From Octopus sinensis (lineage: Eukaryota): a stretch of DNA of 64,000 nt. Location: NCBI RefSeq assembly GCF_006345805.1, contig NW_021833058.1, positions 1 through 64,000 of the forward strand. The letters are read 5' to 3'. The position numbers and the translations under genes are program-made. Below the pieces are notes generated by a model, which ran no database searches, had not been told where the DNA came from, and worked only from the letters and a program-made list of their open reading frames with translations. Of the stretch, positions 1-64,000 are shown in pieces; positions within the stretch are counted from its first letter, which is position 1, and the number at the start of each line of letters is the position of its first letter.

Positions 1-70
1 TTCAACACCAAGGGCTAGTGCTCCGAGAAACCTGGATTATTATATATTTTATAAATATAATATATTTTAC

Positions 71-302
71 AAAATAAATATAAGAGAGTGGTCACTATAT
101 GGCTCACTCTAGCACCAGTTAATCCAAAAGGTTTCAACACAAAAAATACATGTTTCCCATGAAAGTCAGTACGATTGTTAGCTCGTGTGAGCTAACAATC
201 GTACTGACTTTCATGGGAAACATGTATTTTTTGTGGGGAAACCTTTTGGATTAACTGGTGGCTAGAGTGAGCCATATAGTGACCACTCTCTTATATTTAT
301 TT
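71..302. repeat. Fold-back palindrome (~115-bp arms), Penelope-like terminal fragment
   Basis: Left arm 71-184 is the near-perfect reverse complement of 189-302. It carries the hairpin agagtggtca-ctata-tggctcactct, homologous to the start of the 60-kb array unit and to 44016-44095. Followed by (TA)n. Confidence 0.75.
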
Positions 303-320
303 ATTTATTTTATATTATAT

Positions 321-356
<36 letters not shown>

Positions 357-387
357 CGTGTGTGCGCGCGTGTGTGTGTGTGTGTGT

Positions 388-696
388 GTGGAGGCGCAAT
401 GGCCTAGTTGTTAGGGCAGCGGACTCGCGGTCGTAGGATCGCGGTTTCGATTCCCAGACCGGGCGTTGTGAGTGTTTATTGAGCGAAAACACCTAAAAGC
501 TCCACGAGGCTCCGGCAGGGGGTGTTGATCCCTGCTGTACTCCTTCACCACTCTTTCTCTCACTCTTTCTTCTGTTGGCCTGCGCGCTTAGCCAGCGGGG
601 TGGCGTCATTTGAAGGCTAAAACAATGTGAAGCGCATTGTGACCAGCGATGTGTAACAACATCTGATGGCCTGGTCGATCACGGTGATCACGGTGA
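388..696 (+). mobile_element. tRNA-derived SINE, family A (tail type 1)
   Basis: tRNA-like head with A box tggcctagttgttagg and B box ggtttcgattccc. The same head occurs at 14938, 49061 and 51329 (minus). Confidence 0.85.
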
Positions 697-719
697 TATA
701 TATATATATATGCGTGTGT

Positions 720-1110
720 GTGTTTGTGTGTCTGTGTTTGTCCCCCTAGCATTGCTTGACAACCGATGCTGGTGTGTTTATGTCCCCGTTTCTTAGCGGT
801 TCGGCAAAAGAGACCGATAGAATAAGTACGGGGCTTACAAAAGAATAAGTCCCGGGGTCGAGTTGCTCGATTAAAGGCGGTGCTCCAGCATGGCCACAGT
901 CATATGACTGAAACAAGTAAAAGCGTAAAAGAGTAAAGAGTATATATAGGCGCAGGAGTGGCTGTGTGGTAAGTAGCTTGGTTATGAACCACATGGTTCC
1001 GGTTTCAGTCCCACTGCGTGACACCTTGTGCAAGTGTCTTTTACTATAGCCTCGGGCCGACCAAAGCCTTGTGAGTGGATTTAGTTGACGGAAACTGAAA
1101 GAAGCCCGTC

Positions 1111-1148
<38 letters not shown>

Positions 1149-1310
1149 ATGTTTGTGTGTATGTGTTTGTCCCCCCAACTTAGCGGCAAAAAAGAAACAG
1201 ATAGATTAAGTACTAGGCTTGCAAAGAATAAGTCATGGGGTCGATTTGATCGACTAAAGGTGGTGCTCCAGCATGGTCGCAGTCAACTGACTGAAACAAG
1301 CAAAAGAGTA
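720..1310 (+). mobile_element. SINE family B: 3' half (720-940) followed by a near-complete copy (949-1310)
   Basis: Head ggcgcaggagtggctgtgtggtaag...ggtttcagtccc, internal (TA)n, tail ...gactgaaacaagtaaaagag. Matches the full copy at 46538-46946. Confidence 0.85.
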
Positions 1311-1313
1311 ATA

Positions 1314-1367
<54 letters not shown>

Positions 1368-1859
1368 AAGAGACGTTCAAAGTACAGGTACAGAAGTGAA
1401 CTTCTCTCAATGTTTCATTCATATATATAAAAGTAGTTTTAGAGACAGACCCTCCCCCACTCAACTGAATCAACATTGAAAGTTATTATACCCGACCGAG
1501 CCATAAACTATTAAATATCATATTTAAAAAAGTATCATATTGGTTCTGTCTCTAAAACTACTTTTATATATATGTCTTATTTTCCATTTGTTGTCTTTAT
1601 TTAATCCTGAAAATATTATTTATGTAACGCAAGTACTCGTTAATTGAGCGTGTGTGTGTGTGTGTGTGTGTACATTTGTGTGTCTATATGACACCATAAA
1701 TTAGCGGTTCGGCAAATTAGGCCGATAGAATTAGGGATTAGCTTACAAAAAATAAGCCCTGGGGTTTAATAGTCTTGGATTAAAACAAGTAAAAAGAGTA
1801 AAAGAATAAGGGAATATACGTGTGTGCGTGTGTGTGTGTTTATTGGCCGTGTGTTTGTG

Positions 1860-2568
1860 TGTGTATATATGTCTTTTACATCTCCTAAATTTTTCCCCTT
1901 CTTTTCTTCAACTAACTTGATTCCTTAACCTGCTCTTACCATCATTCTTATAACTAAGGAAAATTTTTCTTATTAGGAATGAATAATTATGTTTTTTCAA
2001 TTGGTTAATTATATTTCCTAGTGAAAACTTCTTTCGGAGTTGAATAAACTTGCAGGTTCACAAAAATGGTTTAAATTAGCAAATATGTACAGAGAGAATT
2101 TGAGCAGCCAAGAAAATGATAGCAAAAAGTTAATCATAACTATTAAAATCACTAATTGTAATTATTACTATAACTAACTATAACCATTAATATAATTAGT
2201 TATAAAAAGTTAGTTGTGAACTTAATTTTGGTCTGTTTAGCATCCTAACAATACTATCTCATGTTCCTGAAATTCATATCTACATCTTTATCTGTATATT
2301 TACCTTCTCTAGGATGTTGCTAATTGATTTGAGAACTTTATATTATTGGAAAAACTATATGAAATTAGCTGAGGATTACTTGACATATTATATCTGCTGT
2401 AATGTTATAGTATGAAACAATTGTACTAAATTACCGGATCCATTCTTGTTGCTTATTTTTGATTATAATCACCCCGCATATTTTTATGGGTAATCCATAA
2501 ATAAAATTCTCGGTTTCATCTAAATCTAAATTATACCATATTCATTTGAATCTAAATTGTTTGCTGAA

Positions 2569-2570
<2 letters not shown>
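1860..2570 (+). mobile_element. Decayed Penelope-like element 3' region / pseudo-LTR
   Basis: Remnant reading C(R)..QKWFKLANM near 2051-2090 resembles PLE endonuclease C-termini. It is followed by an HHR at 2365-2429 and ends in (TA)n. 1970-2204 is duplicated at 4770-5004. Confidence 0.5.
2365..2429 (+). ncRNA. Type I hammerhead ribozyme motif, canonical core
   Basis: ttag-CTGAGGA-[long stem II: tac/gta, tgacat/atgtta]-GAA-ACAATTGT-A-ctaa. Stem I is ttag/ctaa, stem III is palindromic, and the cleavage triplet is GUA. Confidence 0.75.
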
Positions 2571-2624
<54 letters not shown>

Positions 2625-2724
2625 TATATATATATATATTGTTCGGCGTACCTATTTCATTTACTCATGCAATGACACTTGAATTGTAATGAATTGTAAA
2701 GCAACAAATATATGTATATACATA

Positions 2725-4010
2725 CAGGGTGAGGAAGCAAAATTACAATGAACGTTAAGTTGCTTTTTCTCAGGAGGCTCTAAGTCAATTGTTTTGAAAC
2801 CTAGCATATATGGATGTCATACTCATACCTAACACTATTATCCTTACCTTTTCAGAAACTTTTGCCCATATGAGTAATCAGGAAAGCAAACGTCAAAGAG
2901 TGTGTGATTTGCTGAATGCAGTCGTCACAACAAAGGAGATTTCAAGGATAGTTGGAGTGTCCATAAAGACTGTTTATAATGTAAAGAATAGAATGACTAT
3001 GAGCAAAACTATTACGGGGATGTCTGGAAGTGGAGGAATCAACAAAAAACGTACCAAAGCTTTTATTGAAGCTCTCAAATCCCAAATCCTAAAGGATCCA
3101 ACCAAATCCATGAGAAAAATGGCAATTGAACTTGAGGTAGACAAGAAGACCATTAGAAATGCAGTAAAATATTATTTGAGGTTAAAATCTTACACAAGAA
3201 CACCAAAACATTTGTTGACAACAGCTATGAAGGAAAAGAGACTGGAGAGGTGCAAGAAAATTATTACATGGTTCAAGAAAAAGTCCTCCATTGTAACAAT
3301 CTTTTCAGATGAAAAGATCTTCACTATCGTTGCTGTTCTGAACCGCATAAATGACAGATTTATTGCAAAATCAACAGCTGAGGTTAAGGGGACATTCAAA
3401 ACAAAACATCCTGCACAAGTTATGGCTTTTGGTGTTGTGGCTTCCGATGGAAAGAAAATGCCTATAAAATTCTACAAAGCTGATAAAAAGATCAATGTTA
3501 ATACTTACTACAAGACTCTAAGATACCAGGTATTGCCATGGCTTAAAGCAAACAACCCAGATGGTAATTATGTATGGACACAGGATGGTGCTCCAGCCCA
3601 CACAGCCAGAAAAATACAAGATTTCTGCAAATCCAACTTTAGCGATTTTTGGGAATCATGTTTATGGCCGCCTTCTAGCCCAGATCTAAACCCTCTGGAT
3701 TATGCTATTTGGGGCGTTTTAGAACATGCTACCAATAGAACATCACACAGCAATGTCGACACTCTTAAAGATACTATTACAGAAGAATGGGAGAAGTTGT
3801 CTCCCGAATATTTGAGGAACACTTGTACAAGTTTCAGGAAGTGTGTGAAGGCTGTTATTGAGAAAGAAGGAGGACACATAGAATAAAAACATTTTCTATT
3901 ACGTAAATTTTCTTGTGGCAAATAAATTCTCATAATTTTCAATAAAATAATTGGTCATACACTGTCTTTCAATCCCTGCTCAAAATATTGAAATTTTGCT
4001 TCCTCACCTG
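2725..4010 (+). mobile_element. Tc1/mariner DNA transposon, DD37D (maT) type
   Basis: TIRs CAGGGTGAGGAAGCAAAATTACAAT (2725-2749) and ATTGAAATTTTGCTTCCTCACCTG (3987-4010), flanked by TA on both sides, enclosing a transposase ORF. Confidence 0.95.
2870..3886 (+). CDS. DD37D transposase (~338 aa from MSNQESK; upstream in-frame ATG at 2810)
   Basis: N-terminal HTH-like region, then IFSDEK, WTQDGAPAH and SPDLNPLDY. There are 37 residues between the 2nd and 3rd catalytic Asp and no internal stops. Confidence 0.92.
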   Translation: MSNQESKRQRVCDLLNAVVTTKEISRIVGVSIKTVYNVKNRMTMSKTITGMSGSGGINKKRTKAFIEALKSQILKDPTKSMRKMAIELEVDKKTIRNAVKYYLRLKSYTRTPKHLLTTAMKEKRLERCKKIITWFKKKSSIVTIFSDEKIFTIVAVLNRINDRFIAKSTAEVKGTFKTKHPAQVMAFGVVASDGKKMPIKFYKADKKINVNTYYKTLRYQVLPWLKANNPDGNYVWTQDGAPAHTARKIQDFCKSNFSDFWESCLWPPSSPDLNPLDYAIWGVLEHATNRTSHSNVDTLKDTITEEWEKLSPEYLRNTCTSFRKCVKAVIEKEGGHIE

Positions 4011-4465
<455 letters not shown>

Positions 4466-4769
4466 TGTTGCTTTGCAATTCGTTACAATTCAAGTGTCAT
4501 TACATGGGTAAATGAAATAGGTACGTCGAACAAAATTACTCTGCGTTATTTGGGTCCAGCCAAGTAATCTCCCATTACACCAAGTTGAACTTTTCTTCCT
4601 TTGGCGATCGATAAAGCAAGTACCATTCAAAGTAGTGAGTTCGATATGATTGACCTAAAAACCGACGAAGCTTAATGAAGACTCAAAATTAGAATTCTGC
4701 TTGTCTGTCATATAATCTCACTCTTTAGCTTATAATATTGTGCGCCAATTATCTTCAACGGAAATATAA

Positions 4770-5004
4770 TTATTAGGAATGAATAATTATTTTTTTTTCA
4801 ATTAGTTAATTATGTTTCCTAGTGAAAACTTCTTTCGGAGTTGAATAAACTTGCAGGTTCACAAAAATGGTTTAAATTAGCAAATATGTACAGAGAGAAT
4901 TTGAGCAGCCAAGAAAATGATAGCAAAAAGTTAATCATAACTATTAAAATCACTAATTATAATTATTCCTATAACTAACTATAACCATTATTATAATTAG
5001 TTAT
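4770..5004 (+). repeat. Direct duplicate of 1970-2204 (PLE pseudo-LTR-like)
   Basis: About 235 bp nearly identical to 1970-2204. Confidence 0.85.
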
Positions 5005-5309
5005 ATAAAAATTCTTCAGTGGGTCGAATATATAGTGTAACATGGTATTTTTTTATCGTTCCGAATGGTATTAGTAACATGGTTAAGTGAAGTAAGTTTC
5101 TAAATTGCGTAGCGTATTCTGTAATCTAAGCATTAAGTAAACAGTTACATCTTAAGTACAAGGCTTTAAATCCAGTAAAAGAATCTATTGTCCAAAGAAA
5201 TTGAAGGAAGGGTGCATGGATTATAAGGTACTTTTTGAATTTGGTTAAAATCGTAAGTCTTGCAGAGGACTAGCATCTGACGGTTGGCGATATATATATA
5301 TATATATAT

Positions 5310-5472
5310 ATCTGTAGAATAATATGTGACAATTATTCAACAGCCAAGATAAAACTCTGAGTTTCGGATGCCGAGTTGGAAATCCACAACACCATCTCTT
5401 CGGTTATCTGGCATCCGAAACTCAGAGTTTTATCTTGACTATTGAATAATTGTCACATATTATTCTACAGAT
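5310..5472. repeat. Fold-back inverted repeat, PLE-like
   Basis: 5310-5372 pairs with 5410-5472, next to (TA)n tracts. Confidence 0.8.
5347..5409 (-). ncRNA. Hammerhead-like motif, U4C core variant
   Basis: Minus strand: agataa-CCGAAGA-gatg...catc-c-GAA-ACTCAGAGT-T-ttatct, with a 6-bp stem I. Confidence 0.55.
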
Positions 5473-5667
5473 AAATTTCCTCTATTTACATAATATTGAG
5501 GTCTCTTTCTTTCTTTTGTTATCTTACCGTTTTTACCAATATATGTATATATAAATAATAAATATATATATATATATATAAACAATTGCAGTGTGGTAGA
5601 TGTTTGTAAGCCATTTAAGAACACACAAAAAATCGTTACATTCACTTCGACATTTAAACTTAATTTG

Positions 5668-5714
5668 TGTCAAAATATTTACCTCGCTTTGAAACCCCGA
5701 CCTGTTCACTGACA
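5668..5714 (-). ncRNA. Degenerate hammerhead-like motif with G3-C8 core
   Basis: Minus strand: tgtca-GTGAACA-g-gtcg...cgag-GTA-AATATT-T-tgaca. GAA is mutated to GTA in this copy. Confidence 0.4.
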
Positions 5715-5719
5715 AAAAA

Positions 5720-6300
5720 AAAATCCGTAAAACAGTTAGGGTAGGGAGGGGGAAATTTACAATTTTGAAAATTTGATTTTTCAGCATAATCGCAATTTCC
5801 TATATAGAAAAAATAAATAGCAATCCCAACAAAATTTGGAGGAAATTCACCTCCGACACGCTAGAAACAGCAGGTATATGACACGATTTCTGAAAAAAAG
5901 AAATTCCTTTTAAGTTTATATCGAAGATCAGGTTTTTCAATACGCTCATCTCAAGCACAAATTACAAAATAAAAATAGGTCACTTCCATTGGAGTTGAGC
6001 TGTAATTTTGCGCGTGCACACAGCGACAAATAACACAATTCGTACTGAAGTTTCACCTATAGTGTCTGTGTCTGTCTGTGTGCGTGTGTGTGCGCAAAAG
6101 AAGATATTTTTTATATACCTTTCTTCATTCCAAAGGAAGACGAACATGAACAATATTTCCAAAATTCGACTTCACCCATAATTATTACGTCACCAACAAC
6201 AATGTCGGGTGATCGCGATAGACAAACATTTATGAAAATGTACACATACATATTGTATTAAAATAAGCCACAACCAAAACAATTTCATTAAAAGACATCC
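5720..6300 (-). mobile_element. Helitron-like non-autonomous element, diverged inverted partial copy
   Basis: Reverse complement of 5830-6060 aligns with 10920-11130, and of 6221-6270 with 6605-6650. Confidence 0.55.
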
Positions 6301-6655
6301 ATTTATCTATATGTTACGAGGAAATACAGTCAGGTGGGTGCTACTTCTATATGTATGCCATTTTGGGATGGCAAATAAGTCCGTCCTTAATTCGGCAGGC
6401 TACGTCTCCACTTCACAGCTTCCGCTGACAGTGGCATTATCTCTCTCTTTCAATCTCTCATTATAATGTATGGAGACACTATGTTGTCAACATGTTACTA
6501 CTTCCACTAACTTCATCAATATATGATGGAACCTGGATTTCATTTCGTTTTTTTACATACTTTACTATCGATTAAACAAATAATTCCAAACATGGCCTGT
6601 AACGATAATTTCTTTTAATACAATATTTATGCGTACATTTTCATACGTTTCTCTA

Positions 6656-6907
6656 TGTTGTGGTGTCGGTGGAGAGGACGACAGATAAGGGAGGGCGGAA
6701 GTAGGGCTTGCAGGGCGCATGCGCGGCGGGAAGCGGAAGCGGTGAAGCAGCACGCACGTGTGGGATCAACGAAGCCGGCAGTTCGAGCTGAGACGACGAA
6801 GCGACTAGACGTATTGACTTTGGTGAGAGAGATCTGATCTTCGCTGAGGTAAGGCTCGTTGTATTTCCTTCGCTTTTTCTGTTGTCTTCTTCATCCGTCA
6901 CACTACA
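6656..6907 (+). repeat. 5' LTR
   Basis: TGTTGTG...CACTACA termini. 6662-6907 is colinear with 10592-10837 (6 substitutions counted in 246 bp). Confidence 0.92.
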
Positions 6908-6944
6908 AGCTATTTCGGCATATAAAAAAAGAAAAAAACGAACG

Positions 6945-7700
6945 ATGAGCGTCCGTATTTCGCACGAAATGATACAACCGTTCTACGGCGATACGGATGT
7001 AATCGCTTGGTTGAAGAAAGTGAAGTTGGTGGCGAAGCTCCATGGTATAAGTGACCTGGCGAGCTTCATGCCGCTGTACTTGGATGGTCCGGCATTGGCG
7101 TTGTATCTAGAGATGGAGGAGACAGACCAGCTCAGCGCGGAGAAAGTGGAAATCCGGTTGATGGAGGCCTTTGCGGAGGGGATGTTTGAGGCATACGATC
7201 GCCTGGGTAGAACAATATGGACTGGGGAACAGGTGGACGTGTTTGCCAATGAACTTAGGAGATTGGCTAAACTGGCGGGTTATGAGGGAGAGTCGCTGGA
7301 CCGGACGGTTAGGTTGGCGTTCGTGACTGGCTTTCCTAACAACATGTCGGTCGAGCTACAGCAGCTTCCGAATGTTCATGCGATGCCGATGGCGGACATC
7401 ATATCTCGGGCACGCGTATTAGTTTCGTGCAACAGAAGGACGTCGGTAGCAGCGACTGCAACATCGAAAAGTGGCCGAGCTAGGAGCAGCGGAGAGGGGC
7501 CAAAGAAAGAACGTGTGCGACCGTTCAAAGGACAGTGTTTCCGGGGCCAAGGTCCGCACATGGTGCGTGACTGCGAGTCACCCAAGCCTGAGGTGATTTG
7601 CTACCGGTGTCGAGAACCGGGGCACATAGCCAGCGAGTGCCTGCGGGGAAACGGACTAAGGGAGACTACTGCGCCGGTAGTTGTCCCTTCGGATCAGTAG
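6945..7700 (+). CDS. gag: Gag with two zinc knuckles
   Basis: Open frame from MSVRISHEM. CFRGQGPHMVRDC (degenerate) and CYRCREPGHIASEC (CCHC). Confidence 0.88.
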   Translation: MSVRISHEMIQPFYGDTDVIAWLKKVKLVAKLHGISDLASFMPLYLDGPALALYLEMEETDQLSAEKVEIRLMEAFAEGMFEAYDRLGRTIWTGEQVDVFANELRRLAKLAGYEGESLDRTVRLAFVTGFPNNMSVELQQLPNVHAMPMADIISRARVLVSCNRRTSVAATATSKSGRARSSGEGPKKERVRPFKGQCFRGQGPHMVRDCESPKPEVICYRCREPGHIASECLRGNGLRETTAPVVVPSDQ

Positions 7701-7707
7701 AGGCGTG
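7646..7707 (+). promoter_or_regulatory. -1 programmed ribosomal frameshift signal (G GGA AAC plus pseudoknot)
   Basis: The heptamer is in gag frame and the protease is in the -1 frame. Stem 7658-7669/7677-7689; loop tgcgcc can pair with ggcgtg at 7702-7707. Confidence 0.75.
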
Positions 7708-10545
7708 TTTATCGTCGCTACCTGTGGTCGACATTCTGGTGGAGAGGAAGATGTCGCGAGCCCTTGTGGACACGGGCTGTACGACAACCCTGATGACTAC
7801 AGAAGTGGCAGAGACGTGGAGTGGAGAAAGCAGTGTTAGAACTGTCGACGGAAGAGAAGTACACTGCGAAGCGTTACAGATGCGCGGATTGTAGTGTAAG
7901 GACTACAGCTGACTCTGCGAGCGATTGTGGCTGGTCACTTGGTGGACGAGATTGATGTGATGATGGGGATGGATGCAATCACCCGCTTGGGAGGTGTCAC
8001 CGTTAACGAGGCTGGTGTAACGTTTGGGTTAGCGGGGAAACCGTGTAGGGCGTGACCATGCACCGGCGACAACCGTGAGGAAAAGCATGCTGCGCACACC
8101 ATTGAAGACCAGGATTTTCGGGCTGTCTTTGATGGCAAGAGGTGGACAGTGGAGTGGCACTGGAAGAGAGAGCCCCCGATGTTAAAGAATAAAGTGGGCT
8201 GCTTTCAGCATACTCTAAAAGGAGATGCCAGAAGTGAGTTCGAGGGGGAGGTGGAGCGGTGGATTAAGGAGGGCATATTAATCACTTAGGAAAAAGAAGA
8301 GAGAGGGGTCCTGCCACTGATGGCGGTGATAAAGCCCACAAAGCATAAGGTCAGGCCAGTGCTTGACTTCTGAGAGCTGAATGACCATGTATCATGTCAT
8401 ACAGGCGGCGAGACCACAGATGTCTGCGGAGACACCTTGCGAGAGTGGAGGCAGATGACAGGGGCCTCCACGATTGTTGATTTGAAGTCGGCATACCTAC
8501 AGGTGCATGTGGCTGAGAAATTGTGGAAGTACCAGCTTGTCAGATATAAGGGCCGGACGTACTGTCTGACCAGGTTGGGGTTCGGGCTGAATTCAGCGCC
8601 AAAGATTATGGCAACAATTCTCAAGGCCATCCTGGGAAAGGTGGACAGAGTAAAAAGGGCCACCAATTCGTACATCGATGACATTCTGGTGGATGAAACC
8701 GTAATGCCAGCAACGGAGGTCGTAGGCCACCTGAAGAGTTTGGGACTGATCGCCAAGCCACCAGAGGCAATGGAGGGAGGTGCTGCACTGGGCCTCAAGC
8801 TATGGAGAGACAAGGCCGGTGCGTTGGTGTTCCGGCGAGGGAATGAGGTCCCTGAACTGGGCGTCAGCATGAGTAGACGGGAACTGTTCTCTGTGTGTGG
8901 GAAGCTGGTGGGACACTACCCGATTGCAGGTTGGCTCCGGACAGCATGTAGCTTCATCAAGAGACGAGCCGAAGGATTGAAGAGGAATGATAGAGTGGGG
9001 AAGAAGACGATCGACATGATGCAGGAAGTCTTAGTCAGAGTAGGAGCAGAGGACCCAGTGAGGGGCAGCTGGTATGTTCCCATATCAAAGAGCGGGATTG
9101 TATGGTGTGACGCCAGTAGCATCGCAACAGGGGTTGTCTTAGAAGTGGGAGGTGTCATGGTGGAAGATGCAGCCTGGCTCAGGAAGACGGATGACTGCAA
9201 TCATATCAATGTGGCGGAGTTGGATGCCGTGTTGAAGGGGGTGAACCTAGCTTTGAAGTGGGGGTTGCACACCATAGAAATCAGGACTGATTCAGCCACT
9301 GTACTTGGTTGGGTGACAGCAGTCATCACCAATGAGCGGAGGGTGCGGACCAAAGGGGCTGCAGAGATGCTGGTAAAGCGTCGATTGGGAATACTGCGTG
9401 AACTAACCACTGAGTTCAATCTGAAGCTGAGCGTGATCTTTGTACCTTCCGAGAAGAACAGGGCAGACGTCCTGACCAGGGTAAAGCGAGCCTGGTTGCA
9501 GGTGCCAGAGGATGCGAAGCAGGCTGTAGCTGCAGTATGCCGTCTGAGCGATTCGGAGTTGCGGAAACTGCATAACATGAATCACATGGGTGTGGACAGG
9601 ACATTGCTCCTAGCCAGAAAAGTTGACTCCGATGTAATAAGACAGAGCGTGTAGAGAGTGGTTAGCAGTTGTGACAGGTGCCAGTCCATCGACCCTGCTC
9701 CGGGCGTACATGAAGCGGGAAGTATTCCAGTGGACCATGACTGGAAACGACTGGCGGTGGACATAACACACTACCGGCAGGGGACATAACTCTCAATGGT
9801 TGACTGCGGACCGGGGCGGTTGGCCATATGGAGGGAGATGAAGACGGGGACCGCAGAAGAAATTGTGAAAGTATTGAATGAGATATTCCTGGAACGATGC
9901 CCCGTGGATGAACTGCTTCTGGATAATGGCACTGCATTTCGCTCGGATGTGCTGAAAGAAATGCTTGATGGTTGGAAGGTCAACCGCTTCATCAGGGCGG
10001 CATACCGGCCAAGTGGAAATGGGGTGGTGGAAAGACATCATCGTACCATCAAGGCCATGGCAGAGAGGGGTCACATTTCACCAATCGAGGCTGTATTTTG
10101 GTACAATATGTCGCCCAGATCAGGACAGGCTGAGGAGTCGGTGCCACACAGGGCAATATTCAGGTACGAGTGGAGGCATCCATGTACTGCATCAATGCGA
10201 CCCGGGGCAGAGGAAGAGCACGCCTTCGTGCAGGTCGGGGAAGAAGTTTGGATAAAACGCCCAAACGCACGGTGTACATCACGATGGGGAAAGGGGACAA
10301 TAACCTCTGTAAATTCAAAGAATAACATCTCGGTCGATGGTATGCCACGCCACGTTTTGGATATACGGAGGATTGTCCATGCCTCAGAGGATGGGACCAG
10401 CAGCAGTGGGCAAGATGAAAACAACACCAGTAGACAGGATGATGAGGCCAGCAGCAACATGCCAGGAATCAGTCCTAGGGTCGCACTGCGACCACAGAGG
10501 GAACGGCACCCTCCGCCCTGGTTGGCTGATTATGAAACCAGTTAA
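7646..10545 (+). pseudogene. pol: Gypsy pol (protease, RT, RNase H, integrase), disrupted
   Basis: Motifs ALVDTGC; VDLKSAY, GFGLNSAP, YIDDILV; WCDAS, AELDA, RTDS; H..H/C..C, LAVD, LDNG, GVVER. A frameshift near 7875 and stops at 8053, 8287, 8371, 9652 and 9787. Confidence 0.9.
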
Positions 10546-10591
10546 GGTGTGAGTTCGGGAGCGGGGAGCGAGTAATCTGTAGATCAGGGGG

Positions 10592-10837
10592 GGTGTCGGT
10601 GGAGAGGACGACAGATAAGGGAGGGCGAAAGTAGGGCTTGCAGGGCGCATGCGCGGCGGGAAGCGGAAGCGGTGAAGCAGCACGCACGTGTGGGATCAAC
10701 GAAGCCGGCAGTTCGAGCTGAGACGACGAAGCGACTAGACGCATTGACTTTGGTGAGAGAGATCTGATCTTGGCTGAGGTAAGGCTCGTTGTATTTCCTT
10801 CTCTTTTTCTGTTGTCCTCTTCATTCGTCACACTACA
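10592..10837 (+). repeat. 3' LTR (first few bases apparently missing)
   Basis: Matches 6662-6907 and ends CACTACA. Confidence 0.92.
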
Positions 10838-10869
10838 TATGTAAACATAACTTCCTTTGACACACAAAC

Positions 10870-10902
<33 letters not shown>

Positions 10903-12104
10903 CACACACACACACACACGGTAAAACTTCTGTACGAATTATATCATTTCTTGCTGTATGCACGCGAAAAATTACAGCTCAAATCCAATTGAAATTACAT
11001 TTTTCTATTCTGCAACTGAAGTTTGTGATGAGCGTATTTAAAAATCTGATTTTCGACATAAACTTAAAAAGGGCGTTTTACTAGAATTCCTGTCCTTCAC
11101 CTGTTGTTTCTAGTTTGTCCGAGGTGACTCTTGCGCTTCACCTTATTTTTTCCCTACAATTCTTCCGATTCCTATGCTTTCGAACGAGGAGATTCGGATT
11201 TTGCCCAAAAAACACGTTCTCAATACTTAAGAAACAGTAAAATCTCCTTCCCCACTTTCAAAAAGCTACAAATTCTACGCATACGTGAAACATCAAACGA
11301 CATTGAAACATTGTGAGTTTGAAGCTGATTCTGCCCATAAGAAAGGAACAAATAATACAATATGGTTGGCGGTCATAACACCCGGGCAACGCCGGGATGC
11401 ATTGCTAGTGTGTGCGTGCGTTTGTGTGTGTATCTATTTCTATCTATCTAGCTATCTATATGTATATCATTGTCAACGCAGCAACCAGAAGTGAGTAAAC
11501 GACGATGGCCTTAACGATATTAATCTACTGTTGGATTTGATCTCGCTCCATGACTTCTAAAAGAGTCGTGGTTTAATCACGGAGTCTATTTTACGCAACG
11601 AATCTGAAAACATGTTTATTCAACATACGACCACAGCTTTGCAAGTAATTTTAAACTCCTATAAAACGTATTAGTGCTCCAGTTAAAATACACACACAAA
11701 TAATGAGTGTTTTTGAGCGTGTGTTTGCGTGTGCGCATGCGTATGTGTGTGTCTTGTGTGTGTATGTTTGTATATTTATATATAATAGGTAGGAAGAGAG
11801 AAAGAGGTGGGAGAACAATGAATGGCAATAATAGAGATAATTTTGGAAACTACAATCCGTACTTTGAATGTAAGAAGGTTTTTACTGTGGAATTCTTTTG
11901 TTTATAGTTCTTTTTTTATTGTTTACTGAGTACACATTGCCAAAATTGCAATGTCCTCCATCTTTGTTATAAAATCAGCCATATTGAAACTGCTTTTCAC
12001 TTACCTGCTCACAAAAAAGCCGCACAATAAATGCTAAAAATGATGATGATGATGATGATAATGATGATGGTGGTGGTGGTGATGGTGCTGCTCTGATGGT
12101 AATG

Positions 12105-12156
<52 letters not shown>

Positions 12157-12778
12157 CAAGTTTTCTATTGTTTTCAATAATAATAATAATAATAATAACG
12201 TTTCATGTTTATAGACTATTACGGATTGCGTAAACAAAATTTGTTGTTTTTGTTCATTTTTTCTTTTCCCTCCATTCTTTTTTATTCTTTTTTTCTCTTT
12301 CTTTTTGTTTTTGTTTTTTTTTTCAAACTCGCGAAAGACATCAGAATATATCTTTTGTTTAATGCCGCAAATTTGCGGCTATATTTCGCCAATAATGCAA
12401 CAGTGTACGGCATTATTCCATTGAGCGGAAGTAACAATAGCAATTTTTCGAGTTCTTTACAAAACATCGCAGCAGCTTAACAAACATCGCATTCTGTGAG
12501 TGTATCATCCGTGAAATATCGCCCTTGGATTACAGCGATTTCTGTTGTTCTTCAACATGATGTACCGTTATTGTGTAGCAATAGACGCACTTAATACAAA
12601 CACAAAACAAAAAAACGAAAAGAAGACCAAAAAGAAAAAAAGAAACCCAGAAAATGGAAAGCTCAGAAAATATTGTGCAACATCTCTTATGTAACAAAAC
12701 TACAGTAGCTCAGTAGTTAAATCACACGGGAGTTCTTGGTAAGAATCTGAAAAGAATGTATTATTATTATTATTATTA

Positions 12779-12824
<46 letters not shown>

Positions 12825-12825
<1 letters not shown>

Positions 12826-13040
12826 AGCGGCGAGCTGGCAGAATCGTTAGAACGTCGGACAAAATGTTTAGAGGCATTTCGTCAGGCGTTTCGCTCCCAA
12901 GTTCAAAATCTGCCGAGGTCGACTTTACTTTTCATCGCCTTTCGGGGCCGATAAAATAAGTACCTGCTGAGCACTGGGACTGATGTAATCGATTAACCAC
13001 CTCCCCCCAAATTGCTGGCCTTGTGCGAAAATTTGAAACC
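12825..13040 (+). mobile_element. SINE family C, diverged copy
   Basis: gcggcgagctggcagaatcgttag...gaggtcgactttacttttcatc, as in the 32.7-kb array head. Confidence 0.75.
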
Positions 13041-13065
13041 ATTATCATTATTTTTATTATTGTTG

Positions 13066-13106
<41 letters not shown>

Positions 13107-14229
13107 GAATGAGAGACCAGTGCATGCCATCAAAGTGACACTGGGGCAAAATATACGAAGCCCAGTATACCCATCATGACTACCCGTCTGATAAGGGTAC
13201 ACCAAGCACATGCATCACGACCATATGTGCGCGACATGGTGATCTCATATCAAGATAAACGGCACATGACCTTGCAGGTGGGGGTGGGGCAGTTAGAATT
13301 TTCTTCTGGTCGAGTAGCCCATCCCGCTCAAAAGGTCCCTGAATAAGGGTTGTTTAAGGACGTTGAACGAAACACCCATGTTTCCAGAGGTGAATTATTC
13401 AAACCCCAAAGAATCCTTCTCAACACATGGCTATGATGCTCCCCCACTACTTCTGCTCGTGATCAGAGATGCACATATCGTCAGCCACTAAGGGACATGC
13501 TCAACTGGTTAAGGTCAAACAACTGACAAGCAAATCTGTGGTATTGAGCAGAATATTTGCTGTAGCCCATCTTTTATACCAAAACAAAACAATGTACATG
13601 ATAACACTTCCAATCAGTTAAGACCAGAAGTCATGAGAGCCACTGTCTGGTACTGCATCAGGGCATTTATTATTATTATTATTATTGAGAGAGAAGTGTA
13701 TGCCATCAAAGTGACACTGGGGTAAAATATACGAAGCCCAATATACCCATCATGACTACCCGTCTGATACGGGTACACCAGGCACATGCATCACATGCAT
13801 ATGTGCGTAACATGGTGAGCTCATATCAAGATAAACAGCGCATGAACTTGCAGGTGGAGCCCAGAGAGAATTTTCTTCATATAGAATAACCTATCATACT
13901 CAAAAAGTCCCTGAATGAGCGTTGTTTAAGGATGCTGAACGAAGTGCCCATGATTCCAAGGATGAATTATTCAAACTCCAAAGATTTCCTCTCAGCACAT
14001 GGCTATGATGCTCCTCTACTAACCCTGCTCATTATCAGTTATGCACATATTGTCAGCTCAAATGGTGAAGGTCAAGCAAATGACGAGTAAGACTGTGGCA
14101 TTGAGCAGAATATTTATTGTGGCCCATTCTTTTTTTTTTTACATTAAGACAAAACATGTACATGATAACATTTCCAATCAGTTAAGATCAGAAGCCATGA
14201 GAGCCATTTCCGGTATGACATCAGGGCAT
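13107..14229. mobile_element. Two tandem copies (13107-13666, 13687-14229) of a ~560-bp element embedded in (TAT/TAA)n
   Basis: The copies are colinear and bounded by (TAT)n-type repeats. A third inverted copy lies at 31048-31509. Class not determined. Confidence 0.75.
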
Positions 14230-14281
14230 TTACTACTACTACTACTACTACTACTTCCACCACCACCACCCCACCACCACC

Positions 14282-14322
<41 letters not shown>

Positions 14323-14387
14323 CACTACTACTACTACCACCACCACCACCACCACCACCACCACTACTACTAATGCGGCTGCTGCAT

Positions 14388-14425
<38 letters not shown>

Positions 14426-14937
14426 GGTTTCGACCTGAGTACTACGTTTACTTGCCGTGGGTAAATAGTATTGAGCTGTTATTGATTTCGCCCAACTACA
14501 ATGTTATCGATCCTTTTGTTTCGTTACTGAACAACAGCGAGAGCAGGGGTGGGGGTGGGGGTGGGGGTCATTTTACCTCCTTTACTCACTTCTAACGGAG
14601 CGAATATTTTTTGAAGATATTCTGTTCTGAAATTGCCAATATATATATATATATATATATATACACCTCTCTACGAGAGATTTAGAAACTCAATATTTCT
14701 TATTATATATATATATATATATATATATGAACATGATATCCATCGACGTAGAAACTGTGAGCAGATGGTGGTGGTGGTGGTGGTGGTGGTAGTGAGAATG
14801 GTGATACTGGTGAATGCAGTTAAGAAGCGTGAACTTCCACCACCTCAACCTTACACCTATCTGCAGCTTCAACCCTACTGTCGGTGGTGATCAACCAAAA
14901 GAACATTGCAGACATTAGCCACAAAGCCACAACAGCA

Positions 14938-15306
14938 GTGGAGGCGCAATGGCCCAGTGGTTAGGGCAGCGGATTCGCGGTCGGAAGATCGCGGTTCCGA
15001 TTTCCCAGACCGGGCGTTGTGTGTGTTCATTGAGCGAAAACACCTAAAGCTCCACGAGGCTCCGGCAGTGGGTGGTGGCGACCCCTGTTGTACTCTTTCG
15101 CTCCAACTTTCTCTCACTCTTTCTTCCTGTTTCTTGTCCCCGACTTCCTACGCAACCGCTGAGCCTGGATGCGCATTCATCCATCCGTCGATGCTCTCGG
15201 TGTCGGGGGTTGACCTGCTTTCTCTTCTGCGGGTCTTACGAATAGCAAAGGACCACGTTTTGGACTTCTCCCATCTTGCGAGCTCTGGGACGAAGATCGT
15301 TCGCTC
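14938..15306 (+). mobile_element. tRNA-derived SINE family A (tail type 2)
   Basis: Same head as 388, unrelated 3' half, flanked by caacagca repeats. Confidence 0.8.
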
Positions 15307-15747
15307 AACAGCAACAGCAACAGCATCAACAGCAACAACGATCCACACAATACCGACAACAATAGCATCAATAACAACATAATATGTACAGCAACAAGAG
15401 TGATCCCACCACTACCATCACCATCACCACCACCAACAACAACAACGATACACAATAATAAAAACAACAATAACAAGTGCATTGGTTAGATTCAGATTTT
15501 CGATAACTCAAAGTAGAAGATGCTAGAAAAAGTACTCTTCACGACAAATGGTAGGAGGTACTGGTTCTTGTGAGAACTGGTGGAAGGGAGGTGGGTATAA
15601 GTTTGGTAATGAGAGGAGAAAAGGTGAATGAATCGCGGGTAAGTGAGGAGAGATGGCATGAAACCAAACAGTGCAAGAAATTAGAAACCATTACAGTTGC
15701 AGTAGAGATGGCAGTGAGAAAGAGAGAGAGAGAGAGAGAGAGGAAAG

Positions 15748-15797
<50 letters not shown>

Positions 15798-15821
15798 GGG
15801 GCATAACACCCAGTCACTCAC

Positions 15822-15927
15822 CTCGAATGTGAACGAGAACGGGTGTACGCTTATATACTTGTGCATAGCCAATAAAAGCCAGGAGCTGAAGAAACATACA
15901 CAAGGCTCCCAGCAGAAGGAAATACAT
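15822..15927 (-). CDS. Candidate signal-peptide exon of a host gene (MYFLLLGALCMFLQLLAFIGYAQVYKRTPVLVHIR)
   Basis: Hydrophobic N-terminus with a GYA-Q cleavage-like site, ending at a consensus donor GAG|GTGAGT in phase 1. Non-repetitive context. Confidence 0.4.
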
Positions 15928-16280
15928 AAAAAAATATCTGTGGAGATGTCAGCTTTTACTTGCAGATTGAGGATGTAAGTTGCCCCTATCGCTTCTTATT
16001 TGACCCAACGAGTTGTGAAGGTGATGGAGAGAGGCGCAAGACTCCAGGAATATTTCCTGTCTTGGATCAAATCTGTGGTATCGGGCATCACGAAATTGAG
16101 GAGGTGTCATTATCGGGTGTAAGGATTGGGTGTAGCAGTTAGTGTGGATCCTGTGGTAGGTAGTGATGGTAATGGTGTTGAACACATTGGTAATGCGGTG
16201 AAAGCAGGTGAGTGAGTTGGAGACATCTGCCTGGAAGTGGCCTAAGTCAAGCCAATTCAGAGGAGCAGAGGCCATTAGAG

Positions 16281-16314
<34 letters not shown>

Positions 16315-16745
16315 GAGAGAGAGAGAGAATGAGTGAGAGAGAGAGAGAGTAAGAGAGAGAGGAGACCACGTTTGTGAGCCAAATGCTGGAGTGTGTCTGT
16401 AAGTAGCTTCATACTATTCAGTCGAATAACCTTTCTCCAGATGCCGTCAAGAGCGCTTGTGGGATAAGAGCAGGTATGACAACAGTGCTCTGTTGCAGGA
16501 CTCACGTTCGTTGAAAGTCCGCAATTGCTGGAGGTGAATGTTTTTCTGACCCTGAAAAGAAGAGTCAAACTCTTGAGACGCGTTTTTTTTCTTTGTTTTC
16601 GGTATTTTTCAATTGTCGCTGATTTTTATTGGTTAATATGTCGGTGAGTACAATAAATTATTTACTCTAATTTCATGCTGTGCAACTTTTTTTAAATTTT
16701 ATTCCTGTTAGCTTTGTAAAATAGCTAATAGAACGAATACATTAC

Positions 16746-16837
16746 CAAACTGGCAGAAAATATCCTGAGATAATCTGTATGCAGACAGACAGCAGCAGGA
16801 GGAAGGACAAGGCGGGAACGACGACCACAGACCACAT
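16746..16837 (-). CDS. Candidate signal-peptide exon (MWSVVVVPALSFLLLLSVCIQIISGYFLPV)
   Basis: Acceptor ttttgacag before 16860, start context aacgccATG, donor TG|GTAATG. Splicing to the acceptor tcttttcag at 16552 stays in the open frame of ORF 16275-16568. Confidence 0.4.
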
Positions 16838-17236
16838 GGCGTTGAATGGTTCAAGACGACCTGTCAAAAGGTAGAACAACGCAACTGCCTTGAGGCGTAA
16901 TGGGGTGAACCGGTGCTTGATGCTGGGATGTGGCAAGTAATAACGCCCTGCTTCTAAGTGTTTCTTCAACATTGCCATGCGCGCGCACACACACATATTT
17001 TGCGTTTCTTACAACTGAAAAGAAAATTTGATTCTGTGAACTGATTACTTCGATAACGAAGCAAAACGAAACATCAGGCCTTAAGTCAATAACAATATAT
17101 ATTTGCAGTTCTAATAAATATATCCTACAATGATATAATCTGCTACTGAACTATGTGTTAAGCTTGTATATACATGCGCGCGTATCTGCACGTGTACACA
17201 CACACGTATGTTATATATATATCATATATACATATA

Positions 17237-17290
<54 letters not shown>

Positions 17291-17315
17291 ATATTATATA
17301 TAGATATATATATGA

Positions 17316-17360
<45 letters not shown>

Positions 17361-17405
17361 TAATATATATATATAATTATATATTATATAATATATAGAT
17401 AATAG

Positions 17406-17478
<73 letters not shown>

Positions 17479-18166
17479 GTGTGTGTGTGTGTCTGTGTAT
17501 TATATTAATATAATATGTACTACATATATTATATATATATATATATCCTTTTATTCTTTTACTTGTTTCAGTGATTTGACTGCGGCCATGCTGGAGTACC
17601 GTCTTAGTATTTATATAATTAAATGCAGGTGCTTGCGCTGTTACGTAAGAGAATAGTTTTTGCGATGGGTAAATATGCATACGTACATACATACAATACG
17701 CATACATATACATGCTTATATATGTATAAATACACACACATGCACACGCACGCACGCACGCACGCACGCACACATATATATTTATAGATGTCAGTTCTAT
17801 AAGTTTGAGCATGTTTTTTGTGTTTGTGTATAGTCTATGGCAGTGTGTATTGTATGCTTGATAAATATGTATGTTCCTGGAGAGTATAAGAAATAAACGG
17901 TTGCATGTATGTATAATTGGATGCAGCTGTCTCCAATAATTCCACTTCAAACTCTTCTTATCTCGACAAACAACAAAACTGGAATTCATTTGCCATTCTT
18001 TTGAATATTGGATGAAATTAAATAATTGACAAATTGAAAAATGCTGCCTGTGCAAAGACACACGCGCGCATGCACAGATACACTCACACACACACAAACA
18101 CACACACACACACACACCACACACATATGTATCTATAGAGTGTTTGAAGTAGCGTACAGATTTTGT

Positions 18167-18896
18167 ATATTGAGAAAAAGGAAGAAGTCAGAATTTTAGA
18201 TAATTCTTTATTAGCGCTTTCGTTCGTTTAACCGAACTCTTCAAGACAAAAATTAAAACCAAATTGATAAAATCACTTCTAAGCAAGAAAACTTAATTCT
18301 ATAAAATGATGAAAAATACTCAAAAATATATTGTCCCGCTTTGTTATAGAATTTATATCTTACAGTTAAATATACATTATACATTTTGTTACACAACTCA
18401 TTCATGATGTTTAATTAAATGTACATAGGATATAGATTCATTTATAAATAGTACCGTACACCAATTATTCTTTATATTCTGACTTTATTTTCCTAATTTA
18501 TCAATTTGTACTAATGTTTAGTGTTTGTGTAAAATCTGGCACTACACAGAATAAGGGATTTGGCTCAACAGGTGTGAACGAATGTACATTTTCATTGGAC
18601 TTTGAACTCTTTTTATTTGCATACTTTATAGTGGTGACTGAACCCACTTAAGAATAAGAAAAAAAATCTTTTTGTTCTTCCTCTCTTTTCTGATATTTCA
18701 CATCCTACTTCGTAAAATTGACATCTCGGAAGGTCATTTAGCCATTACTTCCTATAATGAGAAAATATGTATATTTAAAATATTTAAGATATTTTGATAG
18801 GTATACAATGAGAAGGAAAAGAGGGGGAAGAAAAAAAGAAAAAAATGCTTTGTAATGAAATTTCAATGGGTTGACCACATCAAATTGAAAAGAGAC

Positions 18897-18927
<31 letters not shown>

Positions 18928-19325
18928 GTGCCTATCTTCCACTTCCTTTGTTTTTCTTCCTCTTTCTCGATTGTCCTGTTCCCTATTTTTCTTCTTCCTC
19001 TTTTTTCTCCAAAAAAACAAAATTTTCTCCCCTTTTAAACAAACAATATAATCGAAAAGAAACCTTTCTCTGTCAATTTTTTCACTCCCTGTTTGCTTTT
19101 CTTTCTCGATTGTCCTGATCCCTATCTTTCTCTCTTTCTCTTTATCTAAAAAGAAATTCTCCTCTTCAAAACAAAACAAAAAACATCCGATTCATATAAA
19201 AAACGAGAAAACGTTATATTTTTATGAATTTCGTTTTAATTTTTGTCATGAAGAGTTCGATTAAATGTACGAAAGCGCTAATAGAAATTATCCAAAATTC
19301 TGACTGCTCCATTTTCTCAATATAT
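18167..19325. repeat. Diverged inverted pair (18167-18270 / 19225-19325), each arm with a degenerate HHR
   Basis: Minus 18207-18250: TTGAAGA-gttcg/cgaac-GAA-AGCGCT-A. Plus 19242-19285: ATGAAGA...GAAAGCGCTA. Confidence 0.55.
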
Positions 19326-19399
19326 ATATATATATGTATATATATACGTTTAAATATTTGTTGTGCAAGATTTTTTATGTGAAGTCGTGTGTTGAAACA

Positions 19400-20036
19400 G
19401 ATATTGTTATATTTCGGAATGGTCATTTTGCCAGTTTAGCCAATAAAAACACACGCACTATATATTTGGTGCTATTTTGCTTCATTGTTATTTATTTTTT
19501 ACATTAATCTTAATCTTATTTCGGCCAGAGTTCTTTCGTCACACTCCTGTGACCGCATTTTTTTTATTTATATATATATATTTTTTCGATTCGATTTATT
19601 ATTATTATTACTAGTATTGTTGTTATACATACAAGCATATGTAATGATAATAATAAGCGGATGTAAACCCATGAACAAAATAAGAATAAAAAAATACAAA
19701 TCACATGAACATATATAAACAGAAGATACAAATATTACAGGCATCCCCCCACAAACACACACTAAATAAACATAGACGCACATAGAGATATAAGCATGCG
19801 CAAATGAAGACATACAATAGAAATACAAAATGGCTGACGGTTAGTAAGGAGAGACACAAATAAGAAAGAAGAAACAAAGGACCACTGATGCGGTCATAGG
19901 AGTGTGACGAAAGAACTCTGGCCGAAATAAGATTAAGAATAATGTAAAAAATAAATAACAATGAAGCAAAATAACACCAAATATATAGTGCGTGTGTTTT
20001 GTATTGGCTAAACTGGCAAAATAACCATTCCGAAAT

Positions 20037-20045
<9 letters not shown>
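19400..20045. repeat. Inverted pair (19400-19558 / 19888-20045), PLE-like
   Basis: Arms are near reverse complements (mirrored ORF translations at 19485+ and 19701-). Abuts (TA)n. Confidence 0.8.
19879..19923 (+). ncRNA. Minimal hammerhead-like motif (A9C variant)
   Basis: cca-CTGATGC-g-gtca(t/c)-aggagt-gtgac-GAA-AGAACT-C-tgg. Confidence 0.45.
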
Positions 20046-20096
<51 letters not shown>

Positions 20097-20369
20097 ATAT
20101 ATATTGAAGAGCAGAAGCGTGACTGACACGTGACCCGCGGTCTACTGCCTTTCTGACTACTACTTCCAACAAGTGTAGACGGTTTTCTCTGTCCCTCTCA
20201 AGCCATTTTCAAAGCGTTCAAAATAATGTTTCTTTCGTTCAGGCTTAACAACCCTTAATGTTTGTGTTACTGTTATTCTCCTTGTCCTGTCTTTTATTGT
20301 TTTTATTTGTATTGTCTTTACTGTCCTTTTTTTGTTACCACTTTTACCGCTCCGCAAAAAATCTCAAAT

Positions 20370-20675
20370 TTTATTTAATTTGCTTTGCGGAAAGGACTAT
20401 TTCCACGAAGTCGTGTCTCGCCCTTACCTTTGAAACACGGAGTAGACGAAACAGAGGCGGCTGAAGAAGGGGAATTTTCCTTGTATTGTATGTCTTGTAC
20501 TCTGTTTTATCGTTGTTTAAAAAAAATGTCCGTTTCCTTGGTTTTGTTTTTGTTTTCGTTTCTCATTGTGTTCGACGTTTTTTTGGTGTCCTGTACCCAT
20601 ATATGCATGTATATATATACATGTAGAGGTAGGTACGTACATATATGTATGTATATATGCATATGTTTTATTTAT
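20370..20675 (+). repeat. Dispersed repeat, also at 52375-52690 (-) and 53215-53310 (-)
   Basis: Shared ggtgtcctgtac...catgtagaggtaggtacgtacatatatg, ending in (TA)n. Confidence 0.7.
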
Positions 20676-20686
20676 TATTTTGTTAT

Positions 20687-20747
<61 letters not shown>

Positions 20748-20840
20748 ATATATATATATGTATGTGTGTGTATATGTTTGTGTGTCTGTATTTGTCCCCC
20801 AACATCGCTTGACAACCGATGCTGGTGTGCTTACATCCCC

Positions 20841-22068
20841 CTAAATCGTCTTGTCCTTTTTGTTGAACCTTTGCTCCGAAAGAACCAAAATGGATTCAGA
20901 CATGGGCGCTCAACGCTGAGCCAGATACTATGCCTACACAGACTTATTGAAGAATCAAAAGCATTTAATCGCGATCTTCCAATGGTATTTGTAGACTTTT
21001 CTAAAGCGTTCGATTCTGTAGATAGGTACAATATGTTTGAAATCCTTAAGCTCTATGGGATACCAGACAAAATCATTTCTGCCATCAAGGTCCTCTACAC
21101 AGATACGTCTTCAACCATCTTAACCCCTGACGAGAGAAATCATCTTTCTCAATCAAAGCCGGAATACTGCAGGGAGACACACTCGCCCCATTTCTTTTCA
21201 TCATTGTTGTTGATTATGTGATACGTATGTCAGTTGATACCATCTCTGGCAAGGGCTTTGAAATAAAACCAAGAAGAAGTTCCAGACACCCAGCTGAGTA
21301 CTTGACAGACACTGACTTTGCTGACGAATCGCTTTATCAGTGATTCTCTCTCCAATGCCCAGTCTCTTTTACAATCTCTTGAACAAGCCTCAAATTGTGT
21401 AGGTCTTTACCTCAATGAGGCCAAGACTGAATACATAAACAAGTGCCTGTCCAACAGTGATTGCATCATCCATACTCTCAACAAGTGCCCTTAAATATGG
21501 TTTCTGATTATAAATATCTGGGTCATACATATCATCATCTGGAAAAGATTTGTAACTAGAAAGGTATGGCCTGGTCAGCTGTAATGACATGCATAAGATC
21601 TGGTCATCAAATCTAAGTAGAGACTTCAAACTTGAAATCTTCAAAGCCACAGTCGAACCAATTCTACTATATGGCTCAGAAACCTGGACGTTATCAAAGA
21701 AGCTTGAGAGGCGGTTGGATGGAACCTACACTCGCCTCCTTATGTGAGCTCAAAATCTCTCGTGGAAGCGCCATCCAACCAAAATGCAAATATATGGGAA
21801 ACTACCACCTGTGTCATCTCTTGTGAAAGGTAGGAGAGTCCAGTTAGCTGAACATTGTTGTAGAGCTGAAAAAGAAGTAATTTCTACTCTTCTCCCCTGG
21901 AAGCCATCTACTCGCAATACCAGAGGGCGCACACTCTCCTACCCTGATGTAATCTCCAGGGATACAGGCATCCAGCAACAGGACCTCCGTAATGCTATGA
22001 TGAACCGTGAAGTCTGGCGTAGCATGGTAAATTCCATTGTCTCGACCACGGTCGAACAATGATGATGA
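20841..22068 (+). pseudogene. 5'-truncated RTE-like non-LTR retrotransposon (RT region) inserted in a family B SINE
   Basis: QNGFRHGRST, FVDFSKAFDSV, GILQGDTLAPFLF and DFAD motifs across frameshifts; (TGA)n tail; TSD tacatcccc (20832-20840) / tacgtcccc (22069-22077). SINE halves flank both sides. Confidence 0.9.
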
Positions 22069-22282
22069 TACGTCCCCGTCACCTTGCGGTTCGGCAAAAG
22101 AGACTGATAGAATAAGTATTAGACTTACAAAGAATAAGTCCTGGTGTCGATTTGCTCGACTATAGGCGGTGCTCCAGCATGGCCGCAGTCAAATGACTGA
22201 AACAAGTAAAAGAGTAGTTAATTCCTCAGTGAGATCATCCACTCCCTAACACAGAAGTAAATATACATATGTAAGGAGCCTT

Positions 22283-22500
22283 AAGGCGGCGTGCTGGCGA
22301 AATCGTTATCACACTGGGAAAATGTTTAGCGACATTTCGCCCGTCTTTATGTTCTGAGTTCAAATTCCGCCCAGGTCGACTTGTCTTTCGTCCTTTCGTT
22401 GTCGATGAAATAAATACAAGTCGAACACAGGGGTCGAAGTAATCGACTTCCCCTACTCCCCCGAAATTGCCGGCCTTGTGTCAAAATTTGAAATCAATAT
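22283..22500 (+). mobile_element. SINE family C, diverged copy
   Basis: aaggcggcgtgctggcgaaatcgtt...tgagttcaaattccgcc. Confidence 0.75.
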
Positions 22501-22636
22501 AATATTTAACGAGCCTTAAAACTGTAATCAAGGCATACACGCACACGCACACACACACATACACGCACACGCACATACACACATACACATACACGCACAC
22601 GCACACACACACACATACACGCACACACACACACAT

Positions 22637-22678
<42 letters not shown>

Positions 22679-23172
22679 CCCCAGAAAAATGAACCGATCA
22701 GAAAGGATTGAAGTTAGGGTGGAAATTGCTACGGTTTAGCCCCGGATCAACCTTGATTGAGCTGACATGTGATCCCAGACTTTCCACCATGACCACCCGC
22801 CTCTTTGTATTCTGTGTTCTAACATAATAGAGTCTGATTCTAGGGAGATTTGGCTACTATTTCTAGTGGGTCGTGCAGTCTGAAAGGATGGTGATGGTGA
22901 TGATGGGGGGAAGGGGAAGGAGAGAGGTTTGGACATCCTCCTCCCTTTCACACCCTCGCACTGTACCATCTCCTCCTCCCCTGTTGTAACCTCGCATAGG
23001 AAGAAATGTTTGATAAACTGAGTTGGTATTTAAACAAGGTCACCAATGGTAAATTCACTGGTTGATGCTGTTGCTGTTGTTATTGTTCGGTGGTGGGAAG
23101 CAACGTAAGAGCGGAAGAAGAGAGAGGGGGAGAGAAAAGGAGAGAGGAAGAGAGGGAAGATAGCAGGTTGTT

Positions 23173-23220
<48 letters not shown>

Positions 23221-24516
23221 GAGACGTGACTTTTTCATTTCTTTTTGCTGACAAAAAAGCAAAACTATCAAACATGACTGCCACAGCAACGGCGGTTGTT
23301 GTGGTGGTGATGATGTTGATATTGTTGTTGTTGTAGTTCTGGTGGTGGCGGCGGCGGCGGCAGCGGTGATAGTGGTGGTGGTAGCGGTGGACTATTGGTT
23401 GAGACGAAAGTTCAGATGTTAAACAAGAAGAGCATTTTTTTGGGGAACCTGCTCGAAAGTGATTCGTTCATTGGTTACAAGTGACAGGATTAAGGGATGT
23501 ATTTCTTTGTGTTTGTTGTTTGGGCAAAGTATATGAGATTGGGGGGTTGGGGATAATGAAGTCCCTCTCACCCATCTCTACTTACTCGCAGAAGCTTTAG
23601 TTTCGGTTTTGTCAGAAAAGAATAATCGTTGATTTAGGACTGAACGGATAAAGCTAATCCGTAGAAGGAACTTGAAACTGAAGTTTGCAGGCTGTAAAGA
23701 TCTAGAAGTGAAAACCAAGTACCAGTAATAACTGAGGGCACTGGTTATAGTAACAAAAGTACAAAAGAGCAAACTTTAAAAAAGTATACAACGGTCTAGG
23801 AACTTTTCAGCTCCGGCTCGTAAGTCAGTGCTAGTGTCTACTGGTACTTTATTTATCGACCCTGAAAAGACGAAAGACAAAGTCGACCTCGACGTAACTT
23901 GAATTACTAATCTAAAAGACCAGAAGAAATGCTGGGCATTTTGCTTAGAATGGGTCTGCTAAACTCGCTGACTGGGATCTCACCCCGCCCAATTCCTTCA
24001 AAGTTTCTGACCATGCCTCTACGTTAGAAGCCATTGAAAACAACCATTTTATCTGCCACTAAACATTAATTACAAAACATTTCATTGCCCCTAAGAACGT
24101 CGGACATTTAGGGCTGTATGAAGAAATTGTACTTACAGTCATGTGTGTATGTGAGTGTTTTAAGTGTGTGTTTGTGCGTGTGGGTGTGCGCGTGTGTGTT
24201 TATGTGTTGGTGTGTGTATGTTTGTGCGCGTGTGTGCGTGTGTGCAACGGATGTGTATGTGTGTGCTTCTGTTTGTGTGTGTGTGTGTGTGTTACTTAAA
24301 GGAACTGCAATAATGCAAATAAATAAATAAATAAATAATCAAAATAAAAAAGTAAATTATATGGCTAATGACATTTTCTTTCTTTTAGAAAACAAGAACT
24401 GTTTAAACAATTTGGTGGACGCTCTTATCTAAATTTTAAATTTCAAAACTGCACATTATATTCTATATCAGAACAAAAGAACACACATACACTCATACAC
24501 ACACACGCGCACACAC

Positions 24517-24554
<38 letters not shown>

Positions 24555-24863
24555 ATAGCCACACTGTAACCTCATCGTCATCTTCAACAAACGCCTCAAC
24601 ACGTTTATCACCACTACCACCGTCACACCACCAACAACAACGCACTACCACCACACTACTACGACCGGCAACAACGTTAAGAACATCAGCAACCACAATA
24701 CCACCAACGTCCCCATCGCCACCATCAACACATTTTGTTCTTGTTAGAAGGGAATAAACATTTCATTGGTCTTAATTGTTTGGTCCTGATCTCGTGGTGC
24801 CATCGGTTGAGGTCAAAGGTTGTAGATATCAAAGCTTCGCATCTACATAGACAGACACACTAA

Positions 24864-24915
<52 letters not shown>

Positions 24916-25265
24916 CTGACAGACACACGTACACGCATCAGAAACCGCTTGTTTGTTTATCTAAGTGTGGTCGCTATGGCTACACAGAAACGCACACGCA
25001 CACACACACGCATAGAAACCTCGCGAAACAGTAATACTTTAAAGTAAACTCAGGATTTCCTGCACCTTGACTCATCATGGCTACGTCTTTTGTCAACAGT
25101 CTATTGTCTTAATACCTCCTGCTTACCCTGAGTATCTACACACGACAAATGCCAGGTAAACATACACACACACACACACACACACACACTCATACATACA
25201 ATTATTTCTGTTCAGTGAAGATGGCTGAAGTATTGCCATATCATCTCATCAACCATGGGCAAATG

Positions 25266-25531
25266 CAATGGTTCTCAACTGGGTCCATTTGACTCTTGGG
25301 GGTTCTATTTGACCCTTGGTGGGTCCATATAAGATTTTGTATTAAAAAATAATGTGCAATAAAGTGGCCACACTTTTACGACGCCATACTTTTTTTTCCT
25401 TACAATTGCTAATAATATTTCATTATGAAAATATAAGACGAATTTTTTAAACATCGAATAGCTATGAGGGACCACTTGAGTAAAATATTAATCAAAGGGG
25501 ACACAGACAAAAAAATGGTTGAGAACCAATG
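25266..25531. mobile_element. hAT-type MITE
   Basis: TIRs caatggttctcaac / gttgagaaccaatg, 8-bp TSD ggcaaatg / ggctaatg. Confidence 0.75.
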
Positions 25532-25739
25532 GGCTAATGTTTCCACACACGCCCCGTAGTAATCGATACATTATCCCTTAAGCCAGTACTTCTCAAACTG
25601 ACGAATAGTAGTCCTCACTCCTACATGTCAGTGAAATTATTTCTTTCTACCCTTGTTTATTAACAAAAATACAAACAGAAGCGCCATGGTGTTGGTGTTG
25701 GACACTAAATTTATTAAAGGCCCAGCTGTGGCTTCGCAG

Positions 25740-26160
25740 CCACATGGTTCCACTGCGTGACACCTTGGGCAAGCGTCTTCTACTATATCCTCGAGCCGAC
25801 CAAAGCCTTGTGAGTGGATTTGGTAGACGGAAACTGAAAGAAGCCCGTCGTATATATATATATATATATATAATATATATATATATATATGCATACATAC
25901 ATACATATGTATACATACATTCACATATATATGTGTGCGTGTGAGTGTTTGCTGGCGCATGTGTTTGTCGCCCACTACCGCTTGGTAGCCAGTGCTAGTG
26001 TATTTACATCCCTGTAAACACACCCAAGAGACCGACAGAAGTCCCAGGCTTAAAAAGAAAATAATTACTGGGGTCGATTAGTTTGACTAAAATTCCTCAA
26101 GGCAGTGCCCCAGCATGGCTGCAGTCTAATGACTGAAATAAGTGAAAGACGAAAGATATA
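25740..26160 (+). mobile_element. SINE family B copy
   Basis: Colinear with 46538-46946. Confidence 0.8.
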
Positions 26161-26578
26161 AAAGATTGTGATCTGTCCGTTCCTTATTTAATCCTCACAC
26201 TCCCTTCAATGGGGCCAGTCCCCTCTCTTATTAAGAAACTCTGCTTTAAACAAGAAAGCTATGATCATAGAAAACAGTGCATGTCTAAACTGTAACATCT
26301 CATCCATACAATGAGTCGCAACATATTTGTGAGCGTAATGTTTGGTCCTCAGATGGTGCAAACAAATTTAGGAAAACAAAGTCATAAGAAAAATGTCAAA
26401 GTTTCAATAAATGTTTTGGTTTACTTCTTGTTTCGCTGTTATACTTACGATATTTAAATAAAAAGGGATTCGTTTTCACACTAGCACTCCAGGGTTCCGG
26501 CTGATCTGATCAACGGAAGAACCTGCAAGTGAACTTAATGGGCAAATGGCTGAGCACTCTATTCCACACATACGCGTA

Positions 26579-26801
26579 CCTATTTCTTTGCTACCCACAA
26601 GGGGCTAAACACAGAGGGGACAAACAAGGACAGACAAAGGGATTAAGTCGATTACATCGACCCCAGTGCGTAACTGGTACTTAATTTATCGACCCCGAAA
26701 GGATTAAAGGCAAAGTCGACCTCGGCGGAATTTGAACTCATAACGTAACGGCAGACGAAATACCGCTAAGCATTTCGCTCAGCGTACTAACGTTTCTGTC
26801 A
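26579..26801 (-). mobile_element. SINE family C inserted in an older SINE (about 26485-26995)
   Basis: 19-bp TSD tattccacacatacgcgta at 26560-26578 and 26802-26820. Confidence 0.85.
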
Positions 26802-27642
26802 TATTCCACACATACGCGTAGCATTAACGTCGTTGTCAGGGAGGTTCAGCATGACACAGAATGTGAGAAAGCTGATTGGCCCTTTGAAATACAGGAACTA
26901 CTCATATTTTCCAGCAACGTGAAATAAAGTGTATCCACCGGGTATCGAACTCACGACTTTATGATCGCGAGTCGCAAACCCCAGCCACTAAGATACGGGC
27001 ATTCACTGTTTTTCACAAACCTAAAATGCTGTTATATAGATTGTATTGTTATTATGTAAAATGGCGGAAAAGTTTCAGTAAATGATTCGATTTACTTCTT
27101 GTTTCGCTGTTATATTTCCGATATTTAAATAAAACGGGATTTGTTTTCTCAGACACGTCATGTCGTTATATAAATTATGTTGTTATTATGTACGAGTCAT
27201 GTATTGTCAACTAATTAGTGACTTTAAATATTCTTTGTTTAATTACTTTTAGCGAATATTTATGTTATTTGAACGAAATGCGATATTCGTTTCCTGTGAA
27301 TTTTTTCTTAACCAAAATAATGACAAAATCGTTTGTGTGACTTTATTTACATTCAGCACAAAGTTTAGCCAAAACATAGCAACTGGGTAAATAATATTCC
27401 AATGCTTATATCCATAAATAATTTATTGTAAGAAAAAAAATGGTGCATATTTCACTGTAGGGCGGCAGTAATATCTATATACACATACATACATACATAC
27501 ATACATACATACATACATACATACATACATACATACATACATACATACACACATACATACATACATACATACATACACACATACATACATACATACATAC
27601 ATACACACATACATACATACATACATACATACACACATATAG

Positions 27643-28044
27643 TCTTTTATTCTTTTATATGTTTCAGTCATTTGACTGCGGCCATGCTGGAGTACCGCAT
27701 TTAGTCGAACAAATCGACCCCAGGACTTATTCTTTGTAAGTCTAGTACTTATTCTATCGGTCGCTTTTGCCAAACTGCTAGGCTACGGGGTCGTAAACAT
27801 ACCAACATCTGTTGTCAAGCGATGGTAAGGGTAGAAACACAGACACACAAATACACACAAACACACACACATATAGAGAGAAGACGGACTTCTTTCAGTT
27901 TCCGTCTGCCAAATCCACTCACAAGGCTTTGATCGACCCGACGCTATAGTAGCAGTCACCTGCCCATGGTGCCACGCAGTGGAACTGAACCCGGAACCAT
28001 GTGGTTGGTAAGCATGCTACGTACTCCACAGCCATTCCTGCACC
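27643..28044 (-). mobile_element. SINE family B copy
   Basis: Reverse complement of the family B pattern. Confidence 0.85.
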
Positions 28045-28048
28045 TATG

Positions 28049-28084
<36 letters not shown>

Positions 28085-28479
28085 TACATATGTACGTATA
28101 CATATATACATACATCTTTATCGTGTATGTGTATAATACAAATATGTATAAACACACACATAACTATGTATGTATTTGCTTCCTTATTATGTGCGCACAT
28201 AAGCACACACACAAACACACACACACATACATACAGACACACACACACACACACACATACATACATACATACACACAGACACACGCATTCCATATTTTCT
28301 TTATTCGACATATTTAGAGTTCAGTCTCTCTCTCTTCCACTCACACTAACAATAGGCAAACTAACCGACCAAATTAATTAGTCCCGGTGAACTCTCATCA
28401 AATGAATAAATTATTTAACGAATTAAACTCTACCGCAATACTGTATGTGATCCACGACTCCATAGGAATTTACCATTCA

Positions 28480-28510
<31 letters not shown>

Positions 28511-29002
28511 CATACATACATCTACACACGCAATACACACGCGCGCGCACACACGCACACATATATTGTAGAAAATTTTTCTACAATTCGTGGAGATTTT
28601 GCTTTTATATGCATCGTGTGTGTGTGTATGCGCACGTGTATGTTTGTGTGTGTGTATGTGTGTGTGTGTGTATGTGTGTGTGTGTGTGGTGAGATGTGTC
28701 AATATTTGTAGCGATGTCAACATTAATCTTTTATCAGAATGGTTCCACCCTTGACCACCTCGTCCTTTTAACCAATCAGTACTGATTAAATGCAAAAGTT
28801 ATGAAATGCGATCCAATACAATCGCAATCGCCCTGTCTTGTTCTCTGTATTGTGTCCGTCTACCAATTCGAGACAAGAATCTGAAGAAGATTTAGCTTCT
28901 GTTTCTAGCATGTTCAGCGACTACATAACAACCAACCGATTTTGTTGGCATACTAAATCAAGGACATAGGGTATGTTTAATGTATCCCGGTATACTCTTT
29001 TT

Positions 29003-29206
29003 ACTCTTTTTACTCTTTTACTCTTTTACTTGTTTCAGTCATTTGACTGTGGCCATGCTGGAGCACCGCCTTTGGTCGAACGACTCGATCCCACGACTTA
29101 TTCTTTGTAAGCCTAGTAATTATTCTATCGGTCTCTTTTGCCGAATCGCTAAGTTACGGGGACGTAAACACACCAACATCGGTTGTCAAGTGATGTTGGG
29201 GGACAA

Positions 29207-29239
<33 letters not shown>

Positions 29240-29530
29240 TATATACGACGGGCTTCTTCCAGTTTCCGTCTACGAAATCCACTCACAACGCTTTGGTGGG
29301 CTCGAGACTATAGTAGAAGACACTTGCCCATGGTGCCACGCAGTGGAACTGAACCCGGAACCATGTGGTTCGTAAGCAAGCTACTTACCACACAGCCTAT
29401 ATTCATAGTGTATTAGATACGCTTTGGTGGGCTCGAGACTATAGTAGAAGACACTTGCCCATGGTGCCACGCAGTGGAACTGAACCCGGAACCATGTGGT
29501 TCGTAAGCAAGCTACTTACCACACAGCCTA
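29003..29530 (-). mobile_element. SINE family B copy with a duplicated head (29289-29412 repeated at 29419-29543)
   Basis: Direct ~125-bp duplication is visible. Confidence 0.8.
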
Positions 29531-29891
29531 CATTCATAGTGTATGAGATACATTTTAGTTTTAGGCCTGTATTATAATTGCATTCACACATTGGATGCGT
29601 TCTAGGAATATCAAATCGTTTCCAGTACTTGATTGGCATTTTATTTTATCGACTACGCAAGAAACAAAATGTTACGTTCACCTCGACACAATTTGAACTC
29701 AGAACGTTGAGGAACGTAAAGCATTTCACCGCCACTTTAACGATTCTCTCAACCCTCCCGCCTTTTCTCAACAGACATGCACACTTGTAAGTGCTCACGT
29801 AGACATATTTAAACAGATATATACGCATGTTTATACACATACATACATATACACACACAACACGCATGTCTATATACACATACACATAAAT

Positions 29892-29932
<41 letters not shown>

Positions 29933-30576
29933 ACGTTCATATGCAAGCAAAAGTACAAACACTTGAAGAAATATCAGTGTGACCCGATGCATCTTAACAG
30001 GCGTACTCATATACATACGTATTCGTGTTATGCATATGTGTGTGTATATGTGTGTATGTGTGTGTAAACATGTAACTGTGAGTAGAAGAGAGAGGAGGAG
30101 GAGAAGGAGGAGGAGGAGAATGAAGGAGAGAAAAAGAAATAGAGAGCGAGAGAAAACGGAGAAAGGGAGAGAGGGAGAGAGAGGGAGATTTTATCTATTT
30201 CCACAGGCCCGTGTGTGCAAACAAAAGTTACACAAGTAAGGTAATTTATTCAAATTCTGACAAGCCTGGTCATTGACCGTGCTGCAGATATTTCGCTGTC
30301 TCTGTGTGAATCATTCGCTGATACATGCAATAGAGCGGTGGTTGGAGAGGTAGGGCTGAGGTTGTGATGTCTGTCTGTGTTCGTCTTGTATCGTGTAGAT
30401 AATCCTTTTAGGGATTCCAGTCATTGTAATAGCTTTGCAGGGGCAACGCCCTTGGAAGGTTTTTTACTATCATAACAGCCCCTTTATTTCTTTTACTGCA
30501 TGGTAATTATTTTATTTATAAACCACTAAGTTACGATGGGACAGACAGGACCACAGACAAAACTTATACAAATATA

Positions 30577-30798
30577 TATATTTCTTTACTGCTAAACATA
30601 GAGGGGACAAACAAGGACAGACAAAGGGATTAAGTCGATTGCATCGACCCCAGTGTATAACTGGTACTTAATTTATCGACCCCGAAAGGATGAAAGGCAA
30701 AGTCGACCTCGGTGGAATTTGAACTCAGAACGTAACGACAGACGAAATACCGCCAAGCATTTCGTTCGGCGTGCTAACGTTTCTGCCAGCTCGCCTCC
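30577..30798 (-). mobile_element. SINE family C copy
   Basis: TSD aaacttatacaaatata at 30560-30576 and 30799-30815. Confidence 0.85.
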
Positions 30799-31047
30799 AA
30801 ACTTATACAAATATAATACTCACACACACACATTTGGTTTATTTTTCTCCTTACAGCTTGGTCAGCTGTTTCAACTTTCGTTTCTGTGGAGAAGATTGCT
30901 CGTACTACCACACGGAATGTTCCTATATCGTTTCAAAGGTGGAAAGGTCAGGATGAGGCCTCGAGAAGTGGTGGATCGAAGTAGAAGGAAACGGATAAAG
31001 AGAACACAGAGGAAGAGAAGAGAGATGAGGAAATCAAGGAAATGTGT

Positions 31048-31509
31048 TATAAAAGATGGGCTACAGCAAATATTCTGCTCAGTACCACATATTTGCTTGT
31101 CAGTTGTTTGACCTTAACAAGTTGAGCATGTCCCTTAGTGGCTGACGATATGTGCATCTCTGATCACGAGCAGAAGTAGTGGGGGAGCATCATAGCCATG
31201 TGTTGAGAAGGATTCTTTGGGTTTTGGATAATTCACCTCTGGAAACATGGGTGTTTCGTTCAACATTCTAAAGCAACCCTTATTCAGGGACCTTTTGAGC
31301 AGGATGGGCTACTCGACCAGAAGAAAATTCTAACTGGGCCCCACCTGCAAGGTCATGTGCTGTTTATCTTGATATAAGATCAACATGTTGCGCACACATG
31401 GTTGTGATGCTGGTGTACCCTTATCAGACGGGTAGTCATGATGGGTATACTGGGCTTCGTATATTTTACCCCAGTGTCACTTTGATGGCATGCACTGCTC
31501 TCTCATTCA
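31048..31509. mobile_element. Truncated inverted copy of the 13.1-kb (TAA)n-associated element
   Basis: Reverse complement of about 13107-13578, followed by (TAA)n. Confidence 0.8.
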
Positions 31510-31527
31510 ATAATAATAATGATGATG

Positions 31528-31562
<35 letters not shown>

Positions 31563-31580
31563 TAATAATAATAATAATAT

Positions 31581-31615
<35 letters not shown>

Positions 31616-31619
31616 TAAT

Positions 31620-31653
<34 letters not shown>

Positions 31654-31671
31654 TAAAAAAAAAAAATAATA

Positions 31672-31707
<36 letters not shown>

Positions 31708-32666
31708 TAGTAATGGTGGTGGTGGTGGTGGTGATGTGAGGAATAAAAATTAAAATAACTGAAGAACGTGGGAAATAAAATGAGAGAACAATAATGGTAA
31801 TAGATGCCGGAGGTGAAACTGAGAGAGTGAAATTAAATTTGAAGGCGGTAAAATTTTTCCCTCCAGCTTTCGAGGTCGGCGTCAACTGCTGGAATATTAC
31901 AAGATTTGTTAGTGTTGTTGGCTTAGCAAGAGTTATTGCCGTATGTCGAGGCGTGGGGAACAGCACGAAAGGTCGGTAGGTGAATAAGCAACTAGGTTAT
32001 TGAGCATTTATATAAGAACAAAATATTAATTTTGGAGTGTCGGATTTTCTAAAAGTCGATGTGGGGTTTAAAGAAATTATGCAAGTGCATTCATAAATTT
32101 TTAAAATTATATTAAGAATTAATAATCTAATTAATTTATGAATTTAATAGATTGATGAATTGAATCAATTAATAAAGCCGTATATTTCTAAAACCATTCC
32201 GGGTTATTAATGATTTAGTTATTAAGCGTAGAGGGGGTGATGTTGGGGGCTAATCACATATGTACACAGAGTTGAAACATCTGGACATGTTGTAAAGCAG
32301 CGCTTTCCAAACATTTTCATCAACAGACCGGTTTCATGCAAGACAATTTTTCCACAGACCGGACGATCTACAAAGTGCATGATATATGACTTAATTGTTA
32401 CATATATAATACATACACATATAATCCATCGATCCGTACACACCCGCACGCACACACACACACACACACACACGCAGACACACACATACACACACACACA
32501 TACCGCAAACCACACACACACGCGTGGGCACATATAATCCATACTTAACGGAAAATACTTGTTGACTGAATAGTGAATAAAATAGAAATAAAATTAATTT
32601 TTCCGTGTGCGGCCTGGTCCCAAATGACCCGCGGTCCGGTGGTTGACTTATGGAAAGAGAAGAAAC

Positions 32667-33641
32667 AAGGCGGCGAGATGGCAGAAACGTTAGCACGCCG
32701 GGCGAAATGCGTAGCGGTATTTCGTCTGCCGCTACGTTCTGAGTTCAAATTCCGCCGAGGTCGACTTTGCCTTTCATCCTTTCGGGGTCGATAAATTAAG
32801 TACCAGTTACGCACTGGGGTCGATGTAATCGACTTAATACCTATGGCTGTCCTTGTTTGTCCCCTCTGTGTTTAGCCCCTTGTGGGTAATAAAGAAATAG
32901 AAATAGGTATTTCGTCTGCCGTTACGTTCTGAGTTCAAATTCCGCCGAGGTCGACTTTGCCTTTCATCCTTCGGGGTCGTCGATAAATCAAGTACCAGTT
33001 ACGCACTGGGGTCGATATAATCGACTTAATTCGTTTGTCTGTCCTTGTTGTCTCCTCTGCGTTTAGCCCCTTGTGGGCAGTAAAGAATAAGTATTTCGTC
33101 TGCCGCTACGTTCTGAGTTCAAATTCCGCCGAGGTCGACTTTGCCTTTCATCCTTTCGGGGTCGATAAATCAAGTACCAGTTACGCACTGGGGTCGATAT
33201 AATCGACTTAATTCGTTTGTCTGTCCTTGTTTGTCTCCTCTGTGTTTAGCCCCTTGTGGGCAGTAAAGAAATAAGTATTTCGTCTGCCGCTACGTTCTGA
33301 GTTCAAATTCCGCCGAGGTCGACTTTGCCTTTCATCCTTTCGGGGTCGATAAATCAAGTACCAGTTACGCACTGGGGTCGATATAATCGACTTAATTCGT
33401 TTGTCTGTCCTTGTTTGTCTCCTCTGTGTTTAGCCCCTTGTGGGCAGTAAAGAAATAAGTATTTCGTCTGCCGCTACGTTCTGAGTTCAAATTCCGCCGA
33501 GGTCGACTTTGCCTTTCATCCTTTCGGGGTCGATAAATCAAGTACCAGTTACGCACTAGGGTCGATATAATCGACTTAATCCGTTTGTCTGTCCTTGTTT
33601 GTCTCCTCTGTGTTTAGCCCCTTGTGGGTAATAAAGAAATA
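32667..33641 (+). mobile_element. SINE family C pentamer: one head plus ~184-bp headless units
   Basis: Units restart at gtatttcgtctgcc at 32717, 32907, 33091, 33275 and 33459. Confidence 0.9.
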
Positions 33642-33794
33642 AGAAACTGACTATAACAACATTGTAAAAGTGAAATCTTTTTAGTTGTACGTGTGCGTGC
33701 GTCCGCATACAAAACACACACATTATTTATTCAACTGATTTCTGTTCTTTTTGAGAATTAGTCTCCGTCCTCCATCTTTTATCTTCCATTTATT

Positions 33795-35014
33795 CCTTCC
33801 TTCAGTCCTTGGACTGAGACCATGCTGGGGCATCGCTTTGAAGGGTTTTTAGGCGAAGAAATCGACCTCAGTACTTACGGTATTATTTTTAAAAGTCTAG
33901 TGCTTATTCTAACTTTGTCTTTTGTTAAGTTACGGGGACGTTAACAAACAAACACCGCTTGTCGAGCTGTGGGGGGGGGGCGTGACAAACGCAAATACAA
34001 AAGAAACAAACGAACACGTTGACTAGTATACTCTTTCTCTTTTTACTCTTTTATTTGATTCTGTCATTTGACTGCGGCCATGCTGGAGCACCGCCTTTAG
34101 TCGAGGAAATCGACCCCAGGACTCATTCTTTGTAAGCCAAGTACTTATTCTATCAGCTTCTTTTGCCGAACCGCTAGGTTACGGGGACGTGAACTCACAA
34201 GCATCGGTTGTCAAGCGATGTTGGGAGTACAAACACAGACACACAAATACACACACATACACACACACACACACACCATATATATATGTACATATATATA
34301 TGACGGGCTTCTTTCAGTTTCCGTCTACGAAATCCACTCACAAGGCTTTGGCCGACCCGAGGCTATAGTAGAAGACACGCGCCCAAGGTGCCACGCAGTG
34401 GGACTGAACCCAGGACCATGTGGTTGGTAAGGAAGCTATCTACCACACAGCCACACCTGTGCGTCAATATATAACATATAATATATATATATATATATTA
34501 TATATATATCATACATATACACACAACGAGCTTCCTTACCCATAGAAAGCATTGGTCGGTTCGGGCCCCTATAGAGGAAGATACTTGCGCAAGGTGCAAC
34601 GCAGGGGGACTGAACCTGAACAACGTGGTTGCAAACCCAGCTTCTTAACCACACGGCCATGCTTGCATATGTGTGTGTGTGTGTTTGACTCTCCCACCCT
34701 CGCTTGACATCCAGTATTGGGGTGTTTAAGTCCCCGTGATTTAGTTGTTCGGTAAAAGACAGCGATAGAATACGTACCACGCTTAGAAAAAAAGAAACAA
34801 AAAACTACTGAGGTCCATCCATTCGATTAAAAATTCTTCAAGGTGGTGCCCCAGCATGGCCGCAGTCTAATGGCTAAAAGAAGTAAAATTTTATGTAGCT
34901 TGCTTAACAACAACAGGGCACCGGGTTCAGTCCCACTGTGTGGCACCATGGCAAGTGTTTTCTACTATAGCCTTGTGAGTGGATTTGGTAGATAGAAACT
35001 AAAAGAAGTCCGTC

Positions 35015-35055
<41 letters not shown>

Positions 35056-35262
35056 GTGTGTGGTGTGTGTGTGTGTGTGGTGTGTGTGTGTCCACCAGCG
35101 CTTGACAACCGATGTTAGTGTGTTCACGTCTCCGTAACATTAGCGGTTCGGCGAAAGTTGATAAATAAGTACTAGACTTACAAAGAAGTCCTGGGGTCGA
35201 TTTCTTCGACTAAAGGGTCTGCTCCAGCAAGGCCGCAGTCAAATGAATTAAACAAGTAAAAT
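33795..35262. mobile_element. Cluster of SINE family B copies in both orientations
   Basis: Approximately 33795-33970(-), 34030-34464(-), 34530-34660(-), 34680-34890(+) and 34895-35262(+). Confidence 0.75.
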
Positions 35263-35409
35263 AATATATATACATACATGCATGCATGTGCGCTTGGGTG
35301 CGTGCGCGCCTGCGTCTGGGTATATATATTTCTATGTTCGCTGTAGGCGTAAAGTACAACTGCGCGAATGTAGGTTTTCTAACTGTGCACATGCACTTTT
35401 ACATGTCTG

Positions 35410-35850
35410 ATGTATGTATGTATGTATGTATGTGTGTGTGTATGTATGCATGCATGTATGTGTGCATGTATGAATGTATGTATATGTGTATGTATGTATG
35501 CATGCATGTATGTATGTATGTATGTGTATGTATGTATGTATGTATTTATGTATGTATGTATGTGTGTGTATGTATGTATGTATGTATGTATGTATGTATG
35601 CATGTATGTATGTATGTATGTTTATAAGTATGTATGTATGTGTGTGTGTATGCATGCATGTATGTATGTATGTATGTATGTATGTTTATAAGTATGAATG
35701 TATGTATATGTGTATGTATGTATGCATGCATGTATGTATGTATGTATGTATGTATGTATGTATGTATGCATACATGTATGTGTGCATGTATGAATGTGTG
35801 TATGCACGTATGTGTGTATGTATGTATGTAAGTATACATGCAAGTATGTG
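35410..35850. repeat. (TATG)n compound microsatellite
   Basis: Seen directly in the sequence. Confidence 0.9.
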
Positions 35851-36131
35851 TAGATGTCTGGGTGCGCGCACACGCGTTTATGTACTTAAAAGGTGGGGCG
35901 CCGTATAAATAAAAGCACAATACACCCTTTGAATATGCGAATTTGTACATCTGCTTCGTATGTTCACGCCTCTAGAACCTGTGTGTCTTCGTGCATATAT
36001 CTGTGCATGTATGTGCACATTGGATTGTGTGTGTGTACGTGTGTACGTGTGTATATGCATGTATGTGTCTGTATGCGTTTGTATGAGTATGTACGTGTGT
36101 CTGTGTGTATGTGCGCGCATGTATGCGTATG

Positions 36132-36188
<57 letters not shown>

Positions 36189-36492
36189 TTGTATGTGTAA
36201 TAATGAGAAAGAGGGAGGCCGGGCGGAAGACAGAAAAGTGTCAATGAACCCCAATTTTTGCTGCAGACACAAAGAAGGAAAAAGACGAGATAGAAGTGAA
36301 GTAAAGAGTAATGGGAGGAGGAGGACGGATAAGACAGTACACTTGTGACACGCAACCGTCCTTTGTCTCCTCTCTTAACAAAGACGGAAACATTTCCAGG
36401 AATAAATCGCAGGTTCAATTCTCATGGAGTGTATCTCAATTCTAAAAACTGTTCCACCCGTAGCCATCTATCATTTGTTTACTCAGACTATA

Positions 36493-36910
36493 TATTTCTT
36501 TACTACCCACAAGAGGCTAAACATAGAGGGGACAAACAACGACAGACAAAGGGATCAAGTCGATTATATCGACCCCAGTGCGTAACTGGTACTTAATTTA
36601 TCGACCCCGAAAGGATGAAAGGCAAGGTCGACCTCGGCGGAATTTGAACTCAGAACGTAACGACAGACGAAATACCTATTTCTTTACTACCCACAAGGGG
36701 CTAAACACAGAGAGGACAAACAAGGACAGACAAACGGATTAAGTCGATTATATCGACCCCAGTGCATAACTGGTACTTAATTTATCGACCCCGAAAGGAT
36801 GAAAGGCAAGGTCGACCTCGGCGGAATTCGAACTCACAACGTAACGACAGACGAAATACCGCTAAGCATTTCGCCCGACGTGCTAACGTTTCTCTCAGGT
36901 CACCGCCTTT
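36493..36910 (-). mobile_element. SINE family C dimer
   Basis: Junction gacgaaatacctatttc near 36675. TSD ttactcagactata / ttactccgactata encloses both units. Confidence 0.85.
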
Positions 36911-37456
36911 TTACTCCGACTATAAGATCTACGAAAACGTTCTATATGCGCGAGTCCATTGTTTTGAAGAGAATTTAACTATTATTTCCTAGTAGATCTA
37001 GCAACAGTATGACCGCTCTCTTCGCTTGGATTATGCTGATACAGATGCATGTAGGAGAGTATACACCTATGTGTGTATATATATGTATTAGTGTATGTGT
37101 GTATCTATTTGTGTGTGTGTGTGTGTGTATGTGTTTATAATGTACATAGATGCACGGTTATATACTTTATATATTTGTGTATATATTCATGTATGTATAT
37201 ATTTGCGTATGCATATCTATATATAGGTGTGTGTGTATGTGTGTGCATTCGTGTGTGTGTTGGCAGTTTTATATATAATATTACAGATTGATAATATTGG
37301 GCAATCTTTCGGTAAACGTCTCTGAGTCAGTGTGCGACAAAGCCTTTCGTCTGCTCGACACAGCCGAGCAGTTAAACACACTAATACTCACGTAGACTTA
37401 TGACTGACGTCATGTACGAATACCGAAACAATTGCCTAATAATAATTGTGAGACGA

Positions 37457-38554
37457 AGGGCTGCGAGCTGGCAGAACCGTTAGCACGTCGGGCGAAATGC
37501 TTAGCGGTATTTCGGCCGCCACTGCGTTCTGAGTTCAAATTCCACCGAGGTCGACTTTGCCTTTCATCCTTCCGGGGTCGATAAATTAAGTACCACTTAC
37601 GCACTGGGGTTGATGTAACCGACTTAAGCCCTTTGTTTGTCGTTGTTTGTCCCCTCTGTGTTTAGCTCCCTGTGCGTAATAAATAAATAAATAATTGTGT
37701 GTCGCTTCAGTTTCAATCAGAATACCACGGTTTACATGATCTTCGGCTCTACTGTACCATATTGGTTTCAAATGTTGGCACAAGGCCAGTAGTTTCGGGG
37801 GAGGGTGTAAGTCGATTACATCGATCTCATTGCTCAACTGGTACTTATTTTATCGACCTTGAAATGATGAAGGGCAAAGCTGACATCGGCGAAATTTGAA
37901 CTGAGATCGTAAAGACGGACGAAATGCTGCTAAGCTTTTTGCTTGGTATGCTAACCACTCTCCAACTCGGCGCCTTAACACTACTGTATCATATTTTGGC
38001 ACAAGGCAGCAAGTTCGGGGGAGGGGTAAGTCGAGTACCAGTGTTTTACTGGTACTTATGTAATCGACCCCGAAAGGATGAAAGGCAAAGTCGACCTCGG
38101 CGGAATTTGAACTCAGAACATAGCAGCAGATGAAATACCTATTTCTTTACTACCTACAAGGGGCTAAACACAGAGAGGACAAACAAGGACAGACAAACGG
38201 ATTAAGTCGATTATATCGACCTCAGTTTGTAACTGGTACTTATTTAATCGACCCCGAAAGGATGAAAGGCAAAGTCGACCTCGGTTGAATTTGAACTCAG
38301 AACGTAGCGGCAGACGAAATACCTATTTCTTTATTACCCACAAGGGGCTAAACACAGAGGGAACAAACAAGGACAGACATAGGTATTAAGTCGATTACAT
38401 CGACCCCAGTGCGTAACTGGTACTTAATTTATCGACCCCGAAAGGATGAAAGGCAAAGTCGACCTCGGCGGAATTTGAACTCACAACGTAACGCAGACGA
38501 AATACCGCTAAGCATTTCGCTCGGCGTGCTAACGATTCTTCCAGCTCGCCGCCT
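37457..38554. mobile_element. SINE family C cluster: + copy 37457-37685, - copy 37760-37975, - trimer 38030-38554
   Basis: Family C pattern; junctions near 38138 and 38322. Confidence 0.8.
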
Positions 38555-39030
38555 TTACTCTGCTTATTAACCATTATTAACTTTCGATACAGACTGTTCA
38601 ATTAAACTCCAGTACTTTAATTTATCGACCTTGACAGTATTGAAAGCAAATTTGACCTCAACTGGATTTGAACTCAGAACGTAAAAAGATGGAATGAATA
38701 CTGCAAAGTAGTTTGTCCAACGCTCTAAACCATCACCTACCTACCACTGCCTAACCAATTCAATAAAATTTATTTATTGTTGTTTACAAGGAAAATTTTT
38801 CGTTGTCAAAGTTGCAATATTTGCATATCGCCAGATATTAAATAAATAAAACAGCAAACGTATATAAAAATATGATAAAACGAAAAACATCAATAACAAT
38901 AAAAGATAAGGATACATGGGCGATATTAATATCGAATAGTGATAAGTATAACCCGAAGAAGGGGAGGCCCAGTGATGTTGCGAATATATTATTTTATCAA
39001 AATGTAATAATGAAAAAGCGCATGCAATAT

Positions 39031-39084
<54 letters not shown>

Positions 39085-39393
39085 GTATGTATGCATATAT
39101 GTGTGTGTGTATGTGTGTGTGTATATATACATATAAAAATATGAGATATATGTATGTTCGTATACACACACACACATATATACTTATATACGTTATTTGT
39201 TGCTTAATCAGACTACCATTGGTTTCATGTTGAGAGAGATATCTCTAAACAATTATTCAAGTATGTCACATCATAGATGTTTACATCCAAGTTATATAAT
39301 ATATATATATATATACAGTGTTTAATAAAATGAAGTAGCATGAAACGATTGTACTACACTACCTTGGATATCCTTGTTGTTTATTTGGATATA

Positions 39394-39429
<36 letters not shown>

Positions 39430-39460
39430 TGTATGTATGTATGTATGTATGTATGTATGT

Positions 39461-40128
39461 CAGGTCACTTTCGAGTGCTACTGGTAACATGTAACCCAGT
39501 ACAACCTGTTGCATGGTCGGGCCGTCGGCGACTAAACCGGCAACCCCATCAAGCTTGCTTGGTGAGGAGGGTGATTATTGGACACCCTGCTGGATGAAAA
39601 ACAAAATCCGTCAAAGGGCGGAGGAACTCTTGAGAGTCAACGGCCATCCGATAAATGTGTATTTTTTTTTTCTCTTACGGCTTAAGGCTGTATCATGCAC
39701 GGGGACATAGAAATAATCGGACTGAATACCCGATCGCGCGGTTAAACCATTGGGAGTGAAGGACTCCTAGCCTTTGTTAGGGCATCCTTCTAGGAGAAGG
39801 TAACTCAGGTAACTGGGATAACTCCGACATAAAACCTGCGGCTCAGTGGTTACCGATGATGTTGACTTGTTCTTCTTTTCGGATCATGGCTGCTGTTGCT
39901 TAGTGAGTGGGATTGACTCAGTGCACAGCCTTTCCTCACTTTAAAAAAATCTTCTTGCACAGGCATTGCACGATAGCAACATTGTTCATGATTGTTGATG
40001 GTGCTGTGAGTCTCAACTAAATGGTTGGCTGTAGCCTTAAAAAGCAAATAACAGTCACAATCGATCACAACACCAATAACAGTTAAGCTTCGTGCAATGG
40101 CCATACTCGATAACGAGGGGGCAGCCAT
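39461..40128 (+). mobile_element. Non-autonomous element with RTE-like 5' UTR, inserted in (TATG)n
   Basis: GC-richer, structured block with the motif gggcatccttctaggagaaggtaactc, resembling RTE 5' UTRs. No RT ORF. Confidence 0.45.
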
Positions 40129-40372
40129 CATGTATGTGTATATGTACGCATAATATATAGTTGTGCGTGTGTGTGCACGCGCTCACACATACATACACAC
40201 GCACACACAAATACACACATGCACGTGTGTATGTGGTGTTATCAGGTGGTGTTATTAAACTGGACACCTATCTACCACCTATCAAAACATAGAATTCATG
40301 CAACGGCTTCTACACAATTTCTTATCAGCAACGTTCCTTCAAAGTTTTGACAATGTCGTATAAAAGACTAGT

Positions 40373-40420
<48 letters not shown>

Positions 40421-40986
40421 CTTTATTCACCATAAGGTTGAGAAAAAGAGGGGACAAAACAAACGTTGGGGTCAGTGTATCGAATGAGATGAAACGTATG
40501 AATAAACAAACAATTGAAATATATACAATTAAATGAGAATGAGCGAATAAAAAAAAATGAAGCGGAGAACGCGGTCGACCCCACAAACCACATACTCACA
40601 CTGAAGACTTTGCTTTCTCCTTTTTTACATTCTCGTTTAAACTGGTTCTTTCACTCGCAACATACTTGCAATAGACTTCCATCTTTTACGAAACACACTT
40701 TGCGATAGGCATTTCTTCTCCAGCCTTATTTTCCGTTTCATGTGGAAAACGAAAAAGTCGATTAGCTCAAGACTGGAGATTAACATGCCTGTTGCAATTC
40801 CTTTTACTCTCGTCTTCCATACTACTTCTTTCGCCATAGCAACTACCGAGAGAAAACAGGCTCGCTCCTCCCTATTCCGGGAAGTCGGCGTAACTATCTT
40901 AATTACAGATTCGCTCGACAGTTGTACTCTTCTCGAATGCGACAGCAGGTGTTCGACATAAGCCCAGAGTTCAGTCACCTTGGGGC

Positions 40987-41053
<67 letters not shown>

Positions 41054-42899
41054 TCACAGACTGAAACCTTAAGCATTTAGAGTGAGCCGAAGGTTTTTAG
41101 CGGTGCGTTGTTCATAAGTAGAGTGTTATAGTCCGCTACTTTAGTAGGTCTGTGATTGTGCTGGGACTGTTGAAGGGCAGATTGTAATGTTACACAATGA
41201 AGGACGCTTTTTATGTTACTGCTTATGTTTAGCCGCCACGAAGATTTGATACTTACGTTACGTTAAAGTGACTCATGGTTGTATACTCCGATGCTTCATA
41301 TACTCTCACTAATGACTCAGTGTAGTATAGCTTGGTACCCCATCTCTAATACTCTCCCTTAATATATAGTCAAATATTCTATTACTGTTTTCCCAAATAT
41401 AACCGTATTTTCTGGTACTCTTCTCTTAATACTCACCTTCAATATGGCCCCTATATATTTTATTACTCTTCTAACATTCTCCCTCAATCTCAGAATACAT
41501 TATGGTAATTAACTTGATGATGATTAATTTTTTCATACTATTTACAAACATATGAACAGTTGATGAAACAAAGAAAATTAATTGGCTAAAATATATTAAA
41601 TTGTTTAAAAAAACCTGTCTTTGCAATGAATGAAATTTAATAAAGATTTGTGACTTTGGTGTAGGACAAGAAATTTGTAGCAGAAGAGTATAATGAAGTG
41701 AATCCACCCCAATATATGTCTGGTACTGAATTGGCGTCAAATATAAGTCGACTTGGGGAAATCGATGGTTAGATTAGAACTCGGGATCTCATTTTAATGT
41801 TTTAGTTAAACAAGAATGGCGGAAGATAGTGGAGGCTTGTTTACGAAGAACCGACTGAGCTAAAGATATTCAACATCAGGTAGCGTTATTAAAGTGGGAA
41901 ATGGATTATGTCAACCACCTATCAAAACATAAAATTCATGCAAGGGCTTCAACACAGTTTTCTCCTGCCAACGTCTCTCCACAAAGTTCGAGTTGAAGGC
42001 GATTACCCAAGGTGCAATACAATGGAATCGAACGCAAACTTTATGACTAGCGAAGCGAACTCTTAACTGCACACTGTAAGGTGCGAATATCCGTTACTCT
42101 AGCTTTTCTGTTGATCTCGGATGTACTAATTAATTACATAGCAAATTATTTAATTTCATATGGTAAACAGAGCTTGAGAGAAAGTTAAAGAGTGCACGCA
42201 TTAATAAATTGGTTTTTAATTCATCTAAAACGATTCTATTTCACATGTAATTTGGTCAGTTGTAAACCTCAGATATGTTTGCTATAGACTCTCCTGTTTA
42301 ACACACAGCTCCATATTTGTCGAGGGCGACGAGTGGTGGGAGACGCGGATAAGGATAATTGGATCAACACTGGATATTCATCAGCCCCGTCACATCCGTA
42401 AGATGAAAGACAAAATTAATTAAAAAGGGTGCACTGGAGTGGAGATGGGTTGTGGATCTCATTATGCAAAGAATTCTAGACCCCAGTATTCGATTGCTGT
42501 TTATTTTATTGATCCTGGAAAGATAAGAGTCAAAGACAGCCCTTGGTTGGATTCTAACACAGAACGTAATGAGAGTACATTAAAGGCCTTAACTCCCTCA
42601 ATCCACCCACGACCATCACCGCCTCCTCCCACCGCCAGGGATGAAACTTAATAATATAATAAATTAAATTAATTTCAGTTTGTAATTATAGCAACATACA
42701 ATTTAGGTCAGCAGTGTTGTGTACTTAATGAAAACTTATTTTAAAATTATCAATACTCACCCCACTCAATAGATTGAATTTCGGTTGTTCAGTCCATGGT
42801 CTGCCCTCGTTTAACAGACTTATGATCAAAGTTGTTCCAGCTGTGACCATCCTATATTTGTAGCGTCTGACATTAGACACTTTACTATGGAGATTATTT

Positions 42900-43600
42900 T
42901 TTGAAGTGTAGCTGGTGGGAAGTGGTGGTTGCGGCTTTTCCCTGCCTCTGAGAGGCAGGCAATTGTTCATTGACAGAAGATGGCTGGTTGAATATGTTAA
43001 CAAAATGTTCATCTCATCGGTCTCCGCCGTTTCTGTCTGAGTCATGTTTGGACGTCATCTCAAAGCGGAAGAAGAGTAAAACAGAAGTCTGTGGACGACC
43101 TTCATTGTGTCGAAGAATCGTTTTAGATGTCCCTTGCTTGTAAAATTCTGAATCTAGCTTGCTTTCGTAATGAATCAGAAAGTTTGCATCTCTAGGATTC
43201 TTGCTTGCACTGTATAGCGAAGTTCATTGAAGGATGACTCCTTTGTTGATAACAATCCACTCCAATGGGATCGGAGTCACTTCTTAGTTAATAGAATCGT
43301 ATCTCGTCCTTTTCCTTGAATCAATCCTATTGGTTGTAAATGGCAGGTCGGATTTACTCAAGGCGAGTTTCCTATACGGCATCTTCGAAGAAGGTTTACT
43401 ATTTCTCTGTTTTATCTTGTATTGATGGGTTTTTTAGTCATTTGCTGTTCACGATGCTGAAGAAGGTGGACGAGATTGTGTAGTCTTTGAGCTTGGAACT
43501 CAGAACTTCCAGACACAATTGTAGCCATCAATTAAGTGGCTTACTGTGAGGCTGGATGAACACCACCACACGTCACTTAAATCTGTTTTCCCATTCTAAC
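42900..43600 (-). pseudogene. Decayed RTE/BovB-like LINE fragment (EN-RT linker)
   Basis: Minus-strand remnants RFFDTMKVVH and DEHFVNIFNQPSSVNE resemble RFFDALKxVYGP and RWAEHFxxVLNRPSSIN. Confidence 0.55.
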
Positions 43601-43694
43601 ACATGCTTGGTCTCTCTCTTCACCCCTTTTACTCGGAGCCACGTCTTTCTATTTCCTGAGACAAGGATTACAAGGAACTGGACTCATGACAGCG

Positions 43695-43743
<49 letters not shown>

Positions 43744-43746
43744 ATA

Positions 43747-43875
43747 TTTATTTTATAGAAGGAGCTTCTACAGGACTAGAACTGTTTCATTCAAAAGAAA
43801 TCATCAGGAAGCTTCTGATGATTTCTTTTGAATGAAACAGTTCTAGTCCTGTAGAAGCTCATTCTATAAAATAAA
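43747..43875. repeat. Fold-back palindrome between (TA)n tracts
   Basis: Arms pair around the central aagctt at about 43809-43814. Confidence 0.9.
43763..43813 (-). ncRNA. Type I hammerhead ribozyme, canonical core (mirror copy on + strand 43810-43859)
   Basis: agcttc-CTGATGA-t-ttc-tttt-gaa-t-GAA-ACAG-ttctagtc-CTGT-A-gaagct: 6-bp stem I, 4-bp stem III, GUA site. Confidence 0.8.
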
Positions 43876-43941
43876 TTAATTTACTCTGCTATGTATTGAG
43901 TACCTTATTTACTGTGGTTAACCCCGACCCAACCCGGGACC

Positions 43942-44020
<79 letters not shown>

Positions 44021-46537
44021 GGGAAACTACTATGTGGAAACCCTTATGCTAGAAATAGATCCGCTATGGTCTTACCACTAAGAAGTGTTCTCAAGAAAAA
44101 AATTATATATATATATTTATATATCTGTGTATTTGTGTGTGAGTATGTATGTATGTATGTATGTATGTATGTATGTATGTATGTATGTATGTATGTATGT
44201 ATGTATGTATGTGTGTATGTATGTATGTATGTATGTAAGGGTACATCATAGTTGCAGACGGAAAGCTGACACCAGCGGTCACATGACACCCTAATTGCAA
44301 ATAAAAATCTGACACTAACAGAAATGCTGAAGGCTGGAGTTAATAAATGAGTTAACAAAAATTTTGGTCCTATGTAAGACACACATGTACACATACACAT
44401 ATATATGCAATGATATACATACGCACATGTATGAACGTATGTATGTATGCATGTTATGTATGTATGTATGTATATATGCATGTATCTATGTATGTACATA
44501 TATAATATATGTATATATATATATATATATATTTGTATGTGTGTGTATAATAATAATACATGAATGTATATTTATATACATATGCATACATGTACATACA
44601 TATACATAATACTTACATATATATATACACTCACATATACATACTTATCCATAACACATACACACATGTATACACACACTCACCCAAACATATGCATATG
44701 ATACACACACATGTATATATAGCACATACACAGATGTATCTATTTGTTTCTATGCATGTGTGTATGTGTATGTTTGGATGTGTGTATATCTATATATCAT
44801 CACTTGTGTTGGGGAGTTTGCATTGATGCAAAATTACCAACTACAGTGAAATTAAATCTCTTAAAACTAACGTTTGTAGTCATCAGAGACTCAATAAATC
44901 AGCTTACCGGTACCGTAAAAATGTACCACGTGATTATGTGACCATGTGACACGAGTTATTTGAGAAACAGCCATAATATTTTCTTTAATGCATTCGATGA
45001 AAAATTCAAGACAAGAAATACGTTGCCGATTTTAAACGTTGATTTAAGATTATTCCTGTTCATTTATAATATTTTTTTAATGAAATCCTCGGTGAATAAT
45101 ATTTAAGATTGACTAATAAATAAAAGCAAGATACCGAGGAAAATAATGGCGAAGTGTATTAGAAAATTTGTTATTTTGTAAAGTTTGAGAGAGAATTTTT
45201 AAAAAATTCGTGAAGTTTAAAAAAATGTTTGGCAGAAAATGATTTAAAATTGAGTAAATTTTGAAAAGTGTTTTAATATTTGATAAGAAATTTGAGAGTG
45301 GTTGATTTAAAGTTTTCTCACCCAGACGAAGTTTTTCTTAAAATATTAAATATTGTCGTCTCCTTACGGTATACGAACTTATCCAAATTCACAGAATTCA
45401 GTTAATCTTGATTTTAACGTATTTAATTTTTACTCTATTATCATGTATCTTTGACTTGTACGCCAATAGTTCAAACACCTCTACCGTCTGGTTTTTCAAA
45501 CCATGTGGTAGAGTTCACTGTCTTTTAAGTAATCTAAATTTTCTCCCAATTTGCTCATCACCTAGGTTTCTAACTAAGAGATACCCAGGCTGGGCTATCA
45601 GCCGCATAAATTCCTACCAGTCTCAAAGGATCTGCGGAGGGGATGGACACTGCTTCTCCGCGTCTAACTTATATGTGACCACCCCACCTAAAAAACAAAC
45701 AAATAAAACAATACACCTACATGCACACCACTTTCGTTGCATGATTATCTCTAGACATTAAACGGTGTTTATTTTTAATTTGAGGAAAAGAGAAATTAAG
45801 AGAATAAAGGTAAAAGAGAGAGTGAGTGGGAAAGAGAGAAAGAGTAAGAGATAAAAAGAGAGATAGAGGGAAAGAGAGAGAGAGAGAGAGCAAGAGAGAG
45901 TAAGAGAGAAGGATAGGGAGAGAATAGATAAAATAAAGATTAAGGGGAGAATAGAAAGTGAGAAGAGAACAGAGAAAGAGGGGAAAGAATGGAGAGAGAG
46001 AGAGAGAGTGAGAGAGAAAGAGAGAGAAAGGAAATGGAGTGTGATGGGAGGTAAAGAGAAAGGTAAGGTGATAGAATAGAGAGAAGAAATTGTCTCTGGT
46101 GCTGACCCATTTAATGCAATAATGAGACAAAAGATTTTAAATAATTAAGGAGCCATTTTGTGGAGGAAGTCACTCTTTAGTTTAATTATTAAATCTGGTG
46201 AAGAAAGACAAGGAAATTAACTAAAATTTTGCCAAAATTCTAGACATGCAATGGAAATGAGTTCGATCTTTGGTAAGTACGAGGATAACTTCATATTTTA
46301 GTTGTATAAGTGAATTACTGTGTTCACTTGAAAGATCTAGAAATGACTGAGTTATATACAAAAGGAGTTGGAGGGAGTAAACACTAATAGATGTGAAAAA
46401 TTGAAAAAATAATAATTAGGGGCATTTATTCCAGGTCAACTTCTGTACAGAAAAAAAAAATTGTTAAGATATTGTTAATATACTGGAAAATGCAGTTAAT
46501 TTATTTTTACAAATGAATGCAAACTCTTTATACATGA

Positions 46538-46946
46538 GGCGCAGGAGTGGCTGTGTGGTAAGTAGCTTACTAACCTACCTCATGGTTCCGGGTTCAGTCC
46601 CACTGCGTGGCATCTTGGGCAGGTGTCTTATGCTATAGCCCCGGGCTGACTAATGCCTTGTGAGCGGATTTGGTAGACGGAAACTGAAAGAAGCCTGTCG
46701 TATATATGTATATATATATATATGTATGTGTGTGTGTTTGTGTGTCTGTGTTTGTTCCCCTAGCATTGCTTGACAACCAATGCTGGTGTGTTTACGTCCC
46801 CGTAACTTACCGGTTCGGCAAAAGAGCCCGATAGAATAAGTACTAGGGTTACAAAGAATAAGTCCTGGGGTCGATTTGCTCGACTAAAGGCGGTGCTCCA
46901 GCATGGCCTCAGTCAAATGACTGAAACAAGTAAAAGAGTAAAAGAG
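46538..46946 (+). mobile_element. Complete tRNA-derived SINE family B
   Basis: A box tggctgtgtggtaag, B box gggttcagtccc, internal (TA)n(TG)n, (gtaaaaga)n tail. Confidence 0.9.
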
Positions 46947-47049
46947 TATATCTATCAGTCATTTTAATGTCCGGCAAGTAAAGGCTAAACTTCAGTGAGG
47001 AGGTCTTAATAAAACACGATTGAACCACGCTCGGAGTCGTCACGATAAT

Positions 47050-47662
47050 CCTTTCTACTATAGGCACAGGACCTGAAATTTTGGGGCAGGGGCCAGTCGA
47101 TTAGGTCGACCCTAGTACGCAACTGGTACTTAATTTATCGACTCTGAAAGGACGAAAGGCAAAGTCGACCTCGGCTGAAGTTGAACTCAGAACGCAGCGA
47201 CGAGCGAAATACCGCTAAGCATTCCGTCAAGCGTGCTAAAGATACTTATTTCTTTACTACCCACAAGGGGCTAAACACAGAGGGGACAAACAAGGACAGA
47301 CATAGGTATTAAGTCGATTACATCGACCCCAATGCGTAACTGGTACTTAATTTATCGACCCCGAAAGGATGAAAGGCAAAGTCGACCTCAGCGGAATTGG
47401 AACTCAGAACGTAACAGCAGACGAAATACCTATTTCTTTATTGCCCATAAGGGGCTAAACATAGAGGGTACAAACAAGGACAGACATAGGTAATAAGTCG
47501 ATTACATTGACCCCAGTGCGAAACTGGTATTTATTTAATCGAGCCCGAAAGGATGAAAGGCAAAGTCGACCTCGGCGGAATTTGAACTCAGAACGTAACG
47601 GCAGACGAAATACGGCTAAGCATTTCGCCCGGCGTGCTAACGATTCTGCCAGCTCACCGCCT
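47050..47662 (-). mobile_element. SINE family C multimer
   Basis: Three units; fixed junction near 47430. Confidence 0.8.
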
Positions 47663-48140
47663 TGGACTTGTCACAATAACGACAATGACCAGAGTTGGCC
47701 TGTGTGCGTCTAGATTTAGTTTTTGATCGGTTGTCTCCCCTTTTTGATAGTAATTGATCATTAAGCTAAAGGATTTAATTCCTCACCGCATCAAGTACGT
47801 TAGCGCAATGGCTTTTCTTCTGCAGAAAAACTCCCTTATTGACCCTTCCTCTGTCATTGAATATAATCTAGTCAAGAAGAGGAGGGGACAATACCTCCAA
47901 GCTTTGCAGGATCTTTGAGACTGGTGGATTCCATACAAGTTTTTTGGAATTTCCCGAGTGTTGATAGAAGCGGGATTGACCAAAGGGTTAATGTGGGTTG
48001 CCTTAAGACGTAGTAAGGTTGGTGAAAAGAAGGTAGATCTAATGGAGATGTTATCCTACTAGTCAGTTCAGAAAAGCAAAGGCTGTTGTAAGACCAGTGT
48101 AATAGGTAGGTAGGTGGGTAGGTAGGTAGGTAGAGAGAAG

Positions 48141-48372
48141 AAGGCGGTGAGCTGGCAGAATCGTTCGCACCCCGGGCGAAATGCTTAGCGGTATTTCGTC
48201 TGCCGTTACGTTCTGAGTTTAAATTCTGCCGGGGTCGACTCTGCCTTTCATCCTTTCGGGGTCGATAAATTAAGTACCTGTTTCGCACTGGGGTCGATGT
48301 AATCGACTTAATCCGTTCGTCTGTCCTTGTTTGTCCTCTCTGTGTTTAGCCCCTTGTGGGTAGTAAAGAAAT
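48141..48372 (+). mobile_element. SINE family C monomer
   Basis: Full head-to-tail copy flanked by aggtagagagaa-like duplications. Confidence 0.85.
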
Positions 48373-48376
48373 AGGT

Positions 48377-48440
<64 letters not shown>

Positions 48441-49060
48441 CGAGTCTGGGAGTCGGAAGGAGTAGAATGTTGATGAGTTTTTGCCTACCAGTCGGATGCC
48501 CTTTTTCAGATGCACTCTTGTGTATTTATGTGTACAGGAGCACCGGCTCTAATAGGGCTAGAAGCCTTTAAGGCGGGTGTTTACTTGTCATTTACAGCGT
48601 AGTCAGCAAGCGACCCAAAACTGAGAAGTGGTCATAAAAAAGAAGGAACAAAGTCACGAAACATGAGTCATAAGTCGCTGCCAAGAAGAATGCCATTAAC
48701 TTACCTCTATAGAAACATTAACTTCACTCAGGCCACACGCACACACAACCCATCCACCTACACACACATGCACTCACAAACACACACACAAGCACACACA
48801 CACACACCCTACCGTTCCTTTCATTTAATGTGCTCACTCATTTAGTCTGCAAATACATATATATAGACGTCCACACATACTCCAATATACCTCTTATCCA
48901 CTTCATTTCGCCTCATCCACTTCATTTCCGCTTCATCTAAACATTGTTACGACACTTTGATTCCCTAATCTTGATTCTTCCCCGATAAAAAACAATTTCT
49001 TCCCTAAACTAATTCCTGATCGCCTGATACTCCATTAATTTTACAAATAAGTCTACTATA

Positions 49061-49350
49061 TGGCCTAGTGGTTAGAGCAGCGGACTCCCGGTCAAGGGAT
49101 TGCAGGTTCGAATCTCATACCGGGCGATGTGTGTGTTTATGAGCGAAACACCTAAGCTCCACGAGGCTCCGGCAGAAGGTGACGGCGAACTTCTGCTGAC
49201 TCTTTCGCCACAACTTTCTCTCACTCTTTCCTCCTGCATCTTGCAGCTCACCTGCGACGGACTGGCGTCCCGTCCAAGTGGGGAACCTATACGCTAAGGA
49301 AACCGGGAAATCGGCCCCTATGAACCAGGCAGGGCTCGAGAAGGAACAAA
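49061..49350 (+). mobile_element. tRNA-derived SINE family A (tail type 3)
   Basis: Family A head, then cctgcgacggactggcgtcccgtcc (V-SINE-like motif) and an A-rich tail. Confidence 0.75.
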
Positions 49351-49932
49351 TAAATAAAATAAACAAACTTTCCCTTTTCTAATTTTTCTTTGCTCCCCAT
49401 TTTTCTCCCCTTACGGTTGATGATAGCACAGCACCCGAAACGTCAACTCGTCTTTCTTTGCTTCCACACTGTTAAATAAATTAAGTGCACTTCGTCCGGC
49501 GCTTCTGTTTTCTTTTTTTATTTCTCCAGGACACACAGACAGACAAGTAAAAGTGCAAAGTAGACAAAGGTACGTAGAGACCAGGGCGAAAGAGAAGCGT
49601 TTACGTTAGTGCTTGGTTGAAAGCAGGTTACTTTGATGTTTTATCGCCCAAGGTGGTGTCATATGACGACGTATGGAGAGATAATAATTTACTGAAGTCA
49701 TGTACCTGACACACCCTCTGAAAACTGTTGGAGGGGGTAATAGTAGAAGGGTTGGTGGTAGGTGGAGGGATAGAATAGAGGGAGAGGAGGGGACAGTGGT
49801 AGGCGGGGAAGTGCTGTAAGAAGAGAGAGTAGTAAGAGGAGAGAGTAGCAGGAAAATTAATCTCGTGAGATACGGTGAATATTGGAAAGAGAGAAATATA
49901 TGTATGTGTATGTGTGTACGTGTGTATACGTG

Positions 49933-49967
<35 letters not shown>

Positions 49968-50864
49968 ATGTATGTATGTATGTATGTATGTATGTATGTA
50001 TGTGTGTGTGTGTATGTGTGTGCGCGCGTGTGAGTGTGTGTGTGTGTGTGTGGAGGAGAAAGAGACAGAGAGAAAGAGAAAAGAGAGCAGTAAAGACGGA
50101 AACAATAGTATGAAGTATAGTTTTCTTTAGTGATATGAAATTTCAACTGTTTGTTGAAACAGCGACGAATGTGTTATTGTTCTTACTGCTCTGAGATGGT
50201 GACAGAGGTTGTATCTTACATATCAGGTGTTTTTGTTGTTTAACTCCCGATCAGCTGAGATTAAACTGACCTATAATTAAAACATTTCAACCGTGCCTGA
50301 CACAACAAAACGTGTCTTCTGTACCTTTGAAGAGAATAGTGCTTGATTCGAATGAAATTCGACTGCCATTTCTAGTAGATCGAGTGACTCTAAAGAGGAT
50401 TTCACGTTGGCAAAATGTCAAAGAGAAGCAACAGAGTTGATTGACAAATTTAAATTATAGCATTGAAATGGCAAAAACCCCCGAGCGTCGTAGAGAATGC
50501 CTAGCGGCAATTGTTCCGCCTCTTATCTATCATCTATTTAAGATTTTAAATACTGGTACCAACTGAATGCTTAAGCGTTGGGCCCGAAGCTTTACGGTAC
50601 TTGCTTCAACTCTATACTCTGAGTTTCTTAGCAACCCTCTTTCTTAGCAACTCATTAACATTAACGATTTGCCTGCTAACTTATCCACTCTCTATTGTAT
50701 TGGGACCTTGCCTGCTTTCTTAGCAACCTACTTGCATATTGGTAGTATATTTGGAATGATACGTGGGGATTATTGAAACGGCTGTAGGTAGTGGAGTTTT
50801 TGAAATATCAAAAATATTGTTTCTCTTCTGTTTCCCAACTCTGTGTTTATTCACACGCACACAA

Positions 50865-50924
<60 letters not shown>

Positions 50925-50941
50925 ATTTATGTGTAGGAGAT

Positions 50942-51329
50942 GGATGGAAGCACTCCGTCAGTTACGACGACGAGGGTTCCGGTTGAACCGAATCAATGGA
51001 ACAGCCTGCTCGTGAAATTAACGTGTAAGTGGCTGAACACTCCACAGACACGTGTACCCTTAACGTAGTTCTCAGGGATATTCAGCGTGACACAGAGAGT
51101 GACAAGGCCGGCCCTTTGAAATACAGTTACAACAAAATCAGGAAGTAAGAGTGAGAGAAAGTTGTGGTGAAAGAGTACAGCAGGGATCACCACCATCCCC
51201 TGCTGGAGCATCGTGGAGTTTTAGGTGTTTTCGCTCAATAAACACTCACAACGCCCGGTCTGGGAATCGAAAAGCGATCCTATGACCGCGAGTCCGCTGC
51301 CCTAACCACTAGGCCATTGCGCCTCCACT
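50942..51329 (-). mobile_element. tRNA-derived SINE family A (tail type 4)
   Basis: 12-bp TSD tgtgtaggagat at 50930-50941 and 51330-51341. Confidence 0.88.
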
Positions 51330-52188
51330 TGTGTAGGAGATATAGATATGCAGATAGCAGACTTCGTCGAAAGCCCATCTTCGAAAAAAGTACAAATGCG
51401 TCCATTTTCGGAAAAATACAAAACGTAAAATTGCCCATTCGAATTATTGTTACAGATGAAAACAATTATTGGCGTCAATACAATGGAATGAAACACTTCA
51501 AGTAGTGGTAATCAGATATATATGATCAGAGTTCACTCACTAAATTCAATAGAAACAGACTACAAGAATGCTTCGAGAGAGATGGGAAAGCACGTATAAC
51601 CGCACAGAAAGAAATACACAGAGAGAGAGAGGGGGGGGAGAGGTAGAAAGAGAATGAGAGAGATGTCTATATGTAGGTAGATATTTCTGTATAAATGAAT
51701 ATAAATAAAAAATGAAATAATAAAATGAAAAAAAAGATGAATATAAGTATCTAAGAAAATAGGTGAAAATGGAAGATTTGAAAATTAGTCGAAGCTGACA
51801 TTTTGTGGCAAATAGAAAACAAGAAAGCGAAAATGTGTTTTAAATATAAGGTAAACGCGAGAAACTTTTGGTTGGAAATGAACACTTACGCTGTATTTCT
51901 ATAAAATGTATTAACATCAACCATAAAGAGGCATGTCCATCTATATGAGCGTATACCAATGTTACACATGTGTATGTATGTCCCCCCTCTCTCTCTATAT
52001 ATGTATATATTGGATGTATGTATATATAAAAGCATGCTAACACGTATGTCGATGCCTTCCTTTTCAAACTGTTACAGAGAAGATATTAATGTAATTAAAG
52101 GAGTTTATTTTGTCTTCTTTCCTATTTATACTCTCTCTTCTCTTTCTCTCCTCTCCCTCCCTTTCTGTCTGTCTTTCTTTCTTTCTTC

Positions 52189-52223
<35 letters not shown>

Positions 52224-52299
52224 TTTTCTTTCTTTCTTCTTTCTTCCTGTGTCTTGGATGTAATCTTCTCTCTATATTTATATGTATATAGTATGTGTA

Positions 52300-52371
<72 letters not shown>

Positions 52372-53402
52372 TAAATAAAATAAAACATATGCATATATAT
52401 AAACATATATGTACGTACCTACCTCTACATGTACATATACACGCATATATGTGTACAGGACACCAAAGGACGTCGAACACACAGAGAGACGAAACACATA
52501 ACACAAACCAAAGGAACTGGACATTTTTTTAAACAACAAAAAATAGAGTACAGGACAATTAAACAAAGAAAAAACCCCTTCTTCAGTCGCTATGGTCTCA
52601 TCTACTCTACGTTTCGAAGGTGAAAGCGAGACGTATCTTCGACAAACACTTTCCTTCCTGCGAAAAGCAAATCAATTAAAATTCTGAGATCTTTTCGTAG
52701 AGGGGTAAAAAAAGGTTAACAAAAACAGGACAGTAACGACAGTACAAATTATAAACAGTAAAAGACAGGACAAGGAAAAACAAGATAGGAGGGCTGTTAA
52801 CGCCGAACGAAAAAAAGTATTGCGAACGCGGATTTTTTTTATGAACGACGAGCGAGCAAAAAGAATTGTCGTCCATACCTTGAGAGGGCCAGGCCAGAAA
52901 GACAGCAGCGGAAGTCTCGTCGCGGGTCAACGACGGGAGGGGGGAGGAGGAGCAAGAGAAAGGGAGAAGAAGGGGATGGCTGCGAGGAAACCATGAAGAA
53001 TGAAGAGGGAGAGAGAGAGAGTGAAGAATGAGAGAGAGGAAGAGACAAGTTAAGTAGAGGAAAAGGAAATCAAAGAATGAAGGTTGAGAAAGGGATGGGA
53101 CAGAAAGGTTAAGAGTGCGCCATCAAAGTTATAATACCAAGAACAAAACTTGATATAAAGAACAATCTTACTTAAACGGATGCGTGCGTTTCGTCATATA
53201 ATATATTAATAAATATAAATTAAAACATATGCATATATATAAACATATATGTACGTACCTACCTCTACATGTACATATATACGCATATATGTGTACAGGA
53301 CACCAAAACATATTTATACACACATATACACATATACATACATAGGTACATACAACGTACATAAACAGATATGTATGAATGTATATATATATATTATATA
53401 TA

Positions 53403-53468
<66 letters not shown>

Positions 53469-53561
53469 ACACACTCACACACACACACATTATATTATAT
53501 ATACAGATATGTATTATACATTACACACCACACACACACAAACACACACATTATCAGCTTT

Positions 53562-54045
53562 ATATACTTAACGCATATGCTTCGAGTATTTGTAGGTAAG
53601 CTACGGTGGAGAATGTTCTCTCAAAGCAGCGAGTATAAAAAACACTTAAAAGTCATGAACAGGCGAGACAACTCACCTTCAATCCTATCTAGGTGTGACG
53701 GACACCGATGTTTCGACCTTTTTATGGCTTCTCAACATCGTGCATCCGACAGGATCGGAGACGAATTATTTGGCCAGTCCACGACTTATATGCTCTTAGT
53801 GTGCAAACCAATTGAAATATAAAATAAAACCAGCAGTTGCATAATAAACAGTACTAACCACATATACTTAACGCATATGCTGCGTGTATTATTTGCCAGT
53901 ATGCTGCTGCTGGTGTGGTGGAGAAGACTCTCTCAAAGCATTGGGTGTAAAAGCACCTCAGAGTCATAGACAGACGAGACAACTCACCTTCGTTCCTATT
54001 TAGGACTGATGGACATCGATGCCTGGCCATTTTTGTGGCTTTTGA
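53562..54045. repeat. Diverged direct repeat with ~300-bp period, containing an HHR
   Basis: atatacttaacgcatatgc at 53562 and 53862; gagacaactcaccttc occurs in both copies. Confidence 0.7.
53697..53739 (-). ncRNA. Minimal hammerhead motif with U3-A8 core
   Basis: gatg-TTGAGAA-gcc...ggtc-GAA-ACATCGGTGT-C-cgtc; GUC site. Confidence 0.6.
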
Positions 54046-54063
54046 GGACTCTATGTGTGTTTG

Positions 54064-54064
<1 letters not shown>

Positions 54065-54102
<38 letters not shown>

Positions 54103-54145
54103 ATATCTATCTATCTATCTATCTATCTGTCTGTCTGTCTCTCTG

Positions 54146-54216
<71 letters not shown>

Positions 54217-54237
54217 GTCTGTCTGTCTGTCTCTCTG

Positions 54238-54332
<95 letters not shown>

Positions 54333-54382
54333 GTCTGTCTGTCTGTCTCTCTGTCTATCTATCTATCTATCTATCTATCTAC

Positions 54383-54424
<42 letters not shown>

Positions 54425-54467
54425 GTCTGTCTGTCTCTCTGTCTATCTATCTATCTATCTATCTATC
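54065..54467. repeat. (TATC)n/(TGTC)n compound microsatellite
   Basis: Seen directly in the sequence. Confidence 0.95.
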
Positions 54468-54736
54468 CTTCTATATATATGCATATATAATATATATATA
54501 TATATTATATATATATATAGCAAATAATATTATATATATATATAACACATACACATGCATTAAAATAATCCAGGCACTCATCCATACACACACACACACA
54601 CACACATACACATATGCTTTCATTAGAATTTTTCAGCTCTTTCGTATTTGTGCAACCCATCAAAGAACAAAGAAACAGCACCAGCTTTATCAACCACCAA
54701 CACCAACACCAACACCAACACCAACATCACCATCAC

Positions 54737-54795
<59 letters not shown>

Positions 54796-55554
54796 ACTTC
54801 TGCAGCGAGAGCAATAATAAACTCCTGTTCGGACTTCTCATTTAACATCTGAGAAGAATGAGTTTTAGTATGAAATAATTACTTCTATACAATATGTATG
54901 GGTGTATACACCGCACACATACACACACACACACACGCACGCAAACACACATCCATCTAGGAGTGTGCGTGCGGGCATATGTTGTGTGTGTGTGTGTGTT
55001 GTGTGTGAGCGTGTTTGTGTATGTGTGTATGTGTGTCTGTGTGTTCAGGAAAAAAACTGTACCAATGGACAAGACAAAAAGAAAACTAAAAATTTGAGAT
55101 ACACGTGACGTTTATTATATATATATATATATATATATATCATACATACATGCATATATATATTTATATATGTATATGTATGCATATGTATGTGCGTGTG
55201 TGTGTGTGTGTGTGTGTCTGTGTGTGTGTATATGTATGTGTGGGTGTATGTGTATTGGAGACTCTTTTCATTATAAAAAAATAGGAGCAAAACCAATACC
55301 AACAACAGTAATGGTATAGTTTTTTTTTTTGAAGTATAGGAATGTAGTTTTTTTTTTTTGTGTCATTCCAAAGAATAATGGAAACAAGCAAATAAAAAAA
55401 TAACAATTTAACAATAAGAAAAGAAAAAAAAAATTGGAAATATTCATCAAATTATATAAAACATATTATAAAAAAAAGTGACAACGCGGATAAAGATAAC
55501 TAAGCGAACACAAATAGAGAGAACGACAATAGAAATACCTACAGGAAACTATTG

Positions 55555-55594
<40 letters not shown>

Positions 55595-55609
55595 ATATAA
55601 TAATAGTAA

Positions 55610-55658
<49 letters not shown>

Positions 55659-55713
55659 GGTGGTGGTAGTAGTAGTAGTAGTGGTAGTAGTGGTGGTGGT
55701 GGTGGTGGTAGTA

Positions 55714-55763
<50 letters not shown>

Positions 55764-55883
55764 TATGAGGGCACTGACGATGATGATCGTAGTGATGGCG
55801 ATGGTACTATTTAGCTTTATTCACTGCAAAAAAAAAACTTTAATGACCTACATCAAATAGAAATAAATATAAGTATTTGTTAC

Positions 55884-55936
<53 letters not shown>

Positions 55937-56205
55937 ACACACATACGCACATACAAGCACGCATAGACGCGTAAATATATAAATAAATAAATAAATATAT
56001 ATATATATATATGTGTATATATATATATATGTATATATATGTGTGTCTTTATATATATATGCGTGTGTATGTGCAAATATATGTATGCGCATATATATAT
56101 ATATTTATATATGTATATATGTATATTAAGTGCGTGTATATATATATATACACACACACATATACATATATATACATATATATATATATGCATATATATA
56201 ATATA

Positions 56206-56245
<40 letters not shown>

Positions 56246-57550
56246 ATACACGGACACATATGTTTATATGTTTATGTGCATGTGAGATATGTGCTTGTGT
56301 ATGTATAAGATGCTCAAACTTCTCCCCTTCTGTTTAACTGTGTAACTTCAATATGTCTGCCAGCTTCCCTTGTCTTACAAGTAAACACCGCCCTGCGTCA
56401 GCCATCGTCATCACCAACTATTCAATAAAAATAATGTCAAAGTTAGCTATAGTTGAACCATAAATCCGCATACAGCCATAATCATGATCAACGACAGAAA
56501 ATCCATATATTGATAGATTCCAAACCCATCACTTCAATAAAACTGCACTAATACGACGTCCTGTCCTCAGGGTGTCACAAAGCCAACTGTGTGCCGTGGA
56601 ATGATGACTTTCACAGAGGCTGTGGAAGAAACGCTTTATTGGATTATTGAAAGCACTTTTAACAAAAAGAAAACTCGGAACAAAAATATTCCTTCAAGAA
56701 TTTTTAACAAACGCAACTGTTTCATACTGATTGTTATTTGAGACAGAGAACAGAGACACAATTTCAGAGTTAACTGGTCTATCGCTGAAAGAAACCAGAT
56801 AATGGTGAAGATGATGATGATGACGACGACGACGACGACGATGATGATGATGTATACATTGATGTATGCTTTGTTTATCAGAAACGTTTAATATTTTAAC
56901 ACTAAGCTGTCACGAATTAAACAAGTCTGAGCTGATCTCCACCTGCCGTCACAAAAAAGAAAAGAAATGTAGCTGTTAAGGTACTTAATCACCTTCACCA
57001 GACGATGCTGACTAAGCTAAAACTTAGAAATAGCTGTCAGTTTTTTTCTTGTGAAAATAAGTGTCATAATTTACTGAAAGATATTGAACAATCCTTGAAT
57101 TCCTGTTTTTTGTATATAAAATGTAGATAATATCATTAAAACACACATATATCTGTTTTTCATACGTGTGCTTGTTTATTTATGATTTAATGGCGTTCCA
57201 GAAAACTCGGATGGTGATGGCTAAAATCGCCTCGCTGCATTGGTGTATGACTGGCTGACCGTCGTAACGTATCCCACAAAACATGTGAAAAGCTGACGGG
57301 GGTCTGGTCTTTTGCTTCTTTTAGAAGAGGCAGGTTTTGCTGGTGAGAAGATCCCTCTGCTACCAACATTCACACCAACAAAGTCTGGAGATGCAGTGGA
57401 TGATGAAGAGTGGGCACACTGTGAGATCATGATTATGGCTGTATGCGGATTTAGGAACTCTGTGACCTCCATAATTGTTGAGGAGGCGCCGCTCTATGTA
57501 GTCCTCCATTTTGAGATTCTTTCTTGTTATTTTGCTTTATCTAAGAAATT

Positions 57551-57785
57551 ATTCTGTTGTGTCTGGGGAGAGTCATTTTCTTTTTGTGCCTTATTATTTA
57601 ACACACTCACCGTTGCGTCTTGCAACCTTTTCAATAGTTTTGACTGTCAAAACTATTGAAAAGGTTGCAAGACGCAACGAAAATTTTAGGACAATAAAAA
57701 TAAGAAAAAAGTGGAAATTTTACCTTTGAATGTGTTAAATAATAAGGCACAAAAAGAGAATGACTCTTCCCAGACACAACAGAAT
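57551..57785. repeat. Nested fold-back: perfect 34-bp hairpin 57611-57679 inside an outer IR 57551-57609 / 57727-57785
   Basis: Arms checked base by base for the inner hairpin. Confidence 0.9.
57645..57693 (+). ncRNA. Ultra-minimal hammerhead motif with U3-A8 core
   Basis: tgtc-aaaa-cta-TTGAAAA-g-gttgc-aagac-gcaac-GAA-AATT-T-tag-gaca. Confidence 0.55.
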
Positions 57786-59845
57786 ATGCTTCAACACACG
57801 AACTCACATAAAGAACCTTGCAAACCAAATCCAAAAACTAAATAAGAAATTATTATTATTACTCTTTATTCTTTCAAGTTCCGCCGAGTCGACTTCACTT
57901 TTCATCCTTCCAGAATCAATAAAATAAGTACCAGCTGAGCACTGGGGTCGACCTAACCCCTTCTCTGACATTGTTGACCCTGTGCCAAAATCTGTTACCG
58001 TTATTACCCTTTATTCTTGGCTTTTGTTACCGAAGATTTTATTTGATGCCACCTCCCTCCCCCAGCTTTCATGCTTTTGTACGCGTCTTGTGTCATGGCA
58101 GCCCACAGAGGAAACCATCATTATTATTATTAACATGGCGATAGATCGACAAACTCGGTAGATTGTCCAGTAATATGTCCTGTGTTACTTGTTCCACCTC
58201 TTTACCTTCTGAGTTCAAATCCCACTCAAATCAACTTTGCTTTCATCTCTCTGCGATCAATAAGATAAAGTACCAATCATGTACTGGAGTCGACAAAATT
58301 CCCCCTTCAAAAGTTCTGGCCTTGTACTTAAATTAGAAATCGGTATTATGATGGTGAGCATCGCGTTTGATTGACAGAATCGGTAGAGCATAGGAGAATA
58401 TGCTTGCGGTTGTTGTTACGGTTCTTTGCCATCTGAGTTCAAATATTGTTGAAGTCAACCTTGTCTTTTATCTCCCCGTGATCAATAAAATGAAATACCA
58501 ATCACACAGGCCGATATATCCCCAATTCCTGGCCTTGTCCGGTATAAGAATATTACTTATTAGTCTTTGAATTAACATCTTGTTCTGTTTCCATGTTCTT
58601 GCAAGTATTTCCTTTATGTGTATTTATATCAACACTTCAATTGCTGTTTGTTTATTTGCAGTCATGTAAATTACACAAGTATCGACAGTGAGATGTTATC
58701 ATTACGTCATATACGGCTTCCCTTCCTCCACCTCAAAATTACCTTTGCTTATTTTCGTAAAGACAGATAATGTTTCCTACTACAACTTACGGACATCTTA
58801 ACTGTTATACTCTTTCTGTCTGTCAACGAACTAAATCTTTACCGCAGATATAAAATCACCCACAGAATATCATCAGCAGATTTGTTATTATATGTCAGTG
58901 TTGCCGAGCTTGTTATGTTCAACGAATAATCTCAGTTTATAATGTAGAAATATTATACACTTGCTTTGTATTGGGAGCTTTTCTTGATTCTACATTTCAA
59001 ACATATTTGGGTCCCGGTTTGCATTCCTTGTCTTTATTTGCATTCCTTGCATTTCATTTATGTCGCTACATATTTTGGAAACTGCATGCACGTTACAACA
59101 CTTCTGCTGCCAACCCAATCACAAAACTTTTCCTGAAATCTCCATGGTTGATCCTAGTGGATACCTCAAACCAATGAAGTTCAACTAAATATCAATATCG
59201 TATCATTGCGCTGGATAAATTGATCATTATTCTCCCACTTCAACTCTCTCTCTTTCCCTTACTCTCTCATTCTCTCCCGTCTCTGTCGCACACACAGTAA
59301 TATATTGACACTGATGCGTGAATTAATGGATGAATGAATGAATGCGAATGAATCAATAAATAGATGATATAGGTTGAAATCACTGTTGTTGTTCCATTGT
59401 TCGCTATTATTGTTCAGTGAGCCAGAAAAGATTTATCAAACACCATTCCACAAATAGATTGATTATCTAAAAGTCGTTTTCCATATTGTCTCCAACACAG
59501 AACCAACCGTTCACCAATTGTCCATATAGATCAGAGATGCTTGATAACCTCTTTGAAACCGGAGAAAAATATATCGCAACTGATTGGATACATAGAAAAT
59601 ATGATACGTTTCAGTCTGTACTTTTATTCTTTCACTGGTTTAAGCCATTGGACTGCAGTCATGCTGGGCACCGGCTTCATTGGTTTTAATCAATCATGTT
59701 GACCCCAGTAATTATTTCATCTCCTATACGTATTTTATCGATTTCTGTTTATCAAATGATTAAGCTTTGCCTTTGGGATATATATTATATATATATATAT
59801 AAAAAAAAATAATATGTATGTATATGTATATATATATATTCTATA

Positions 59846-59876
<31 letters not shown>

Positions 59877-59950
59877 GTATATTATATATATATATATAAA
59901 ATAATAATAATAATGTATGTATATGTATATATATATATATATTATATGTC

Positions 59951-59984
<34 letters not shown>

Positions 59985-59992
59985 CTATATAT

Positions 59993-60040
<48 letters not shown>

Positions 60041-60060
60041 ATATATATATATATATATAA

Positions 60061-63000
60061 TTATTAGAGAGTTATCCACTATGTGGATAACTCTAGTGCT
60101 AAAAATAGCTCCGAAGCAACCACAGAAGAACTGTTTCCAACTAGAATCAACATACATTTAGCGGAAGGAAGTGAAATACAACGAATAAAATAGATTGACT
60201 CTATACAATTGTTTCATTACTAATGTAATATGTAGTTTTACTTACACTTACATCTATAAATCTTCGGTAGAGTTTGTCAGAAATGCAATTAATTAGATCG
60301 ATTCGAGCGTCAAAAACACGAGCGGTCCAACCAATTACATTTTTAGTTATGTCTCAAATTCCGCGCCAAAAGCATGCCTAGACTCCATTGGAAACGTATG
60401 CCGCATCAAATAAAATATTGACTGCCGCGTAGTTAAATTTATAAAATTATAAATGAGGGTGAAAAATCGATATTATTTAATAATACCATTAATTTAACAC
60501 CAATGGCTTAGCACAAAAAACTACGGAGAAAATACAAATTTATACATAAATTATTAGAGAGTTATCCACTATGTGGATAACTCTAGGCTAAAAATAGCTC
60601 CGAAGCAACCACAGAAGAACTGTTTCCAACTAGAATCAACATACATTTAGCGGAAGGAAAGTGAAATACAACGAATAAAATGATTGACTCTATACAATTG
60701 TTTCATTACTAATGTAATATGTAGTTTTACTTACACTTACATCTATAAATCTTCGGTAGAGTTGTCAGAAATGCAATTAATTAGATCGATTCGAGCGTCA
60801 AAAACACGAGCGGTCCAACCAATTACATTTTTAGTTATGTCTCAAATTCCGCGCCAAAAGCATGCCTAGACTCCATTGGAAACGTATGCCGCATCAAATA
60901 AAATATTGACTGCCGCGTAGTTTAATTTATAAAATTATAAATGAGGGTGAAAAATCGATATTAATTTAATATACCATTAATTTAACACCAAGTGGCTTAG
61001 CACAAAAAACTACGGAGAAAATACAAATTTATACATAAATTATTAGAGAGTTATCCACTATGTGGATAACTCTAGTGCTAAAAATAGCTCCGAAGCAACC
61101 ACAGAAGAACTGTTTCCAACTAGAATCAACATACATTTAGCGGAAGGAAAGTGAAATACAACGAATAAAATAGATTGACTCTATACAATTGTTTCATTAC
61201 TAATGTAATATGTAGTTTTACTTACACTTACATCTATAAATCTTCGGTAGAGTTTGTCAGAAATGCAATTAATTAGATCGATTCGAGCGTCAAAAACACG
61301 AGCGGTCCAACCAATTACATTTTTAGTTATGTCTCAAATTCCGCGCCAAAAGCATGCCTAGACTCCATTGGAAACGTATGCCGCATCAATAAAATATTGA
61401 CTGCCGCGTAGTTAAATTTTATAAATTATAAATGAGGGTGAAAAATCGATATTAATTTAATAATACCATTAATTTAACACCAAGTGGCTTAGCACAAAAA
61501 ACTACGGAGAAAATACAAATTTATACATAAATTAGTAGAGAGTATCCACTATGTGGATAACTCTAGTGCTAAAAATAGCTCCGAAGCAACCACAGAGAAC
61601 TGTTTCCAACTAGAATCAACATACATTTAGCGGAAGGAAAGTGAAATACAACGAATAAAATAATTGACTCTATACAATTGTTTCATTACTAATGTTTTAA
61701 TCTGTAGTTTTCTTACACTTACATCTATAAATCTTCGGTAGAGTTTGTCAGAAATGCAATTAATTAGATCGATCGAGCGTCAAAAACACGAGCGGTCCAA
61801 CCAATTACATTTCTAGTTATGTCTCAAATTCCGCGCAAAAGCATGCCTAGACTCCATTGGAAACGTATGCCGCTCAAATAAAATATTGACTGCCGCGTAG
61901 TTAAATTTATAAAATTATAAATGAGGGTGAAAAATCGATATTAATTTAATAATACCATTAATTTAACCCAAGTGGCTTAGCACAAAAAACTACGGAGAAA
62001 AATACAATTTATACATAAATTATTAGAGAGTTATCCACTATGTGGATAACTCTAGTGCTAAAAATAGCTCCGAAGCAACCACAGAAGAACTGTTTCCAAC
62101 TAGAATCAACATACATTTAGCGGAAGGAAAGTGAAATACAACGAATAAAATAGATTGACTCTATACAATTGTTTCATTACTAATGTAATATGTAGTTTTA
62201 CTTACACTTACATCTATAAATCTTCGGTAGAGTTTTCAGAAATGCATTAATTAGATCGATTCGAGCGTCAAAAACACGAGCGGTCCAACCAATTACATTT
62301 TTAGTTATGTCTCAAATTCCGCGCCAAAAGCATGCCTAGACTCCATTGGAAACGTATGCCGCATCAAATAAAATATTGACTGCCGCGTAGTTAATTTATA
62401 AAATTATAAATGAGGGTGAAAAATCGATATTAATTTAATAATACCATTAATTTAAACCAAGTGGCTTAGCACAAAAAACTACGGAGAAAATACAAATTTA
62501 TACATAAATTATTAGAGAGTTATCCACTATGTGGATAACTCTAGTGCTAAAAATAGCTCCGAAGCAACCACAGAAGAACTGTTTCCAACTAGAATCAACA
62601 TACATTTAGCGGAAGGAAGTTATGTCTCAAATTCCGCGCCAAAAGCATGCCTAGACTCCATTGGAAACGTATGCCGCATCAAATAAAATATTGACTGCCG
62701 CGTAGTTAAATTTATAAAATTATAAATGAGGGTGAAAAATCGATATTAATCTAATAATACCATTAATTTAACACCAAGTGGCTTAGCACAAAAAACTACG
62801 GAGACAATACACAATTTATACATAAATTATTAGAGAGTTATCCACTATGTGGATAACTCTAGTGCTAAAAATAGCTCCGAAGCAACCACAGAAGAACTGT
62901 TTCCAACTAGAATCAACATACATTTAGCGAAGGAAAGTGAAATACAACGAATAAAATAGATTGACTCTATACAATTGTTCATTACTAATGTAATATGTAG

Positions 63001-64000
63001 TTTTACTTACACTTACATCTATAAATCATCGGTAGAGTTTGTCAGAAATGCAATTAATTAGATCGATTCGAGCGTCAAAAACACGAGCGGTCCAACCAAT
63101 TACATATTTTTATATGTCTCAAATTCCGCGCCAAAAGCATGCCTATACTCCATTGGAAACGTATGCCGCATCAAATAAAATATTGACTGCCGCGTAGTTA
63201 AATTTATAAAATTATAAATGAGGGTGAAAAATCGATATTAATTTAATAATACCATTAATTTAACACCAAGTGGCTTAGCACAAAAAACTACGGAGAAAAT
63301 ACAAATTTATACATAAATTATTAGAGAGTATCCACTATGTGGATAACTCTAGTGCTAAAAATAGCTCCGAAGCAACCACAGAAGAACTGTTTCCACTAGA
63401 ATCAACATACATTTAGCGGAAGGAAAGTGAAATACAACGAATAAATGATTGACTCTATACAATTGTTTCATTACTAATGTAATATGTAGTTTTACTTACA
63501 CTTACATCTATAATCTTCGGTAGAGTTTGTCAGGATGCAATTAATTAGATCGATTCGAGCGTCAAAAACACGAGCGGTCCAACCAATTACATTTTTAGTT
63601 ATGTCTCAAATTCCGCGCCAAAAGCATGCCTAGACTCCATTGGAAACGTATGCCGCATCCAATAAAATATTGACTGCCGCGTAGTTAAATTTATAAAATT
63701 ATAAATGAGGGTGTGAAAAATCGATATTAATTTAATAATACCATTATTTAACACCAAGTGGCTTAGCACAAAAAACTACGGAGAAAATACAAATTTATAC
63801 ATAAATTATTAGAGAGTTATCCACTATGTGGATAACTCTAGTGCTAAAAATAGCTCCGAAGCAACCACAGAAGAACTGTTTCCAACTAGAATCAACATAC
63901 ATTTCGGAAGGAAAGTGAAATACAACGAATAAAATAGATTGACTCTATACAATTGTTTCATTACTAATGTAATATGTAGTTTTACTTACACTTACATCTA
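60061..64000 (-). repeat. Tandem array of ~490-bp units carrying hammerhead motifs (retrozyme/PLE pseudo-LTR-like satellite)
   Basis: Unit starts at 60061, 60551, 61040, 61532, 62020, 62509 (318-bp deleted unit), 62827, 63318 and 63806 (runs off the window). Begins at a (TA)n tract. Confidence 0.95.
60198..60273 (-). ncRNA. Type I hammerhead variant, first array copy (others 60687-60762, 61178-61253, 61667-61744, 62158-62233, 62964-63038, 63452-63526)
   Basis: actcta-CCGAAGA-t-[ttat/gtaa, atgtaa/ttacat, gtgta/tacat]-t-GAA-ACAATTGT-A-tagagt. Predicted cut between 60204 and 60203. Confidence 0.7.

What the first reader, a model, noticed from the sequence alone, without database searches (positions are those of the whole stretch)
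5668..57693. Covariation of the hammerhead 3-8 core pair across dispersed motifs
Seen: C3-G8 (2365, 43763), U3-A8 (53697 UUGAGAA; 57656 UUGAAAA) and G3-C8 (5668 GUGAACA, degenerate copy). Several have an extra G before stem II and a palindromic stem III (AAUU, AAUAUU, AGCGCU, ACAAUUGU). Established: 3-8 is a tertiary Watson-Crick pair in the active fold. Inference: a diverse, selected ribozyme repertoire that CUGANGA-based searches would miss.
Basis: partly seen in the sequence, partly recalled or inferred. Interest (0 to 1): 0.72.

Follow-up and report, generated by a model that had tools for sequence, protein, structure and literature searches.

The report
Swapped-core hammerheads of Penelope retrotransposons
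The five motifs are copies of five repeat families, four of them the tails of Penelope-type jumping genes, and carry small hammerhead RNA folds whose core pair reads C-G, U-A (both known) or G-C (not found in print); they likely cut the element's own RNA, which is untested.

Summary
All five motifs exist; three lie on the minus strand. Each belongs to a dispersed repeat family. Four families trace to Penelope-like elements: reverse transcriptase, then GIY-YIG endonuclease, then the hammerhead near the 3' end. The fifth (53697) is a 310-350 nt tandem unit with no ORF found. In an unselected 1 Mb sample, 10 of 12 strict hits pair at 3-8, against about 0.2 paired hits per shuffle. The G3-C8 and U3-A8 (57656) families encode proteins 53% identical and share one ribozyme design, so that swap is between homologues. 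G3-C8 lies downstream of uninterrupted ORFs of up to 1042 codons. U3-A8, the extra base and the palindromic stem III were published in 2014. I found no natural G3-C8 in print, but could not read two key papers. This scan noted the same pattern in two other genomes. Cleavage is untested. Verdict: new variant of a known kind.

The parts
2365..2429 (+). Type I hammerhead fold, C3-G8, U-U at the base of stem II, long stem II, palindromic stem III; 3' end of a Penelope-like element
   Evidence: 32 of 32 copies covering the core are C3-G8. Same motif lies downstream of GIY-YIG and RT frames in L145, L282, L306.
5668..5714 (-). Damaged copy of the G3-C8 minimal hammerhead (extra G, 5-bp stem II, AAUAUU stem III, U17)
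   Evidence: (29 of 35 copies G3-C8). Family lies downstream of RT-GIY-YIG in L311, L315, L361-L363.
43763..43813 (-). Type I hammerhead fold, C3-G8, U-U at the base of stem II, 6-bp stem I, 4-bp stem III; one arm of a head-to-head pair
   Evidence: An endonuclease C-terminus lies upstream on the same strand in L155 and L323.
43809..43859 (+). Inverted second copy of the 43763 motif, stem I cut short at the junction
53697..53739 (-). U3-A8 hammerhead fold with damaged stem II, in an old 310-350 nt tandem unit; no ORF found
54002..54048 (-). Decayed upstream tandem copy of the 53697 unit, 311 nt away
57645..57693 (+). U3-A8 minimal hammerhead (extra G, 5-bp stem II, AAUU stem III, U17, bulged stem I) at the centre of an inverted pair; 3' end of a Penelope-like element
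   Evidence: (43 of 43 copies U3-A8). RT thumb, Zn linker and GIY-YIG frames end about 600-750 nt upstream in L333, L339, L347, L358 and others.
18207..18250 (-). Sixth family: hammerhead-like fold with junction CUUGAAGA (U3-G8 wobble, or C3-G8 with one inserted base) and AGCGCU stem III
   Evidence: (51 matches, 40 of 489 candidates scored). No ORF link tested.
19242..19285 (+). Inverted second copy of the sixth family, junction CAUGAAGA

Best explanation
The motifs are type I hammerhead folds at the 3' ends of Penelope-like retroelement families, each family with its own 3-8 pair (C-G, U-A or G-C), and they likely cleave element RNA slowly, as dimers or with protein help. Shown: the repeat families, the ORF link for four of five, the fold, and the association of positions 3 and 8 between families. 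Inferred: the pair is kept because the active fold needs a Watson-Crick pair there, so selection acted on the few master elements that spread. Inferred: in the G3-C8 and 57656 families stem III cannot close in one molecule, so two ribozymes would pair through the palindrome. Inferred: most genomic motifs, including those in the window, are 5'-truncated dead copies made from uncut RNA, because they span the cut site. Cleavage itself is untested.
For: Families of at least 40 places each. ORF links. G3-C8 and U3-A8 proteins are 52.7% identical over 349 aa, E 1e-125, and neither matches the two C3-G8 proteins at E 0.01; their ribozymes share A7, the extra G, a GUYGC/GCRAC stem II, an AU palindrome and U17. 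Strict hits in 1 Mb: C-G 6, U-A 3, G-C 1, mismatch 2, against shuffle means 0.05, 0.10, 0.00 and 0.65. 16 of 18 strict clusters paired, permutation mean 8.66, p 0.0002. G3 and C8 are both kept in 14 of 16 copies found in 15 of 20 endonuclease-selected loci, while loop II varies. No change at G3 or C8 reaches 3% in contigs of four runs with four organism labels. The 2365 lineage shows two-sided changes in stems I, II and III. Stem III allows 1 pair (G3-C8) or 0 pairs (57656) in a monomer, against 6 and 4 in a dimer. None of 14 unselected G3-C8 copies starts at the cut site; 12 start 40-63 nt upstream. PMC4209133 describes the same design; PMC11167929 shows partial rescue by C3G/G8C in a Penelope hammerhead.
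Against: No cleavage data. C3-A8 in 9 of 34 copies of family 53697, not clustered on a poorly resolved tree (8 changes against 8.8 shuffled). The sixth family may carry U3-G8. The clusters are not phylogenetically independent and 4 of the 18 were selected by my own searches; the 53697 cluster was labelled U-A from all copies although its descriptor hits were 2 U-A, 3 C-A, 1 A-U. The modelled dimer is less stable than two lowest-energy monomers for G3-C8 (+2.2 kcal/mol), 57656 (+6.6) and 2365 (+11.6), and the G3-C8 monomer prefers a G3-U17 pair. GIY-YIG hits fall just under Pfam's cut-off and the long ORFs gave no RT or GIY-YIG hit. Family 53697 has no ORF link.
Confidence: 0.75

Rival explanations
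1. The folds are kept for a structural role (protein binding, promoter or intron region, positioning of reverse transcription) and no longer cut at a useful rate; the 3-8 pair only stabilises the fold.
For: Copies span the cut site and none of 14 starts at it. PMC11167929 passages: hammerhead mutants did not affect insertion in vitro and no RNA-seq reads ended at the cut site. PMC4209133: very low in vitro activity of minimal hammerheads. C3-A8 copies are common in one family.
Against: The 3-8 pair forms in the active conformation (PMC3884650 passages). All invariant catalytic letters and a non-G position 17 are kept across unrelated families.
Confidence: 0.17
2. The copies are a host-selected ribozyme repertoire that regulates host transcripts.
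For: Thousands of copies. Core letters deviate less than flanks in all five families, for example 0.033 against 0.059 and 0.067 against 0.137.
Against: Intact-core counts are mostly near neutral expectation: 28 of 32 (24.9), 22 of 35 (19.1), 39 of 56 (41.1), 9 of 34 (7.8), 37 of 43 (30.0). Flank rates include subfamily differences. Two of the five window copies are broken. Head-to-head copies would pair with each other.
Confidence: 0.05
3. The motifs are chance matches in AT-rich, palindrome-rich DNA.
For: The relaxed descriptor gives about 5 hits per shuffled Mb, and three window hits look like chance.
Against: Strict paired hits 10 against about 0.2; 23 against 1 in reversed DNA; same place relative to the ORF in four families.
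Confidence: 0.02

Closest known systems
Minimal type I hammerheads in Penelope pseudo-LTRs (Cervera and de la Pena 2014, PMC4209133; main text parts 1-3 of 4 and supplement parts 1-2 of 3 read)
   Same: Type I fold, unpaired base between A9 and stem II, palindromic stem III, position at the 3' end of RT-GIY-YIG elements, opposite-strand pairs, mostly solitary truncated copies, U3-A8 variant (about 1,300 hits in Schistosoma mansoni; one listed core is UUGAAAA, as in 57656).
   Different: No G3 core among the representative motifs of their Fig. S3 as held in text; no cephalopod listed. Here G3-C8 is a whole family with uninterrupted ORFs and a U3-A8 sister family.
Natural core variants (Perreault et al. 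2011, PMC3088659; passages read)
   Same: U3-A8 covariation, U10.1-U11.1 mismatch, weak stems III, insertions near C3.
   Different: The passages name only U3-A8 as the natural covariation; Fig. 5 itself was not seen.
Engineered C3G/G8C double mutant (PMC11167929, passages read; Martick and Scott 2006, cited there, not read)
   Same: Same G3-C8 pair; partial rescue of cleavage, also in the Anolis Poseidon hammerhead, which needed protein.
   Different: Made at the bench; here the pair occurs naturally in a spreading element.
Neptune/Nematis Penelope-like elements (Craig et al. 2021, PMC8557442; passages read)
   Same: C-terminal GIY-YIG, CX2-5CxxC linker in the G3-C8 and 57656 families, inverted 5'-truncated copies, optional 3' tail, ends beside (TA)n.
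   Different: Clade not placed on a tree with reference elements. The 2365 lineage has a CxC-x5-C linker instead.
Non-LTR retrozymes (PMC7229834, passages read; bioRxiv 10.64898/2026.07.22.740005, part 1 of 5 read)
   Same: Family 53697: tandem unit of 310-350 nt with a type I hammerhead and no ORF found.
   Different: Only two-unit tandems seen, copies old, core U3-A8, circular RNA untested.

Membership tests
Type I hammerhead ribozyme | Invariant core U4 G5 A6 A9, G12 A13 A14, A15.1-U16.1, H17 | tested here: met
   Majority of copies in all five families; the window copy at 5668 lacks A13.
Type I hammerhead ribozyme | Stems I and II flanking the core | tested here: met
   two-sided changes in the 2365 lineage. 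Stem I of 57656 is weak; the 2365 window copy folds otherwise in the lowest-energy model.
Type I hammerhead ribozyme | Watson-Crick pair between 3 and 8 | tested here: met
   Majority state in all five families; 16 of 18 strict clusters. Exceptions: C3-A8 in 9 of 34 copies of 53697, and the sixth family.
Type I hammerhead ribozyme | Match to an Rfam hammerhead model | tested here: inconclusive
   None among the 150 rows shown of 294 at E up to 10; 144 weaker rows not shown.
Type I hammerhead ribozyme | Loop I-loop II tertiary contact | not tested
   Not modelled; PMC4209133 describes loop 1 of the minimal motifs as poorly defined.
Type I hammerhead ribozyme | Site-specific self-cleavage after position 17 | not testable with these tools
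   Needs an in vitro assay or raw RNA reads; only contigs were offered.
Penelope minimal hammerhead (PMC4209133) | Unpaired base between A9 and 10.1, with G10.1-C11.1 | tested here: inconclusive
   Met in 5668 and 57656; 53697 has G-C without the extra base; 2365 and 43763 have U-U.
Penelope minimal hammerhead (PMC4209133) | Short palindromic stem III | tested here: met
   AAUAUU, AAUU, ACAAUUGU, ACAUCGAUGU; 43763 has a 4-bp stem with an 8-nt loop.
Penelope-like element with C-terminal endonuclease | One ORF with RT followed by GIY-YIG, upstream of the motif on the same strand | tested here: met
   5668: L361, 1042-codon frame, GIY-YIG E 0.00037, Atlas neighbours with RVT_1 or HTH_animal at 0.92-0.95. 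2365. 57656. 43763: endonuclease end only. Not found for 53697.
Penelope-like element with C-terminal endonuclease | Inverted 5'-truncated copies and an optional 3' tail | tested here: met
   Opposite-strand neighbours; two 3' end points about 80 nt apart in the G3-C8 family.
Penelope-like element with C-terminal endonuclease | Direct-repeat pseudo-LTR upstream of the ORF | tested here: not met
   None of L361-L364 or L315 has a same-strand upstream copy within the stretch; L315, L363 and L364 have an inverted one.
Neptune/Nematis clades | CX2-5CxxC linker before the endonuclease | tested here: met
   C-x3-C-x2-C in L361, C-x4-C-x2-C in L339. The 2365 lineage has C-x-C-x5-C, which does not fit literally.
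Neptune/Nematis clades | Placement in an RT tree with reference elements | not tested
   No reference sequences were fetched.
Non-LTR retrozyme (family 53697 only) | Tandem unit of 150-450 bp without ORF | tested here: inconclusive
   Same-strand repeats 310-348 nt apart in the window and in 4 of 5 loci checked; no ORF in four 7-kb stretches; only two-unit arrays.
Non-LTR retrozyme (family 53697 only) | Expressed as circular RNA | not testable with these tools
   No raw RNA reads.

The most novel reading that the evidence does not exclude
A protein-coding Penelope family with thousands of copies relies on a naturally inverted G3-C8 catalytic core, so far known only as a partly rescued laboratory mutant, and its sister family uses U3-A8 in the same scaffold: a natural double transversion in the active site, which shows that cleavage stays under selection in Penelope elements although it is dispensable for insertion in vitro.
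Probability: 0.35. Interest if true: 0.62.

Novelty: new variant of a known kind. Interest (0 to 1): 0.42.

Why it matters
What hammerheads do in Penelope elements is open: they cut poorly in vitro, and in the one reconstituted element cutting was not needed for insertion (PMC11167929). A pair that matters in the active fold, swapped between sister families, argues that the active fold is still selected and supplies matched natural constructs for testing it. In practice, hammerhead searches should leave 3 and 8 free but paired: 4 of 10 strict paired hits in the unselected sample were not C-G. The principle is not new, since U3-A8 was reported in 2011 and 2014. The addition is one further natural pair, G-C.

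Tried and rejected
U4 left free: 9 hits against about 9.1 expected; two are decayed copies of a C3-G8 family. A3-U8 class: 3 relaxed hits, 0 strict; the A3-U8 look-alikes at 1979 and 4779 have a weak stem I and no copy outside the window among the loci held, so I treat them as chance. C3-A8 as a subfamily of 53697: not supported, tree poorly resolved. Avoidance of pairing between positions 3 and 17: C3 with A17 in 8 of 12 clusters, U3 with A17 in 1 of 6, Fisher p 0.13, not significant. Footprint of cleavage in copy ends: none; a larger sample chosen by downstream sequence could not be read, so this rests on 14 copies. Expression: no RNA holder listed. MAFFT misaligned stem II between the two sister families, so no covariance model was built. 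Rfam, Pfam on whole ORFs and PDB sequences gave nothing useful. ORF search for 53697 in four 7-kb stretches found none. Literature searches for a natural G3-C8: 'G3-C8' (one paper, an engineered variant), 'C3G'+'G8C' (46), 'G3C8' (81), 'GUGA' (82), 'G3 and C8' (107), Terminon+covariation (118); none showed one in listings or the passages read. Lunse et al. 2017, Przybilski and Hammann 2007 and Hammann et al. 2012 are not held; the first could already list G3-C8.
Full report
Setting. The window is contig C9529 of a 2.72-Gb animal genome, 38% G+C and rich in microsatellites. The repeat landscape looks cephalopod to me; that is recalled, not tested.

Observation. All five motifs are present, three on the minus strand; coordinates are in the parts list. 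The window copies at 5668 and 53697 are damaged. No hammerhead family was among the 150 Rfam rows shown of 294.

Families. Each motif retrieved at least 40 places in the genome; only 40 candidates are scored per search, out of 912 (2365), 1177 (5668), 119 (43763), 170 (53697) and 1219 (57656). Among copies covering the core the 3-8 state was C-G in 32 of 32 (2365), G-C in 29 of 35 (5668), C-G in 43 of 56 with the other 13 aligned with a gap at position 3, mostly at inverted junctions (43763), U-A in 23 and C-A in 8 of 34 (53697), and U-A in 43 of 43 (57656) (duplicate loci and ten near-identical segmental copies were left out beforehand). Opposite-strand neighbours are frequent. The G3-C8 family occurred in 3 of 100 unselected 10-kb stretches, which would scale to several thousand copies, very roughly.

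Chance. I fetched 100 stretches of 10 kb at round coordinates and scanned them with positions 3, 4, 7 and 8 free. With U4 there were 23 hits against 1 in reversed DNA. Under strict stems there were 12: C-G 6, U-A 3, G-C 1, A-U 0, wobble 0, mismatch 2, against means of 0.05, 0.10, 0.00, 0.07, 0.12 and 0.65 in 40 local dinucleotide shuffles. Without U4 there were 9 hits against about 9.1 expected, so that relaxation adds nothing. Over all 1.95 Mb then held, 40 clusters emerged, 18 strict; 16 of the 18 pair at 3-8 (permutation mean 8.66, p 0.0002). Four of the 18 were sought by me. Without them 12 of 14 pair (my count). The clusters share ancestry to an unknown degree, so the p value overstates independence.

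Link to Penelope-like elements. Family 2365 lies about 1 kb downstream of a GIY-YIG frame in L145 (Pfam E 0.00024, just under the cut-off). A protein search gave 150 scored matches of 18,755 candidates; 14 of the 30 loci fetched hold the motif, and L282 and L306 carry open RT-linker-endonuclease frames of over 640 codons. Across this lineage stems I, II and III change on both sides. Family 43763 has an endonuclease C-terminus 2-2.5 kb upstream in L155 and L323 (E 1e-6 to the L145 peptide). Family 57656 has RT thumb, C-x4-C-x2-C linker and GIY-YIG upstream in L333, L339, L347, L358 and others. The G3-C8 family is collinear with RT and endonuclease in L311 and L315, and L361 holds an uninterrupted frame of 1042 codons ending about 0.9 kb upstream of an intact G3-C8 motif. 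Whole-ORF Pfam scans found no RT or GIY-YIG; RT identity rests on the visible YxDD motif and on Atlas neighbours with RVT_1 or HTH_animal at 0.92-0.95. Family 53697 is different: its downstream flank runs into its own upstream flank, giving units 310-348 nt apart, and no ORF was found in four 7-kb stretches. It resembles a non-LTR retrozyme or a solo pseudo-LTR.

The swap is between homologues. The G3-C8 and 57656 proteins are 52.7% identical over 349 residues and do not match the two C3-G8 proteins at E 0.01. Their ribozymes share A7, the extra G, a GUYGC/GCRAC stem II with one two-sided change, an AU-only palindrome and U17. So U-A and G-C alternate in one scaffold, which needs two transversions. 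Direction and intermediates are unknown. In 20 loci chosen by endonuclease score (65-96% identity), 16 motif copies were found in 15 loci; 14 keep G3 and C8, one has G3-U8 and one has lost G3, while loop II takes at least four forms. In contigs of four public runs with four organism labels no change at G3 or C8 reached 3%.

Results against a strict rule. C3-A8 occurs in 9 of 34 copies of 53697 in the tree set and does not cluster (8 changes against 8.8 shuffled; 2 of 31 branches well supported). No copy there has G8, so CpG decay does not explain it and it stays unexplained. In a second small family, CUGAUGA, CUGAUAA and CUGACAA occur side by side, which fits CpG decay. A sixth family in the window has the junction CUUGANGA, either a U3-G8 wobble with a mismatch closing stem I or C3-G8 with one inserted base and a 5-bp stem I. 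Intact-core counts are near neutral expectation in four families and above it in 57656 (37 against 30, no formal test).

Mechanism. The 3-8 pair forms in the active hammerhead conformation (PMC3884650, passages). In Penelope elements the short palindromic stem III is thought to force dimer formation, and cleavage is slow (PMC4209133; PMC6765202, passages and second part of section 11). My models agree that stem III cannot close in a G3-C8 or 57656 monomer, but the dimer is favoured over two lowest-energy monomers only for the 53697 and 43763 motifs, and G3 can pair with U17 in the ground state. Protein help is therefore plausible, as shown for the Anolis element, where C3G/G8C partly restored cleavage (PMC11167929, passages). 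Genomic copies span the cut site: of 14 unselected G3-C8 copies none starts at it and 12 start 40-63 nt upstream, at the 5' edge of the ribozyme; the few unselected copies of 57656 and 43763 mostly do the same. I infer that uncut RNA is the template, that this edge is probably a transcription start or splice junction, and that selection on the core acts in master elements.

Novelty. U3-A8 in nature: PMC3088659 (passages) and, in Penelope elements, PMC4209133, which also describes the extra base and the palindrome. U10.1-U11.1: PMC3088659 and PMC7229834 (passages). No G3 core appears in the Fig. S3 list of PMC4209133 as held in text. Six searches found no natural G3-C8, but Lunse et al. 2017 and Przybilski and Hammann 2007 are not held, and figures were not visible. 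Two earlier notes of this scan report the same three pairs in other genomes; they are unchecked and not independent support.

Verdict. It is the known Penelope hammerhead with one apparently unreported core pair. New variant of a known kind; interest 0.42.

Noticed in passing
window 18207-18250 (-) and 19242-19285 (+): Sixth hammerhead-like family, junction CUUGANGA: U3-G8 or an inserted base next to C3. 51 matches; no change reaching 4% at the C, the U or G8 in two large runs, and a subfamily differs at position 7. Insertions near C3 are described as rare in PMC3088659.
   Followed up: partly
L313:6580-6681 (G3-C8 family): A-to-G differences at 6633, 6641, 6652, 6672 and 6681 are far more frequent in one or both of the runs guessed to be RNA than in the two large runs (6672: 5% and 17% against 0.04%). 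This would fit A-to-I editing of inverted-repeat duplexes, but the runs are contigs, the RNA label is a guess and the individuals differ.
   Followed up: no
L313 about 6520-6560, upstream of the G3-C8 motif: A branch-point-like CUAAC, pyrimidine tract and AG end about 21 nt before the core, near where short copies begin; PMC4209133 places an intron end at stem I in Drosophila virilis Penelope.
   Followed up: partly
window 53670-53680 (-); 57656 family downstream flank: A G-GUGAGU splice-donor-like sequence follows the ribozyme in the 53697 and 57656 families.
   Followed up: no
window 2798-3883 (+): Tc1/IS630-type DDE transposase frame of 362 codons (DDE_3, E 7e-08).
   Followed up: no
window 6792-10542 (+): LTR retroelement frames: zinc knuckle, RT, RNase H, integrase core.
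   Followed up: no
window 20379-21218 (+): Reverse transcriptase fragment (RVT_1, E 5e-08).
   Followed up: no
window 1960-2205 and 4770-5005 (+): A direct repeat of about 250 nt, about 95% identical over the part compared, brackets the 2365 motif and the transposase; no copy among the other loci held.
   Followed up: partly
window 39294-39365 (+): 3' half of another hammerhead of the 2365 lineage, 5' core missing.
   Followed up: no
window 32717-33643, 36493-36860, 38048-38506, 47242-47613; 60050-64000: A 184-nt repeat in tandem arrays of up to five units, and a 489-492 nt tandem array at the contig end.
   Followed up: no
window 5300-5475: A long near-perfect palindrome beside the G3-C8 copy, part of another repeat.
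   Followed up: no
L315:981-1871 (-) and 5466-5579: A mariner transposase inserted in the 3' UTR of a G3-C8 element, and an inverted pair of another C3-G8 hammerhead nested in its ORF.
   Followed up: no
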